A stretch of DNA of 64,000 nucleotides from Oopsacas minuta (Eukaryota > Animalia > Porifera): contig JAKMXF010000321.1 in the NCBI GenBank assembly GCA_024704765.1, positions 868,001 to 932,000 on the forward strand, read 5' to 3'. Under the pieces are notes generated by a model that made no database searches, had not been told where the DNA came from, and saw only the letters and a program-made list of their open reading frames with translations. Below, piece by piece: positions 1 to 64,000 of this stretch. Every line of letters starts with the position of its first letter. Position 1 is the stretch's first letter. The translations under genes were made by a program, and so were the position numbers.

Positions 1-618
1 TATGGTGAACGGAAAGGTAGGGATGATCTGAGGTTCGAGTTCAAGCTGGTAGTAACACTAAATCACGGATAATTAGTTCTACACAAACATGAATTGCATT
101 AGTTCTAGATCTTACGTTTGAATAAATATTTGACCACTGCAATAGAACTTCAAATATCGTATGCAAAGTAAGTCAATAGATAATAGCTTACATCTTCAAA
201 AAATTATCAAGATCAGTAGTTTATGAATCTCTTTGATATATTACTAGCTAGATCACACATATATATATATATATTCTTTGTTGGATGTCTAATTGATTTT
301 TCTGTAATAGAGTTATCACTAACAAGATGTGAGCGAAGCGAGCACTATTTTACAGTTTTCAATTTGATCCAAGGGGCCATGCCCCGGGGCACGAGATTTT
401 ACCAGGGTCGGCACCGCCCCCCACCATGGCGACGTCCTGCAAATAATAATCATTACTAATATTTGGAAATTTGAAATCTGATTTCCAAACCTGACTAGAA
501 CAGATCAGTCTACTATATTCGAGGTATGAAATCAAGATTATTCAGTTAAGAGATTATTATGGTTGTTAACCAAGCTAAAGTTTTATCAAATTACAAACCA
601 AATTACATATCAACTATA

Positions 619-1037
619 CGAGTGTAGAGTGAAGTCAGCAGCGAATTCCAGCAGTGAATATGAGCACAACTTAACACTTAGTAATTCTGTCAATTCTCAA
701 TCAATCCACCTGAAATTTGGTCAGTACCTTTGTCTACAGTGGTGAATTTCATAGATTCAATAATTAATCACTATCACACTTACTCTTCCCACAATGACAC
801 GATTGACACCGCAAAATTTGTAATACTAAATACGCATATAGTCAAAGTTGCCTGTTGCAACGTCATTGTGGGAAGAGTAGGTGTGATAGTGATTAATTTT
901 TTAATATATGAAATTCACCACTGTAGACAAAGGTACTGACCAAATTTCAGGTGGATTGATTGAGAATTGACAGAATTATTAAGTGTTAAGTTGTGCTCAT
1001 ATTTCACTGTTGGAATTCGCTACTGACTTCACACTCA
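619..1037. mobile_element. MITE-like element with long terminal inverted repeats (Tc1/mariner-type, TA-flanked)
   Basis: Arms 619-753 and 907-1037 are near-perfect reverse complements (about 130 bp, a few mismatches/indels); TA at 617-618 and 1038-1039; non-coding spacer. Confidence 0.8.
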
Positions 1038-1137
1038 TATGAACTATGGATATATAAGATATCTATTAGGGAAATTTTCGTATAATAAAATGTATAAAGC
1101 TCATGCTTATTTGTCTAGTGACTGAGCATGCTCATAG

Positions 1138-1400
1138 TTGTCAAGTCTCACGTGTACAAAACTTTTGAAATTATACCGTGATAATGTCAAGATTATCATT
1201 ATTTTTAACTATTTTTTTTGAAAAAATGAATTGTGGATTACTAATACGATTTTAGATACCATTATGACCTAACACTGTTATTTTTCGTGTTTATTAAATA
1301 ATTAATTAACTTCACTGTTATATATTAAATTTTAAAGAATTTCAAAGTGAGAATGCAAAGGTTAAGGTGAGACTCAGTTGAAATCCGTGAGACCTGACAA
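1138..1400. mobile_element. Small MITE-like element
   Basis: TTGTCAAGTCTCACG (1138-1152) and CGTGAGACCTGACAA (1386-1400) are 14/15 inverted repeats around an AT-rich non-coding core; no clear target-site duplication (TSD). Confidence 0.5.
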
Positions 1401-1433
1401 TAATGTATATCTGAACACTAAAATTACAAAATC

Positions 1434-1435
<2 letters not shown>

Positions 1436-1522
<87 letters not shown>
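1436..1522. repeat. (AAT)29 microsatellite
   Basis: Direct read of 29 perfect AAT units. Confidence 0.95.
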
Positions 1523-1523
<1 letters not shown>

Positions 1524-1965
1524 GTAGTATACAACAAATCTTTACGATTCAAGAACCTTTCTACGAAACTATTAGTCAACCACCTAACGAAGAACCCGAT
1601 AATACTCCAGATGTCACAATCAATACCACAATTACAACAGATTTAGAATATACTAGTCCAGAAAATTCAAATGATCACCTCTAAACCAAACATGATTACA
1701 TAGCCTGTCAGCAATCAACACTTTCAGAAACCACCATTGCTCAAATCCACTTTATATAGTAACTCCCATAAATAATATTAGTAAGCCCATATACGCTTTA
1801 TCATCTTTTGTTACTCAGAAATCTAGAATGTTCCTTCAAACCTTAGAATAGCAGCAATCAGTTATATTTAGTACTATAGTTGTGTTTGTATTGATGAGCT
1901 GGATAAATAGCCAGCGAAACAAATTATGTTATTGTCTACTACTATTAAATCTACATATACTCTTT

Positions 1966-1968
<3 letters not shown>

Positions 1969-1999
<31 letters not shown>

Positions 2000-2445
2000 G
2001 CATTTAGTACACTTACACAATATTAGTCTCAAAGCGTTAACAGTTCAAAGACAAAGAAATACAAAGAAATACAAAGGAAAAAGAAGAAAAGTACAAATTA
2101 TATGACAAATGTGTACTATACAGAAGAACAGGAATAATTATTAATAGTATTTATTAAACAGAAAAATGTTTTATGTGATTTTAAAGATTTCAATAGAGAT
2201 AGACTTTCTGATGTTTTCAGTAAGAGAATTCCAGAGGCATGGGCAGCATACGAAAAACACGGTCACCATAAAATTTCAAACTAGATCTGGGTGGTTGGAG
2301 AAAATTGGATGATGCAGATCTGTTGTGATAGCCACAAATCGAAAAAATGATTAGAGAATTCAGGTATGATGAACAATGGCCACATATAATTTTGAAAGTG
2401 ATCAGAAGAATTCATATTTAGACTACATATCCATCTGTAGAATTC
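1969..2445 (-). mobile_element. 5'-truncated non-LTR retrotransposon (L2/CR1-type) 3' end with (ATT)n tail
   Basis: Minus strand reads, with frameshifts, YGDRVFSYAA..LWNSL.ENIRKSISIEIFK..KTFLFNK. This resembles the ORF2 C-terminus of L2/CR1 LINEs and is followed by a 3' UTR and an ATT-repeat tail (1969-1997). Confidence 0.7.
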
Positions 2446-3450
2446 GCTAGAATATTTCCATTAGTTGCGTAGTGATATTCAATTTTAGGAGTATCTATCT
2501 GATCCAATAAGTCAGGAATATTCATAGCCCATTTTACTTCAATTTGATAATCAGGATTTTTAGTTTGTTCTATGTCTAATCTTAGTTTATCAATTCCTTG
2601 TTCTAAATCATTTAGTATTCTATGCTGTAATTCTGGTATATAATTATGGGTAATTGTATCTGCTTTCTATTTCAATTCTTATAGCATAGATAAATCAATT
2701 TGTTTCTGTTTCTGTTCCTGAATAAAGTCTTTCTCTAATATAGCTAATTCTCTAAACATTTCATCTGGATTTTGATTTAGCGTTAATGTTGTTCTGTTAA
2801 TTAGAGCGGTAATCTTCCCTCTTGTTTTTTGGAATGCTGGGTGAGAATGAGCTTCTGCCCTTCCTTCATACCGTACGTAGGAAGCTACAAAATATATTCT
2901 AATAAATATTTGGTATACTTAGGTGTCTGGATTTATTATCTATTAAGTGGAATTCCCGTATGGAACCATTGAAACTGCTTAATCTATTATTAATTACACT
3001 CATTAAAACACAAATAGAATGGAATATTTCAGTTAAATCTATTTCTATCAAAATCGTCGGATTAAGGAAATATACTGCATTCATGCGAAAATGTATTAAT
3101 CAATGCCGAAAGAACTCCAGCTCCAATATTTCCTGGCTAAATTCCAAATTGCCAAACCAATTTCTTCCACCGGATCTGTTAATGATGAATCAAAGGAAGA
3201 GCGAATTCAAAAGTGTATGTTGTAAAGAACAAGAGAGGCACGAACGAATAGTATAAATTACATAAAAATTCGTAGAATAAAGTAGAACTCTGATAAGATG
3301 TTAGACGTACCCCTCGGGAAATAAAAATTATTACGTCTTATCCGAGTTCTACTTTACAAAGTCTAATACGTGTAATCTACCTTCCACGTTATTTAAGAGT
3401 TGTAGACAGCTTAGTTGGAGCAGGAGAATAAATAACAACAGCTTAACAAA
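2446..3450 (-). pseudogene. Pseudogenised tandem copy of the secreted coiled-coil gene at 3907-5540
   Basis: 2450-2860 is highly similar to 3963-4365. Same two-exon layout (signal-peptide exon about 3450-3381, donor G|GTAGAT; acceptor TTTTGTAG at 2885-2886), but the ATG is lost, there are in-frame stops, and a LINE abuts the 3' end. Confidence 0.75.
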
Positions 3451-3906
3451 ATTCTAATAAATATAACATAATAGGAGTCAAATTTTCTACAACTACACAC
3501 ATAAATTCACTTGTAAAAGGTGAGAGAGCTTTACACTTATTGGCGATTATTCTTAACTCAAACTTTTCAAGAGGGAATTTCTAACCAACAAAATAGGTTG
3601 CTATAAACAAATATCCCTGTAACCAATTTAGAGACGTAGATTATTGGATTGCTAGGAGATTTGCATGTAGTAACCTAGGTTGCTGGTTAAAACATTCAAT
3701 CAAATTTTATGCTAAATTAGGTCAAAATCTTAAACAACAACAACAACAACACGACAGCATTCTCATAGCAAATAGTTTAAAACATAAATAAGTGTTTGAT
3801 GGTAAAATAAACCAAAAACTGACTAGATCCATCGGTTTTGAATTCTACATAGTATAAAGAGAAACAATTAATCAATTCTACATAATTGGAAATCTAAAGA
3901 ACCAAT

Positions 3907-5540
3907 TCATCCTTTTGTATCCTCCGAATACTCCTGTTTATGAGAATACGTGTAATTTACAGGAATATTTCCATTAGTTGCGTAGTGATATTCAATTTTA
4001 GAAGTATCTATCTGATTCAATAAGTCAGGAATATTCATAGCCCATTTTACTTCAATTTGATAATCAGGATTTTTAGTTTGTTCTATGTCTAATCTTAGTT
4101 TATCAATTCCTTGTTCTAAATCATTTAGTATTCTATGCTGTAATTCTGGTATATAATTATGGGAAATTGTATCTGCTTTTTCTTTTAGTTCTTTCAACTT
4201 AGTTAAATCAATTCGTTTTTGTTTTTGTTCCTGAATAAATTCTTCCTCCAATTTAGCTAATTCTCTAAACATTTCATTTTTCTTCTCCACTAGCGCTAAT
4301 ACTACTCTGTTGATTTGAACATCAATTTTCCCTCTAGTTTCTCTGAATACTGGGTGAGAAGTATCTGACTGTACATTATAATTATCTGTCCGTTGCTCAT
4401 CCCGCCATGCTATAAATACAATCAACTATGTTTAATTAATATTTGATACACATTAGTTTCTGGCGGTTTGTTTCAATCAAGCGAGTAAACTAAGAGATCC
4501 AATGGGTACAAATATTTCATACCAAATGGTCCAGATTAATCAGTGTCCCTATTAAGCAAAAGTAAGTCAACTGAAATGAATTGGAAGGAATATTACACAA
4601 TTTATACCTTGGACATGAGAATGCTATGAACATTCCTATAGTATATTCTTATATAGCGTATCCACTGAATGGGACAAAATAAGTCGAACAGATTTTCAAA
4701 TATTTACATCCTCAGATAGACAAAGAAACTCGAAAAGAAAAAAACTAAAACACAAAAAAGTGTCCATCAGCTGAGGATTATATATTTTTGTTCTTTTCAG
4801 AGTGGCACGCCCCCCTGACCCTCCGTGTAGATGCCGCAATGCACCAGATCCAAACTGATATGGGCTCTTGGATCTGAGAAATATTTCAAGATATTCAATA
4901 TTATTCGTCCCCTACTGAACTTCATGTTCTATCCTCAAATCTTATGGATAAAATTCTAAATAATTATCTTCCAATCACTCCCTGTCTAATGAAATCTCCA
5001 GCATTAGTTTGAATAATATGCAAAAGGGTGTGATATTAATCATATGGTAAATCTTTGAATTTGTAAATTCAGACTTTGAAAATATCTCAAATCGGACAAC
5101 ATGCTGAGACCTAATCTCTAGCTTGATTTTGTATTTACATAGAAAAATGTGGAAATATGAATAATCACCAAAGAGGTGCGTTCACTTCAGAACAATTCAT
5201 GTTGAAATCGCGTTATTTTGTCCTATCTAATTTTTGTGCAGCTCCTATAGGGAAATGCCCTAATGGCATGGAGGATACGTCCGACTGAATGTTGTATCCA
5301 AGGAAAGTTTATTAATACAAATCAAGCATTTGTTCCTCGCCCCTCGCTTGACAAATCAAGCAAGGAACGAGGGTCAGAATTAAATTGTAGTGAACAGCGA
5401 AAGTGGACGAATAGTAGAGTAAAAAATTTATATATTTATATCCTAATTACATAACATGATAATAAGAAAAGGGATCAACAGAATATACCTTTGCACAGTT
5501 GTAGAGAGCATAGTTGGAGCAGGAGAATAAACAGCAACAT
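3907..5540 (-). CDS. Secreted coiled-coil protein, 184 aa, 2 exons (5540-5489, 4409-3907)
   Basis: 52-nt exon encodes MLLFILLLQLCSLQLCK (signal-peptide-like) and ends at phase-1 donor AAG|GTATAT. Acceptor TTTATAG|CA at 4410-4411 joins in frame to the 3907-4425 ORF (heptad-rich EKKNEMFRELAKLEEEFIQEQ...). The same exon structure is retained in the paralog. Confidence 0.7.
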
Positions 5541-6143
5541 TATCATAACATTCTAATCACACAAAACTTAATATAAGCCAAATTTTCTATATCCATTAGC
5601 AAACCCTATATTGAAATTCAATGAATAAGGTGAAACAAATTTCCCAATATTGGAGATTAAATATATATTCAAAAGATAGGTTACTACATACAAATCTACA
5701 ACCAATCAATCTAGTGGGGAAAATCATTTGTGTCCAGCGTTCCCTCTAAGTGAATGAGGGCACAATATTATAGTTGTCTAGGGTGGCAAATATTGTAACC
5801 ACCTCTAGGGTCGCCCTACTGAGGGGTAAGGTCCAAAAATGAGAAAATTCCGGGGAAACCCCCTGATTTCTTAGAGGGAGCATGATTGTGTTGTTAGGGG
5901 ATTTACGTGTAGGAACCTAAGCTACTGGTTAGATAATACAATTCAAAATTTGCTATATATTAAGTTTTCAAATCTTATCCAAACAAATTGGCCTGAACAA
6001 TCATAATCATCATAAGATCAATCCTTTTGTGCTACTGTTCAGAATGAGTATATAAACCTATGACGGCCGTATCACAGAGGTATAGTTAATACATATAATA
6101 TCTGTATAACTAATATTATTACTCATTGTGTAATTAATAATAG

Positions 6144-6878
6144 TCAATCTTCTATCTTACTCTTATCGGCCTGTTTAGCTAATTGCTTTTCTCTTTCCTT
6201 ACTAACATGTGTTTTAGCTCCGTAAATGAGTTGATGGCTACACAGAGCTTTTAACGGAGACAACAACACACCAGGGATAAGTGGATCTCCCTCAATGTGT
6301 TCTAGACAGAATGCTATAGCTTCTATAGTAGACAGACAGCTGTCTGTAGGCTGTGTTCTTATCACGTACTGACTTGTCTGCTTAATATCAATTGATAAGT
6401 GAGTCAATTCACTCAGATAATTATTACCTTTATACATAGACTTAGCTTGTCTCCATGTCCCGTCTATAACAATAAGATACTGTATAGCAGGAATAGGTGT
6501 AGAGCTTGGTAATACAATAGCGTCAGATAGAGGATATAGAACAGCGCATTGTGGTCTGTTCTCCAAACATTGACGAATAATTGGATATTTCAAAGGACTA
6601 AAGTTCTTACCGCGTAATACTGTACATTTCTTAGAAACCACACATTTACTAAGGAGAGGTACTGTAGCCATAGGTCGCTTGATTTCGTTGGGATGTTGTA
6701 AGATGATAAGGTGTGTATGTATATTGAGAGGATCTTTCGGAAAAGAAGCACATATGCACACTGTGTTAGGTCTATTACAAGATTGACAGATATCTCTCGT
6801 TACAGCCACAGCACCTGAAAGGCTGGTTACATCATCTAGTTCAAGGAGACTAGAGAAGAAATCTTCATTCGTAGCCAT
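6144..6878 (-). CDS. DTWD2: tRNA-uridine aminocarboxypropyltransferase (DTW domain), single exon
   Basis: CQSCNRP..VCIC, LIILQHPNE, LIVIDGTWRQAK and STIEAI motifs of DTWD2/TapT. Start placed at MATNEDFF (6878), 4 nt after an acceptor-like AG. Confidence 0.9.
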   Translation of the reverse strand: MATNEDFFSSLLELDDVTSLSGAVAVTRDICQSCNRPNTVCICASFPKDPLNIHTHLIILQHPNEIKRPMATVPLLSKCVVSKKCTVLRGKNFSPLKYPIIRQCLENRPQCAVLYPLSDAIVLPSSTPIPAIQYLIVIDGTWRQAKSMYKGNNYLSELTHLSIDIKQTSQYVIRTQPTDSCLSTIEAIAFCLEHIEGDPLIPGVLLSPLKALCSHQLIYGAKTHVSKEREKQLAKQADKSKIED

Positions 6879-7003
6879 GTAGCTAATCATTGTAATGTGA
6901 GATGTCAATGCAGATTTAGAGGAAATAAATCGTTCATAAATATTAGCAAAGAGTTTATGAAATAATAATACATTATACAACACTAAAATTGAAAGGCTTA
7001 GAA

Positions 7004-10000
7004 TCAGGTACTAAATTGTGTCCATTTTTCTATTTGTTTCAGGTACAAACTAATCAAGCAACTCTCTTCGTTTGTGTTTAGAATAGTATTGAGATTATCT
7101 GGTAAATTCTCACCCAAACTTTCCATTAGTTTTATAACACATAATAATCCTGTAATCTGTCTGTATAATAATGAATTAGAAGATAGCATTCCATCCAGAG
7201 GGTGGGTGGTTGCTAGGTTACTAGAGAGTATATTGGATTTAGTATTGATATATTCGAATAAATATCGCACAAAATTTCCAAATAATTCAGTTTGTTTAAG
7301 ATTAATAGAAACTAATCGAAGAGTTTTAAAAGCTAATTCACAATTAACGCAATCTTCTCCATAAATGTTATCTTTTCCCTTTTCAAACAGAACTACTTCA
7401 TCTTTAACTGCATTGACATTTATACAAATCTTAGAAGAAATATAATCAAGCATTAATTCCCAACATTCCTCAAGTATAAACAATGTATTCGCTAGCCATG
7501 TGAATACAAGTTTGAGTGTAATATGATTGTCTAGGGGAAGATGCGAGTCCAATACTTGTGAGATACAAGTAGCAAGTGAAGTACGTACATCAACTACCTC
7601 ATCTTGAAGAAGAATAATCATATTCTTAATTATTACAAATTGAATTGTAGAGATAGGCCGAAATAAACTTGGATATAGAGTTAGAGAAGAGAATATTTTG
7701 ATAAGATAATTAACAGCTATTAATCTAGAATCTTCTGAGGAATCGGGTTTACTATGTGTATTTAATAATCTGGTTAAAAGAGCAAACAATTCTATTTCTC
7801 TTTCTATAAGTAAATGTGGATAATTAATCTTACGTATTAGTATAATGCTAGATATTTGTAGACAGCATAACTCTAGCTTTAGACTCGTATACATTGTGCT
7901 ATACCTGAGAATATAGTTTGTTAACTGATTGAAATCTACATCAAAACAGTTAGAATTTAGCGTAATAACATGCCCTAACATTTGTACCAGTATTTCTAGA
8001 TGAGAACATATATCAGTATGAGATGAGCCATCAGGCATATGCACATAGCGTTTGAATAGACTAGCATAAGTATTATTAGAATTCTCAAGTAGCCAAGGTA
8101 GTATTTGAGGATGTTCAAGAAGTTCAGTACATAAACTGCGAGAATCTTTGACGATAGAGATTGTATTGAATAACTTTGCACTAAACTTAATCAAGAGAGA
8201 TTGTGTGACTGTATTAGAGCTTGAGAGATAGAATTGTATGATAGAGAAATATAGATTAATACTGTGTACATCTAATTTTGTTTGTTCTGATAATTCATAC
8301 AACAAACTTGAATTCAACTCAACTGAATTTAACATACAAACAATAGAGAGGTATACTTTTCTAACCATCAATGGTGTATCTTCAGAGATTAACCATTTAC
8401 ATCTATAAATACATTGATGCACCTTAATCAAGGCACTGCTAGATCCTGTATTATACAATACATAGTTTAGCCTTATTAACTCAGCGAGGAATTCCAATTG
8501 TCCATGCATATAATTGTAGCTAACACATTGCTCTATTGAGTCAGGAATCTTTTCTAACACATGTAACAGTACAGTATCTACGCCTGATTTGTATATGAAC
8601 ATTGCTAGAGCTTGACTTGCCTTACAACGTACTGAGTACACAACTGAGTGTGTGTACACCTGTAGTACACGGATATAGGAAGATTTCTCTGAGAAGTTGT
8701 AATTAGGAGATGGACATAGCTTACACAGGAATAATAGAACTGGATAAACCGCAGAGTGTAGATGAGTACTTGGACAATCTGATGGAGAGTTTAGTTGTGA
8801 TAAGAACAGAGATCTTATTAAAGGAAAACGAGTGAATAACTGTTGCAATGTAATTGTACTCAGTTCTATCGCATCTTCAGATAATCTCCTCTGTCCTAGC
8901 ATTCTAACAGCTAATGCACCGAATAGCATCATGCCAGCATTACGTACTGACCACAGAGACGATCTCATGCTAGTGACAGCTATATATAACCCTCTCTCTC
9001 CATAGGAGAGAACACATCTATTCCCAACAGTAGAATCTCTATACAGAATACGTAGTATATTCATACAGCGTACAGATACCAGATCATGTGTATCTGATAC
9101 TAATACTGCTTCTGTAGCACCAGCATGTGTAAGCAGTTTATCCATAGTAAACTGTAGGAGAGGTTTGTGTGGCAGTTTAGATTCAGAGCACAGGATAGAC
9201 TGTACACAGAAAGGTAGACCAGCTCCCTGTCTAGAAATGGATGACTTTACATCCTGTGAGGTTGTAGTGTTAATTATATCGTCTAGCCATTGAAAAATTA
9301 AGCAACAAACAGCTGGCATATTGCTGTTACTAATGGAATAGCAGAATTTAGTGAAAGCTGATTGACAAGTGAGTATAGCTCCTATATGTCTGCATTTCAT
9401 TAGAATTGCTATTAGAATAGAACCTATCTTCTCTACTAATTCAGGTGTTACTACTAACATATTCTTATCTACTGGTGTTGTAATACCAAATACATCAGGG
9501 AGAATACCAAGCAAAGAAGAAGCTTCCTTCAGAGCTAACCAAACACAGTTATTAACCAGCTGATAGCTGAAGGAAGAACAATCGGTGTGATGTGTGGTAC
9601 TATCAGCATTGTTGTGTACAGATAGTACTGCTGTCTCTATTGCTACTCCCATATCAGCAAATGAAGGAGCTAGCATATCCTCATTGTTACTACCCATTAG
9701 CGTTGTTAAGGAGAATGTTATGACGTCATCTAGAAGTGCTATCAATTCTCTAAGGTATTGCTGCCAATCTATTTCCATTACATCACTATCAATCTTATGA
9801 GTTAGTACAGAGTTAATTGCAGCTATTGCACTGAATAACGGAGCGTTATATGCTGCATCTAGAATATTCTTCTTAGCTGCCACAAACTGTGTAGAAACCA
9901 CATCCAATAAGTCCACACATAATCTATACTGTAACTCCTTAGGATTAACAGATAAATTATTCTGGATAGAATTGTCTAGATATATTCTTAGCAATAGAGC

Positions 10001-12052
10001 TCCTATCTCTCCATCATATACTCTAGAAGAAGTGATCAGCTGTTTCCCTGTAGCGTATAATCCTGTTGGAAATACACTGTGAATAGCTGCTATAGTATTT
10101 TTATTAGCTAGATATGGAGTTATGATTGTTGTGGCTAGTTCTCTAATCTCAAAATAATCACTAGTTAGACATAGAGAAATGAGAGTCAAATCAGATAACG
10201 TTAACAATTCAAATTCTACTGGAGCTAACATAGTGTAGATGTTAAGCTTAGCTCGTTTGCTCTTAGAATTAGACTTCTTAGTCTCTACAGGACGAATAAA
10301 GCTGTCTACCAACGACTGGTACATAGATAAACCCACAGTAACCTTCTGGAATGTAGAATCAGGTAAGAGACATTGTAACGAGATAAATCTATAGAAAGAT
10401 AGTATGCTTATAAAATATATATATTTCTGGTGAAAACATTGAGTAGATTCTACAGATTTCTCTCTAGGCATGTTGTCAATTAATACAGCTTGTATGCAAG
10501 TAATGGATTTGGTTATAAGGAGACTGAGTTTCTGTCTGAAAGGTGATGATGACGGGTTTAGATTATAAGGTATAAATTCACGGATAAGATCTAATCTCCA
10601 TAATCGAGAACTATCAAATGGAACTGTTAACACAATGTATAACGCTTCTATACGAATATATTCATCGCCTGAAGACAATCCATCTCTTAGGATACCAATA
10701 CAATTATCAGTAATTTTTATGATATCCAAATTAATACTGTATTTGAGGTATTGAATAGCTGCATAGAGTATATTAGTATAAGTAGGGGATAGAGAGTGCG
10801 AATGTGTTATGTAATCACATTTTTCAGATTGAGAAAGAGCATTCAGTAGTTTTGTTATTGGAGAATTAACTTGTATAGAAATACCATATATGGTGTCTAT
10901 AATTATTTGAGAAGATTGATGAATAGATTTGAGTGTAGCAGGCAACCAGTATTGAGTCAGATTATGTCTCTCATTATGATCGTTACTCAAGAGGGATCTC
11001 ATAAATGGGTGTAACCAGGTTTCTATCCAATTCTCTATAGAAATATCTTTAATAAGAGTTTTATACAGCTCGGATGCAGCAGTGTAGAGATTTGTAGTAG
11101 ACATACAGTTAGTTAGCTCGTTAGTCAGATTTATGTGTGCATTTAGTATAACAGATGGAGACACGAATTCACAGAGTATGTGTAGTAAGATATATCTGGC
11201 TTTTGAAGCCCATGGTATTGCTAGTGTGTTTTTGAGATATTTTAGAAAGAAAGAAGAATCTTGTCCTGACCATGTTAGATATCTCTGATAGAGTATGAAG
11301 TATTTTCGTAGAATTAATTTAGTATTTTCAGGAATTCCAGGAAGAGCTTCTTCAATATATTTCCAGACAAAATCCTGTATAAATGTATGCAATTCAGATT
11401 GTATTCCAAAAACATTTTTATCATTTTCAGAATTATAAGAAACTTGTTTGAAATATAACATAGCAGAATCTAACCATTGTATTAGAGAATGAGAGAATGT
11501 TGTAATATAGAATGATAACAGTTCATTTTGAAATAACACGAGTAATTGTTTGAGGAAGAATTGATAAATAATAGAATTGCTGAATGAATCTGAAAATAAA
11601 AAGTTATTAATAATCTTATCTTTTCCAGCAACAAATTCTCTGAGAAAGATCAGTTTAAGAAAAATATTCGTATTCTTCCTACAAGAAAGCTGTAGTAAAC
11701 TAACTGAGGGGTTAGTTAGAATCTCTTGATTTATCTCAAATCCAAACTGCTTCGAAAGTAAAATGAAATTAGCCAAGAATTGCTGTACAGAATTAGAAAA
11801 TGCTATTAGAATCTTTTGTATGAATATGAAGCATACAATAGCTATATCTTTACTAGATATATGTGTAATAATTATATCAGAGAGGTTGTCTATCAGAAAA
11901 GAAGCTTGTTTATTTGAGATAACATCATTTGGTATATTATTAAGGAACTGATTGAGTGTATATCTTAATTGCTGGAGGAGGGTTTCCGAGTTTAAGTTAG
12001 CGTCAATTTTTTGAGATGATAGATCTTCTAAAAGGCTTGTGTAGTTGCTCAT
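7004..12052 (-). CDS. THADA: THADA / Trm732 homolog (tRNA Nm32 methylation adaptor), 1682 aa, single exon
   Basis: DUF2428 motifs SRQGAGLPF, VRCMNILRILYRDS and WSVRNAGMMLFGAL within a long helical-repeat protein. Confidence 0.92.
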   Translation of the reverse strand: MSNYTSLLEDLSSQKIDANLNSETLLQQLRYTLNQFLNNIPNDVISNKQASFLIDNLSDIIITHISSKDIAIVCFIFIQKILIAFSNSVQQFLANFILLSKQFGFEINQEILTNPSVSLLQLSCRKNTNIFLKLIFLREFVAGKDKIINNFLFSDSFSNSIIYQFFLKQLLVLFQNELLSFYITTFSHSLIQWLDSAMLYFKQVSYNSENDKNVFGIQSELHTFIQDFVWKYIEEALPGIPENTKLILRKYFILYQRYLTWSGQDSSFFLKYLKNTLAIPWASKARYILLHILCEFVSPSVILNAHINLTNELTNCMSTTNLYTAASELYKTLIKDISIENWIETWLHPFMRSLLSNDHNERHNLTQYWLPATLKSIHQSSQIIIDTIYGISIQVNSPITKLLNALSQSEKCDYITHSHSLSPTYTNILYAAIQYLKYSINLDIIKITDNCIGILRDGLSSGDEYIRIEALYIVLTVPFDSSRLWRLDLIREFIPYNLNPSSSPFRQKLSLLITKSITCIQAVLIDNMPREKSVESTQCFHQKYIYFISILSFYRFISLQCLLPDSTFQKVTVGLSMYQSLVDSFIRPVETKKSNSKSKRAKLNIYTMLAPVEFELLTLSDLTLISLCLTSDYFEIRELATTIITPYLANKNTIAAIHSVFPTGLYATGKQLITSSRVYDGEIGALLLRIYLDNSIQNNLSVNPKELQYRLCVDLLDVVSTQFVAAKKNILDAAYNAPLFSAIAAINSVLTHKIDSDVMEIDWQQYLRELIALLDDVITFSLTTLMGSNNEDMLAPSFADMGVAIETAVLSVHNNADSTTHHTDCSSFSYQLVNNCVWLALKEASSLLGILPDVFGITTPVDKNMLVVTPELVEKIGSILIAILMKCRHIGAILTCQSAFTKFCYSISNSNMPAVCCLIFQWLDDIINTTTSQDVKSSISRQGAGLPFCVQSILCSESKLPHKPLLQFTMDKLLTHAGATEAVLVSDTHDLVSVRCMNILRILYRDSTVGNRCVLSYGERGLYIAVTSMRSSLWSVRNAGMMLFGALAVRMLGQRRLSEDAIELSTITLQQLFTRFPLIRSLFLSQLNSPSDCPSTHLHSAVYPVLLFLCKLCPSPNYNFSEKSSYIRVLQVYTHSVVYSVRCKASQALAMFIYKSGVDTVLLHVLEKIPDSIEQCVSYNYMHGQLEFLAELIRLNYVLYNTGSSSALIKVHQCIYRCKWLISEDTPLMVRKVYLSIVCMLNSVELNSSLLYELSEQTKLDVHSINLYFSIIQFYLSSSNTVTQSLLIKFSAKLFNTISIVKDSRSLCTELLEHPQILPWLLENSNNTYASLFKRYVHMPDGSSHTDICSHLEILVQMLGHVITLNSNCFDVDFNQLTNYILRYSTMYTSLKLELCCLQISSIILIRKINYPHLLIEREIELFALLTRLLNTHSKPDSSEDSRLIAVNYLIKIFSSLTLYPSLFRPISTIQFVIIKNMIILLQDEVVDVRTSLATCISQVLDSHLPLDNHITLKLVFTWLANTLFILEECWELMLDYISSKICINVNAVKDEVVLFEKGKDNIYGEDCVNCELAFKTLRLVSINLKQTELFGNFVRYLFEYINTKSNILSSNLATTHPLDGMLSSNSLLYRQITGLLCVIKLMESLGENLPDNLNTILNTNEESCLISLYLKQIEKWTQFST

Positions 12053-12279
12053 CTTTAGGATATTACGAACATTTTGTATCAGAAACTACTTAAATAATCG
12101 CCAAATAGAGTTTTGATATCAAATAATGTAGATTAATGGTTAGAAAGATCTATCTAAATACTGTAGAACGATACATAAAAGTTAATATTTAAGAAAAGTA
12201 TAATTACATACAACATTACAAATTTGAAAGCAAAATCATTCACCAATAATTATATGAATGAATATTCACAGATACTATC

Positions 12280-13436
12280 TATAATCTGAATAAGAGGTGC
12301 AGAACATATTTGATATCGATATTATCTTCTTTTGAGCCTTCTTCTGTACAACTTCAAACAAGTAATATAAATTAAATTTAAATTTACAACAACAAAATTG
12401 AAATAAATTACAATTGGCATGAGTAAGCAATTAGCACACTGTAGAGGATAACTTGATAAAGAACAATCTGGGTAGATTCTTGCAGTGTGAACACCGGTAT
12501 ATTATACGTTACATGAAACCAACAAGAATTATAAGAAATAGATTCAAGAAAGATATACAAGTTGTAGAATATCATATTCTCCAGAATATATAACTCAAAA
12601 GTGAACAAGAAAACAAAGACAAGCACCTTATATTGTTTTAACAATCTCTTCTGTTGTAGATACACATTAGTGCTATGGAGATGATATGCATCTATAACAC
12701 GACTATTCATGGCAGGAAAGAATCTCTTCTTAGCTATGTAGACTACGATAAGGAAACTGATTTGATCCATCAAACTTTAAGCTATGACACCAATTAGAAA
12801 AGTATATGGAAATAATACAAAAATTTCAATAAAGAAATATACAACAGTTCCTATAAAGATGAAGCAAAGAACAGTTTTCACCCTCAACTCATTTCTAGCA
12901 GCAAAGGTCAAATGAAGAAGAGATGCACCAAACATCCAAATAATCATGGAAAAAGAAAAAGAGTCCAACAAAATATTTAAATTTCCATGTGTAACACTTA
13001 ATCTATAATCATAATACCCGCCAAGGATAGTATTCGAATCTACGGAGCAGTTAAAACCGATTGGAATTTGATACTCGGAGGAATATAAAACAAACAAACA
13101 AACCCACTGGCAACTCATATTAAGCAATAAATCAGTTCAAAGCACAAAAACAGAAAAAATAATGCTACGAAAGATTTTTTCTTTTTGAATAAAGAGACCA
13201 TTTACATAATAACTGTCATTAATATTATTACACATAAGAGTCTGTAGTCTCCGTTTGTATCGTATTTGTACAAATATATCAATCATGACGTAAAATAACC
13301 AAAAGAGACATAGGATGAGGTAGATTAATTTTATAACCTGATCAATGTAATACAATATAGTATCATAAACATTGCTTATCGATGTTACAACACTCTGAGA
13401 ATTTGAACTAATATTACCTTCTTCTCCAACCATCAT
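12280..13436 (-). pseudogene. Pseudogene of the orphan 7TM family
   Basis: Colinear with intact copies (FFPAMNSRVIDAYHL, KQYKVLVFVFLFTFE, YRYQICSAPL). Has compensating frameshifts near 13160/13075, CAA>TAA nonsense at 12777-12779, a further frameshift near 12420 and a stop before the C-terminal motif. Confidence 0.85.
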
Positions 13437-14623
13437 ATTCCTTTATCAATGGTTTTCTATTATTTTCACATACGTATCTATGTTTATATACAAAAATCAA
13501 CAAAACTTAATAAGCCTATATTATTGAAAGATTTACTTTCTACCGAGATTATTACCTCAGTTTTTAAAGTCTCAGAGTAAGATGGATGCAATGGCACCAA
13601 ATTAATGTTTTTGTCAGCAACCAACAAATGTTGATTTTGTGGATCACTGCATTATATACAAGTTTTACAAAAGAAAAAGTCTGTTAACAAACCGGGAATG
13701 TATCTCAGTGCATTTCAAATTTCTAGAAAGTACTACTATCATCAACATGATTTTAGTATTCAAATTATAAAGGGTGGATGAGATTCATGAGACATAGGCC
13801 CAGAGTTGGTATCGGTTCGGGTTTGATGTTGATAATTTCGTACTTAGCACAATCATACCTGCTAACATAATTGTCTTATATCCCTGTATGGAGCCTCCAT
13901 TTCCCCTGACCCCTGTACGTTAGTCAAAATCCCTGTATACCCCATAAATGTTTTCTGGGTCACAGCGGTCGCTCGTCTAGAAAATCACTCTACACTTACA
14001 CCGAGAATAATTAAACTATCAAGATTTATTATGTACAGGGTGGGGCCGTTAACGAAAATAGGCAAAATCCCTGTATAGTTTACACTGTATAGTTTACAGG
14101 TATTCACATTGTGAATTACATATAACAATCTTTTCTTTCGAATTCTGTCTACTTGTAGAAAGAAATAATTTATATTAATAATAGAATTCTTGACTCCTCA
14201 TATGGAACTCACTAGAGGCCTAGAGGATTTGAATTATGCACTACACGTATATAACTTCGGGTTCAACAGTGTCGGGGTCGGGTTATGAAAAGTGGATCCG
14301 ATTCCAATTCTGCATATCCCATGATTAAACGTTCAAGTAAACGTAGCAGCTATTCTTCTGGCTCAGTAAGGATAAATAATACTATAAGTATTGATTAATA
14401 AACATGAATCAGTCTAGCCTGTAAATTCATTGAAATGTAAGTCAAATGTATTAAAATAAGATTGATAATATGATTAATAATGTAGATAAGAATTAGAAAA
14501 TGTCAAAATTGGAATCTACACATTCGAATACACCTAACTAAGAGTAGAAATGAAATGTTAACATGATTTTGAAATTGAATAATATGCAAAAAGGTGTGAA
14601 AATATGATAAATCATGTGGATAT

Positions 14624-15180
14624 CAGGCCTGGGGTCAATTAATTTGAAATGTAATATAGTAATATTACTTATATATTTTTACTATTACTATTACTCACTA
14701 TTACTATTACAAATTTCTTGATAATTCGTAATACTTTGCTATTATTCAGAATGTCTGAATTATATTATTTAATTGATGATGCCATACAAAGAAATATAAT
14801 ATAATATAATCTAAGCAAATAACTAATATCAATAAATTTATGTGAATTGCATTTGATCATAATTAACTTGTGTAAAACATCATCAAATATTGAATATCTT
14901 TCTGGCATAAATAATTTCCCTGCAATACTAAACAGTCTCTCTACAGGTGCTGATTAGGCTGAGACAGATTAATATTGCTGAGCTAATTTAGCTAATATAC
15001 GTAGAGACTTGCTCTTAACGGCTATAGATGAGTATCAAAGGGTTGGATGAGATAATAGGCATAATTATGTGTAGGATTAAATTGGAATTAGATTAAACCT
15101 CCCAGTAAGCGAAGCTGTTGTTCTCCTGTAGTACTCAATACATACAACTTACAAATATAGTAATTAAAGGACAAGCCGTG
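14624..15180 (-). mobile_element. Degenerate hAT transposon end with C-terminal dimerisation-domain relic
   Basis: Minus strand LAKLAQQY*SVSA*SAPVERLFSIAGKLFMPER...KLIMIKCN matches the hAT dimerisation domain; terminus CAGGCCTGGGGTCAATT at 14624. Confidence 0.75.
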
Positions 15181-15313
15181 TAGACGGGGTAGTAGAATAT
15201 ATTTGGAAACCTCAACCTGTAGATTCATTGAAAAATTTATTTGTTAAAATGTCACAGATTGTCATGCATAAATGAAGAGAATATGAATAATAAGTATCAA
15301 TAATGTCATGAAT

Positions 15314-16045
15314 CTAATCTAGCGACCGATATTGTCTCGTCTTCTTTTCCCTGGGAGGAGATTGATCTCTCTCTCTGGGGTATCGGGAGTGTGAACTGGA
15401 TAGGTGTTGGTAGGATCTGGGGCTTCTAGCACTGTGTATGAGAGGAGAACGACTGTAAGGTCTACTCTTACCCTCCGTGGAGTGAGAACGTGACCTAATC
15501 TTCTGACCATATAGCTTGAAACTGAGATATTTAGAGATAGGCTTGAAATGTACAAAGCCACAATACCCTCCACGAGTACAATCCCCAGTTTCATACAGAC
15601 GACAACAAGCCTCACGAAAGTCAGTCACAGGGGAGAATTCAGCTCGTATTGGCTGTCCATTGAACCATCTGTTGTTGAGAGAGAGCACTGCTTTCTCTGC
15701 ATCCTCTTCCTTACGGAACTTAACATACACATTCCCTATGAGATGATCACCTATGTTATCACACACATTCAGCTCTTCTATCTCTCCGTATTTCTCCTCC
15801 AACTCAATGAACACATCCTCAAAGAATGTGTCGTAATGCTCTTGCTGTTCTCCCCCACTCATCATCTGTAGATTTCCATCAGTGTGCTGGTACAAATTCT
15901 GCATTAGTATAGTCTGACTGGATGTAGGCTTGTTGTGTAGACGGGAGCAGGCCTCTCCGTGACGACATGCTCCTATCTTGAAGTAGAAGGAACAGTTTAC
16001 CTTGTCATTTTTAGTACCGAAGATTGAAGCAAGATATTCTGCCAT
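15314..16045 (-). CDS. U2AF1: Divergent U2AF small-subunit paralog (U2AF1-like B), 243 aa, intronless
   Basis: ZnF1-UHM/RRM-ZnF2 architecture with intact CCCH ligands and an intact ORF. The ORF-track start at 16057 is TTG; the ATG is at 16045. ZnF2 reads CCRLYETGDCTRGGYCGFVHF and the RS tail is degenerate. Confidence 0.88.
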   Translation of the reverse strand: MAEYLASIFGTKNDKVNCSFYFKIGACRHGEACSRLHNKPTSSQTILMQNLYQHTDGNLQMMSGGEQQEHYDTFFEDVFIELEEKYGEIEELNVCDNIGDHLIGNVYVKFRKEEDAEKAVLSLNNRWFNGQPIRAEFSPVTDFREACCRLYETGDCTRGGYCGFVHFKPISKYLSFKLYGQKIRSRSHSTEGKSRPYSRSPLIHSARSPRSYQHLSSSHSRYPRERDQSPPREKKTRQYRSLD

Positions 16046-18010
16046 ACTGTATGGCAATGATTAGCAACAATAAATATTAGCATTCTATACAAATATGCAA
16101 TGACACAATTGAAAATATTATACATCATAGAATGGAATGCAATTTACATGGCTAAAGAACTCAGAGCTAATGGTGATGAAGTTTAGTAAGTATCATTCAG
16201 GTGGATAAAATTTGCTTGAAGTCAACATCCCTGATTTGGTACAAGTGGATTATTCACTTTATGAAACAAATTCCAACCCAAGTCCATACTTACCAACCAA
16301 CCCTGAATCCCTGAATTCTCTAGGACTTTACAGAAATGTAGGGAAATTTTGCAGATATATGTGCCTTTTTCCCAAATATAGACTGAAATTTATGGAAGTA
16401 TACCTTTCATACTTATCAACCCCTGTAACTGCTTCCCTGGATTCCTAATTTTATATGCAAATAATATGAATTTTTCCCTCCATTATAAAAAATAACGCCA
16501 TAAATATTTTCCCGTGGATAATCCAGGGATCACTGGATGGTTGGCAATTTCGCACAAGATTAACTTCTAAGTAATTGACAAGCCAAATGTATTGGAACCA
16601 CTTGTGTCACATGGCTATAATATATTGAGTATTATCATACTGGTTTTCCCAGGTTGGTGAATTGCTAGTTTGCAGTGTGACAACATGGCGATTATGGGGT
16701 AATAGATACTTACACTGAAGATATATGTTAAAATGTTGTCATATATAGTAAATCGATACTGTAAATTTCAAAAATGGCACCAGATTTTTAGTTGCACTTC
16801 TGAAAAATTGGACTATGACGTAATCTGTGGCATTTTGATATAATCAATAATTATGGTTCAAGAATAAATGAGTTCTAAATTTGTGAGTGTGTTATACCAG
16901 CTAGCCCTATTTATTGACAAAGATGAATAACAATGCGTATACTGAATTCATGTATGCATTGGATACTTCATAAAATGATACTAATGAATTAGAAGTACAG
17001 AAATATAAAATGTTATAACGAAAATACAATTTTTCTAAAAATACTTTTCGTCCGAATGGGTCTGCCCCATACACTTAATGTCAAGAAAAGTATAAGTGGG
17101 CGCTTTAGGCGGGTCTATAAATTATTGAAAATTAAATTTATAAAGATATACTATGCGAAATTGTCAACTATTCAACTTGCAATTGTTTGCATTGTAAGAT
17201 CGGGGACCTAAAAGGTAGGTCAAAGAGCTGAAACATGGATAACATTAGACGGCTAAAAATGCTTTGAGAATGAAAAATAAAGATTTAATTTGTTTTGCAA
17301 ACGAGTTAAAATTAATCACTAAATACATACGAATACTGATAAATGCCATTGAATTACTAAAAATCCTGGAATGCTGAAATATTACAAGGTTATTTGAAGA
17401 ATAAATATTTGTGGTTTTCAGGTTTACAAATTTCAAATTTTGCCTAAGTTTGAGCCTTTGGTTAGACATGTTATAAGTTCATTAAGCAACTAATAATAGA
17501 ATATTTCTAGGTTTGAAATAGTGAAAAATCGAATACACGCTCATTAATTTTGGTAAATAGCTAAGTCAAATTTTCGCCTATTACCGCATAGTTCCACACT
17601 GTGGTTTGCTAGGTAATAAGTAGTTATTAATACAAGTTTGAAATCATTTCTAGTAGTGTTATGCTCTAGTAATCTAGTCTACTCGTCTGTTCGCCAAATC
17701 TACAACTTTGGATGAAGTGTACAATAGCGTCGATACAATGTTTCAGTTGACAAGTTGGTGCGTGTTTCGTTTTCCCGCTAATTTATAATCCCACTTTGGA
17801 CTCAAGGACATTTCATGTCTGCAAAAAAGCCCTGGATGGATGTCTGGATCTCGGAAGTTCGGCTAAACATGCATATATTGATTAGTTGCATGGGTTAAAT
17901 TCATTGAATAGTCATGCATTAGCTAAACTAATAGTGACAGACAAAATTTGGTGAATAGCTAAAATTAGGACAGTTATACAAATCATTTATCAATAATGTC
18001 AGTTATGATT

Positions 18011-18769
18011 CTATTCTCGTGACCGAGATCTTCTCCTCTCCTTATCTCTGCGAGGAGATCGACCTCTCTGTCTCCCAGGGGAGCGGGAGCGACGTCTGGG
18101 TGATCTGGGGCTTCTAGTCCTGCGTCTGGGAGGAGAATGACTGTAAGATCTATTATATCTCTCCGGTGAGCGAGAATGTGACCTCCGGATAATTTTCTGA
18201 CCGTACAGCTTGAAGCGAAGATCCTTAGAGATAGGCTTAAGATGCATAAAATTACAATACCCTCCACGTGTGCAGTCTCCAGTTTCATACTGACGACAAC
18301 AAGCCTCACGAAAGTCAGTCACAGGGGAGAGTTCAGCTCGTATTGGCTGTCCATTGAACCATCTGTTGTTGAGAGAGAGCACTGCTTTCTCTGCATCCTC
18401 TTCCTTACGGAACTTAACATACACATTCCCTATGAGATGATCACCTAGGTTATCACACACATTCAGCTCTTCTATCTCTCCGTATTTCTCCTCCAACTCA
18501 ATGAACACATCCTCAAAGAACGTGTCGTAGTATTCCTGCTGCTCTTCCTCACTCATCAAGGAGAATGTCTGTAGAGTTCCGTCAGGGTTCTGAGTACGAG
18601 TAGCAGGGTTCTGGTATAAATTCTGCATTAGTATAGTCTGACTAAATGTAGGCTTGTTGTGTAGACGGGAGCAGCCCTCTCCGTGACGACATGCTCCTAT
18701 CTTGAAGTAGAAGGAACAGTTTACCTTGTCCTTTTCAGTACCGAAGATTGAAGCAAGATATTCTGCCAT
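18011..18769 (-). CDS. U2AF1: Splicing factor U2AF 35 kDa subunit, canonical, 252 aa, intronless
   Basis: MAEYLASIFGTEKDKVNCSFYFKIGACRHG..CSRLH, CCRQYE...CNFMHLKPIS, RS-rich tail. Confidence 0.97.
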   Translation of the reverse strand: MAEYLASIFGTEKDKVNCSFYFKIGACRHGEGCSRLHNKPTFSQTILMQNLYQNPATRTQNPDGTLQTFSLMSEEEQQEYYDTFFEDVFIELEEKYGEIEELNVCDNLGDHLIGNVYVKFRKEEDAEKAVLSLNNRWFNGQPIRAELSPVTDFREACCRQYETGDCTRGGYCNFMHLKPISKDLRFKLYGQKIIRRSHSRSPERYNRSYSHSPPRRRTRSPRSPRRRSRSPGRQRGRSPRRDKERRRSRSRE

Positions 18770-19134
18770 ACTGGCAGTATTAATAACAATAAAGGAAGTA
18801 AATTCTAAACTACAGACTCGTATTTAGAATACAACTAAATATGAAAATGGATACAAGAATATGCTAGGAGGACAGTAATATTATTATTGTTGTCCTGCTT
18901 CAAAGATAAAATATTGTGTAGCTGATTTACATTCAGAAAATGATGTGGTTAGACTGGAGCAGAACAATAATCAGACTCATATGACAATAAGTTGATGGAA
19001 GGTATGAGAAATCTACGAAATTGAAGATCTATTTTCTTAAATAAATTCTATTATAATAAAATGAATTACAATTCTAACAGGCATCTACTACACTACACAA
19101 TTGGACAATTTGACATCTAAATATAACTAAAGAG

Positions 19135-22100
19135 CTACAACAGAGGTTCAATACTAATCTCCAATACAGAGCAAGGCATTGGTAAGTGAAAATTAGCTAA
19201 CACAGTAGGATGCAATACACCGAAATTCCCAATCTTCTTACCTTTAAATAATACCTGTACACATCTGCCTGGGAAATATGACGGTTCATCAACAGCCTCT
19301 AACTCATACCCAGTATCCTTATCTCTCACTACATCTACCAGTAACATAACACGTTCTAACAGACCATGTATTATCTCAAAACCAGCTGTTGTACTAAAGT
19401 AAGCAGCACACAAGTTCCTGGTGTTCTCAGCTTGTACATCTCTGTTTGGAGTCTTAAGCGCTATATCTGATATCTCAAATACTTTGAGTGGTTTAGCAAG
19501 ATTTAGGTTAGAAGATAGAGTCTTGAGGATACCAGGAATGAGAGAGGTACGTACCACCTGGAATTCTGCTGCTTTAGGGTTAGCTACATGTACTGCTGGT
19601 ATCTAGTAGGAAGAAGACACAACATGATATTCTAGTGAAATATATAATTGAAAAATTTCAAATACATAAATAGATATCATTTCTTGGTCGGAACTCAGAA
19701 GCGCCATGGGTATCTAGAATTCTAGATACGAACTGTCTCTACTCTCAAGAGATCGTTTGAATATCCCCTCTGATTAGGGGAAGCTAGGGGTTGCTGGCAA
19801 CCCAAGCACCAACCCTTGGAATACTACTAGCAACCGCACAGCAACTCGAAAGAGGAATTCTAGATAAACCACTGAGACCTCCAAAACGTGATATCAACCA
19901 AAGGAAGTCAAAATAATATGACACCTTCCTAAACAATCACCCACAAATAATAACCAGTGTAAACACACCTCTTTTAGTTGTAGTTGTAGATTTAGTCTCT
20001 CACAGATATCCTTCCTACCACACATAATGAATGTTAGCAGCTCTGTAAATCCAGCCTCAGCTAGCTCTAGTCTTAGTAAGTCAGTTAGTTTATTCAGAGG
20101 CTGTTGCCTACCCGTAGTACTCATATCAGGTAGAGATCTGGGTATCTTGTTATACCCATAAGCTATAGCATAGTCCTCCATTATATCACATGGGTGTATG
20201 ACGTCAGCACGTGTGGGAGGTACACTGATTACGATATTGTCCCCAGAGGGGTCTGGATGTGAAGTTAAGCACATTCTAGTCAGCAGCTTAGATACCGTGT
20301 CTGAATCTGAGTTAAGACCTAATCCCTGGTTCAGATAGGCTACAGACACCGATTCAGATCTGTAAGATAGATCTGGATACACCTTCTTGCTACCATCTGG
20401 ATTCTCTATCTGGTAGAAGAGAATGTAGTGATTATAATGTTTATGAGGGTACCATTAAGCTGTAGTCGGTTAAATGACACGCTTAGCAAGTTAATGAGTA
20501 CGCAATCGAGACGTTTGGGAATTTATCCCATCACATAATCATGTGTAAAATACCGCATATGGAGTATGGTTCTGCTGACTCTATTAGTAAGATAGCAAAA
20601 ATTTTGAGAAAACTTGCCTCACAAGGTTCAGCAGTAAACTGGTTATCACAATACTCGCTGAACATAGTAACAACAGTATTGAGTACTATATGAGCCTTAT
20701 TGAGGTCAGTTGCTGTGACGTCAATGAATAGATTCCGTGTGTTCTCATCCAGGCGTGTGTGGTTACCGTTTATAATAGGAGGGAGTGATAGCAGTACTCT
20801 GTTCTTATCATAGATAACTGGATATCTGGAAAAAATATACATAATAAATTAAAGGAAATATAATTCTGGGTTTCAACATTCAGGAATGTCATAGTAATAA
20901 ACGTGTATAACATATATTAGGTATTCATTTAAAAGGACAATTTCAAAGTTATTTTCTATAAAATATATCCTGAAAAGTGGGGATTAAAATTTAAATAAAT
21001 GAATCTCGTACAGACAAATTTTCAAGCTTCCACTCCTGAACACCCAAATTCACATACTACTAGTACATATATGGTAAAATTCTGGGATATTTTGACCCAG
21101 CGGTTTTACTAAAGTTGAATTCACCCCTGACAGGTGTGCCTTGAAATTAACTTAAATATGTGAACCGCATTTCGAAAAGTTTGAGAAACGCTTGTGTAAA
21201 AATTAGGAAATCATCAAAGCTACAAAATTGAATAAATATGAGGTCATAAACCTTGGTTTCTTCTCTATAATATGTAGATACGGCTTGAGGTGAGGATCTG
21301 ATTTGTATAACTGCATTAGTTCTTTAGCAGTAAACTCCTTGGTCTGATTAAGAGGAATAAACTTAATATCTTCAGGAGGAAGAGCTTCATAGGTAAAGGG
21401 ACCTTCTATAGAGTCTAGGTTATGGATTCCTATTGAGGCTAACGTTCTATAAAATATAAAACTGTATATCAAAATTCATGGAATTATATGTGGGATATTT
21501 GAGCAAATTTGAACAATAAAAGTACGTATATGTAATAGAATATACTCTAATACAATAAACTCCATTACTACAGTATTACCATCGCGGAAAATAGCTCTCT
21601 TAATCTGAAATTTATTATTAAGAACTATATTTGCCAAATTCAAATTGATTATATAACCACACATTATAGTAACTAACCTCTCTCTACAGATATTGTGGTG
21701 TAGCTTCTCTTGTAAATCAATAAGAGAGTCATAACGTGTTTTGTTAAGAGTGACTCCTCTCAGAACAGCTGCTAGACAGAACGGCCTCACATCAGCTGTT
21801 TCAGGGAGTACCCTAAGCTTCTGACAGACTCCTTCAGATAAAACTCTGTATGAATAATAATGTTAATTTCAAAGAGGATTAATAATTTAATTTAGTAAAT
21901 CTAGTATACTATAAAAGATCTTTGGCCAGTAGCCTAGCCCCACCTCGAATACACGTCCCTCTATAATCCCCTACTTTTGATAAGGAGTGTAACTATAACC
22001 AACTAGTCGGGTAGGAAATCTTTCAACGCTAAAGAAACACATTAGAGGAGTATATGAATAATTCATGTAAGGTAGAACTCGGGTAATTACACTCGGCTAA

Positions 22101-22803
22101 ATTAACACGTATTTTCGTTTATTAGATACATTTCTCCAAAACGGATTTCTATTTTTGTAAGAAGAATACTCAGATAAGATAATTTTCTAGACGTTTAGGC
22201 TTGCATGGTTCCAAGAACAAAATATGTAATTTACCTATCTAGAGTGCTTAAGTCCATATCTAAGCTTAAGCTTCTTATCAAAAATAGCGTACACATATAC
22301 AGTCAACTATAGATATATCAAAGCTCATTTGACTGTGTTAATTACTTCCATATAAAGCGATGAGATCTGTTACTTTGACGGTTCAGGCAACATTTGTACA
22401 ATTTCAGACTTTGATATAAATGGTATCTAACCATTATCTACTATGTATTTAGATATATCCGTGTTCGATATAATGTGAGTTGACTGTAACTTTAATTTAT
22501 CCTTGAAAATGCCTAGAAACCACTCTGAAATTGAAAAACTTACCTATAAATGTGAGCATGTTCCTTATTGCAGAGGAATACATTGAGTGCTCTAGTTAAT
22601 CCCTCAAAACATAACAAGTCATATCTGTTAGCTGGTATTTCAATTTTATAATTTCTTACTACAACCCCTCCCTCTTCTACATCCTCCCACTCATCCAGCT
22701 CAATACCAAACTCGAAACAGAGCTCATCGAACTCTTTCATACACATCTCATTACGATCTATCGCTTGAAGCAAGCTCTTCTCTGCTACTGTAAACTTAGG
22801 CAT
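19135..22803 (-). CDS. FARSB: Phenylalanyl-tRNA synthetase beta subunit, 579 aa, 6 exons (22803-22544, 21845-21678, 21446-21252, 20825-20618, 20409-19969, 19602-19135)
   Basis: Motifs [59 protein letters not shown] and [15 protein letters not shown]. Exon phases sum to 1740 nt in frame; intron 4 is GC-AG. Confidence 0.95.
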
Positions 22804-23145
22804 ATTTTGCTAGAAAAGAAACTGAAGGTAGAAATTAACTTAGTAATATTGGAATAATTATCAGTTTATCATTATAAGTTGTGGAGTGAAAGAAATAAGG
22901 GAAATGCCAAACTAAGTAATCCAGGAGTATTACATAGTAATTAATATTCAATACTTAATGAATAAGTACTAATGCTTGCACTGGTAATAAGAGAAAGAAT
23001 ATCCAAATTATCCTAAAATAGAAGTTACAGGAAATTTTACTTGTAATTTGCAATCTATTAATCTATCTAATTTAGTATTTATACCAATACTTTTCTCTAC
23101 ACGTGAGAAATCCTCACAAGATCTTTAAGAAGCAGAATAATTGGG

Positions 23146-24279
23146 ATGAATAACAGTTCTAATCTACACACAGAACTCCACATTCTAAAGGAAACTAGCT
23201 ATATAGAGAAGTTAATCGGTCTGGGATTAATACCAATCTATATCATATTATGCCTCGTGTGGTTACCCTACATTATAGCCAGGATTTTCTCACGAATTAG
23301 AAACAAAAGGAGACTTATTACTTTAATGAGTCTAGATAGTAGTTGTGATTATACGTATCGTCTCTTTGTCCAGAAGGAAGATATTTTCCGGTATGTTATG
23401 TTTCTTGTATTTCTTTGCTTTGAGCTGATCTGCTGCTTGAGTATAACTATATACGGAGTCATAATAGAACTCAAGTTAAGCGTTGATGTGATTCCAGTTG
23501 GTCCGAACTGCTCAGTAAATTCGAAAACATTCATCGGCATTTCATATGATAATAGATATATCATTATTATTCAGCATTTAGTCTTTCTGTTCGGTGCTTA
23601 TTCATTTTCCATGATGATTTGGTTGTTTGGTGCTCTGCTTCTTCATTTGAGTTTTGCAGCTAGAAATGAGTTGAAAATACAAATAGTGCTACGCTTCATC
23701 TTGTTTGGGATACTTATTAATCTCATCATATTAATATTCTCATGTATTCGATACACTAATATTTTCGGTGTCATCATACAAAGTTTGATGAATCAAATCA
23801 GTTTCTTTATTGTACTCTACATAACTAAGAAGAGATTCTTTCCTGCCATGAATAGTCGTGTTATAGATGCATACCATCTCTATAATACTAATGTGTATCT
23901 ACAACAGAAGAAATTGTCCAAACAGTATAAGGTGCTTGTCTTTGTTTTCTTGTTCACATTTGAAGTGTATATTCTGAAGTATATATGTTTTTATGATTTG
24001 TATGCAATAATTGAAACAATCTCTCTCAATCCTTGTTGGTTTCAAGTAACCTATCATCTCCCTATACTCATGATATCAGGATCTTCAAAGGGTACACTTA
24101 CTCAAATCAGCAGTTATTGCCTGGTATTCAATAACTTCATTGATCTTCTTATCTATTGTATATTTATGATCGTAAACCTGAACATTATGTATGTCACAGC
24201 TAAGAGATGCATTAAGAGCCGATTTTATGACAGAGAAAGATATCGTTATCATGTCTGTTCTGATCCTTTATTGTCTTGA
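23146..24279 (+). CDS. Orphan 7-transmembrane receptor-like protein, 377 aa, intronless
   Basis: Seven hydrophobic segments by eye, N-terminal NxS sequons, basic predicted cytoplasmic loops; paralogous to three other intact ORFs. Confidence 0.85.
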   Translation: MNNSSNLHTELHILKETSYIEKLIGLGLIPIYIILCLVWLPYIIARIFSRIRNKRRLITLMSLDSSCDYTYRLFVQKEDIFRYVMFLVFLCFELICCLSITIYGVIIELKLSVDVIPVGPNCSVNSKTFIGISYDNRYIIIIQHLVFLFGAYSFSMMIWLFGALLLHLSFAARNELKIQIVLRFILFGILINLIILIFSCIRYTNIFGVIIQSLMNQISFFIVLYITKKRFFPAMNSRVIDAYHLYNTNVYLQQKKLSKQYKVLVFVFLFTFEVYILKYICFYDLYAIIETISLNPCWFQVTYHLPILMISGSSKGTLTQISSYCLVFNNFIDLLIYCIFMIVNLNIMYVTAKRCIKSRFYDRERYRYHVCSDPLLS

Positions 24280-25424
24280 TTTTGGAAATTACAAACAGAA
24301 TATAACTAGATTATTGTTATTTGTATGCATTCTATCTTTCTTAATTGTAGTGTATTGCAATATTTAACAAAAATAAGCACACCATACACTATGTAACAAT
24401 GTTGCATCAAGATTAAACTTTTTCATCCAACCTGCTTTCATTGTGTATAGTGGGCTTTAGGGTTTGTTTATGTTCCAAAGTAAATTCGTGACCTGGGATA
24501 CTCGCTATATATCGTGGGCGGAAAGCATACTTATGTGCACGGACGTCGCCAGGATTTCACCGAGGGGGTCAAAGAAATGTAGTCTTGATTTAGATATTGA
24601 TAACAATATCCAGCCACGATCAAGTGATTTAATCACGGAATACTGAACACTGAAGAATTGACAACTATCAATCTGCGGGGAAATGTATTTCCACAGTGAA
24701 ACGAAAACTACCTCTCTAACTAACTAATTTTGTTGTACAAATTTCGGTCAATTTTGAGAATTGACAAAACCAGAGAATTGATATATCCGAGTTGGCAATA
24801 ACTGCGTACATCCATTAATACGCTGAATAGATTCCATATATCATATAAGTTTCGTAAAAACTTCATCCGAATATTTTATGGATCGCAGCAATGAAATTCA
24901 TGCAGAGAGGATATATGTATAATGCCAACCGGTGAAGTAAACGCGGGACCCAATGTACTAATTAAGGGAGACACCCCGAGCACTTCGTCATAACGAGAGT
25001 TTACTGTATTCGGTTGGGCTACTATTTATTAAGACTGATATTCGGTTCAATCTGTTTCAGTCCTAGAAAATATCAACGAAAAATTATCCGAAGTTTATGG
25101 AAATCTACTAATCTCGTCTCGCTCTGAGTAAGGGATTAGAAATCAGAAAAGTAATTAAGGGAAATATCTAATTGAATATACCAGAAGGATTCAAATAGTA
25201 ATACATAATTACATAATTGATATGAGCTATGACGTACTTAATTCAAAATATTGTGACAAATGTCTGCACCGCATAATAGGAGAAATAATATCCAAATTAT
25301 CCTATGATGTAATTACAAATATTGTATTAATAATTAATAAATCGGTTTAATTTAGTATTTATACCAATACTTTTCTCTTTACGTGAGAAATCCTCACAAA
25401 ATCTTTAAGAGCAGAATAATTGAG

Positions 25425-26540
25425 ATGAATAACAGTTCTAATCAACACACAGAACTCCACATTCTAAAGAAAACTAGCTATATAGAGAAGTTAATCGGTG
25501 TGGGATTAATACTAACCTATATCATATTATGCCTCGTGTGGTTACCCTACATTATAGCCAGGATTTTCTCACGAATTAGAAACAAAAGGAGACTTATTAC
25601 TTTAATGAGTCTAGATAGTAGTTGTGATTATACGTATCGTCTCTTTGTCCAGAAGGAAGATATTTTCCGGTATGTTATATTTCTTATATTTCTTTGCTTT
25701 GAGCTGATCTGCTGCTTGAGTATAACTATATACGGAGTCATAATAGAACTCAAGTTAAGCGTTAATGTGAGTCCAGTTGGTCCGAACTGCTCAGTAAATT
25801 CGAAAACATTCAGCAGTTTTTCTTATGATATTCAGAAATTTCTCCTTTTGTTCGATGCTTTTTCATTTTCCATGATGATTTGGTTGTTTGGTGCTCTGCT
25901 TCTTCATTTGAGTTTTGCAGCTAGAAATGAGTTGAAAATACAAATAGTGCTGCGCTTCATCTTGTTTGGGATACTTATTAATCTCACCATATTAATATTC
26001 TCATGTATTCGATACACTAGTATTTTCGGTGTCATCACACAAAGTTTGATGGATCAAATCAGTTTCTTTATTGTACTCTACATAACTAAGAAGAGATTCT
26101 TTCCTGCCATGAATAGTCGTGTTATAGATGCATATCATCTCCATAGTACTAATGTGTATCTACAACAGAAGAGATTGTTCAAACAGTATAAGGTGATTGT
26201 CTTTGTTTTCTTGTTCTTATCCGAATTAGTTATCCTGAAATGTGTATGTTTGTATGATTTGTATGCAATAATTGAAACAATCTCTCTCAATCCTTGTTGG
26301 TTTCAAGTAACCTATCATCTCCCTATACTCATGATATCAGAATCTTCAAAGGATACACTTACTCAAATCAGCAGTTATTGCCTGGTATTCAATTATTTCA
26401 TTGATCTTCTTATCTATTGTATATTTATGACCGTAAACCTGAACATTATGTATGTCACAGCTAAGAGATGCATTAAGAGCCGATTTTATGACAGAGAAAG
26501 ATATCGTTATCATGTCTGTTCTGATCCTTTATTGTCTTGA
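25425..26540 (+). CDS. Orphan 7TM protein, recent tandem duplicate of 23146-24279
   Basis: Nearly identical CDS and flanks. The first ATG (MNNSSN) is at 25425; the ORF-track start at 25383 is GTG. Confidence 0.85.
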   Translation: MNNSSNQHTELHILKKTSYIEKLIGVGLILTYIILCLVWLPYIIARIFSRIRNKRRLITLMSLDSSCDYTYRLFVQKEDIFRYVIFLIFLCFELICCLSITIYGVIIELKLSVNVSPVGPNCSVNSKTFSSFSYDIQKFLLLFDAFSFSMMIWLFGALLLHLSFAARNELKIQIVLRFILFGILINLTILIFSCIRYTSIFGVITQSLMDQISFFIVLYITKKRFFPAMNSRVIDAYHLHSTNVYLQQKRLFKQYKVIVFVFLFLSELVILKCVCLYDLYAIIETISLNPCWFQVTYHLPILMISESSKDTLTQISSYCLVFNYFIDLLIYCIFMTVNLNIMYVTAKRCIKSRFYDRERYRYHVCSDPLLS

Positions 26541-28329
26541 TTTTGGAAATTACAAACAGAATATAACTAGATTATTGTTATTTGTATGCATATTATCTTT
26601 CTTGTAGTGTATCGCAATATTTAAACTCAGACAAGGTTTCGCTAGTCTGTTTTATGGAAAATGAAATTTCATGCACTAGTGTCTGGCCAGAACAAGTCCT
26701 TTTAGGGAGTCAATTTAAAGTCGGGGGCATAGGGCAGTACTTCATCTAGCCTCATCTAATCCGCGAATCCAATGCCTTAATTCGCATTGAGCATACAGAT
26801 GAAGGCCTCTGTTTCGCGCACCCTTGTATACTGATAAAAATCACGCACCTCTCGGTGCGTGCATGGAGGGATGCCGAGTTCCCAGATCAATGCCTGGTCT
26901 AGAGCCTATGCCATGCCAACAAGGCCTCTCGCCAAGCCGTGAGAATTTTTCTCAAAAGATGTGAGATTTAGCATTTCAGGTTTCTGCATCAAAATGTAGA
27001 GTGAAGGATCATAAAAATTGCGTGAGATTTCACTTTTTGACTTCTGAAAAATTTTAAGGAATTTTTGCCCCCGAAAAGTGTAGCAGTGTTGCCAGATGAT
27101 GTGCCCACAATGTTCATTTACATGTTTCTCAATCAATTCAGAAGAATCGTCGTGTAGATGATATTGTAAGACAAATAATTATTCGATATTCTATTCAAAT
27201 GCGAAGACATACAGTAGAATCCCGTTATGTTAATTAGTACACGAAAGGACCTTCAAAATTTGTACTTTTTATCCGGAGTACGAATTGACCGGAGCAATAT
27301 TAATTGAAAACCATTGTAAGGACCTGATTTTGTATAAATATGTGTACTTCTAATCCGAAATTTCGTATTAAACTTAAACTTATATCTAGTTTTTCTATCA
27401 AAAGTTAATCGTTTAGGCTCCAGAATTGATCGAAGAAACTAGAAGACCCCAGAGCTGATTTTCGGCACACTTGGGCATTTTGATCCTGGCTTTGACGAGT
27501 TTGGAACAAATTTCACACTACAAAGAAACGTGTAAGATATGAAGTAAAGACAGATCAATTATAAGCAAAATTTACTGAAAAGGGTCAAATTATGTTTAAT
27601 CCTTTTGGGAAAATGATGCCCGTATCTCGAAGTCCGAATAAGAGAGGTTCGAATGTAATTAGATTTAGATTCGTATGTAAGTATACACTTGAGAATATTT
27701 TAATGATAGCTCCCAACCTTAGTAAACTCCAAATGCTGATCATCAACTTCATAAATTCTTGACTATAAAACGTAGCCGTTTATGGTAATAGTTTGTTATA
27801 ATGATATGACTATTGATCGGGAAGAATCGATATTTATAATATAAGCACGAAATAGTAGAAATATGAAAATATCGTAATACAACTTTTTGACTTGGGGTGA
27901 ATGTTTTAAATAAGGACAAAACTGATTGTGTTATAGTCGCTCGCATGACCCTAGCTGCACTACCAGTCTGTCGGCTGGTTTTGTTTGTCCGGAATTGATT
28001 TAGGAACTGGTAAGAGCTAGAAAATTCATAGCATTTAAATGAATAATAATTTCACTACTTTCAATCGACTACATTCAACAGATTCATCAAGCACTATAAA
28101 GCACTGAGTACAAAATTTCAATACAATTTTAGAGCCACGCAATTCGCTTTAATGATAGCATTCAGCGTAGCCATATGATAACCAATTACATATCAGGGAC
28201 GTAGTCACCGGTGCGGTTGATCAGTTTTCAACCTGACCGCTTTTGATAACAATTCCGGTTGTGCAGGTTAACCTGACAACTTTGTCTTATGTGTGCTGTA
28301 TCCAACCAGAACACTTGTATTTTTTGCTA

Positions 28330-28600
28330 AGGCCCTGTATCTAGCCTAATGGACGTTCAGCAAAAATACTGATCTTTGATAGGTTATAATGACCATACAG
28401 TAAGTTTTTTCAAGATTCAATACCATCTTGTTGTCATTGCACAATTTCGATATTCGATACAGATCATTGGTTAAGTGATACTTCCTACCCCCTGTTGTCA
28501 GGGTAGCATCATCGGCAAAGAGAGTTGTTAATGAATTGTGTGTTACTGTTAAGGGGAGATAATTAATATACAATAAAAAAGTAGAAGTCATATTTGAACA
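28330..28600 (-). mobile_element. LINE reverse-transcriptase fragment
   Basis: FLLYINYLP...LFADDATL...DLYRISKLCNDNKMVLNLEKT: the (Y/F)ADD catalytic region and downstream motif of CR1/L2-type RT. Confidence 0.8.
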
Positions 28601-28858
28601 TGTGAAAGATATTTTTGATTATTTCAACCCTTGCGAAATGATTTATTTTCTCCATTCACATAGTTAAAATCTCAATTATTGTCTATTTGTCTGTTTTAGT
28701 GCAGTCCCTATAGGGAGATGCTAAGGCTTCATCTAGGTTATCACTTGTCATGGACATACGCCTAGTATGGAATTCTCATTGATACGTCTGGAGACGGACT
28801 ACTAAATTACCCAGACGTGACAAAGCTAAACCACAGTCAAAAATGCATATGCTGAACC

Positions 28859-29020
28859 ATAGCCTTCTCTATATAAGGCCTACCATCAACCTCGAATTTT
28901 TGGACTAGGGATATAATAGTGTACGGTAAATATTATATTAGAATACAGAATGGTTTCATATCGCACAAACAGTACTTTTATGCCCAAGTTAATGTATCAC
29001 AGATATGTAGAATATCATGT
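28859..29020. repeat. Dispersed repeat, second copy at about 38622-38780
   Basis: AGCCTTCTCTATATAAGGCC...GTGTACGGTAAATATTATAT...CATATCGCACAAACAGTAC...CAGATATGTAGAA...TCTCCAAACCA is shared by both loci. Confidence 0.8.
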
Positions 29021-29301
29021 CTCCAAACCAGCAAAGCAAAAAAGTTATCAAAATGTGCCAATTTCTTTGCTTGGTAAGCATTATTTGGAGAATATGGCCC
29101 AATCTTTGATGAGCTGTAGAACGTCAATTATTACATCTTTGATTTCAAAGTTAATGTACGAAATGATGTAAAGATGCTTTTGTAAACATATTAAAATTTT
29201 GTCATGATAAAGTTGGCAGGTTTTTGAGTTACAGTAGTGACCATGGATGGTGATAATTTGTCAATATGCATTTATAAGTCGAAAACCCTCAATAATATAA
29301 C

Positions 29302-29514
29302 AAAACTCACTATTGCCGATTTATAGTATACACCCGATTTCCCATACCCTTTTGTACATGTTGATATGATATCTACAAGGATTATTACACAGTCATCAAT
29401 AAAGCCATATATGGTAATATTAAGGATTGCGTAATTATAGGAGATATCATATCAACATGTACAAAAGGGTATGGGAAATCGGGTGTATACTATAAGTCGG
29501 CAATAGTGAGTTTT
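29302..29514. repeat. Long inverted repeat / foldback (73-bp arms, 67-nt spacer)
   Basis: 29302-29374 and 29442-29514 are reverse complements with one mismatch. Confidence 0.92.
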
Positions 29515-30089
29515 TGAACCTTGAAATTGTCATTTTTGAATTCAGCGCCCAAAGATTGTGATAGATACCAAATTTAGTGACTAAAAATACAGAATGTTCA
29601 GCCTATGCATTTTTGACTGTGGTTGCTTCAGGAAGTGAGGCCAGCAGACCTTTACCGCTCCAAATTTTTGAGAAATAATGATAGTACTATATTATGGTGA
29701 TAGTGATGCTATCGGCCCAAGCTTTAAGACAACTATAATGTTCAAGGGCCTCATACTGTCCTGAATCGATTACACATTTTCCTGTTTTAGTAAAAAGCTT
29801 AATTTTAATGTTAATCATTTGAAATTTATCGCCCTAATCCTGGTGAATAAAAATACACACATTAGCATTCAGGCGTATTTATCAAATTTGATATATCTCA
29901 GATTCAGATTGTTATCTCGTAACGTTAATATGTTAGAAAATATATTTTAGGATAATTGTAGTTTTTGTAATAACGTATACATATTGAATCTCCCAATAGA
30001 GTTAATAGATGTTATGAAATGTCACTAAGCAAATATTTGACCTTACACCTTAATTTCTTTGGTAATATTATTCACAACTATATTTTAAC

Positions 30090-30096
30090 TATAAAA
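30090..30096 (+). promoter_or_regulatory. Putative TATA box of the 7TM gene at 30155
   Basis: TATAAAA 59 nt upstream of the ATG; TATA-like motifs occur at comparable positions upstream of the other family members. Confidence 0.45.
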
Positions 30097-30154
30097 AGCA
30101 TGAAACTATAACAAATAGAAAATTAATTTACTAGATTCATAGTATTTTACGATT

Positions 30155-31315
30155 ATGATTAACTCTTCTAACAAAAGTTCAGACCCTCGCCCCGATGAGT
30201 TTACATATCTAAACTCTGTTAACGATAAAGTGTATTATGTTGATCAGGTACTGGGATTTGTATACACTTCTCTATGTGTATTCTGGTTAGTTTATGTCAT
30301 AATATGGGTATTAACAACGATAAAGCAAAGAAAGAATTTAATTCATTTAATGAAGAGAGACATTACATACGATTATAGAGTTCGCCTCTTCTTAAAAACC
30401 GAATCAATCTTAAGGAATGTTATTTTTCTTATTTTTCTATGTTTCGAGCTGAGCTATTGCTCAATCATAAACATTTTCGGGTTTTTGTATTTCTTTTATA
30501 ATCCTGAGGATATCTTGATCTCGATTGGTTCTAACTGCACATTACAAACAGGGACATTTCTAGGGAATGCATATGACACTAGAGTTGGTCTGGTTGCTCT
30601 TAATGTTCTTTCAATTTGTGGCTATTTATCGTTTTCCATGATGATTTGGTTTTTCGGTGCATCTCTTCTCCATTTGAGTTTTGCTGCTAGAAATCAGCTG
30701 AAAATGAGAACAGTTCTTCACTTCATCTTGTTAGGAATAGTTATCAATATAGCCTTCACAATAATTACACTAATTCCATATACTAGCATATTCGGTAAAA
30801 TAGCTCAAAGCTTGATGGATCAAATCAGTTTCTTTATTGTGCTCTATATCGCTAACAAGAAATTCTTTCCTGCCATGAATAGTCGTATTATAGATGCATA
30901 CCATCTCTATAATCCCAAATTACATCATCAACAAAAATATTTGCTAAAACAATATAAAGTACTTGTTTTTGTTTTCTTATTTACTTTTGAAATATATATT
31001 CTAAACAGTTTAATCTTCTACAACTTGTTTGTTATTTTAGAATCAATCTGTGTGAATGCTTGTTGGTTTCATGTGACTTATCATCTTCCTATGTTCACAA
31101 TACCAGAGTCTACGAATCATACTCTCAGTATAATCTTCTATTACTTTTTAATATTGGTACATCTAGCTGACTTTATTGTTTATTTCAATTTTATTGTTGT
31201 GAATTCAATTTTTCTATTCTTTCTATTCTTTAGATTCTTTAGGAACAGATTTTCTAAGAGTATGAGTTATCGATATCCAATATTCTCTGCTCCTTTATTA
31301 CCCAATAATGAATAA
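30155..31315 (+). CDS. Orphan 7TM protein, 386 aa, intronless
   Basis: Same family motifs; closest to the copy at 55582-56733. Confidence 0.85.
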   Translation: MINSSNKSSDPRPDEFTYLNSVNDKVYYVDQVLGFVYTSLCVFWLVYVIIWVLTTIKQRKNLIHLMKRDITYDYRVRLFLKTESILRNVIFLIFLCFELSYCSIINIFGFLYFFYNPEDILISIGSNCTLQTGTFLGNAYDTRVGLVALNVLSICGYLSFSMMIWFFGASLLHLSFAARNQLKMRTVLHFILLGIVINIAFTIITLIPYTSIFGKIAQSLMDQISFFIVLYIANKKFFPAMNSRIIDAYHLYNPKLHHQQKYLLKQYKVLVFVFLFTFEIYILNSLIFYNLFVILESICVNACWFHVTYHLPMFTIPESTNHTLSIIFYYFLILVHLADFIVYFNFIVVNSIFLFFLFFRFFRNRFSKSMSYRYPIFSAPLLPNNE

Positions 31316-32206
31316 TTTGTATATGAATTAATACCATTTATTACTTTCTTACAAACATTATATTTATGGCCCTAATGTATCTTATCTCTTCTACATATTC
31401 TTTGTAATTAATATACAAGTACGGATGTGGTTGATCTACTGATTAGAAATGTACACATACATTTCACCATTATTTATTAACAGGGTTTCACACTATAATA
31501 TACTTTGTATATGGTTACAATAGTTCAAATTCATGCAACCTTAACTAGCCTCCATCAATATTCCTTAATGCGATGTAAAAGGAGATAACAAGTCATAATT
31601 CGTTATAATTAATTTTGTCCAAGGATTAACAGATACCAATTCGGAAAATTGTCTTGTGCAAACCTCCCAAATCGGATAAGTCAAGATAACTATCTCAGAG
31701 TGTTAGAGATGTTGATTATATATTCAATCATGTGTGCATGTTCGATGATATCATATTCGACACAGTCACTTGCCAAATTTAAATTCTGTAGCTAAACCAA
31801 TCTACCAATAAATGTATTAAATTATAATGTAAGGTGTAAACAATGAAAAATTACTGTGAAGAATTGGTTAACAGCTGCAGCAGCTTAAGTTATCCATTTA
31901 GGATTCAATAGGTGTTTGCAGTTAGGATATAGGATGATATTTCTTAGTATGCTACATTTCTAAATGCAAGATATCAGGAATGCTGACACCAATAATCAAA
32001 TACCCCATAAATATATCCAACAGTTTATGTAAAATATACAAATAACTTGATATTATATGTTTGAAAAGGTTGGACACATGTGTACATTATCTCTAATAGC
32101 TGAAATATACAGGACATTATAGAAATCTTACAAATTATACTAAAAATGATACAAAAATCTTCTTTCCCTTTCCTTATATTGAAGAATGTTTGAATTATAT
32201 AAACAC

Positions 32207-32452
32207 CTACTTGTTCAATAGCTCAATAACTTTATTTACTTTCTGTTCAAAGCTATCCAGCCTGTGATTTATATGAGACATACCGTCAGTGATGTCCTCA
32301 ACCTTATGGTTGAGGTCACCGACTTTATGGTTTAAGTCGTCCACTTTTTGATTGAACTCTTCGTTTGTTCTAGTAGCCTTTTCAAATTCACTTTCTATCA
32401 TCTTTTTAGCTCTGTTCAAACCTTCATTCGTATCCAATGCTAATTGATCCAT
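32207..32452 (-). CDS. Probable terminal exon of the TRP channel (C-terminal coiled coil)
   Basis: Heptads KVDDLNH-KVGDLNH-KVEDITD, downstream of the TRP exon that ends at a GT donor (33815). The exact splice path is unresolved. Confidence 0.5.
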   Translation of the reverse strand: MDQLALDTNEGLNRAKKMIESEFEKATRTNEEFNQKVDDLNHKVGDLNHKVEDITDGMSHINHRLDSFEQKVNKVIELLNK

Positions 32453-33815
32453 GTTCCTGCTAGGACTATCTAAGAATCATGAAACATAAATGGAAATGCG
32501 ACCAAATATCATTCAGAATTGTCAAAGGATCTAATTTACATACAATATTACTATCGCTACTGGAGTAAGTGTATAATCTGTATTTTTGATTAAGCGCATA
32601 GGTGTTGGCTATTAGCAATTTTTCTAGAAATAACTGAAGTACGTTTGGTATTAGAAATATTTCTTGTAGTATTATTCTCCTTAGTGGTTTCTCCCTCGGA
32701 AGTTTGACATGTATATTGCCTAGCATGTATTGGAAACCCTACCACTTGTAACAGAAGGGGGACATGGCGAGAATATGCTGAATATTGTGTGGATATAGCA
32801 CAGTGGCATAGCTATCTTGGGTGGACTAATGGTGCATATGCAGAGCATTAAGCGTTCCTCATTTTTGGAGCGCGCTCCCACTCCTGAAAAAATGAGCACG
32901 ATCCAATCGTGCTCATTTTCATTTTTTTCTGATATAAATTAGATTTGTGTAATCAGCATTGAATTTATCCATTGTATATTCCTTAAATTGCAAAAGGTGC
33001 AACGACAAACCATCCTTATGTATATTGTTGTGAATAATGAAAAGTGTCCCAGCAACCACTTTTTAGCAATAATACTGAATATATGCCTAATATCGATTAA
33101 ATTTGCAAATTGTTTCAATTAATAGGCGCGCGCTCCTGTGTATCCGCACCTCCAGAAATGGAGGGCTGCTCCACCTTTTGCTCCTGCATCATAAATTGAA
33201 CGCGCCCCAGGTCCCGCTCCTTTAATGTTCTTTCCATATGTGGCGAACTTGTACTACTGGAGCACTAGTACACAGCGTAATTCCTTACACAGCGCAAAAA
33301 TGTAGATCAAAAGGGCCTTTAGCTACCTTGTCTACGCCACTACAGAAAGTAGAAAAATCGCCTTTTTCTAATTGATTGTGATTAAATTTTATCCAAGAAT
33401 GTTTGAAATCATCTTCAGCTATGCAACTAACGTGGTATGCATATTGGCGCCATGGGTTAATTGTGACAGGAAGTTACAAAATATTTTGGACAGCAGTCTA
33501 GTTATCTCCCGTTATCTCTCCATTTATGCATAATAACGCCTTGAAAGGCGCTGAGCAAAATGTGAGGCCAGTTTGATACTAATCATTTAAAGATCTGGCT
33601 CACCAAAACTTAAAAAAACTAGAATAACAATTAAGAGGGAACCAACAAATAGCACCCCGGGGGATATACTTAAGGAAAATAATGTGACACCCTAACAGCA
33701 AGGTTGGCGTATTCTAGCTAGGAAATTTTGGAATATACGATTTCCATAGACTAACTCAACTGCACAAAATTATATTAGAATAATTATCATTCTGGATGAT
33801 AAAATACTTACTCAC

Positions 33816-36800
33816 CATCTTTGAGAGAGTTCCAACGAGAAAGAGGTATAGTTAGTGATTCAATAGCTGTGTATTTTCTGAATCGTCTGCCAAACCAATA
33901 AGCAAGATTAGATTTAAGTTCCAAAGTAACAACCAGGTCAATCTTATAATGATAAGTATTTTCTTTGATAATTTCGCCATAAGTTTCAGATAGTTGTGCA
34001 ATTAAAATATTCAACATGACAACGATTATTGTGAAGGAAAATCCTAAATATACAATAGTAAAAAAGAAATTATCTTGTAAGATGTCCTCTACGTGATTTC
34101 CTGGGCCGCCATCCAACATGAACATCAGTCCAGACAGCAGAGGTCGCCTCAGATCATACAAACAAGTCAGTTCTTGGTTAAACCAAAAGAATTCTGATCG
34201 AGTGTTGTTACACACCTGATAAGGCGGGTTTGAACAAATATTTATATTTTGATTAAGTGTTGGCTGCTGTCTCGCTGCTAGATGAATACCGCCAATATAC
34301 GCAATCAAGATTATAAAAACAAGGATGAAGAACCGAGGAATATCTATCACAAATATCTTGAATACGCCACTCACATATGCACCTAATGCTGGAGATATAC
34401 GAGTATATTTGAAGAGTGAAAGACTAAAAAAGATAAATGTAAGTCCAGCAAATGACCACTGTAAATAGAAACTAGTTGCTCTCAGGAAAATTAAGACAAT
34501 GAAAGAAACAATTCCTAACCAATCGATAAAGTTATAAACACCATCAAAATACTCCGGGAATGCACTGAAAAAATATTTCAGCTTTACATCTAATTTATGG
34601 AAGAGAAAAAGGAAATTTTTCCATTTCAAGAACATTTTAGATAGACAGGTTTTGTCTTTTTCACTTACAGTGTCGTTAAGATATTTTACTATTAATTGAG
34701 TCTCTTCACATTTATTCACGTTGTCTTCATAAACCTGTGTCCATTCTATTAGAAACTCAACTCCTTCATTAAATAAGAAGAACATTATGTATAGCAGACA
34801 TATTATTTCACAAATCCCCCTAACCCAGTCTGCAGGGTTCTGATAAAGCCAAATATTAGAATCACATACGGTAGAAGCTTGAACTAGAGCATAAGCTAGG
34901 CAAATGAGGAAAAAGAGATAGAAAAAGAAGGAAATTATATACCACCAGCGGTAGAAGCGTAACTTCTTGTCTACAATTATACTGACTAGAGGATGGTACT
35001 TCAATTCCTGATCTGGACAATCTTTCAGTTTATGTAAGAAAGATTTTTCCAGAGGTTTGAATTTAGGATCGTTAGGGTATAGTCCACTATCATTTGAATC
35101 GAATAAAATAGTATCTGCTGAAACCTTCCCTATATAATAGAAATATGTTAAAAAATATTTAATATAACTCAGTCTTAAGTTATGCAATAACTTCAATGGT
35201 TTTATGAACTTTTTTCATGCTATGAAATAACTATAACCTATTGGTGCTATCCCCACCACGCTTACTAACAATAATTTAGTGTCAATTCGCCTACTCATTG
35301 TTTAATCTTCTAATTATCAATTGAATCCTAATTCAAAATAAGCCCGTACATGTGTTCCAAGCTCTTCTAACCGGCTTTTTGAGTTCTGGAGTCATATTTA
35401 ATATTTCATGGATTAGCATACAAATGTCTCTCAAGGCGTGGATGTAGAACTGTTACCATTTATAACTATTGTAGGCGTGGTAAGTATAGTTCGTTTGATG
35501 AATCTAATCATTAACTCACCACTACTTTTATTCTCAACTACTGATCTATTTATGACCTCTTTAACTGTATCGTATAGTTTACTTTCATAAATTTTGTGAA
35601 TCTGTTTAGGATCTTTGTGATAATAATCTTTCGGTGCCCAAACAATAAATAACTTCAAAACCGGTTCATTTCTACATTCTAGTGCTAAGTCATATGACGA
35701 TTGACCCTTGTTATTACGAATCATGTATATCTGTTGTTCTCTTGTTACTCCTTTCATCGGAGCTATTCTTCGTAATAGACATTTTGCTGAAGCACAAGAG
35801 TTATATTTTGCAATATGATGAAGTACAGTATTTCCTTCATTATCTCCCTTCACTAGTGTTGTACCATAATTCATAATGATAGGAATGTAGTCAGCATAGT
35901 CTTTATCTGCAGCTAGCATGAGAGGTGTTGTGCCGTCCTTAAGCGGTTCCTCTGGTTTAGCTTTGTAATCAAGTAACATCTTAACGATCTCTTTTCTACC
36001 TTCTCGAACAGCTAGATGCAAGAATGTGTCATCGTCATTTCCAAACACTACATTAGGGTCAGCTCCATAACGTAATAAAACATTAACCACAGAGTTCTGA
36101 CCTTGAAGAGTGCCTTGATAAAGAGGTGTTCTATCTGAGTTATTCCTCTGATTGACATTCATTCCTACTTCCTTAATCAAGTACTCCACAATAGCAGCAT
36201 GCCCACCATATGCTGCAGAATGTAAGGCAGTATTAGCCATGTCTTTGTGTACAAGATTTGCTCCATGCTTAATCAATAGCTTTGCACAATCAAACTGTCC
36301 GAATTCAACTGCATTATTTAATGGAGAAAATCCTGGTATGTTCTTTCCAATGAAATTTGGGTTAGCCTTAGCTCCTAGTAATACCTCTAAAACTCTTATA
36401 TTCCCTTTCTTAGCGGCGAGCTTAAGAGGCGGGAAGCCTTTTCTATTCACCACATTAAGCGGAGTCTTCCTATCAATTAGAGCCTCTGCTAATGCTACAT
36501 TATCTTCCGTTGCTGCTATATGTATAAGTTTCCCAATATCGCTATCAACTTCTGCTTCTAAATCCATATATTTTAATATTATTTCTATCGTAAGCCTATC
36601 ATCTGTCAGCATGACGGGAATCTTCTTAGCTTTATTCTGAAGTAGAAAACACTCTTTGAGTTCCTCTAAACAAAGTGGAATTGATAATATGAAAATTTGT
36701 CTGACTCAGGGAGCATTGTAAATCAAAGTATGCTATTATATCTCTCCACAATTAATGGTAGAATGTGAACAAATTTCGCGGTTAACTTGAAGGGAGCAAA

Positions 36801-37942
36801 GTAAAACGCTACAATAATGTCTTAGTCTTGGCTATTTCTCTCAATTGGCCAGACTGTGACCTAATTCTGGTCCTATTTGACAACTAAATATTCGCTTCCG
36901 CAGCTCTTGTAGAAGATATACGTTTTGATCCTAAGTGTCAAATTTCATCCCTCCAGAACATATGAGATAACTTAACAAATTTAAACTTACTAAGAGCTTT
37001 ACTTTTATCTTCTCTATCATTTATGTAATAGTCAGTGATTATCTTGATATATTCGATAAGTGATTTCCCCGCAGCGAGGTGCAGTAAAGTGTTTTGGTTC
37101 TTATCTACTTCACTTAGTTTTACACCAGCATTTAACAAAGGACGTATAGCATCTTTCTTGCCAAATATGTAGCAAATATGGAGTGCAGTGTTTCCTGTAA
37201 GAAAATTCCATTTATTAAGTTATGTTAATGAAACTGAATCGTGATAGCGATAGGAATTATATTTATTCCCATTAATCCCGCAACATAGGAGCAGTGTTTT
37301 TCCCGAGAAGCGCGTCATTTAACGAGCTTAAGTCGGAGCTCCTTACTAGGATATGACACAATACTTAGGTTGGCATTTGGCAGGTATGGATAAAGTTAAA
37401 ATTATTGAATATACGCATTTAGGTTTGTATAGATTGCAGAAAAGCTTTTGATTAATTTTCAGAATGCCATATCTGTATCTGGTACCGAGAGTCAAATTTA
37501 GTGAGCCCTGGCTCCCCGGGGATTTTTCCCTCTGCAAAATCCCCGGGAAGCCAGGCCCCTGACATATCATAAAGTATTACCTCTTGTTGTCTTTGCATTT
37601 AAGAATTCTATAGTGTGTTCAGATGTTACACCAGAGGTTTCACTATCTGACTTTATCAAAAAGTTTAATAAGATCTCGATATTTTCAATTTTACCTCCTT
37701 TGACTGCTGAATGAAGGATGTTAGATCCTCTATCATTTTTCGAATCATATGGAAATACACTAATCGCTTCATATAACAAATATTTCAAACATTCAGCAGA
37801 TCCTACCCTTGCTGTATAATGTAGTAGGGTCTCTCCATCAGATTTAGAAAATACACTGTCAGTGCTCAGCAGACACTGAACAAGGGCCAATCGGAGTGCA
37901 TCTGGTTCCTTAGCTTTAACGATATCATCAACAATTTTTTCT
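33816..37942 (-). CDS. Ankyrin-repeat TRP cation channel (TRPA/TRPV-like); exons about 37942-37581, 37194-36991, 36665-35520, 35129-33816
   Basis: Many ankyrin repeats (GNTALH, TLLHLAA, TPLYQG, TFLHLAV, TPLMLAA); pre-S1 ELKYHPLVSIIVDKK; six TM segments; S4-S5 LGAYV..IFVIDIPRF; S6 VMLNILIAQLSETY. All internal GT-AG junctions are phase-1 compatible. Confidence 0.88.
37507..37555. repeat. GC-rich stem-loop in TRP intron (20-bp stem, 9-nt loop)
   Basis: CCTGGCTCCCCGGGGATTTT / AAAATCCCCGGGAAGCCAGG, one mismatch. Confidence 0.8.
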
Positions 37943-39103
37943 CTATTAATTAATAAATAAATATGTAATCAAAGATTATATATTAATCTTATGAATTCAG
38001 CTATGCTATAAAAGTAATATAACTACATACGTAGTAGATTTCGGTATTCGCAGACCATGAGGGAAATTTTCATGGATTATATAGTCGAAATCGGCTTTTT
38101 GCCTCCTTGTATGTACTTCTTTCTGCAAAATATCATCGGGTTTGTTGCCTATAGGTTTCTATGATTCTTTACTTTATTAAATAACTGATATTTCATTGTT
38201 GCAAAATATTATTACCAAAGTGTTTCTCAACCTTGCAATTCACAACCTATGGTATACTTGTACAAACAAGTTATTTAGATATAATAACAAAGTGGAAATC
38301 GGATAAGACTTACTTTCCGGGAAACAAAACAAAGTACTACTATCAAGAACTTATCCACCATACGCTTGCTCCAAATTTCATTACGCCTAATCTTGTTATT
38401 TATATTACGTCTAAGGGATCGAGCTAAAATTTTCATAAGCCTGAGCTCAATTCATTTGAAAATCTTAGCAGTTAGGCATATGTAGGGTAATTTAGTCTCA
38501 TTTATCAAAGAGAACTCACATGTCTATATTTAATTCGCTTTTATTAGAGTTTTGTAGAATCTAGAAAGGTAAATAAATCCATGAATACAATCACAGCTCC
38601 TAAGAGCAGATTCTATTTGGTATAGCCTTCTCTATATAAGGCCACCATCAGATGTATCAAGGGTATAGTAGTGTACGGTAAATATTATATGGTATACAGA
38701 ATGGTTTTCATATCGCACAAACAGTACATTTATGTCCGAGTAAATGTATAACAGATATGTAGAAATATCAAGTCTCCAAACCATAAATATCTCCTACGAC
38801 AATGACGCAATCCTGAATATTGGCGGTCCTGCAATCTCTAACTGTCAAATTAGCATAAAAATGGCACACATGTAGATTGTAGATACTACTCTTACAGTAA
38901 CCGGGTCTGTATTTTTCTAAAGTTAAAATTCACTCCTTTAGAATCCTATTTTCTTACCTTTAATGTAAAGGTATAAATATTACAGATATTAGGTAATAAC
39001 TGCTAATCAGTAATCAGGGTTACTCTATAGATAACGGACTCTAACTTGAACTCTTGTCCGTCAGCCGACATTAATGTCGAATTATGATGATAATACATTA
39101 TAC

Positions 39104-39337
39104 CTTTGTTTGCTGTTTCTTCACTTCTATTACCTCTTCTCCTCTTATCGGCTTTACTCTGATCATTTCCTCTCCCGAAGCAGTTCCAAAGGATACATTG
39201 TAAATGACGAGTTTATCAATCATTTTAGATTCTTCATCATTTACGATACATAAGCACATGGCTCCGAAGCCCACAGTGTTCTGAGGTTCCATAACTCCCA
39301 ACTTCAAGCTATCATTGGTGAGGGGTTGGAAAGCCAT
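39104..39337 (-). CDS. Putative first coding exon, possibly of the TRP gene
   Basis: 78 open codons from an ATG preceded by AG, ending at AAG|GTATAA. The link to the TRP gene is unproven because the phase does not directly match the 37942 acceptor. Confidence 0.4.
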
Positions 39338-41036
39338 ACTATTTGATATCTGTTACTACAAGATTGCAACAAAAATTTATTTATATCAATAATCATGAAT
39401 AATAGATAGGGAATATATCAAATCTCTAAAATTACTTTAGAAATCAGGAATACAACTTCAACTCTTGCAAATTGAAAATAATCGGGTATTTCGGTATTGT
39501 TATGTTTTCAATTTTAACAGCCAATAAGCTCTAAAATTAGGTGATATAATGGATAGATAATATTTAACAACAATTTTTCCGTTGACTGTAAACAGCTTAG
39601 TTGTTTACATCCCTGCTGCATACTAATTCTGTTTCCTTAAGGAGTATGTCTTATACGAGTTCCAAAGTAGCTTATAATCAAATTGTTTTGGTTGAAGTAC
39701 TTTGTTACATTCGAAACCAAACCCCTGACAACAATCATGAGCGACTTTGGTATTCAGGCCAATTCTCACATAAATATAATAATACATCCGACTGGTTATT
39801 CCGTAATATCACAAAGTGAAACTTCCTAAGACCAAACAATTTTAGAAAGAAATATTAATGAATTAACATTCATATAATTTGTAGAATACATCAGAGGACT
39901 ATTCCTATACAGTAACGTGATACCACTAAATCATTCTGTAAAATTTGCTGTATAAACATACAAATATCTAATAGAACGTATTATGCAAGTAAAGTAACAA
40001 ACCCGTTGTATATTAAACAAGCAATTATTCTTTTCATGATGCGTAGCGTATCTCCTAGTAGTATAATTAATTCATTGAAATATAGTACGAAAATCTGATT
40101 AGATTGTTTTCTGCCGAGTATAAACAAAAAGGCCTCAATGAGGTATTTTGGTCAGAGTTTCCAATAAAAAGCGATCTATCCCGAATAGACATTATCCTAC
40201 AGTACGCCAATGCAGTGACATACAGCCGAAACCGGTTTTTGCTTACTATTTCTTTGCAGAAGATTTAGTAAGAAAACCCCAAGGAAGATGCATGGAAATA
40301 TCACATTCTTACAATCTGAGCATGAAAATAAAGTAAACCGCTTTCGACTGTACTCGAAATATAGATGAAATGATGTATAATTGTTATTATAGTAATTTAT
40401 TTTTATCTTTTCATATTTTCTGCCTAAAGAAATCTACATATAATGAACTAGATATGAATTCACTGCATATATAGCTGTATAACAAGTCAAGATTGATATG
40501 CGAACCAGTAGAGTACCTATTTGTAATCTTATACAGCTTTACTGTGCGACTGTAAATTGTGCGATTTCAGTATTTTTGTTATACAATTTCAACATACGAA
40601 ATAATTTCCTTTAAATATACCACACATTAAAGCCTGTATTCAATTATTCAAACTCCTAAATGTCTTTAAATATGACGCACTATAAATCTTGTAGATACCA
40701 TATTCATTAAAATTTTCAATTATCTGTCTGTTCGTTTATTTGCTTGTTTATTTGTTCGATTTGTAATTTGAAATAAGGTTTAATTGAACCAGAAAATCAA
40801 TCACCTCAATAGTCCTAAAATGATCATTACATTATTATTTTGCGAATGGTGTAGATTTTAGTTGAAGTGTTTCCTAACCGGCACCCACAATTTACTACAT
40901 ACTGGTTATAGGAACATGCAGGATATAAGAACATTATGTCCAGTTCCCGACGATGTTCTTAAAACCGGCATCTACTGTATATGTATACACACACACCAAG
41001 TCAACCATTTTAGCACTGAGCCACTATATTATATAG

Positions 41037-41307
41037 CAGTGTTCCTCAACCTTTTTCGAACTGAGGCACACTTCTCAAGAGTGAATTCAACTTTAGTATA
41101 ACCGCGGTGTCATAAATTACTAGAATTATATCATATAATTAAAATATTGGCATTAAAGGATTAGATCTTGTTGACTTTTAGCATTTTCAAGTTAAGAGGG
41201 CCAGAAACTAAGCACATGAAATCATATCAAACAATTTGTTATATATCAGTGTAATGTTGGTGGCATACTTAACAACGTTCTGAGGCACACCAGGTTGAGA
41301 ACCACTG
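41037..41307. mobile_element. hAT (Charlie/Buster-like) MITE
   Basis: TIRs CAGTGTTCCTCAACCT / AGGTTGAGAACCACTG (14/16); 8-bp TSD TTATATAG / CTATATAG (7/8). Confidence 0.85.
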
Positions 41308-41550
41308 CTATATAGTAGTATAGTCAGTACAGTAAAAACACTCGTAAGCCACCGCAAATTTGGCCATCACAAGACCTGTGTATTTAACGTACTTTATATT
41401 AATGAACAACCAATCTTAATTTGTTGGCGTACTCTCAAATGGAAGGACTCCCTAAAACATTCAAGTATTAAACGTGTGTTCAATTTGGAAGGGCCACCCA
41501 TATTATAACAATGAGTTACTAATTTCAATTTTTGAGCGCACCCTCAAATA

Positions 41551-41912
41551 CAGTCAAATTGTCTATAACGGCCACCGAAGGTACTAGCCAAAAGTGGCCG
41601 TTATAGAGAGGTTTACCGTTATACACTAGTGTGGTAGTAACTTTATGTTAATGGAGGTAATATAGAGAACTTGGACCGATATAAAAGACCAGTGACCGAT
41701 ATAAAAGATAATATGGTGGAAGTAGTTAATGATGGCCTCCTAAGGCACTTGTCAAAGGTTGACCTTATAGGAGGCGACAACTATATAAAGTAGCTGTTAG
41801 ATAAAGGAAGTGGCCGTCATAGAGATGTCATTATGATGGGAAATCGGCTGGGACTGTTTTAAGGTGGCCGCTATGTACGGGTGATCGTTATACAGATGTA
41901 GGCGTTTGACTG
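41551..41912. mobile_element. Pogo/Tc1-like MITE relic
   Basis: TA|CAGTCAAA ... TTTGACTG termini with internal GTGGCCGTTATA-type subterminal repeats. Confidence 0.55.
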
Positions 41913-43095
41913 AGTGATAAATGTTAGGATTGAGGGGGGGGGCTGTAACGCTTTAAATGGTTCGGTGTGGACAAATCATGGCCTGTAAGGTTTAAATGGT
42001 CAGGTTGCCATAATTGGTGCGCAGTGGCGGATCCAGAGGGGTAGGGGATATATTCTAAGATAAATTGACATGATATGGAATTACGGTGGGTCTATACAAG
42101 TATTAAGAGCAAGACAACAAGTGACTAGTATTTGGATTTTGGGGGCCCTAAAATGAACCCCTCGAGGTGTCTAAATAGAGCTCAGAATTATATCCTAAGA
42201 AGATTCAATTGAGTTTAAACATTCGGAAAAACTCCATTATTCAGAGAAATATATCAGTTTCAAGGCCATTGCAAGCAGAGTTCAATTGGTCAGGTTGACC
42301 TTCACAAAATATGGATACCCCGACCTATTGACTAACATACTATTCCTATTAGCAGTCCAAATTTGGACCGGTTGAAACTGATCAACCGTACCATCCCTAC
42401 ACATTGATCCCAACCATTTGCAATCCAAAATGATGGTCATCGTTCCTTAAAGACGATATATTGTAAAGATAGTGATTAAAGAACAATAATTTGATATAAC
42501 TTTATATCGATAACATTATACTGATTTGATTGTTAGCACAATATTTATGAAATATTCGAAATATACTAAATTACTAACTTTTTTTGTTGTTGAAGATGCT
42601 GGTCAAAGCAGCATTTGACTGGTCACTTGAGGTGTATGCATGTAATATAAGTAATATATGACAAAACTAAGAAATTCGGATTCAAAATGCTCTATTACCT
42701 CAATATACGTAGCTGACGAGAAAATCTGGTAAACTTTGATGAAACCTACAGGAGTTGTCGTGGGTGACGGATTTTCAATTTCCATTCCCACAAGAAGTAT
42801 GTAGGAATTCCCATATAGGAGACCCATAGGAAAACGATTCCCATTCTCGCCTGAAAATTTATAGGAAATCCTGTGGAATTAAATGGGGTGGGAATGGGAA
42901 TTGAATTTCACTCCCGGCAGATGGTTATATGGAAAATATACCAAATGATAGAGTTTGGTGAACTCGGATCAAAGTGTTACTAGAATTGCAATGCTCTTAA
43001 AATATTCTTATTTTAATATTTTGTAAAAATCAGCTAGCGAATAGTGATATACGTGCATGAAAATTTTATGTACGTTTCTAATTTGGAAGAAGATA

Positions 43096-43348
43096 CAGTC
43101 CCGGCAAAAAGTCTGGAATATTTCATTATTTTTCAATTTTATTGAATTTACGCAGGAATGGCCTGATAATATTATTTACTAATTACTTCCTATTATTATT
43201 GATGACAATATTAGCCTACCTTAATATAGTAATTCATTCCACTATCGGTTGAGAAAAACGTTCTCAAATAATAATGTTGTAACCTTTTGTTCCAATACTA
43301 GAATATTCGCATTTTATCAACAATATTCCAGACTTTTTGCCGGGACTG
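43096..43348. mobile_element. Tc1/mariner MITE
   Basis: Perfect 27-bp TIR CAGTCCCGGCAAAAAGTCTGGAATATT and TA TSDs at 43094-43095 and 43349-43350. Confidence 0.92.
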
Positions 43349-43579
43349 TATATCATATAAAACTTTTAAATGGTAAAATATACAGAAGAGATTGATAATT
43401 TTCTATTTGCAATCCTATTTACTAATCTCTTTTTGTAATTTAAAGTTGTGAATTAACCAAGGTTGCATTAACAGAATATTACCAATATTCGGTTGGGCAA
43501 ACCAATTAATATCAGTATGTTGGGTTACTATTCATGAATACAGATATTCGTTTCGATCGGGTTCAACCTTGGAATTAAC

Positions 43580-43700
43580 CAATCATATAACTAACCAGAA
43601 TACATACATAATACACTATATCGTAAACAGAATGTAAATTAATTAATTCATCAAGAATAGGGTCTGGACTTCGTTAGAAGAGTCAATCATATTTGGTAAA
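43580..43700 (-). pseudogene. 5' relic of a 7TM family gene
   Basis: ATG ATT GAC TCT TCT AAC at 43690 (MIDSSN), then a degenerate match to DPRPDEFTYLNSVNDKVYYV..CVFWLVY of the 30155/56733 copies; the rest is missing. Confidence 0.7.
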
Positions 43701-44382
43701 AATATTGTTAATATTGTTTAATAATTACCGAGTATTTATACTATAAATGAAGCATGGATAATATTTCATGAGATTTTATATTGAAACAATTGCTTTAGCG
43801 GCATAACATCATATTTAATTACTAATTTTGTTGACTATTGCATCATTGGAATCAGCGTACGCCATTACCCAAGTATAATCATTGGCTATTTACTAAGTAT
43901 ATGTTTAATATATTTTCATAAATACAGTCAACAGGTATCTCGAATGCCGGTTAACTCGAACGAATTTAATTAAAATATAGATCATTACTATATAGAACTT
44001 ATCAAAGGATAGTAAATTTCCTGGGGAATGGCTACCCTAAAGCAGAGTTTCTCAAATTCACAAGGAATAAGGCCATGTCGAGTAGGTCATAACCACATCC
44101 AAGTCGAATTGGTTCAGGTTTTGCCATACTTGTTTAGAAACCCTGCTCTAAAGCCAAATCTGATTAATACAGTCATTTTCATGGATGTACTCCTATCTGA
44201 TATTTCAAGTGCATCCCTGGCTGTTACAATCGTAAGACATAATTGCTTACTTGAGCACTACACATTGTCTTTCTAGTGAAAATGGTCAAACAAATTAAGT
44301 AAATTAATCAATAATATAATAAGCATAAAATAACAATCTATGAATGAGATTCATTAGAAAGAAATTAGTATTATTATTATTA

Positions 44383-45498
44383 TTATTGCATCATAGCCCT
44401 TAGGACATATCTTCCAAAGAGTGCTACAACAGTAGCTACATTAGCAAAAGTTAAGAATTTCCATTTGTACTTCTCCCAAAAAGTGTTGACATTAGTAGAC
44501 ATCTCACTTTGTATATTCTTGATTTCCTTCTGGGCGTCCTTCTGTCTATTTTCAGTATTTTTACACTTGGTCTCATCTTCACTTATCTGTTGTCGCAAAG
44601 TGACCATTTCTTGAGTAAACCCTTCCTGACCAGACAAGCTATCCTGCATTTCATCTAGCTTTTTAGTTCGTTGCGAACTATCAATTTTACACATTTCTAA
44701 TTGAAATTTGAGTATTTCAACTTCATCCAACAATGATTTTTCCTTCATAATAAGTTTATGGCATTGGACATAAAGGTCCTTGCCTTTGATCATTAAGTCG
44801 CAATTAAAACGGATTGATTTATTCATTGAATTAATAACGCTTATGTGATCTACTAGCTCGATTACTTTTTTCTCCCAATACTCATTGCTCTGTGAGTATT
44901 CTGGGGACATTAACTCTATTTTCATATAACGCTTATCTACTCGTTTATATATATCAATGAATATTTCAGAGCATCCAGGACTGTCAATGTAGGATTGCAA
45001 AAAAGACTCACTGGATTCGTTTTGAGAATCTGTCATCTTAGCTTCATGAGTGAAGACGATGAATGAATACTTCCAAAACGTATCTCCAAGAGTGTTAAGG
45101 ATGTGGATTGCTTGTTGGTGTCTCTTATCAGAAAACCTATCACTTCCGTTTATCACAAACACAATTGCATCCAATCCATCACGAGCTAACATCCCTGCTC
45201 TACAGATCTCACTCAATACTTTGGATGTTTCCTTGTCTATGTCTACAAATCCTGGACAGTCAATCACTTTAAATATCTTTTCATTAAATTCGAAGAAATA
45301 GCTTTTCGTAATATTGGTAACAGATTTCATACTGGATTTAGCCTCAAAAAATTGGCTTTTTACAAGAAAGTTACAAAGAGTACTTTTACCAGCTCCAGTT
45401 GCCCCGATAAATAGTAATGAAATGTCATAATTGGATGGCTTCTCTATCTCAAAATAATCTTCATATTCAATGTCTGGACTTGGTCCTGAAGTTGCCAT
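44383..45498 (-). CDS. AIG1/GIMAP-family GTPase with coiled coil and hydrophobic C-terminal tail, 371 aa, intronless
   Basis: G1 GATGAGKS, G3 DCPG, conserved box GLDAIVFVI, IVFTH; coiled coil; C-terminal KWKFLTFANVATVVALFGRYV. Confidence 0.88.
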   Translation of the reverse strand: MATSGPSPDIEYEDYFEIEKPSNYDISLLFIGATGAGKSTLCNFLVKSQFFEAKSSMKSVTNITKSYFFEFNEKIFKVIDCPGFVDIDKETSKVLSEICRAGMLARDGLDAIVFVINGSDRFSDKRHQQAIHILNTLGDTFWKYSFIVFTHEAKMTDSQNESSESFLQSYIDSPGCSEIFIDIYKRVDKRYMKIELMSPEYSQSNEYWEKKVIELVDHISVINSMNKSIRFNCDLMIKGKDLYVQCHKLIMKEKSLLDEVEILKFQLEMCKIDSSQRTKKLDEMQDSLSGQEGFTQEMVTLRQQISEDETKCKNTENRQKDAQKEIKNIQSEMSTNVNTFWEKYKWKFLTFANVATVVALFGRYVLRAMMQ

Positions 45499-46159
45499 CT
45501 ACAATCTAATAAGTTCTATCAATACACAATAAACTTATCATTCATATACATCTATAACTCTCCTTTTCATAGAAATTTAGTTTACTTATTATTTTTATAG
45601 TAAGTAGTTTACAAAGCGAGTCAAAATATTTATGCGGGTTTCTAGCGGGCCGAATAATTCAGTTGCGGGCCGCGTACAACTCTGGTTCCTATAAGCGATA
45701 TCCATTGTATGCGACATGTCGGTTATAAGAACATTATATGCAATTCCCGACTATGTTCTCATGACAGGCATCCACTGTAGTAGATCAGTATTCGCAGACC
45801 TTGAGGGTAATTCTCATAGATTATAAAGTAGAAATCGTTTGAGCCAAAATCTTTTACGCCTGAACTCAAATTCATTTGAAAATCTTATCCCATAGGCGTA
45901 TGCAGCGTTCCAATATAATACCCTGCCTATTATCCGAATGTTCGTCATATCCGAAAGGGGATTGCATCAACTTTACAGCCAAAAAGCTCTAAAAATTTAG
46001 GTGATATAATACCGGGTAGCCCAAAAAAAACAGGCCCCATGACATTTACCGCAATTGTACATAATATTTATTTATAGACTAATGATAGTTCACTGTTAAT
46101 AATCTTAGTAGGTATATAAGTGATGTGCAAAATAATTGCATTCAAGCTTAAATATATTC

Positions 46160-46393
46160 CTGTCTCTTATACACATCTTAGCTTTGCACAATCAAACTGT
46201 CCGAATTCAACTGCATTATTTAATGGAGAAAATCCTGGTATGTTCTTTCCAATGAAATTTGGGTTAGCCTTAGCTCCTAGTAATACCTCTAAAACGCTTA
46301 TATTCCCTTTCTTAGCGGCGAGCTTAAGAGGCGGGAAGCCTTTTCTATTCANATTACACCTGGAATTAAGAGTGAGATGTGTATAAGAGACAG
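46160..46393. other. Assembly artefact: Nextera/Tn5 mosaic-end adapters flanking mis-inserted read fragments
   Basis: CTGTCTCTTATACACATCT at 46160-46178 and AGATGTGTATAAGAGACAG at 46375-46393. Between them are a 172/173 copy of 36277-36449, an N at 46352 and a 22-nt copy of 53171-53192. Confidence 0.97.
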
Positions 46394-49139
46394 ATTATAA
46401 TCTATAGGAAAGGCAAAGAACCTACATGAATGAGTGAATATACCCTTCAGTGAATTATAATAAATAAAAATGAACCGCTTTTAGCATATTCTAAGTATTC
46501 CTTTGCAAGTTAGAGATGGTTATCTGCCATGCGTGTTGGAACAAACTCATAACATCATAAAAAGAATGAATTATAATGGGCTGTTGATAAATTATATTAT
46601 TCATCATGCGAATTATTTGCATTTGCATAGTTTTAAATATTTTAAAATCGATTGTGTATACTTTTTCTTGCATGTTAATGTAGTATGACTTTTTCATAGT
46701 TGAAAAAGTAACAATTGATTTTTCTATCTGAGTGATAAAAAGCAAATCAATAGTGTGGATCATATCCAAGTAGACAGATCTAACCAATCTCTATAAATAT
46801 AAATATTTTATTTCGATATCAGAAATACAACTGCATATCATTTCAAACTTATATTTTTCACGATTGTCGCAATTTTCATGGCTACTCCCGTATTTAGACC
46901 TGTAATGATGCCTACATCTTTTTCCGTTCGTCGAAAATGAGAGTGGGCGGCAACAACGCCAGCGCCACCACCACCACCGTTGAGTGTAAATATCTAGGCA
47001 AATTTACGTAGATACTGGCTCCAAACGGCTACAAAGGGAGTTGATCTTACAAAATAATTCAATAATATATATATGCCATATACGTATATTTGTGAATTAC
47101 ACTGTTCTAAACATATCTATATCATAATACTCAAAGGGGCCGTCAATTTGGAGAATAATGGATACCTTGAGGCGCAATGCGACGAGCCAAAGGCTCGTTA
47201 ATATGTAATTCAGTAGGGAAACCGGAATTTGTCCTAACTGAGTATGGAAATTGTCCTAAACTCCAAGTACTGGAATTGTTGTGAAGAAATTTCCCTAAGA
47301 TTAGTGTCTATCTTTTCCCAGGAATTTTTGTCCACCACGAGTTGTTGGCGGGCGTATCTTAATGCTAGATTGGCGTGGGTGGAAGGATTTTTCTCGAATT
47401 AGCTAACAATCCAGCTTAAATTGTTTGTGCATTTATAGTCACTATTACGATTGTTGTGAAAAATTTTCCCTTTGATTATTATTTATACTTGCCCTAACTG
47501 AGCCCGGACTACTTAGCTACTCCCTGGTTGTTGGCGGGTATTTAACTTGAAAAATAGTTTAGGACAAATTCCAGCAACCCATGCAGTAGAATGGGTCCTG
47601 GTTAGTACGCATATAAGCAGAAGGCAAAAGAAACTTCACTTGTATCAACAAATGAGTAAATATTGAATATTGATGATACGGCGTACTTATATACCGACCG
47701 CCGGTATTATCGGCTAGCCGTTGTATAAGTGAATCTCACCGTTATATAAGTATTTGACGCTGTACTAGTACTAAAGTGAATCTCACTTTTAGTATTAAAT
47801 AATTCAATTTCAACTATCTGTACATATTCACAGTGAATTTGATATGTAACAAGTTAAATGGAAGTGCTATAAATAATTCAAACTAGTCCAAAGATATTTA
47901 CTAAGTGATGACAGAATAATACGAAAATAATTATGAATGTGATTACTTCACATAGTTATTTCTCGACTATTTACCAGTGACAGAAATGTCGACAAACATC
48001 AAGGGGAAACCTTAATTGAAGATCTTGAGTATAGGCCATCATGTTCCCATGATCATGTGAACCAAGTTAGTCAATCGAAATTTCCACAGATTGTGCTAGA
48101 TTGTGAGTACTTAGAATAGGACGAATTACTATATTCCTCGTTGATCAGTTCACCCAATACAACCGATACTTTCCAATACCCTTGTACTACGCACCTTCTA
48201 ATTCCCCTCATAGTATAGATGAGGACATTATAGAACAGTCATAATTCCGATGTATATACCAACAGGGCCTTGGGAGTCGCCAGAGTTAGCTAAGTTGCAA
48301 CTTAATGATTGGACAGAAAACATAAACATAGGTGGAGGATAGTGTTCTTTAGTATGGCCATCCAATTACCAACCTTCTTCGAAAAAAGGTAAACAAAAGT
48401 CAGTAAGTTGTTATAGAGCCATGAAATCAAAGACTTCTGGGGAATACGAAATAAAATTTCCCAGCAAAGTAATTGTCCATACAACATTCGAATTGAAGTG
48501 TGTATGTAAGGCTGGGCATTCACTATAGCTCAGTGCTTGCAATATTCTATAGAAAGTATACTGATGAATACCGCGATTCTGTTTAATAAGTTAGATATAT
48601 GTATGAAGACTATGTACAGGTATGATATAATTATCACATTATTCAATCTATACTATTAATAGCTATATGATTATTTTGATAGATACGATGGTATTGATAT
48701 GATTCAACTAGCTTATTACACAATCGCTAGACTATGGAAAAATAATTAGCGACACAATAAACACGATTTGCGTGACGTCATAAACCAGAGAACATTTGAC
48801 AAGCGAATAACTCAGTAACCATAACAGTTAAAACGCAATTAATCTAAGAATATATGTCACCGTCCAATTGGGGTATTTTGCGGCGCCAAATTAGGTAAGG
48901 TTATTCTTATACAATATTGAGATTAAATATTATGGTTTACTAAAAACCAATATTTTATATGAAAGATATTTGGTATGGTCTGCTAAAAAACCAGAATTAT
49001 CAAATTCTGAAATTGTATGTTCTATCCAGAATTCACGACCTTAATTTTTCACTGCACATTTATTTAATCAAATAGAGTCAAATAGTTCTTACTTATACTA
49101 TGTTAAATAAATTTTATTAATGAGATGGGTGTAGCTGCT

Positions 49140-50510
49140 TTTTTTAACTAAAGCCGTAATTTCCGGCTCTGTGTTTGCGAGTGCACAACGAATATCATCT
49201 ACCTTGAATTTGTATCTACTGCTAGTTTTAATTCGTAACAGAGTTGAAAACCTGACTCATAAAGGTAAGTATTAGGGAAAGGCAACAGATTACGATACTT
49301 TTGGTTAGAGTAGGATAGGAATCCTCCATTGAGCACCAAAAGGAACTCAATACCTCTCTTTCAAATAGTTCTCTGGCAGATACATCATGAATGAGATCTA
49401 TCAATCTATCCTGTGCCCGATCATCTTTGTCTGGGATTGCTTGGAGAGATGTAGTAAAAGGATTTCTCAATATTTTAAATCTGCTGAGCCCTTCCGCTCA
49501 GAATAGTAATGAGAAAATTCTTCGTCAAGTTCGTAAGGTGTTCAAAGATAATATTTTTTGAATCATTTTCCAATTAAGTAATATGTTTTCGAAATATTCG
49601 GACAATTTTTCAAACATACATATTTCCTGAGTCAATTTTTCTTTCCAATTTTGAAGTTTCATTTGGAAAGCTTTGAGTTTATCGCTCAAATCAAATGTGT
49701 TACTTTTGTTTCCCCTGAAGTGAGAGATTCAATGTATTGATGCGTTCAAATATACCCACGAGATGCACAAGAAACACAGCACTTCTTGGATCATTGATTT
49801 GTGCCAAAAATTCATGCTTGCCATGTTGATCAAGGAATATTTTCATCTCGGGAAGCAACTCTAAGACTCGTTTAAGGACGTTACCCTAGAAAGCCACCGT
49901 ACTTGTGTCTATGGAAAAGTAGAGTCTGATGAATACAATCATATCTTCGCAAAGTTCCCTGAAAAAGCGAGTGTGAACCGCGCTCGATTTGGTAAAATTG
50001 ACTACCTTAATGACTCATGTCATCACTGTCAAAATCTGTGGTCTCAGAGTTTTACAAGCTAGTGCTTGTCTATGGGTCATGCAATGAATACCTGTAACTT
50101 ATGGTGATCTATCCGTAACAAGATTTTGGAAACCAGAACGTAAGGCAAGCCTTGCTGGTGCACCGTTGGTCAAATTCCACACAAATTATTCCACTCAATT
50201 CCATTCGCTTGAAAAAAGTTATCAATCAATGCGAACACATCTTGTGCTTTCGTAGTTGCTTCAAGTTCGCGACATAGAAAAAACTCTTCCATGACTATTT
50301 CTCATATACATAACGAACGTAGACCAATAATTGTGAGCATGAAGAACAATTTACAAGTGCTATATTTTAACTGTTTAACAACTTGCATCAAAATATTGTT
50401 TGACATCTCAGAAATACGTCTATGACCAGTGTCGTTAGATAAGGGAATTGATAACTTCTTAGCATGCTCATCGCTCAAAAGGCAATTATTGTGTGATTCT
50501 TCTCTTTCTA
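49140..50510 (-). mobile_element. Degenerate hAT transposase (Buster/ZBED8/FAM200-like)
   Basis: Fragments IPLSNDT..RRISEMS, QLLVYVRY, FFLCRELEATTKAQDVF, RNPF, FWCSMEDSYP.L and ESGFSTL..IK....DDIRCAL, with stops and frameshifts. Confidence 0.85.
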
Positions 50511-52971
50511 ATTAATTTCAAGACATAATTCTATTATAAATAATCACCTTACCAATATCGACACTGCTTTCAATTCTTCTTATTGGTAAGCTTACGTCAT
50601 GAATACTTTTGCAAAATAATTCAATGTATGTAAGTCTATGACTATTAAACAGTATCTACTGTAACATATAATAATAGATAAGTAATTGAATTATCTGGTT
50701 GCATAATTCTTCAATTGGATTGAATAGTTTCCAAATCAAACTGAACTCAGCACTCTCAAATAGTAGATCATTGAAATGTACAATTTTGTATATTTCATTG
50801 AAATTAGTATACTGAGTAAATAAGTCAAGTTTGTCAAATGTCAAGAATTCTGGTTTTCTCATTCTATTATCAGGATATGATCGAGGGATATGATTATATC
50901 TTCAATAGGGGTTGCTGAATTCCAAATTTGTTCTTGAAGGCCCAAAGTGCACACAATGATAATTAAAAATAAATTTAGCTAATCCCCGAGAAATTCGATG
51001 TGTAAGGAGCATTTAGAACTAATGGGGACTAATGCTCCCAAGATGATAAAGAGATACAAGAACCCCAAAATGTTAATGATACATAGCATTGGCTGGTAAT
51101 ATAAGATAACGAAGCAACTCATTGTGATTTATGAATGTTTCATAATTAAATAGTTTGGGATAATTTATACATGAAATGGCGGGCCCAATGATTTCTCGAC
51201 CGCTACATAGTGCATCATGCTTGGAAGATTTTATGAACCGTCTGTTAAGTTGATGAACTATATTTTGAGGTCATAAATTTTTGATGGCCTTCGGAAAAGC
51301 TCATCAAATTTGAGGATAATTCTTTAAATGCAAAATCTTCCAAATAGCGCACAATTTTGGGTCGCAAATGTTAAGATCCGAATATATTCGTTGATTGGCC
51401 TATCATAATAACTTTCCTAATAACATACATTTGATACTTTGTATTTATTAGTTAACCAAAACATGATAAAACGTGTAAATATATTATGTGACAATAATAT
51501 TTGAATAACCATAATACATATTACGATAGTTATCATAAAATGCAAGTATAAGAAGGTGAATCTTATTTACAAATTTTGATGGATAAATGCATTGATGACC
51601 TACTGTTTGGATGCATCAAAATTGGTGATCTTTATGGGAAATCATCAACGACATCTATGAATTGTACAGTAGCTCCTCCAGGGTTGCCGTGGATATGGAT
51701 ATCTACATTCTGGTCATATCGCACAAAAATGAAACATTGTACAAGGAGGAGTGCTTTATTTGATAATTAGTAATAAATACTATCTCTTTTCATGTAATCG
51801 TTGAAAATTTTACTGTTGACTATTCATAACAATACCATGTAACCCCATATATGTAAGTTCTCATTGATAATCAACTTCACAAATTTATCAATGGCGTTCC
51901 ATTATATCAGTCGCCATGTTAGTATTGGAGATTCTGAGATATAATTCTGCCAACTACATACTATATGTACCGAGATCTAACAACAAAATGAGAATATCAA
52001 ATTCTTACAGAATCAATATATTCACGTCCAAAAAGGGCCACCAAGCATACCCGGATTCTTAGAGACACTTGACATGTGAAGAAGTGATTCTCAACTGACT
52101 TTCGCGATTATTTGGCCTTAATAATTTGATATACTCCAGATTCAGATTGTTATCTCATAACGATAACATATGAGAAAAGATATTTTAGGATAATTATAGT
52201 TTCATTTCTATACATAATTAGCTTAATTCAATTGTTTGTAAAGCTTGCTCTTGTAATAATGGATAAGTATTTATTCTGTTTAATGTGGATAATTAAATCC
52301 TTTAAAGTTCTTTGTGTAAGAAACTTCAGGACCACCCTGAGAAGCTTAAAATGTATAAGTTGCAATTTGCAATCATAAGACATCTGAATTTTATTGAATA
52401 AATATTTCAGAACATCGTTAGTACATAGAATTTCGGAATAAAATAGATTAATTCGAGGTAAAGTGACGCATATTTCAACCAAGTCGGGAGAATGTCGACG
52501 AAATCAAATGGGTGGAAAGTATTAACTTAGGGAAATATGTACGTATTTTATCTCACCCTAGGACTCCTCACACTAGTCCCACAATTATGGGGAACATCTC
52601 ACCTTAGGGCCACGAGTCCAAATTGAGGGGGACACTGGTCCAAGCCAATAGCGCACTACTTATGTGATTATAAAATCCTAATATACTAGTGTGTTAACTA
52701 GAAACCCAAGAGCAAGGGTGAATATTTACCTCATAAAAATAGCGATTACAATCGTGAGATGAAGCAACGGGTGAAAAAGCGAGGTGGCAATTGCTTTCTT
52801 TGCCCAATGCTAGTTCCTCCTGGAAAGCAGTAGAATCACTACAGAGTAATTGAGCATATATTTAATATTGATGATGGCACATACATATACAAATAGTATG
52901 AAGTATTGTTGATATACAAACTAGATTACTGGGAAACAGAACCTTTTAAATGACATCAAAGAAATCAAGAC

Positions 52972-53274
52972 TTAATCATCAAGACACTTAGTAAGGGGAC
53001 CTTCTAATCCATATTTACTAGGCGGTTCTGCAAGCACTTGAGCACAACATACAATAAAACATAAATATACAAAAAAAGCAATGACAAGAGTAAAAAGTCC
53101 TGAGGAGGCAAATACAGCACCAATTAGAAGTAATGTAAGCCCTGTGGTAGAACCATCATTGGTAAACATTATTACACCTGGAATTAAGAGTGCTATTCCA
53201 ACGATAAAGAACAAAATGCCAGTTATAACCTGTACAGCCAAAGATATTTTGTTCTTTCTGTGAATTTTCACCAT
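52972..53274 (-). CDS. Small orphan membrane protein, 100 aa, two TM helices
   Basis: Basic N-terminus, two clean hydrophobic helices separated by MFTNDGSTT, juxtamembrane Cys cluster (LCFIVCC). Confidence 0.6.
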   Translation of the reverse strand: MVKIHRKNKISLAVQVITGILFFIVGIALLIPGVIMFTNDGSTTGLTLLLIGAVFASSGLFTLVIAFFVYLCFIVCCAQVLAEPPSKYGLEGPLTKCLDD

Positions 53275-53779
53275 TTTTTAGTAATGTGTTTCTCTTCTTA
53301 TTAATTTCATTGGATTAATTCGAGTATTTATAATAAATAATTATATTACATCTATCGACACTGCTTTCTAATTTATTCATGGATAAGCTCACGTCAATAA
53401 AATGTTTACAAAATAATCAACTAAAGAGAATTGTACCTAAATTGATAATCTATCGCTTAATATCATTTTATATAATTGATTTCACTGAAAGCACACGTAA
53501 TACTTCTTAATAATTGTATTTAATCTTTTTCAGATAATCTGAATTCAGTACTCTTCAAAATGATTGAATATGTAATACTATAACACGCATAATCCCATAT
53601 GTCGATTTTCTAATTATACAAACTTAAGAGTTAAGACTAATTTGTAATATCGTTCATTTTGTGATTACGTATATAGAAATCAATACAGTTTACTTCAAAT
53701 AGTTGAATGAGATATATTCAGCAGTAAATTGTTACTGATTGTATAGGAATATTATACCATAGAGGAAATCTGATATATT

Positions 53780-54151
53780 CAGGCTTGCCGTGGAGGAGAA
53801 AAATCCCATCCATATCCATATCCATATCCATATCCATGTCATTTTTGCGTGGATATCCATGGATATTTATCAATAATCTAATATAACCTGTCTCTAACAG
53901 TAACCCAAGACTGACTAGTAGTGACCGTTATGTACAGGTAACCGCTATGCAGAGGTTGATTAATGTATTAAATGCTATACTAAATCTCTAGATATTATGT
54001 AAACTATCATTCATAAACTAAAAACCCTCAATATCACTACAATCCTCAAATGATAGTGGTATTGATTCATTATTGATGGCCTTTCTACTTCCATGGATAT
54101 GACCAAAACCTAGATATCCATCCATGGATATCCATATCCACGGCAAGCCTG
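53780..54151. mobile_element. hAT MITE with perfect 8-bp TSD
   Basis: TIR CAGGCTTGCCGTGGA / TCCACGGCAAGCCTG; TSD GATATATT at 53772-53779 and 54152-54159; (ATATCC)n subterminal repeats. A related end occurs at about 51679 (CAGGGTTGCCGTGGATATGGATATC). Confidence 0.93.
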
Positions 54152-55581
54152 GATATATTGGTCCTGAAATACGTATTAATTTCACTATTAACTATAGGAT
54201 ACACTATGCAATTATATTCACTATATAGGAACATATTTCTTGGTCCCAATCAGACATGGGGTCAAATACATATATTCGTATTCGAGCGTATTTAAATACA
54301 TTTTTTCAAGTATTTGTATTTTATTTGACTCCTACCTTTCAAAATGAGAATATTTGTTCTGCATTTGCAACAATATTGAGGCATAGTATTCTATACACTA
54401 AAGCAATGGTACTGATTGATTGACTGGGACCAGGGATACGTCAAGTCAGGTTAAGGAATTCTATTTGTTGCTATATTTTTAAACGGTACATTTTGGCCCG
54501 AATAAATGTATTTTTGATATTTGACATCACTTGCAGTCTACATCTACAAACTATTTTCAGGACAAAATGCCGTCATTTGATGTAAATCCCATTGTAAAGC
54601 TTTGAAACTCTAATTGTATTAATTTACTCACTACAGAGTTTATGTAATTTGGGAGTGATTTTATGTCGGTCAATAAACACTTTGATAACCAATCTTGTAG
54701 AGCTCAGAAGATATTAGTGAAAATAACTTCATAATGATAGTTATCATACCAGCGCAGACAGCAACTATTTTCGCGACTTCTCCTAAACTGTACAAAATTG
54801 GATTTCGAATATTATCTATTATTCACCGACATGAACCCACCACAAACTACTCAAATTCCAAATCTTTCAGATACATAGATATGATTGAACTACATTTTTC
54901 ATCAAAATTGGACTAAAACACGACAAAAAGCACTAAAAACCATCACATTTGCAATAATACATTGTGGTACTAATCTTTATGTATTTCATTGAAATTGTGA
55001 ATGATAAATCAATACAGTATATAGATAACACAAAAGTAATAAGTAACGTTTGTTTTAGACAAAAGAAGCAACTGATGTACCCTAATACATAGACCTCATA
55101 TTTCTGAAGTGGAAAGTGTATATAGGAATTTGCTAAAACAGATGAAATAATGTTAACACAGCTGGAGCTGTTTGGAATAATTTTAACTGTAATTGTATCA
55201 GTGCTTGATCAAGATACCTGAATTATTGTTTCAATCCCTGCTTGTTCAAATATTGGAAAATATACATATATTCCGTTTATGTCTACAATACCCAGGCCAA
55301 TGAAATTATTCAAATACTTATGCTGTTAACATCATTGCCGTTTCCACCCTGATTATGAAAATGATTTAAGAGCTTAATACAATTAAGTTTGCGATAATTG
55401 AATACTATAAACGCCTAAGTATCACATGAACACAGCAGCCAAATTTAATTTTTTTGTAAAAGAAGACAAATAAATCTGAATCAGAACTAAACGAACTACA
55501 AAAACAATAAAATAATCTGAAACAAATTTGGTTATATAACAAGAGAATAAAGAAACAATAATGATTACAAGTTATAAATTA

Positions 55582-56733
55582 TTATTTATTTGGTAACAAA
55601 GGAGCAGAACATACAGGATATCGATATCTCTTGGCTTTTCTCTTCATAAAGAATTTCAACAATAGAAAGAATAGAAAAGTTGAATTCACAACAATAAAAT
55701 TGAAATAAATAATAAAATCAGCTAGATGTACCAATATTAAAAAGTAATGGCTGATTATATTGAGAGTATGATTCGTAGACTCTGGTATTGTGAACATAGG
55801 AATATCGTAAGTCACATGAAACCAACAAGCATTCACACAGATAGATTCAAAAATAACATACAAGTTGTAAAAGATTAAATTGTTTAGAATATATAATTCA
55901 AAAGTAAATAAGAAAACAAAAACAAGTACCTTGTATTGTTTTAGAAAAGATTTTTGTTGATGATGTAATTTGGGATTATAGAGATGGTATGCATCTATAA
56001 CACGACTATTCATGGCAGGAAAGAATTTCTTCTTAGCGATATAGAGCACAATAAAGAAACTGATTTGATCCATCAAGCTTTGAGCTATTTTACCGAATAT
56101 GCTAGTAGATGGAATTAGTCTAATTATTGTGAAGGCTATATTGATAACTATTCCTAACAAGATGAAGTGAAGAACTGTTTTCACTTTCAGCTGATTTCTA
56201 GCAGCAAAACTCAAATGGAGAAGAGATGCACCGAACAACCAAATCATCATGCAAAACGATAATTCTCTAAAAATTGAAAGAGCATTAAGAGCAATGATAC
56301 CAACTCTAGTGTCATATGCATCCCCTAGAAATGTCACCGTTTGTAATGTGCAGTTAGAACCAATCGAAATCAAGATATCCTCAGGATTATAAAAGAAATT
56401 CAAAAACCCGAAAATGTTTATGATTGAGCAATAGCTCAGCTCGAAACATAGAAAAATAAGAAAAATAACATTCCTTAAGATGGCTTCATTTTTCAAGAAG
56501 AGGCGATGCATGCTATTGCATGAATTATCTATTTGCATTCTATCTACTAATCTCTTTTTGTATTTTACTGTTGTGGATAAAACAATTATGGCATAAACTA
56601 ACCAGAATACACATAGAGAAGTGTATACAAATCCCAGTACCTGATCAACATAATACACTTTATCGTTAACAGAGCTTAGATATGTAAACTCATCGAGGCG
56701 AGGTTCTGAACTTTTGTTAGAAGAGTCAATCAT
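55582..56733 (-). CDS. Orphan 7TM protein, intronless
   Basis: Close paralog of 30155-31315. Start placed at MIDSSNK (56733) by homology and TATA spacing; an upstream in-frame ATG exists at 56751. Confidence 0.85.
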   Translation of the reverse strand: MIDSSNKSSEPRLDEFTYLSSVNDKVYYVDQVLGFVYTSLCVFWLVYAIIVLSTTVKYKKRLVDRMQIDNSCNSMHRLFLKNEAILRNVIFLIFLCFELSYCSIINIFGFLNFFYNPEDILISIGSNCTLQTVTFLGDAYDTRVGIIALNALSIFRELSFCMMIWLFGASLLHLSFAARNQLKVKTVLHFILLGIVINIAFTIIRLIPSTSIFGKIAQSLMDQISFFIVLYIAKKKFFPAMNSRVIDAYHLYNPKLHHQQKSFLKQYKVLVFVFLFTFELYILNNLIFYNLYVIFESICVNACWFHVTYDIPMFTIPESTNHTLNIISHYFLILVHLADFIIYFNFIVVNSTFLFFLLLKFFMKRKAKRYRYPVCSAPLLPNK

Positions 56734-57329
56734 ATTGGTAAATTCTATCATTCAACAAATGAGTTGAGTTTTATACTTAATATTGTAGAAATAAACTTGG
56801 GTATAATATTACGGGGAAATTCCTACTGGTTGATGTATAAAATTTCATTAACAATATTGCATAATATGTAATTACCAAATTTGTTGGTTCAGTCAATAAT
56901 TCATTTTAATAGAGGATAGATTATAAATCATATCCTCTATAAGACTTTTAAGAAAGAGAGATTATGAGTGAGACTAAAGAATTTATCATTTTATATCATC
57001 GACTCCTAACAATCGGAAGCCCACCTTATCGAGCTAATCAACACATTTATAGGATCACTATCAAAATAGTTATCATTTACCTGAATGATATATCAACAAT
57101 ACACGGATTTGATTCATCTGATTGCCCAATAGATTGATATGTTGAGTATTAGATGTTTACATTATTAATCAATTAGAGTTACCATTAGTGAGCATTTATG
57201 TCTAGCCCTAGAGAGATATCCATATCCTTAAATCAATCTTCATATACAACTAATATTACATGATTCAGCCTACGATATACATATGTGTATATTACACATT
57301 TATTTACAATTAATTAAATATAATGTTTC

Positions 57330-58117
57330 CTCAAGCAGAAGTTCAAACTCTCAATATATCGATAACTTCCGCCATTCTGAATTCTATTGGTGCTAACTCT
57401 TATTATATTGATCAAGTACTTGCACTGATATCTAGTAATTGAATAATTTCACAAATAAGATACAAAAGGAGACTTGCCAAGTTATCATATTTATAAGGTG
57501 ATACCGTTACATATTATCAACATAAGCTGTACTTACGGAAAGAGAGTATAACTCGTAATGTTATATTTCTTGTATTTATGTGGATCAAATCAGTTTCCTT
57601 ATTGTATTCTATATTGCTATGAAGAAATTCTTTCCTACCATGAATAGTCGTTTATAGATGCATTCTATCTCACAATACTTGGGTATATCTGCAACAGAAG
57701 AGATTGTTCGGGCAGTATAAAGTGCTGTTATATTTATTCCTAATCACATTTGAGTTATACATCCTGAAGATGATTATCTTCTACAACTCATATGCAGTAT
57801 TGGAATCTATTAGTGTGAATGCTTGTGGGTTTCATGTGACCAATCTTTCCCCACAGTTTACAATTTCAAATCCTACAAATATACTTCTTGCGAATATTAG
57901 TACCTACTGTTTGTTATTGGTACATCTGACAGACCTTGTCATCTATTTTAACTCTATTTTAATTAGTTTAATGTATATTTATGTAACCCGTGTGAAATAC
58001 ATTTGGAGAATATTTGGTTACAGCAAAACGTATCGTTATCGTTTTCAAGCATTTTTATGTAATCAATCTGTAGTTACTAATTCTATTTGTATTTTGTATA
58101 ATGTATTTGAGTATTAG
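57330..58117 (+). pseudogene. 7TM family pseudogene with a large internal deletion
   Basis: N-terminal/TM1 remnants with stops; TM2 sequence (TTTCTTGTATTT) is joined directly to TM5 sequence (GGATCAAATCAGTTTC) near 57575; frameshifts; C-terminal YRYRF motif retained. Confidence 0.85.
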
Positions 58118-58478
58118 AATCTATTAAATGCAAATCTTGGTGATCTTAATACATGATAAGACGTAGAATAACTGCTTCTACTCTACGGGTCTGAATAAAC
58201 GGGGGAGTGGAAAAATTTGGAAATTTAATAAACAGGAGATGGAAAAAAATCTAGAATTAATAAGTGGGTCCCCGCTGATTCGGACCCCTAGAGTAACAAC
58301 CGAATGACGTACTAACCGAGTTCTACAGTATATGATTAAAACAGATTGAATATAATCTTACTTACTTGTATAGAATAAATATTTCGAAATATAATATATA
58401 TATTATAGGACAATAGTGATCATATGTAGAATATCAATTTCGTAATACATCCTCTGTTGAATAGAATGATGAATGGCA

Positions 58479-58706
58479 TTAATTAAATCCCTTCCATAAG
58501 TAGCTATTCTGTATTCCAATTTCATGTCCAGCTCCAGTCCTCTTGTGGTCTGGTACTCTTGTACGGACCTGACATAATCTGTCTACTATCTCCTCCATCT
58601 CTTCCTTCCTTACACACTTGAAGCCGTATCCCTTAGTTTGAGTTTCGTAAGTTCGTGCAGCAGATTTATTCCCCACCCGTTCAATCTTATCAGTTTGTTT
58701 ATCCAT
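58479..58706 (-). CDS. Small orphan protein, 75 aa
   Basis: ATG immediately after TTTATTAAG; hydrophilic, protein-like composition, helix KEEMEEIVDRL, C-terminal GIQNSYLWKGFN. Confidence 0.55.
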   Translation of the reverse strand: MDKQTDKIERVGNKSAARTYETQTKGYGFKCVRKEEMEEIVDRLCQVRTRVPDHKRTGAGHEIGIQNSYLWKGFN

Positions 58707-58789
58707 CTTAATAAAGCATAAACTAAATCAAGTAATCGTATATGGTACTGATAAAATACGATGCGAATTATTGCATGAAATATACTATA

Positions 58790-59385
58790 ATATGAGCTGA
58801 TTCGCTTGTTCGCGCTGCGTGGCTTGCGAGCACTGTGTTCGCATGGAACTCGGCACTTTGTGCCTTGAATTTTCATAAGAACAACAATCATGTATATATG
58901 AGTTTGAGTGCGAAATTTGGATCAGCGGACGCTATTACCGGCATAACCGTTGAAACCAAGTTTCTGGAACTATTTATAGATTTGTTTACTTTAGATTCCT
59001 AAAAACAACAATACTTCTTTCAATGAAGACGTATTACGTATAATACGTTCATCGTACAATTTTTGGTCATGTAAGTTCTATTAGGGGCTGATTTCTGCAA
59101 TAAGTATTTTTGCATCAAAACAGTAGTTCTCGAATTGTTAATGATAAATCTCAGCATAGTTAACTAACATATGTAATACCTTATAATATTGTGACTTATA
59201 CAAGTCTAACAATTTCAAAATCTCATATTTCGAGGTTAACCTAGACGTATAATACGTTAAAATAGATCACGTATAACACATTATACGTTACACGTGTATT
59301 ATATAACTTAAAACCTTCCGTTCACAAAGAACAAACAGAGACAGACAGACAGACAGACAAAAATAGAGCAATTTAATAATATAGA
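58790..59385 (-). mobile_element. Possible non-autonomous Helitron-like element
   Basis: Minus strand begins A|TCTATATTATTAAA followed by a (TGTC)n microsatellite, typical of Helitron 5' ends. There is a GC hairpin near 58805-58830, but no clean CTRR end. Confidence 0.4.
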
Positions 59386-59657
59386 TTTCATTGAGACATT
59401 ATGTCAATAAGTAATCTGTAATTAGAATAAATAAATAGCATAGAACATAATACTAATAATCTCAATAAAAATAAAGTAATTTTATAGTTCGGGTATTGGC
59501 TATGTACAGACAGATATAATATACATTTTATTGAACTAAAAAGTAGATAATCACAATAGTGTATAGAAAATCGCAGACAAATACAAACAATAGGGAAGCA
59601 AGAATGTATATTAAATTTGTAAACATATTAAATTTATATTAATCTGCTTTGAATGTA

Positions 59658-62600
59658 TCAATTTGACGAATAGGCCTCAGCAATACCTATTGATTCTTGG
59701 TATGTCGACACCTCAAATTGTTTATCTTCTCTACACCGCTTCGTGCCCTCTTCCAACAATTTAATCCAATTCTTACAATTAGCGTGGCTCTCTGCTCTTA
59801 GCTGTAGAGATCTGATTTGGTTCTCAAGAGTATCGAATACTTCCATCAGAAAACAACACTCATCTCCTACACACTGCTTAACACTAACAATGTTACTCAG
59901 CTTAAAGGGACATCTGTAATTAATAAGTTTACATTCATCGTCCTCAAATAAATCACTAGTTGATATGTGACGCTGAAACAGATTCTTAGAAGGTCTAGTG
60001 AATAGCAGAAGGTCGTCGAACAGAAATCCGACTAACTCCTTGTTGCTGTTAGTTTTGACTAGTTTACCAGTATACAGTAGCTTTCTAGTTATCTCAGATT
60101 TACTATGTATAATGTTCTTACATATAACCTCATTCTCTGAGAACTCCAGATGATTCATCACCCATTTTACTTTAGTAGCATTCTCATGCGCGCGGACACC
60201 CTCATTAGCTTCTAGACATATGTTTTCAAGCTGAGAGAGAGCACTGTCTAGTTTGGATTTGAGCGTAGTGTTACTAGCAGGACAGATCTCCAGCAGTCTC
60301 TTCATGAACAGCTGATATTTAGTGATTCTTTGCATAGGCTTAAGCATAAAGCTGCTGATAGGTAGATGTGCTGTGCGTGGATCTTGAGACCATATCGACT
60401 GTAGCTCACGGATAGAGGCGTCACCTTCCAGCTTCTTCTGCAACAAACTAATCGCATTACTCTGGCTGCTACACCAGGTTACGAATCTCTGTAGAGAAGA
60501 TATCTGGGAGTAGAACAGTTCTGCCATCACTTCAAAACTCTTCTGCATATCTCTGTCACTTTGCATTCCTTCCACCATCCTCCTGGAAACTCCGACTAGA
60601 TCACGCCAGTTAACCATTATCGGTTTTAACTGTGATTGAGTGAGCAGTCGATTCTTCTCGATTGGTTGAAAGAATAGTTCATCAACTAACTGAAGATCAG
60701 TTAAGTACGCTAGCTCAGAGGATAAGATCTCTGTAATAACAAATTCTAACTCTTTCTCTATAGAACTAGTATCCTCCTGTTTGATGGCTTCTCTCTGCTC
60801 AAGAGCGTAGTTAGCAGGGAATGCACCGATTTTTCCGTTTAGCTCACCTCTCCACCATTTCTCTGTTGATTTAGACAGTAGATTAATCACGTCTCCCGGT
60901 GAGAAAGATATTTCGTCATCATTCTGACTGGTGTACGAAAACACAGCTGTATATTTGGGGCTTTTGATCTGGTCTACAGTGTGATGACTCTTCTCTACAT
61001 ACTTCAAAGGGAAGTAACCTGTCTTCCCATTGAACTCTCCAGTAGCCCACTCTCCCTCTACAGAGACAAGCTTAATGTTATCTCCTTTCTTGAAGGTCAG
61101 GTCTTGGTCGTAAGCTTGATGGTAGTCATATAGAGCTACGTAATAAGCTCCTATTTGTGGGGAATATGACCTAACTTCGGGTGGTCCAGCTTGGATTTGT
61201 TTGGTTTGTAGTGCAACTGTGGTTTCTGACGGTTTTGTTGGGATAAATGAGCAAGGAAACCATCCAGAACTCCCAGTACTCTCTACACGTCCATAATACC
61301 ACTTACCATTAGCTTTACTCATAGAAATATGTAATGTGTCTCCAGCTTGGAATGAAAAGTCTCCTCCTCTCTGTTTGAAACGCATACTAGCAGGTGTAGA
61401 GAATGGAGTGATGCTCTGTTCTTCCTGACCAGTGACGTCACTACTGACAGGAGCAATGGGGGATGAAGATAGAAGCTTAGCCTGTGGTCTAGGAGCTGCT
61501 TGTGGTTTCGTAGTAGAAGGTTGTGAGTGAGACGTTGATAATGTTTGAGATAAATCCTGTGTTTTATTCAACTCAATAGAACCTGTATATACAGTGTTAG
61601 TTTGCTCCATTTTACTCTTGATGTCATGTACAACGGAGAGTTTACTCACTGTCGGTTCAGCAGAAGATTTAATCGGTTTATTGGGAAGCAATGGAGTGGG
61701 GTGTGTACGCTTCGGAGCAATAGGTGCTTGAATATTATCGTATAGAGGAGATGTGTCATCTATCTCTTGAGGTTGTGATATTTTAGCAACGTAACTGGCA
61801 GGTAGGTATCCAGATTTACCATTTAATTCACCGTACATCCATTTATCAATAGTCTGGCTTATGAGTATCTTATCGTGTTTCTTGAACACTAGATCTCCTT
61901 CCTGAGTCCCATTGAAATCATACAGAGCTAAATGTAATTCTTGTTGATCTGTTTCTGGATTAGCGGTAGGTAACTTATCAGTTTGTTTACCTTTAGCAGG
62001 TTTATCTTCAGATTTAGTGGAAAGAATTGTATCCAGAGCACTGGTGATATCATGAGTAGCTTTTTCCATAGGAACAATACTTGATCTCTCAAAACTATCA
62101 TCAAACTGGGTAGAGTTCATGGTTATAGTCAGCTGGCTGGGATTAGGCTTGACAGAGGGTGTCTGTGCATTTGTTGTTGTTGGTATTTCTTTTATAGAGA
62201 ATTTAGGAAACCAACCATATTTATCGTTATAAGAACCGTACAGCCATTTGCTCTGAGTCTTCTCTTTAGTTACAGTTATGATTGCACCTTTCTCAAAGTT
62301 AAGCTGCTCTGTAGTGCGTCCTTTATAGTTCACCTTAGCTTCCACCTGATAAGAATCCACTACTTGTTCATCAGGATCCTTCCCTCCAAGCGCAGATCTC
62401 GGGAGATACTTCTGTGGCTGTGCGTATATATCCTCAACTGGTTTGCTATTTTGTGTTTCTACCAGCTCTTTGTTGTTATCAGAATAAGGTACTGGGATAG
62501 GAGGAGCTGTACGTAAAGGGAGTTTCTGTACATAACTCTCCGGTACGATTCCACACTTCCCGTTAACCTCTGCTCCAACCCAACCATCATCTGGTCCATC

Positions 62601-64000
62601 ATACTCTGACCTCCAGCTGAGTACATCTCCCTTCTTGAAGCTGAGCACCCCCTCCTCATTAGCCTCGAAGTCATACAGAGCAGAGAGCCTGTGGGAAGAA
62701 CTAGGGGCGCTAGCAACAAGAGAGGAGTTCGGTTTAGAAGCAGGGTATTTTGTAGGTTTGGGAGGTTTAGTTATGCTCAAGTCATCAATTCCCACCTGCT
62801 GATACAGAATGTTATCTTGTACAGAGGTCAAATCACTTTCACTACTAACAAACATAGAGGCAGGTCTCTGTGTAGCCTTCTCGCTTGCTAGCTGCTTAGC
62901 TGATTTAGCATACTCTAATAATGTATTGCTATCTACGTAGGTATCGTATTGAGGTGTAGGATTTGTGTGGATAGGAGGAGAGGTGCTTGGGATTATTTTC
63001 TCATTTGGCGAAACAAATATGTCCTCTTTTTGAATTTGTTGTTGTTGTTTCTTGTTTCTGTGTTTTTGTCTTGGTTTTTGCTTTAGTTGTTCTAGACTCT
63101 TGTGTTGTTGATTAGGTTGTTGTGCGGAATTCATTTTCGTCGGGGTTGTATTGAAAAGGGCATTGCCAGCTGTTTCATACAAAGACTCAATTTTAACCTG
63201 AGGTTTAGCCACAGAAGGCACTTTAATAACTTTATTCTGATCAACAACTGGTTGAGTTGAGGTGAATATATTCATTAGATCTGTACTAGTATCCGTAGCA
63301 TGTTCATCAGCACTAGTGACACCTAAACTGCCGAAAGGATCGAATTTGAAACCAGACTGTGTTTGTACAGGTTTAGCTACAGGGATTTGTATTTGTTTAT
63401 TCTCTATTGACGTAATGCTCTTCTGTCTGTTAGCAAAGAATGAATTTACTTCCAACTGCTTCTTCCTGACACCAGATTCCATGCTCTGCACCTTCTTCTT
63501 AGCATCTTGAGTCTGTTTACGGACGCTAGCTAGATGAGTTTGTACTGAAGCTAAGTTGTCCTTAGCTATCTGCTCGCTAACATCTAGAGATACCTTGTGT
63601 CTACGATTATTCTCAATAGCAGTGTTAAGCTGTGTTACATTCTCACTGAGTGTATCATGATTCTTGAGAGACTCTGATTGAACATTTTCTCTGGACTTGA
63701 GATGTTTCTTAAGCAGCTCCTTACGACTGATAAGAGAAGTTAGTCTATTTGTTTGTGTCTTCAGTTGAGCTTGTAGAGATGTCTTGTCCTGTTGGCTGTT
63801 AGTTTCGGTCTCAGGACTTTGTTCCGATTGCAACTCTCTTTTAAGACTAGTCGTAAACTGCTCTTGATGCCAGAGACGAGACTCTAGGTCCACTTTACGC
63901 ATGTCTAAGTGTTCTTCTTCCGCTTGTAAGGAAGAAGCCTGACTTTTTAGAGAGTCTAACTCTTCATTCAGTCTCTTCCTTTCCTGTTCCAACTGCTCAC
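59658..64000 (-). CDS. ITSN1: Intersectin (3' part; gene continues beyond window): coiled coil, six SH3, DH, PH
   Basis: Coiled coil, SH3 motifs (ALYDF...W...G..P.SYV), DH (EILSSELAYLTDL...LKPMQRITKYQL...NEGVR), PH (LFDDLLLFTRP); frame is open to the window edge. Confidence 0.88.
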   Translation of the reverse strand, partial: EQLEQERKRLNEELDSLKSQASSLQAEEEHLDMRKVDLESRLWHQEQFTTSLKRELQSEQSPETETNSQQDKTSLQAQLKTQTNRLTSLISRKELLKKHLKSRENVQSESLKNHDTLSENVTQLNTAIENNRRHKVSLDVSEQIAKDNLASVQTHLASVRKQTQDAKKKVQSMESGVRKKQLEVNSFFANRQKSITSIENKQIQIPVAKPVQTQSGFKFDPFGSLGVTSADEHATDTSTDLMNIFTSTQPVVDQNKVIKVPSVAKPQVKIESLYETAGNALFNTTPTKMNSAQQPNQQHKSLEQLKQKPRQKHRNKKQQQQIQKEDIFVSPNEKIIPSTSPPIHTNPTPQYDTYVDSNTLLEYAKSAKQLASEKATQRPASMFVSSESDLTSVQDNILYQQVGIDDLSITKPPKPTKYPASKPNSSLVASAPSSSHRLSALYDFEANEEGVLSFKKGDVLSWRSEYDGPDDGWVGAEVNGKCGIVPESYVQKLPLRTAPPIPVPYSDNNKELVETQNSKPVEDIYAQPQKYLPRSALGGKDPDEQVVDSYQVEAKVNYKGRTTEQLNFEKGAIITVTKEKTQSKWLYGSYNDKYGWFPKFSIKEIPTTTNAQTPSVKPNPSQLTITMNSTQFDDSFERSSIVPMEKATHDITSALDTILSTKSEDKPAKGKQTDKLPTANPETDQQELHLALYDFNGTQEGDLVFKKHDKILISQTIDKWMYGELNGKSGYLPASYVAKISQPQEIDDTSPLYDNIQAPIAPKRTHPTPLLPNKPIKSSAEPTVSKLSVVHDIKSKMEQTNTVYTGSIELNKTQDLSQTLSTSHSQPSTTKPQAAPRPQAKLLSSSPIAPVSSDVTGQEEQSITPFSTPASMRFKQRGGDFSFQAGDTLHISMSKANGKWYYGRVESTGSSGWFPCSFIPTKPSETTVALQTKQIQAGPPEVRSYSPQIGAYYVALYDYHQAYDQDLTFKKGDNIKLVSVEGEWATGEFNGKTGYFPLKYVEKSHHTVDQIKSPKYTAVFSYTSQNDDEISFSPGDVINLLSKSTEKWWRGELNGKIGAFPANYALEQREAIKQEDTSSIEKELEFVITEILSSELAYLTDLQLVDELFFQPIEKNRLLTQSQLKPIMVNWRDLVGVSRRMVEGMQSDRDMQKSFEVMAELFYSQISSLQRFVTWCSSQSNAISLLQKKLEGDASIRELQSIWSQDPRTAHLPISSFMLKPMQRITKYQLFMKRLLEICPASNTTLKSKLDSALSQLENICLEANEGVRAHENATKVKWVMNHLEFSENEVICKNIIHSKSEITRKLLYTGKLVKTNSNKELVGFLFDDLLLFTRPSKNLFQRHISTSDLFEDDECKLINYRCPFKLSNIVSVKQCVGDECCFLMEVFDTLENQIRSLQLRAESHANCKNWIKLLEEGTKRCREDKQFEVSTYQESIGIAEAYSSN

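Follow-up and report, generated by a model that had tools for sequence, protein, structure and literature searches.

The window analysed here, a stretch of 64,000 nucleotides of the Oopsacas minuta contig JAKMXF010000321.1 (about 868 to 932 kb), contains a gene family represented by four intact paralogues and three decayed copies. Each intact copy is one intronless open reading frame of 371 to 386 amino acids, and of the dead copies two are full-length pseudogenes and the third is a 5' relic of 300 bp. The initial annotation had counted four intact and three dead copies; the count stands, with the intact reading frames exactly in the places it had given. In window coordinates the copies are the following:

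12253-13442, minus strand: pseudogene, nearly full length, with at least three in-frame stops and several frameshifts
23146-24279, plus strand: intact gene, 377 aa, single ORF, on public record as hypothetical protein P0230
25425-26540, plus strand: intact gene, 371 aa, on public record as P0231
30155-31315, plus strand: intact gene, 386 aa, encoding the protein modelled with AF2 (pLDDT 86.4)
43397-43690, minus strand: 5' relic, from the start codon to loop 1, a DNA-level match
55582-56733, minus strand: intact gene, 383 aa (the 56733 copy)
57314-58117, plus strand: pseudogene with a deletion, stops and two frameshifts

For the 30155 copy, no gene with a matching product was found in the public collection, and neither the 383-aa form of the 56733 copy nor the 389-aa alternative, which would start at an in-frame ATG upstream, at 56751, was found on public record. 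This absence may reflect low expression or a mere annotation gap; since the public gene set lacks half of the four intact genes, the published receptor counts for O. minuta are probably too low. The pseudogene at 12253-13442, whose in-frame stops include those at 13137-13139, 12777-12779 and 12322-12324, retains FFPAMNSRVIDAYHL and IGFNCS. The one at 57314-58117 stands head-to-head with the 56733 copy and has lost about 117 codons, from the end of TM2 to TM5 (profile positions ~100-216). The relic at 43397-43690 scores below threshold in protein searches and was detected by blastn (E 2e-14 and 5e-15); its frame begins MIDSSNE and it carries stops, a 36-nt deletion and an insertion of about 120 nt. 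Two further regions, 50982-51128 and 44369-44611, gave weak protein-level matches (E 0.2-0.4) which we judged to be due to chance. On the same contig, about 35-55 kb upstream, lie four additional intact copies. A GTPase gene, AIG1/GIMAP-like by eye, is found inside the cluster at 44383-45498.

The four intact copies form two pairs, with identities of 88-90% and 80-83% within the pairs and about 46-50% between them. The 25425 copy arose recently from the 23146 copy by tandem duplication (dS 0.044), and the duplicated unit includes flanks of about 175 bp on the upstream side and 88 bp on the downstream side. The pair 30155/56733 is a mosaic with unalignable flanks: the two copies are 91% identical at the nucleotide level except in a 110-nt patch of loop 1 (64%) and at the 3' end (81%). 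It is this divergent patch, in its 56733 version, that the loop-1 piece of the relic matches at 84% identity. The old paralogues, with dN/dS values of 0.25-0.28, are by this measure under purifying selection; the values of 0.76-1.08 for the young duplicates fit either relaxed constraint or diversification. In a quick tree, the O. minuta copies are distributed over at least four subfamilies, each clustering with sequences of other assemblies. We propose that copies are duplicated locally, exchange segments by gene conversion and decay to pseudogenes, and that the repertoire turns over in this way.

By hydropathy as well as in the AF2 model, the proteins are predicted to have seven transmembrane helices, an ECL1 with a beta hairpin and a TM4-TM5 junction of 1-3 residues. 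In the model, TM1/TM2 and TM5/TM6 run on as long helices into the cytoplasm. The distribution of charges follows the positive-inside rule (for the 23146 copy, 26 K+R on the cytoplasmic side vs 6 outside), sequons are present at the N-terminus of 34 of 40 family sequences, and the ECL1 hairpin bears an N-C-[S/T] sequon. The N-terminus is predicted to be short, glycosylatable and outside, with the C-terminus inside. The seven helices, the near absence of a loop between TM4 and TM5 and the glycosylatable N-terminus had all been proposed by the initial annotation and were borne out by these predictions, no other number of helices being obtained by either approach. A relationship with the 7TMIC proteins, the insect OR/GR-like ion channels, was considered and rejected, the charges and the N-terminal and ECL1 sequons indicating an N-out and not an inverted topology.

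Conservation is concentrated on the inner side of this topology. Entropy per region amounts to 0.50-0.91 bits in ICL2/ICL3 vs 1.6-2.25 bits in the N-terminus, ECL1, TM4 and TM7; the outer part of TM3 is variable as well. The cytoplasmic face is nearly invariant and includes the end of TM3 (HLSFAARN), the parts of TM5 (FFPAMNSRxIDAxHL) and TM6 (QQKxLLKxYK) that extend into the cytoplasm, and the tail (YRY...PLL). Every motif named at the outset, G(P/S/F)NC(S/T), FFPAMNSR(V/I)IDAYHL, CWF(Q/H)VTY and YRY...S(D/A)PLL, was recovered. The family was also said to have no DRY, CWxP or NPxxY, and regular-expression searches of two sets of 40 (closer) and 37 (broad) family sequences agree that none of them is a family signature: no DRY-type triplet was found at the end of TM3 and no NPxxY anywhere in the two sets, and CWxP occurs as chance matches in 2 of the 40 and in none of the 37. 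The few matches to [DE]R[YFWH] are scattered and away from the end of TM3, where the sequence reads AARN. With these class-A microswitches absent, a G-protein mechanism is unreadable from the sequence.

The TM4-TM5 junction has no Cys and no conserved Cys tops TM3, which leaves no TM3-ECL2 disulfide. The two conserved cysteines that had been assigned to ECL1 and ECL3 proved to be the one pair of residues that never varies within the superfamily: C128 in ECL1 and C303, with which a short ECL3 helix (CWF) begins, are the sole invariant positions down to 13% identity, in alignments reaching 10-20%. Because no other residue is invariant, and because ECL2 is too short to hold the canonical cysteine, this pair probably forms the ECL1-ECL3 disulfide suggested at the outset, the support for it being indirect.

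Sequence searches isolate the family. The four window proteins match no Pfam family at E<=10, and ten distant relatives scanned at E<=1 gave only sub-threshold matches to unrelated families, with no GPCR family among them. Searches of every PDB chain sequence with profiles from two alignments gave no receptor match; the hits, a designed helical protein (E 0.035) and a succinate dehydrogenase subunit (E 3.7), were dismissed as chance. Searching 1.84 billion proteins with the family profile yielded 83 cluster representatives only, and no protein outside the family was retrieved at E<=1e-3; a word-index search made with the broad profile covers the best 120 matches. The species-labelled representatives come from O. 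minuta and Vazella pourtalesii only and are all hexactinellid. Four metagenome samples of Vazella share an identical protein, and a Trinity transcript from Vazella exists. A 1329-nt Logan contig spans a single complete ORF, that of a distant member; it has no poly(A) tail and may stem from RNA or from DNA. The expectations that no described family would match by sequence and that the family is lineage-specific are thus upheld by the Pfam and PDB profiles and by the labelled matches. The family is unnamed, and has a predicted GPCR shape, yet no described receptor family matches it by sequence.

The predicted fold rests on two AF2 models, each with seven long helices: that of the 30155 protein (pLDDT 86.4, pTM 0.84) and that of a Vazella relative at 13-17% identity (pLDDT 80.7, pTM 0.79). 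In exhaustive structural alignments, the top 50 solved-structure matches all have the GPCR fold, with Z of 15.1-17.4 for the window model and 16.1-18.7 for the Vazella model, to be read against a background Z for helical bundles which is fairly high (up to ~13-14 according to the guidance of the aligner). The matches cover GPCR classes A, B, F and adhesion, with 240-297 residues aligned over a span of about residues 11-368, and no OR/GR/7TMIC structure is among the top 50 of either model. Foldseek against the PDB also returned only GPCRs in its top 50, with a probability of ~1 and E of only 2e-3 to 5e-2; its TM-scores are poor because the long helices superpose badly, and we consider the fold of the models settled by the exhaustive aligner and not by Foldseek. 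In the ESM Atlas, the shape search with our own model gave mixed, weak matches (TM <= 0.44) and the feature search gave scores under 0.92 to assorted 7TM clusters; we treated the latter as leads and discounted both as evidence of kinship. The 7TM receptor-like reading from which we started is strengthened by these models, which match solved GPCRs at Z 15-18.7.

The question is then whether the family is a very diverged class A (rhodopsin-like) offshoot, that is, an ordinary G-protein-coupled receptor and no independent class. Demosponges have sponge-specific rhodopsin expansions. Most of the top structural matches are class A, those of the Vazella model all bear class-A or unnamed-receptor titles bar one (FZD1), and the 23146 protein has in the Atlas a model of its own, whose nearest neighbour is a 7tm_1 cluster (TM 0.58/0.69). 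In addition, R3.50, D2.50 and N7.49 could have left remnants in, respectively, the Arg that closes TM3 (AARN), the acidic residue of FLCFEL in TM2 and an Asn low in TM7. However, for the window model FZD1, SMO, GIPR and adhesion receptors score equal to class A; there is no 7tm_1 match for the four window proteins (E<=10) or the ten distant relatives (E<=1); and the profile finds nothing outside the family, the ten that were scanned among its weakest full-length matches having no Pfam family. The three class A motifs and the TM3-ECL2 disulfide are absent and ECL2 has almost gone. Such a descent appears unlikely to us.

A different view is that these proteins have a GPCR fold and are not G-protein-coupled surface receptors at all, but trafficking, scaffold, transporter- or channel-like proteins, as is known for GPCR-fold proteins such as LYCHOS/GPR155 and the GPR107/108 and TOM1/THH1 families. 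In favour of this view, the proteins lack the canonical activation motifs, their invariant cytoplasmic motif is unlike any G-protein interface that we can name, and LYCHOS is among the structural matches (Z 15.6); the language-model neighbours, clusters of THH1/TOM1/TOM3, GPR137 and PRRT3/4 at 0.86-0.91, are leads only. The behaviour of the family argues the other way: its numerous members turn over quickly, some stand in tandem arrays and others have decayed to pseudogenes, and the outer half varies while the inner face stays constant. Such a pattern is typical of ligand-diverse repertoires, whereas housekeeping 7TM proteins are usually single-copy and widely conserved. This family is absent outside glass sponges among the labelled matches of the profile search of 1.84 billion proteins. 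We hold a non-receptor role to be quite improbable.

The explanation which we favour, and consider moderately probable, is a birth-and-death multigene family of intronless GPCR-fold surface receptors of about 380 aa, restricted so far to glass sponges. Their variable outer halves would bind differing extracellular ligands, and activation would be relayed to one shared cytoplasmic partner docking on the conserved face. This partner would probably be a heterotrimeric G protein; O. minuta has 8 G-alpha genes (PMC10280926). More tentatively, these receptors might constitute a separate GPCR class, arisen in or surviving only in glass sponges, with its own extracellular lock and its own transducer-docking motif and serving as a chemosensory repertoire. 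In that case the lock would be the ECL1-ECL3 disulfide over a hairpin lid which replaces ECL2, the docking motif would be FFPAMNSRxIDAxHL on the extended TM5, and the receptors could, for example, pass signals from the environment to the electrically conducted response that halts the feeding current in a syncytial animal devoid of neurons.

Recognition of self/non-self or of microbes, as in an immune-type repertoire, is a very improbable substitute for environmental chemosensation. Copy-number turnover, segment exchange and outward variability also mark recognition systems, and the AIG1/GIMAP-like (by eye) GTPase gene at 44383-45498 lies in the cluster. Nothing supports this role specifically, however; the protein of one member is letter-identical in the four Vazella samples, which speaks against strong allelic polymorphism there, and the purifying selection on the old paralogues also counts against it.

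Little is known of how glass sponges, which have no neurons but conduct action potentials through a syncytium, perceive their surroundings. As a large taxon-restricted and receptor-shaped family with a constant inner face, the genes described here are concrete candidates for the sensory input of these animals. They would add to the GPCR fold a structurally distinct branch that places its extracellular disulfide elsewhere, has hardly any ECL2 and lacks the classical microswitches, and would bear on the flexibility of the activation machinery of this fold and on the origin of receptor repertoires in early animals.

Among known systems, class A GPCRs (MRGPRD 9dqj, P2Y4 9k0k, GPR174 8kh5, NTSR1 8zyt, CB2 6pt0) present the same seven-helix connectivity and topology, with Z of 16-18.7 and rmsd of 3.1-4.7 Å over 240-270 residues at an identity of only 6-15%. 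They also share with the family a short glycosylatable N-terminus, intronless genes and extended TM5/TM6. The family differs from them by the lack of a 7tm_1 match and of DRY, CWxP and NPxxY, and by an ECL2 of 1-3 residues without the TM3-ECL2 disulfide, in place of which stand the ECL1 hairpin and the ECL1/ECL3 Cys pair. Class F (FZD1 8j9n, FZD4 6bd4, Smoothened 4o9r) provides the best match of the window model, FZD1 (Z 17.4, 297 residues), and has in common with the family long helices beyond the membrane and no class A motifs. In contrast to class F, the N-terminus has only about 30 aa, with no cysteine-rich domain or linker, the rmsd is 5-6 Å, and there is neither a Pfam Frizzled match nor a KTxxxW-type tail. 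With class B and adhesion receptors the likeness is at the level of the fold only (GIPR Z 16.4, GPR97 Z 15.8), the window proteins having no 7tm_2 match and no hormone-binding or GAIN ectodomain.

Sponges hold expanded receptor sets without bilaterian orthologues. In the GPCR repertoire of Amphimedon queenslandica, the expansions are reportedly recognisable by HMM as rhodopsin, adhesion and glutamate members; unlike these, the present family is matched by no Pfam model, and its labelled hits are all hexactinellid. Finally, the nematode Sr, vertebrate TAS2R and V1R families are lineage-specific chemoreceptor repertoires with a GPCR fold, and TAS2R4 is among the Foldseek matches. They have no sequence relationship with the glass-sponge family, which differs in its predicted extracellular disulfide pattern and is so far confined to a class of animals that have neither neurons nor sensory organs. 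What the family shares with them is the mode of evolution: intronless or simple genes in tandem and dispersed arrays, frequent pseudogenes, birth and death of copies, and a variable ligand side combined with a constant signalling side.

The four intact genes of the family under study, an unnamed membrane-protein family of glass sponges (hexactinellids) with a predicted GPCR fold, are named here by their start positions. The family copies in the window are the following:

12253-13442 (-): long pseudogene with stops and frameshifts (tblastn, nhmmer, six-frame HMM scan)
23146-24279 (+): intact family gene (ORF listing, translation)
25425-26540 (+): intact family gene (ORF listing, translation)
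30155-31315 (+): intact family gene (ORF listing, translation)
43397-43690 (-): short relic of a 5' end, DNA-level match only (blastn E 2e-14 and 5e-15)
55582-56733 (-): intact family gene (ORF listing, translation)
57314-58117 (+): long pseudogene with ~117 codons deleted, stops and frameshifts (tblastn, nhmmer, six-frame HMM scan)

The initial annotation had claimed four intact and three dead copies. Since ORF listing, tblastn, nhmmer, HMM scanning and blastn together returned four intact ORFs, two long pseudogenes and one DNA-level relic, this count is correct, and the motifs listed with it were all found in the family sequences of the window. Each intact gene is one single ORF encoding 371-386 aa. 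The proteins form two pairs, with identities of 88-90% and 80-83% within pairs and 46-50% across them, and 166 columns are invariant across all four. The relic starts with MIDSSNE, and its frame is interrupted by stop codons, by the loss of 36 nt and by an insertion of ~120 nt.

The sequences of this family stand isolated. The four window proteins matched zero Pfam families at E<=10, ten distant relatives gave no GPCR family at E<=1 (sub-threshold matches to unrelated families only), profile searches over all PDB chain sequences returned nothing meaningful, and a literature search found no paper describing the family. An exhaustive profile search of 1.84 billion cluster representatives gave 83 matches at E<=1e-3, many of them fragments, and a word-index protein search gave ~260 proteins. 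Two glass sponges account for the species-labelled matches: O. minuta (NCBI) and Vazella pourtalesii (EukProt Trinity transcript). Further matches sit on metagenome scaffolds from SAMN144228xx-144229xx, samples that we take to come from Vazella sponges, and the bulk come from the long-contig ENA assembly ERZ25072730, which carries no species label; none reaching threshold came from demosponges, other animals or other eukaryotes. One Vazella member, flanked by a Det1-like gene on one side and an ART-like gene on the other, has a letter-identical protein in four samples. The most distant clade includes three tandem ~370-aa genes at positions 760-5115 of an 11-kb sponge-derived scaffold (ENA ERZ23489589, SAMN14422898 metagenome), one of which shares a 90% identity cluster with a Vazella pourtalesii Trinity transcript.

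Hydropathy gave seven hydrophobic segments, and the 23146 protein has 26 Lys and Arg residues in predicted cytoplasmic segments versus 6 outside. Of 40 relatives, 34 have N-x-S/T sequons at the N-terminus and 23 have an N-C-[S/T] sequon in ECL1. From a 40-sequence alignment, AlphaFold2 modelled the 30155 protein confidently (pLDDT 86.4, pTM 0.84), with seven long helices (13-68, 72-114, 144-178, 184-206, 208-250, 254-300 and 318-366), a beta hairpin in ECL1 (121-131), a short helix in ECL3 (303-309) and a one-residue break parting TM4 and TM5. With Foldseek against the PDB, the best 50 matches were all GPCRs, with weak E-values, and exhaustive structural alignment again gave only the GPCR fold among the best 50, with Z of 15.1-17.4, among them FZD1 (17.4 over 297 residues), MRGPRD (17.3), CX3CR1, P2Y4, GPR174 and GPR55 (16.9-17.0), GIPR (16.4), Smoothened (15.9), GPR97 (15.8), LYCHOS (15.6) and designed GPCR-like folds (15.6-15.8). 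A Vazella pourtalesii relative, 13-17% identical to the window proteins, was modelled with the same architecture (pLDDT 80.7) and scored Z 16.1-18.7 against class A receptors. The Z scores of both models thus identify the predicted fold as that of a GPCR, and in these models no one GPCR class is favoured by the structural scores. The family could still be a diverged offshoot of class A, and the Arg ending TM3 (AARN), the acidic residue of TM2 (FLCFEL) and the Asn low in TM7 may be what is left of the class A polar network, an equivalence drawn from position along the helices; we regard such a descent as unlikely.

Constraint is unevenly distributed along the protein. Mean entropy per column among 40 relatives is 0.50 bits in the cytoplasmic extension of TM5 (FFPAMNSRxIDAxHL), 0.72 in ICL2, 0.91 in the TM6 extension, 1.59 in TM4, 1.73 in ECL1, 1.80 in TM7 and 2.25 at the N-terminus. 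The dN/dS between the two old lineages of the window is 0.25-0.28, whereas the young pairs show 1.08 (dS 0.044) and 0.76 (dS 0.12); purifying selection therefore acts on the family as a whole. The recent duplicates are evolving either near-neutrally or under diversification, their substitution counts being too small to separate the two.

The copies also turn over. The 23146/25425 duplication unit also covers ~175 bp of upstream and 88 bp of downstream sequence. The 30155 and 56733 genes, 25 kb apart and in opposite orientation, share 95-97% identity across most of their coding region, their flanks are essentially unalignable, and a 110-nt patch in loop 1 is only 64% identical. The best account of this mosaic is that paralogues have exchanged segments (gene conversion). 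The patch in the 56733 gene (56484-56593, -) is 84% identical to part of the dead relic (43397-43460, -) 13 kb away, a likeness that may reflect segment exchange or else descent from one older lineage. In a quick maximum-likelihood tree, the O. minuta copies fall into at least four subfamilies, each grouped with sequences from other assemblies, and recent local duplicates are superimposed on this split.

Two of the window proteins appear in the protein index as entries on a contig of 1,332,320 bp, and an exact look-up in the Oopsacas minuta assembly GCA_024704765.1 placed the 23146 gene at 891,146-892,279 of JAKMXF010000321.1. The public O. minuta gene set calls the 23146 and 25425 genes and, despite these two neighbouring copies being called, has none at the 30155 position; the record lists no identical product for either the 30155 or the 56733 protein. 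The family is probably under-annotated there. Four further intact members and one fragment lie ~35-55 kb upstream on the same contig, one of them annotated as a hypothetical protein (LOD99_11795).

Several other genes share the window. Two intronless paralogues resembling the U2AF small subunit (zf-CCCH/RRM) are separated by 2 kb, at 15314-16057 (-) and 18011-18769 (-); the former has no ATG at its listed start and a diverged RS-like C-terminal tail. The stretch 33808-36612 (-) has first an ORF with ankyrin repeats (35431-36612) and then a channel-like ORF with several membrane passes (33808-35196); in the public record it is a single ankyrin-containing gene of 1187 aa, and the locus looks like a TRP-type channel within the receptor cluster. 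The ORF at 44383-45498 (-) encodes 371 aa, resembles a P-loop GTPase, has a coiled-coil and a hydrophobic anchor at its C-terminus, and by eye looks AIG1/GIMAP-like; the record lists no identical product for it, and the receptor 5' relic lies ~700 bp downstream of it. Finally, a long ORF (59658-63992, -) with what seem by eye to be several SH3-like repeats and then a DH/PH-like region may be intersectin-like; at the same place G+C rises abruptly to 0.41 and the AT skew is -0.16.

Taken together, the data favour a repertoire of surface receptors, restricted to glass sponges, whose members would bind differing ligands and address a common signalling target. The predicted proteins combine the GPCR fold with N-out topology, glycosylation sequons and a conserved extracellular cysteine pair; their outer half is variable and their cytoplasmic face nearly invariant; and dozens of intronless copies form arrays that include pseudogenes and show exchange of segments. 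Beside this reading, we consider an immune-type role for the family very improbable. Coupling to G proteins is what this fold would lead one to expect by default, and eight G-alpha genes are reported for O. minuta (PMC10280926). The classical microswitches are missing from these candidate G-protein-coupled proteins, and a role outside G-protein signalling, to which we give a somewhat lower probability than to class A descent, seems improbable as well.

Compared with the classical GPCR classes, the family departs in several ways, including the absence of DRY, CWxP and NPxxY, which had been claimed from the sequence and is borne out. In class A, ECL2 carries a conserved disulfide to TM3, whereas in this family ECL2 has shrunk to 1-3 residues. 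The initial annotation proposed an ECL1-ECL3 disulfide instead, and this bond gains strong indirect support because, in alignments down to 10-20% identity, just two residues apart from the initiator Met never change, the cysteines of ECL1 and ECL3 (C128 and C303, the latter in CWF, in the 30155 protein). Finally, all intact copies end in a near-invariant Y-R-Y-x5-P-L-L tail (e.g., window 31270-31312), which falls in a low-confidence region of the model and is probably disordered, and whose aromatic-x6-LL spacing is similar to that of F(x)6LL, an ER-export motif found in some class A receptors.

Follow-up and report, generated by a model that had tools for sequence, protein, structure and literature searches.

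A second U2AF1-like gene, here called B, lies close to the canonical copy (A) in the window, the whole 64,000-nucleotide stretch of Oopsacas minuta contig JAKMXF010000321.1 that was analysed. It is best explained, with about even confidence, as a lineage-specific tandem duplicate that is apparently weakly transcribed, has been kept open and encodes a minor, looser-reading variant of U2AF35. Judged from its sequence, B is an unannotated, lineage-specific paralog that is weakly constrained and probably working, and an altered splice-site specificity of its product is plausible. The AG at which an intron ends is chosen through the zinc fingers of U2AF35; Q157, which is replaced in B, is a cancer hotspot because its change re-weights acceptor choice. 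A and B form a natural pair with an identical core, with which the contribution of the Q157 and N170 side chains could be tested.

In the ORF listing of the window, A and B are both found on the minus strand and are separated by 1,965 bp. The order along this strand is phenylalanyl-tRNA synthetase beta pieces, A, B, THADA and DTWD2:

~19138-22803, minus strand: pieces of phenylalanyl-tRNA synthetase beta (FARSB)
18011-18769, minus strand: canonical U2AF1 (A), an intronless ORF of 252 aa
16047-16075, minus strand: pyrimidine-rich tract and CAG acceptor, the acceptor ending 1 nt before the ATG of B; the upstream homology of A and B ends here
15314-16045, minus strand: paralog B, a U2AF1-like CDS in an intronless ORF of 243 aa plus stop
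7004-12052, minus strand: THADA
6147-6869, minus strand: DTWD2

The protein of B starts with MAEYLAS, the ORF lister beginning four codons earlier at a TTG, and its stop codon is the TAG at 15314-16. The initial annotation had described a second intact U2AF1-like ORF beside the canonical copy, and this was borne out by the open frame, by matches of both proteins to the Pfam domains zf-CCCH and RRM_1 (zf-CCCH in B with E=1.7e-10) and by the 79% identity between them. A is 94-96% identical to the canonical U2AF1 of related assemblies and is the parent or the conversion donor of B. Homology between the DNA of A and B sets in ~28 nt before the start codon, within a pyrimidine tract that closes with CAG|TATG, and stops ~25 nt past the stop codon, the outer flanks being unrelated. 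The conserved CAG|TATG context that had been reported precedes both start codons. The two genes are separated by five indels of 21, 9, 6, 12 and 3 nt, all of them in frame as had been stated. The G+C content of the window is 34%.

A processed pseudogene or retrocopy was ruled out, since A and all copies of the relatives are equally intronless, the A/B homology reaches past the acceptor into the pyrimidine tract and the 3' end of the homology is not followed by an A-run. An assembly artefact or collapsed haplotype was ruled out by three DNA-like libraries, in which sequence peculiar to B has the same depth (~60) as the baseline. The Leu codon CTG discussed below was spanned by DNA-like contigs of two libraries from one sample, with no alternative letter listed. 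Within-sample SNPs in B, too few to be of use, were R195K, one synonymous change and I98L, of which I98L, like 'L147F' in A, probably comes from contigs crossing between the identical A/B tracts.

Between B and THADA, at 12408-13436 on the minus strand, a row of three hydrophobic-looking ORFs (99-121 aa) had no Pfam match; they may be exons of a single unannotated gene. No Pfam match was found among five neighbouring ORFs, and no Rfam match in the whole window. At 14471-14641, 14984-15154 and 16694-17548, the depth of the DNA-like runs was 5-15x the baseline (~60) with many loose ends. These stretches are dispersed repeats that flank B and fill the A-B spacer.

B keeps what the fold and the pairing with the large subunit require, namely eight zinc ligands and a UHM one Leu-to-Ile exchange away from that of A. 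The parts of the protein are located as follows:

15935-15994, minus strand: zinc finger 1 (C18...H37), with F20, C27, R28 and S34 kept and G32A as the sole change
15548-15607, minus strand: zinc finger 2 (C147-x8-C156-x5-C162-x3-H166), ligands intact in alignments
15596-15598, minus strand: CTG, encoding Leu150 of B (human Q157, yeast Q151); CAG in A
15557-15559, minus strand: GGC, encoding Gly163 of B (human N170, yeast N164)
15317-15505, minus strand: degenerate RS tail, aa 181-243, predicted to be disordered (pLDDT <60)

The ligands of zinc finger 1 (C18, C27, C33 and H37) are all present, and those of zinc finger 2 (C147, C156, C162 and H166) correspond to human C154, C163, C169 and H173. 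The earlier statement that the zinc ligands and S34 are kept was confirmed in the alignments. In the UHM, the R-W-F motif (NNRWFNG) and the acidic EDVFIELEEKYGEIEE helix are the same as in A, L to I being the sole A/B difference, and the features predicted to bind the ULM of U2AF65 are thus retained. An AlphaFold model of B built with 59 homologues had a mean pLDDT of 82 with a disordered tail. It matched yeast U2AF23 (4yh8/7c06) with a TM of 0.83-0.91 depending on the target, and 1jmt was matched too.

Human U2AF35/U2AF1 and Schizosaccharomyces pombe U2AF23 (4YH8, 7C06-7C08) share with B the ZnF1-UHM-ZnF2 arrangement and the eight zinc ligands, and F20, C27, R28, S34, R156, R165, C169 and F171 of the canonical proteins are present in B. 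The identity of B to the yeast U2AF23 chain, on which its model superposes, is 52-54%. B departs from the canonical proteins by Gln157 to Leu, Asn170 to Gly, M172V, L174F, E12K, K13N and F42S (human numbering). The CAG>CTG change at 15596-15598, opposite CAG in A, had been pointed out in the initial annotation together with the other six changes, and all were found. B also carries G32A, L to I in the UHM, L144F, D to Y and R to S. The loop is, as claimed, 10 residues (7+3) shorter than in A and about as long as in yeast U2AF23. The tail of B is full-length, with 12 arginines vs 24 in A and 10 RS/SR dipeptides vs 14. It had been called largely replaced, which is overstated for a tail that is degraded (half the arginines, RS/SR 14 to 10), and the description of B as RS-less does not hold with ten RS/SR dipeptides remaining. 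S. pombe U2AF23 functions without an RS domain (PMC7505975).

In the S. pombe U2AF23-UAGGU crystal structures, yeast Gln151 (human Q157) is adjacent to -1G and +1G, and Q151R alters the -1 preference of the yeast protein (PMC7505975). Yeast Asn164 (human N170) contacts -1G by a bond from its side-chain amide to O6, and the same residue encloses N6 of -2A together with F20, C27 and R28, which is why m6A at -2 weakens U2AF23 binding (PMC7505975). The remaining RNA contacts are F165, R150, R159, C149 and C163 (PMC7505975). In B, only Q157 and N170 are altered among the structure-listed RNA contacts and all others are present, so that the canonical AG/+1 pocket is incomplete: R156, R165 and F171 are kept, Q157 is Leu and N170 is Gly. 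The proposal that B is changed in its splice-site-reading pocket is in keeping with these contacts. Since the N170 side chain is a direct -1G contact, N170G is at least as significant as Q157L, on which the initial annotation had put the weight.

Both positions are strongly conserved. Position 157 was Gln in 130 of 132 mostly animal homologues, with B and the broken fragment P0131 as the exceptions. Position 170 was Asn in 125 of the 132, and all exceptions were glass-sponge paralogs, including fragment P0131. Among 58 more diverse eukaryotic representatives, Q (50), P (3), D (2) and L, K and S (1 each) occurred at position 157, and N (52), H (3), G (2) and S (1) at position 170. E12, which is K in B, was kept in 57 of 58 diverse homologues. 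F42 and K13 are near-invariant among animals and Q157, N170 and M172 are likewise rarely changed; B is altered at all of them.

Comparison with relatives used holobiont-style ENA assemblies and one Logan contig with a matching neighbourhood. THADA of these relatives is 55-65% identical to that of the window and the dS of canonical U2AF1 is ~1; they are therefore distant relatives. In one assembly the order is FARSB-U2AF1-THADA-DTWD2, and U2AF1 is present once. An RS-less U2AF1 paralog of 219-226 aa is found directly upstream of THADA in three other assemblies, named P0017 (with the haplotig allele P0132), P0022 and P0289:

L001 10001-10669, L002 16-693, L011 6332-6991 and L008 10001-10681: older RS-less U2AF1 paralog, upstream of THADA

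Over their 5' two-thirds these paralogs have been homogenised with canonical U2AF1, and their zinc finger 2 is strongly diverged, with C154S, Y158F, E159L, T164N, N170G, L174F and a truncated tail. Gln157 is retained in P0017 and P0022, and the stretch with the first cysteine of zinc finger 2 is replaced in P0289; in the L011 paralog this stretch reads KSAVASF. F22S and a duplication of 12 nt (QNLY) distinguish the haplotig allele in L008. The frame is open in four of four sequences. Among themselves the RS-less paralogs have an omega of 0.19-0.46 in zinc finger 2 and 0.25-0.46 in the short tail, and are thus under purifying selection. P0127, a third copy in one of the three assemblies, is mildly changed and has N170S. 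N170G and L174F are common to four of four glass-sponge RS-poor paralogs, with N170S in a fifth.

P0017, P0022 and P0289 resemble B in being tandem to U2AF1 and upstream of THADA, in their homogenised 5' part and in N170G and L174F. They differ from it in having lost the RS tail, which in B is degraded. The search for orthologs that had been proposed confined Leu157 to B, the paralogs of the relatives having kept Gln or lost the stretch. No orthologue of B was found in the databases searched with the whole protein and with zinc finger 2 plus tail.

In trees with the paralogs of the relatives, A and B clustered with bootstrap support of 99% for the 5' part and 92% for zinc finger 2, and the RS-less paralogs formed their own clade with 100% support. 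Synonymous states in zinc finger 2 that are peculiar to the window lineage are common to A and B. B as a sequence orthologue of the RS-less paralogs is unsupported, as both trees and synonymous states place it with A. The dS between A and B was 0.11 for codons 1-146, 0.59 for zinc finger 2 and 0.33 for the tail, and ~1 between species. By these comparisons B either stems from a duplication of its own or is an older copy that A has overwritten. Codons 163-167 of B form a 15-nt island that differs from A at 7 positions and includes two residues also found in the paralogs of the relatives. The island may be left over from a common origin or may reflect parallel change, the chance of two identical shared changes being put at ~6% by the author's estimate.

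Part of B is almost indistinguishable from A:

15587-15826, minus strand: A-like tract of 240 nt, codons 74-153 of B, with 0 synonymous and 3 nonsynonymous differences (L to I, L144F, Q157L)

The longest A/B segment with <=3 differences measured 242 nt, a length reached in 0 of 20,000 permutations (P<5e-5). The 240-nt tract lacks synonymous differences, and therefore recent gene conversion between A and B has taken place. The homogenised core comprises the end of zinc finger 1, the UHM and the first half of zinc finger 2; the distal half of zinc finger 2 and the RS tail have diverged from A. Changes in the core after conversion number 3 nonsynonymous and 0 synonymous. The Leu codon is the last difference of the tract before the divergent part, so that Leu157 is either very recent or just outside the conversion tract. 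Its position at the edge of a recently converted tract means that the change may be young.

Even a dead copy can look intact when conversion acts on it, which counts against the preferred reading. The closest rival is a decaying, functionless duplicate in which conversion repairs the 5' two-thirds and too little time has passed for stops to arise elsewhere. It is possible, though judged to fall well short of an even chance, and the conversion tract, a third of the gene, is in its favour. A/B differences were polarised with four outgroup copies. In the folded domains, 20 nonsynonymous and ~11 synonymous changes were assigned to the B lineage, and 0 and ~9 to the A lineage. At a neutral site ratio of ~4:1, the folded-domain omega is ~0.46 for B and ~0 for A; between species, the omega of A is 0.03-0.05. 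That all 20 polarised folded-domain nonsynonymous changes fall on B and 0 on A fits decay, but their number is below neutral expectation, with omega <1 at P ~0.03 by a rough binomial estimate made by hand and not scripted.

In the tail of B, 26 nonsynonymous and 6 synonymous polarised changes give an omega of ~1.4, which is indistinguishable from neutral, and the pairwise A-B omega of the tail is 1.04. A tail evolving neutrally or faster (omega 1.0-1.4) argues for decay and against the preferred reading, and so do the changes in B at near-invariant sites (E12, F42, K13, Q157, N170 and M172). In simulated neutral trials with the observed number and spectrum of changes, the frame stayed open in 4-18%. 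The probability of meeting no stop under neutrality is up to 0.18, which suits decay and alone is not small. Five in-frame indels of five would be expected in ~0.4% of cases if lengths were random, a figure that is too low because tail repeats favour multiples of three. All five being in frame, with two of them in the loop outside the converted tract, nevertheless speaks against decay, as does the maintenance of comparable RS-poor paralogs by purifying selection in related sponges. The finding of B in one genome only speaks for it. The dN/dS that had been called for was, on the B lineage, ~0.46 in the folded part and ~1-1.4 in the tail, against ~0 for A. Taken at the level of sequence, there is moderate evidence that the frame of B is retained under much relaxed constraint, and relaxed constraint fits the data on B at least as well as a new function does.

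Transcription was considered with four sequencing runs of one sample, three of them with a flat depth of ~60 and none recorded as RNA. The libraries of the Oopsacas minuta genome paper are RNA-seq, DNA-seq, mate-pair and PacBio. The fourth run, X3, has uneven depth and Illumina adapter ends; on these grounds, and given the RNA-seq library in the genome paper, it was read as RNA. The depth of X3 was 5,000-22,000 over A and 27-85 on intergenic contigs, and B-specific contigs had depths of 145 (15001-15465) and 543 (15773-15951). B is apparently transcribed at ~1-10% of A, although expression is poorly measured by contig depths and X3 is RNA by inference. The RNA-like depth of ~1-10% is what a decaying duplicate might leave, but the B-specific contigs exceed the intergenic level. 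Expression, named earlier as a point to be checked, was accordingly seen above intergenic depth and far below A. A strong dominant effect of B, which had been suggested, is disfavoured by this depth, poorly measured as it is.

Contigs of X3 also join the locus to non-genomic letters:

18835-18836, minus strand: AG acceptor 66 nt upstream of the ATG of A, where an X3 contig is joined to a foreign leader ending in ...ACTTACAG

A further X3 contig with non-genomic letters is joined at the CAG 1 nt before the ATG of B. Once letters compatible with either side are allowed for, the two leaders have ...ACTTACAG as their 3' end. The joint at the acceptor of B is unassignable to B vs A because the first 33 nt of both CDSs are identical. 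Spliced-leader trans-splicing has been reported for the glass sponge Aphrocallistes (PMC10282587). The leaders at the AG acceptors at 18834-18836 and 16046-16051 have a common 3' end, ...AACTTACAG, and are different further upstream, suggesting variant spliced leaders.

As a minor U2AF35 variant, the preferred reading, B would be translated and would compete with A for U2AF65, and conversion would hold its U2AF65-binding core identical to that of the canonical gene. Without the side chains of Gln157 and Asn170, it would discriminate 3' splice sites more weakly or loosely at -1/+1. With half of the tail arginines lost, it would recruit less well via the tail. B would be under weak purifying selection and would not be a finely tuned new reader.

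A putative dedicated reader of a distinct acceptor class, as proposed in the initial annotation, here retuned by Leu157 and Gly170, is an unlikely identity for B. Its targets would be acceptors with a non-G +1, a non-canonical -1 or an m6A-marked -2A, such as spliced-leader acceptors abutting start codons (CAG|TATG). Both changed residues line the -2A/-1G/+1G pocket, and the altered -1 preference of yeast U2AF23 Q151R (PMC7505975) and the reduced AG preference of tunicate U2AF1-beta (PMC13326754) are in line with retuning. The recurrence of N170G and L174F in the four glass-sponge RS-poor paralogs, and of N170S in the fifth, would agree with it as well, as would glass-sponge spliced-leader trans-splicing (PMC10282587) with the leader-joined contigs at the locus. 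However, Leu is absent from the paralogs of the relatives, constraint is relaxed throughout and the apparent abundance is low. RNA-contact residues were struck by ~2 of ~14 folded-domain substitutions in B vs ~1 expected, which is about chance and not significant. The highly expressed canonical A itself stands behind such acceptors, which are therefore evidently handled by the canonical protein.

The one Leu at position 157 among the 58 diverse representatives is natural as well (CCRLN) and belongs to the small U2AF subunit of a lichen fungus, Gyalolechia ehrenbergii (KAI4173782.1); a related seven-member JGI cluster named 'splicing factor U2AF subunit' has it too. Its natural presence in the lichen fungus means that Leu need not change the job of the protein. 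The G. ehrenbergii protein has an otherwise canonical zinc finger 2 with Asn170 kept, whereas Asn170 is lost in B. The cancer hotspot mutations Q157P/R of U2AF1, which shift the +1/-1 preference (PMC4317169; PMC7505975), strike the same residue as the Leu of B. They are somatic changes to Pro or Arg, or a deletion, in an otherwise canonical protein; the Leu of B is natural and accompanied by the loss of Asn170.

Mammalian U2AF26 (U2AF1L4), a paralog of U2AF35, retains the pairing with U2AF65 although its C-terminal RS region is reduced. It is old, conserved and intron-containing with a canonical pocket, whereas B is young, known from one genome only and changed in its pocket. U2AF26 is named as a mammalian paralog in the paper on U2AF1-beta of the tunicate Fritillaria borealis, a natural paralog whose preference for AG is reduced (Nucleic Acids Res 2026; PMC13326754). 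Like B, U2AF1-beta is a lineage-specific U2AF1 duplicate beside a conserved copy and has diverged in an RNA-binding zinc finger. The changes lie in zinc finger 1 and a UHM Phe in F. borealis, and in zinc finger 2 in B. In F. borealis, moreover, U2AF2 is duplicated, the two paralogs are similarly expressed and 95% of the introns are non-canonical.

A U2AF1 paralog with altered specificity in a tunicate, RS-poor small subunits and a fungal Leu157 are already known. Distinctive here are the combination of Q157L and N170G in an animal and the recurrent loss of N170 in glass-sponge paralogs. Selection maintains N170G/L174F paralogs in other glass sponges, a hint that a second, looser reader could be of use in a group with spliced-leader trans-splicing. 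A broader proposal, that glass sponges repeatedly evolved or long retained a loose second reader with N170 lost, RS shed and the core converted, is regarded as improbable. If it were true, the loose reader would serve acceptors that the canonical protein handles poorly, namely spliced-leader acceptors with a non-G +1, non-AG ends and an m6A-marked -2A. The m6A-marked -2A would be admitted because the methyl group is normally excluded by Asn170, and the Oopsacas copy would add Q157L.

Several observations were made on the related assemblies and on more distant U2AF1-like proteins. The one-strand order FARSB-U2AF1-THADA-DTWD2 is conserved between the window (6147-22803, minus strand) and a distant relative (L003, L004) in which THADA is 55% identical. 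In the L010/L011 relative, U2AF1 and THADA are on separate contigs. One contig of ERZ25071281 carries three U2AF1 genes (L006 10001-10759, L007 3001-3759 and L001 10001-10669), ~22 kb and ~10 kb apart. The first of these, P0127, has A6D, G10V, E to G and N170S with a full RS tail, and ORFs with Tc3-like HTH and weak RAG1_RNase_H matches lie between the copies. At L009 2228-3274, two U2AF1-like pieces stand head-to-head at ~2694 of a 5.4-kb contig. Either a foldback or an error of assembly may lie behind this arrangement, which accounts for P0131, an odd protein of 179 aa. Five U2AF1-like proteins from Logan contigs (P0215, P0252, P0254, P0260 and P0269), with a zinc finger 2 of the form KCRPF...CHFMH, have Pro at the Q157 site, which is the residue of the cancer mutation Q157P, and His at the N170 site.
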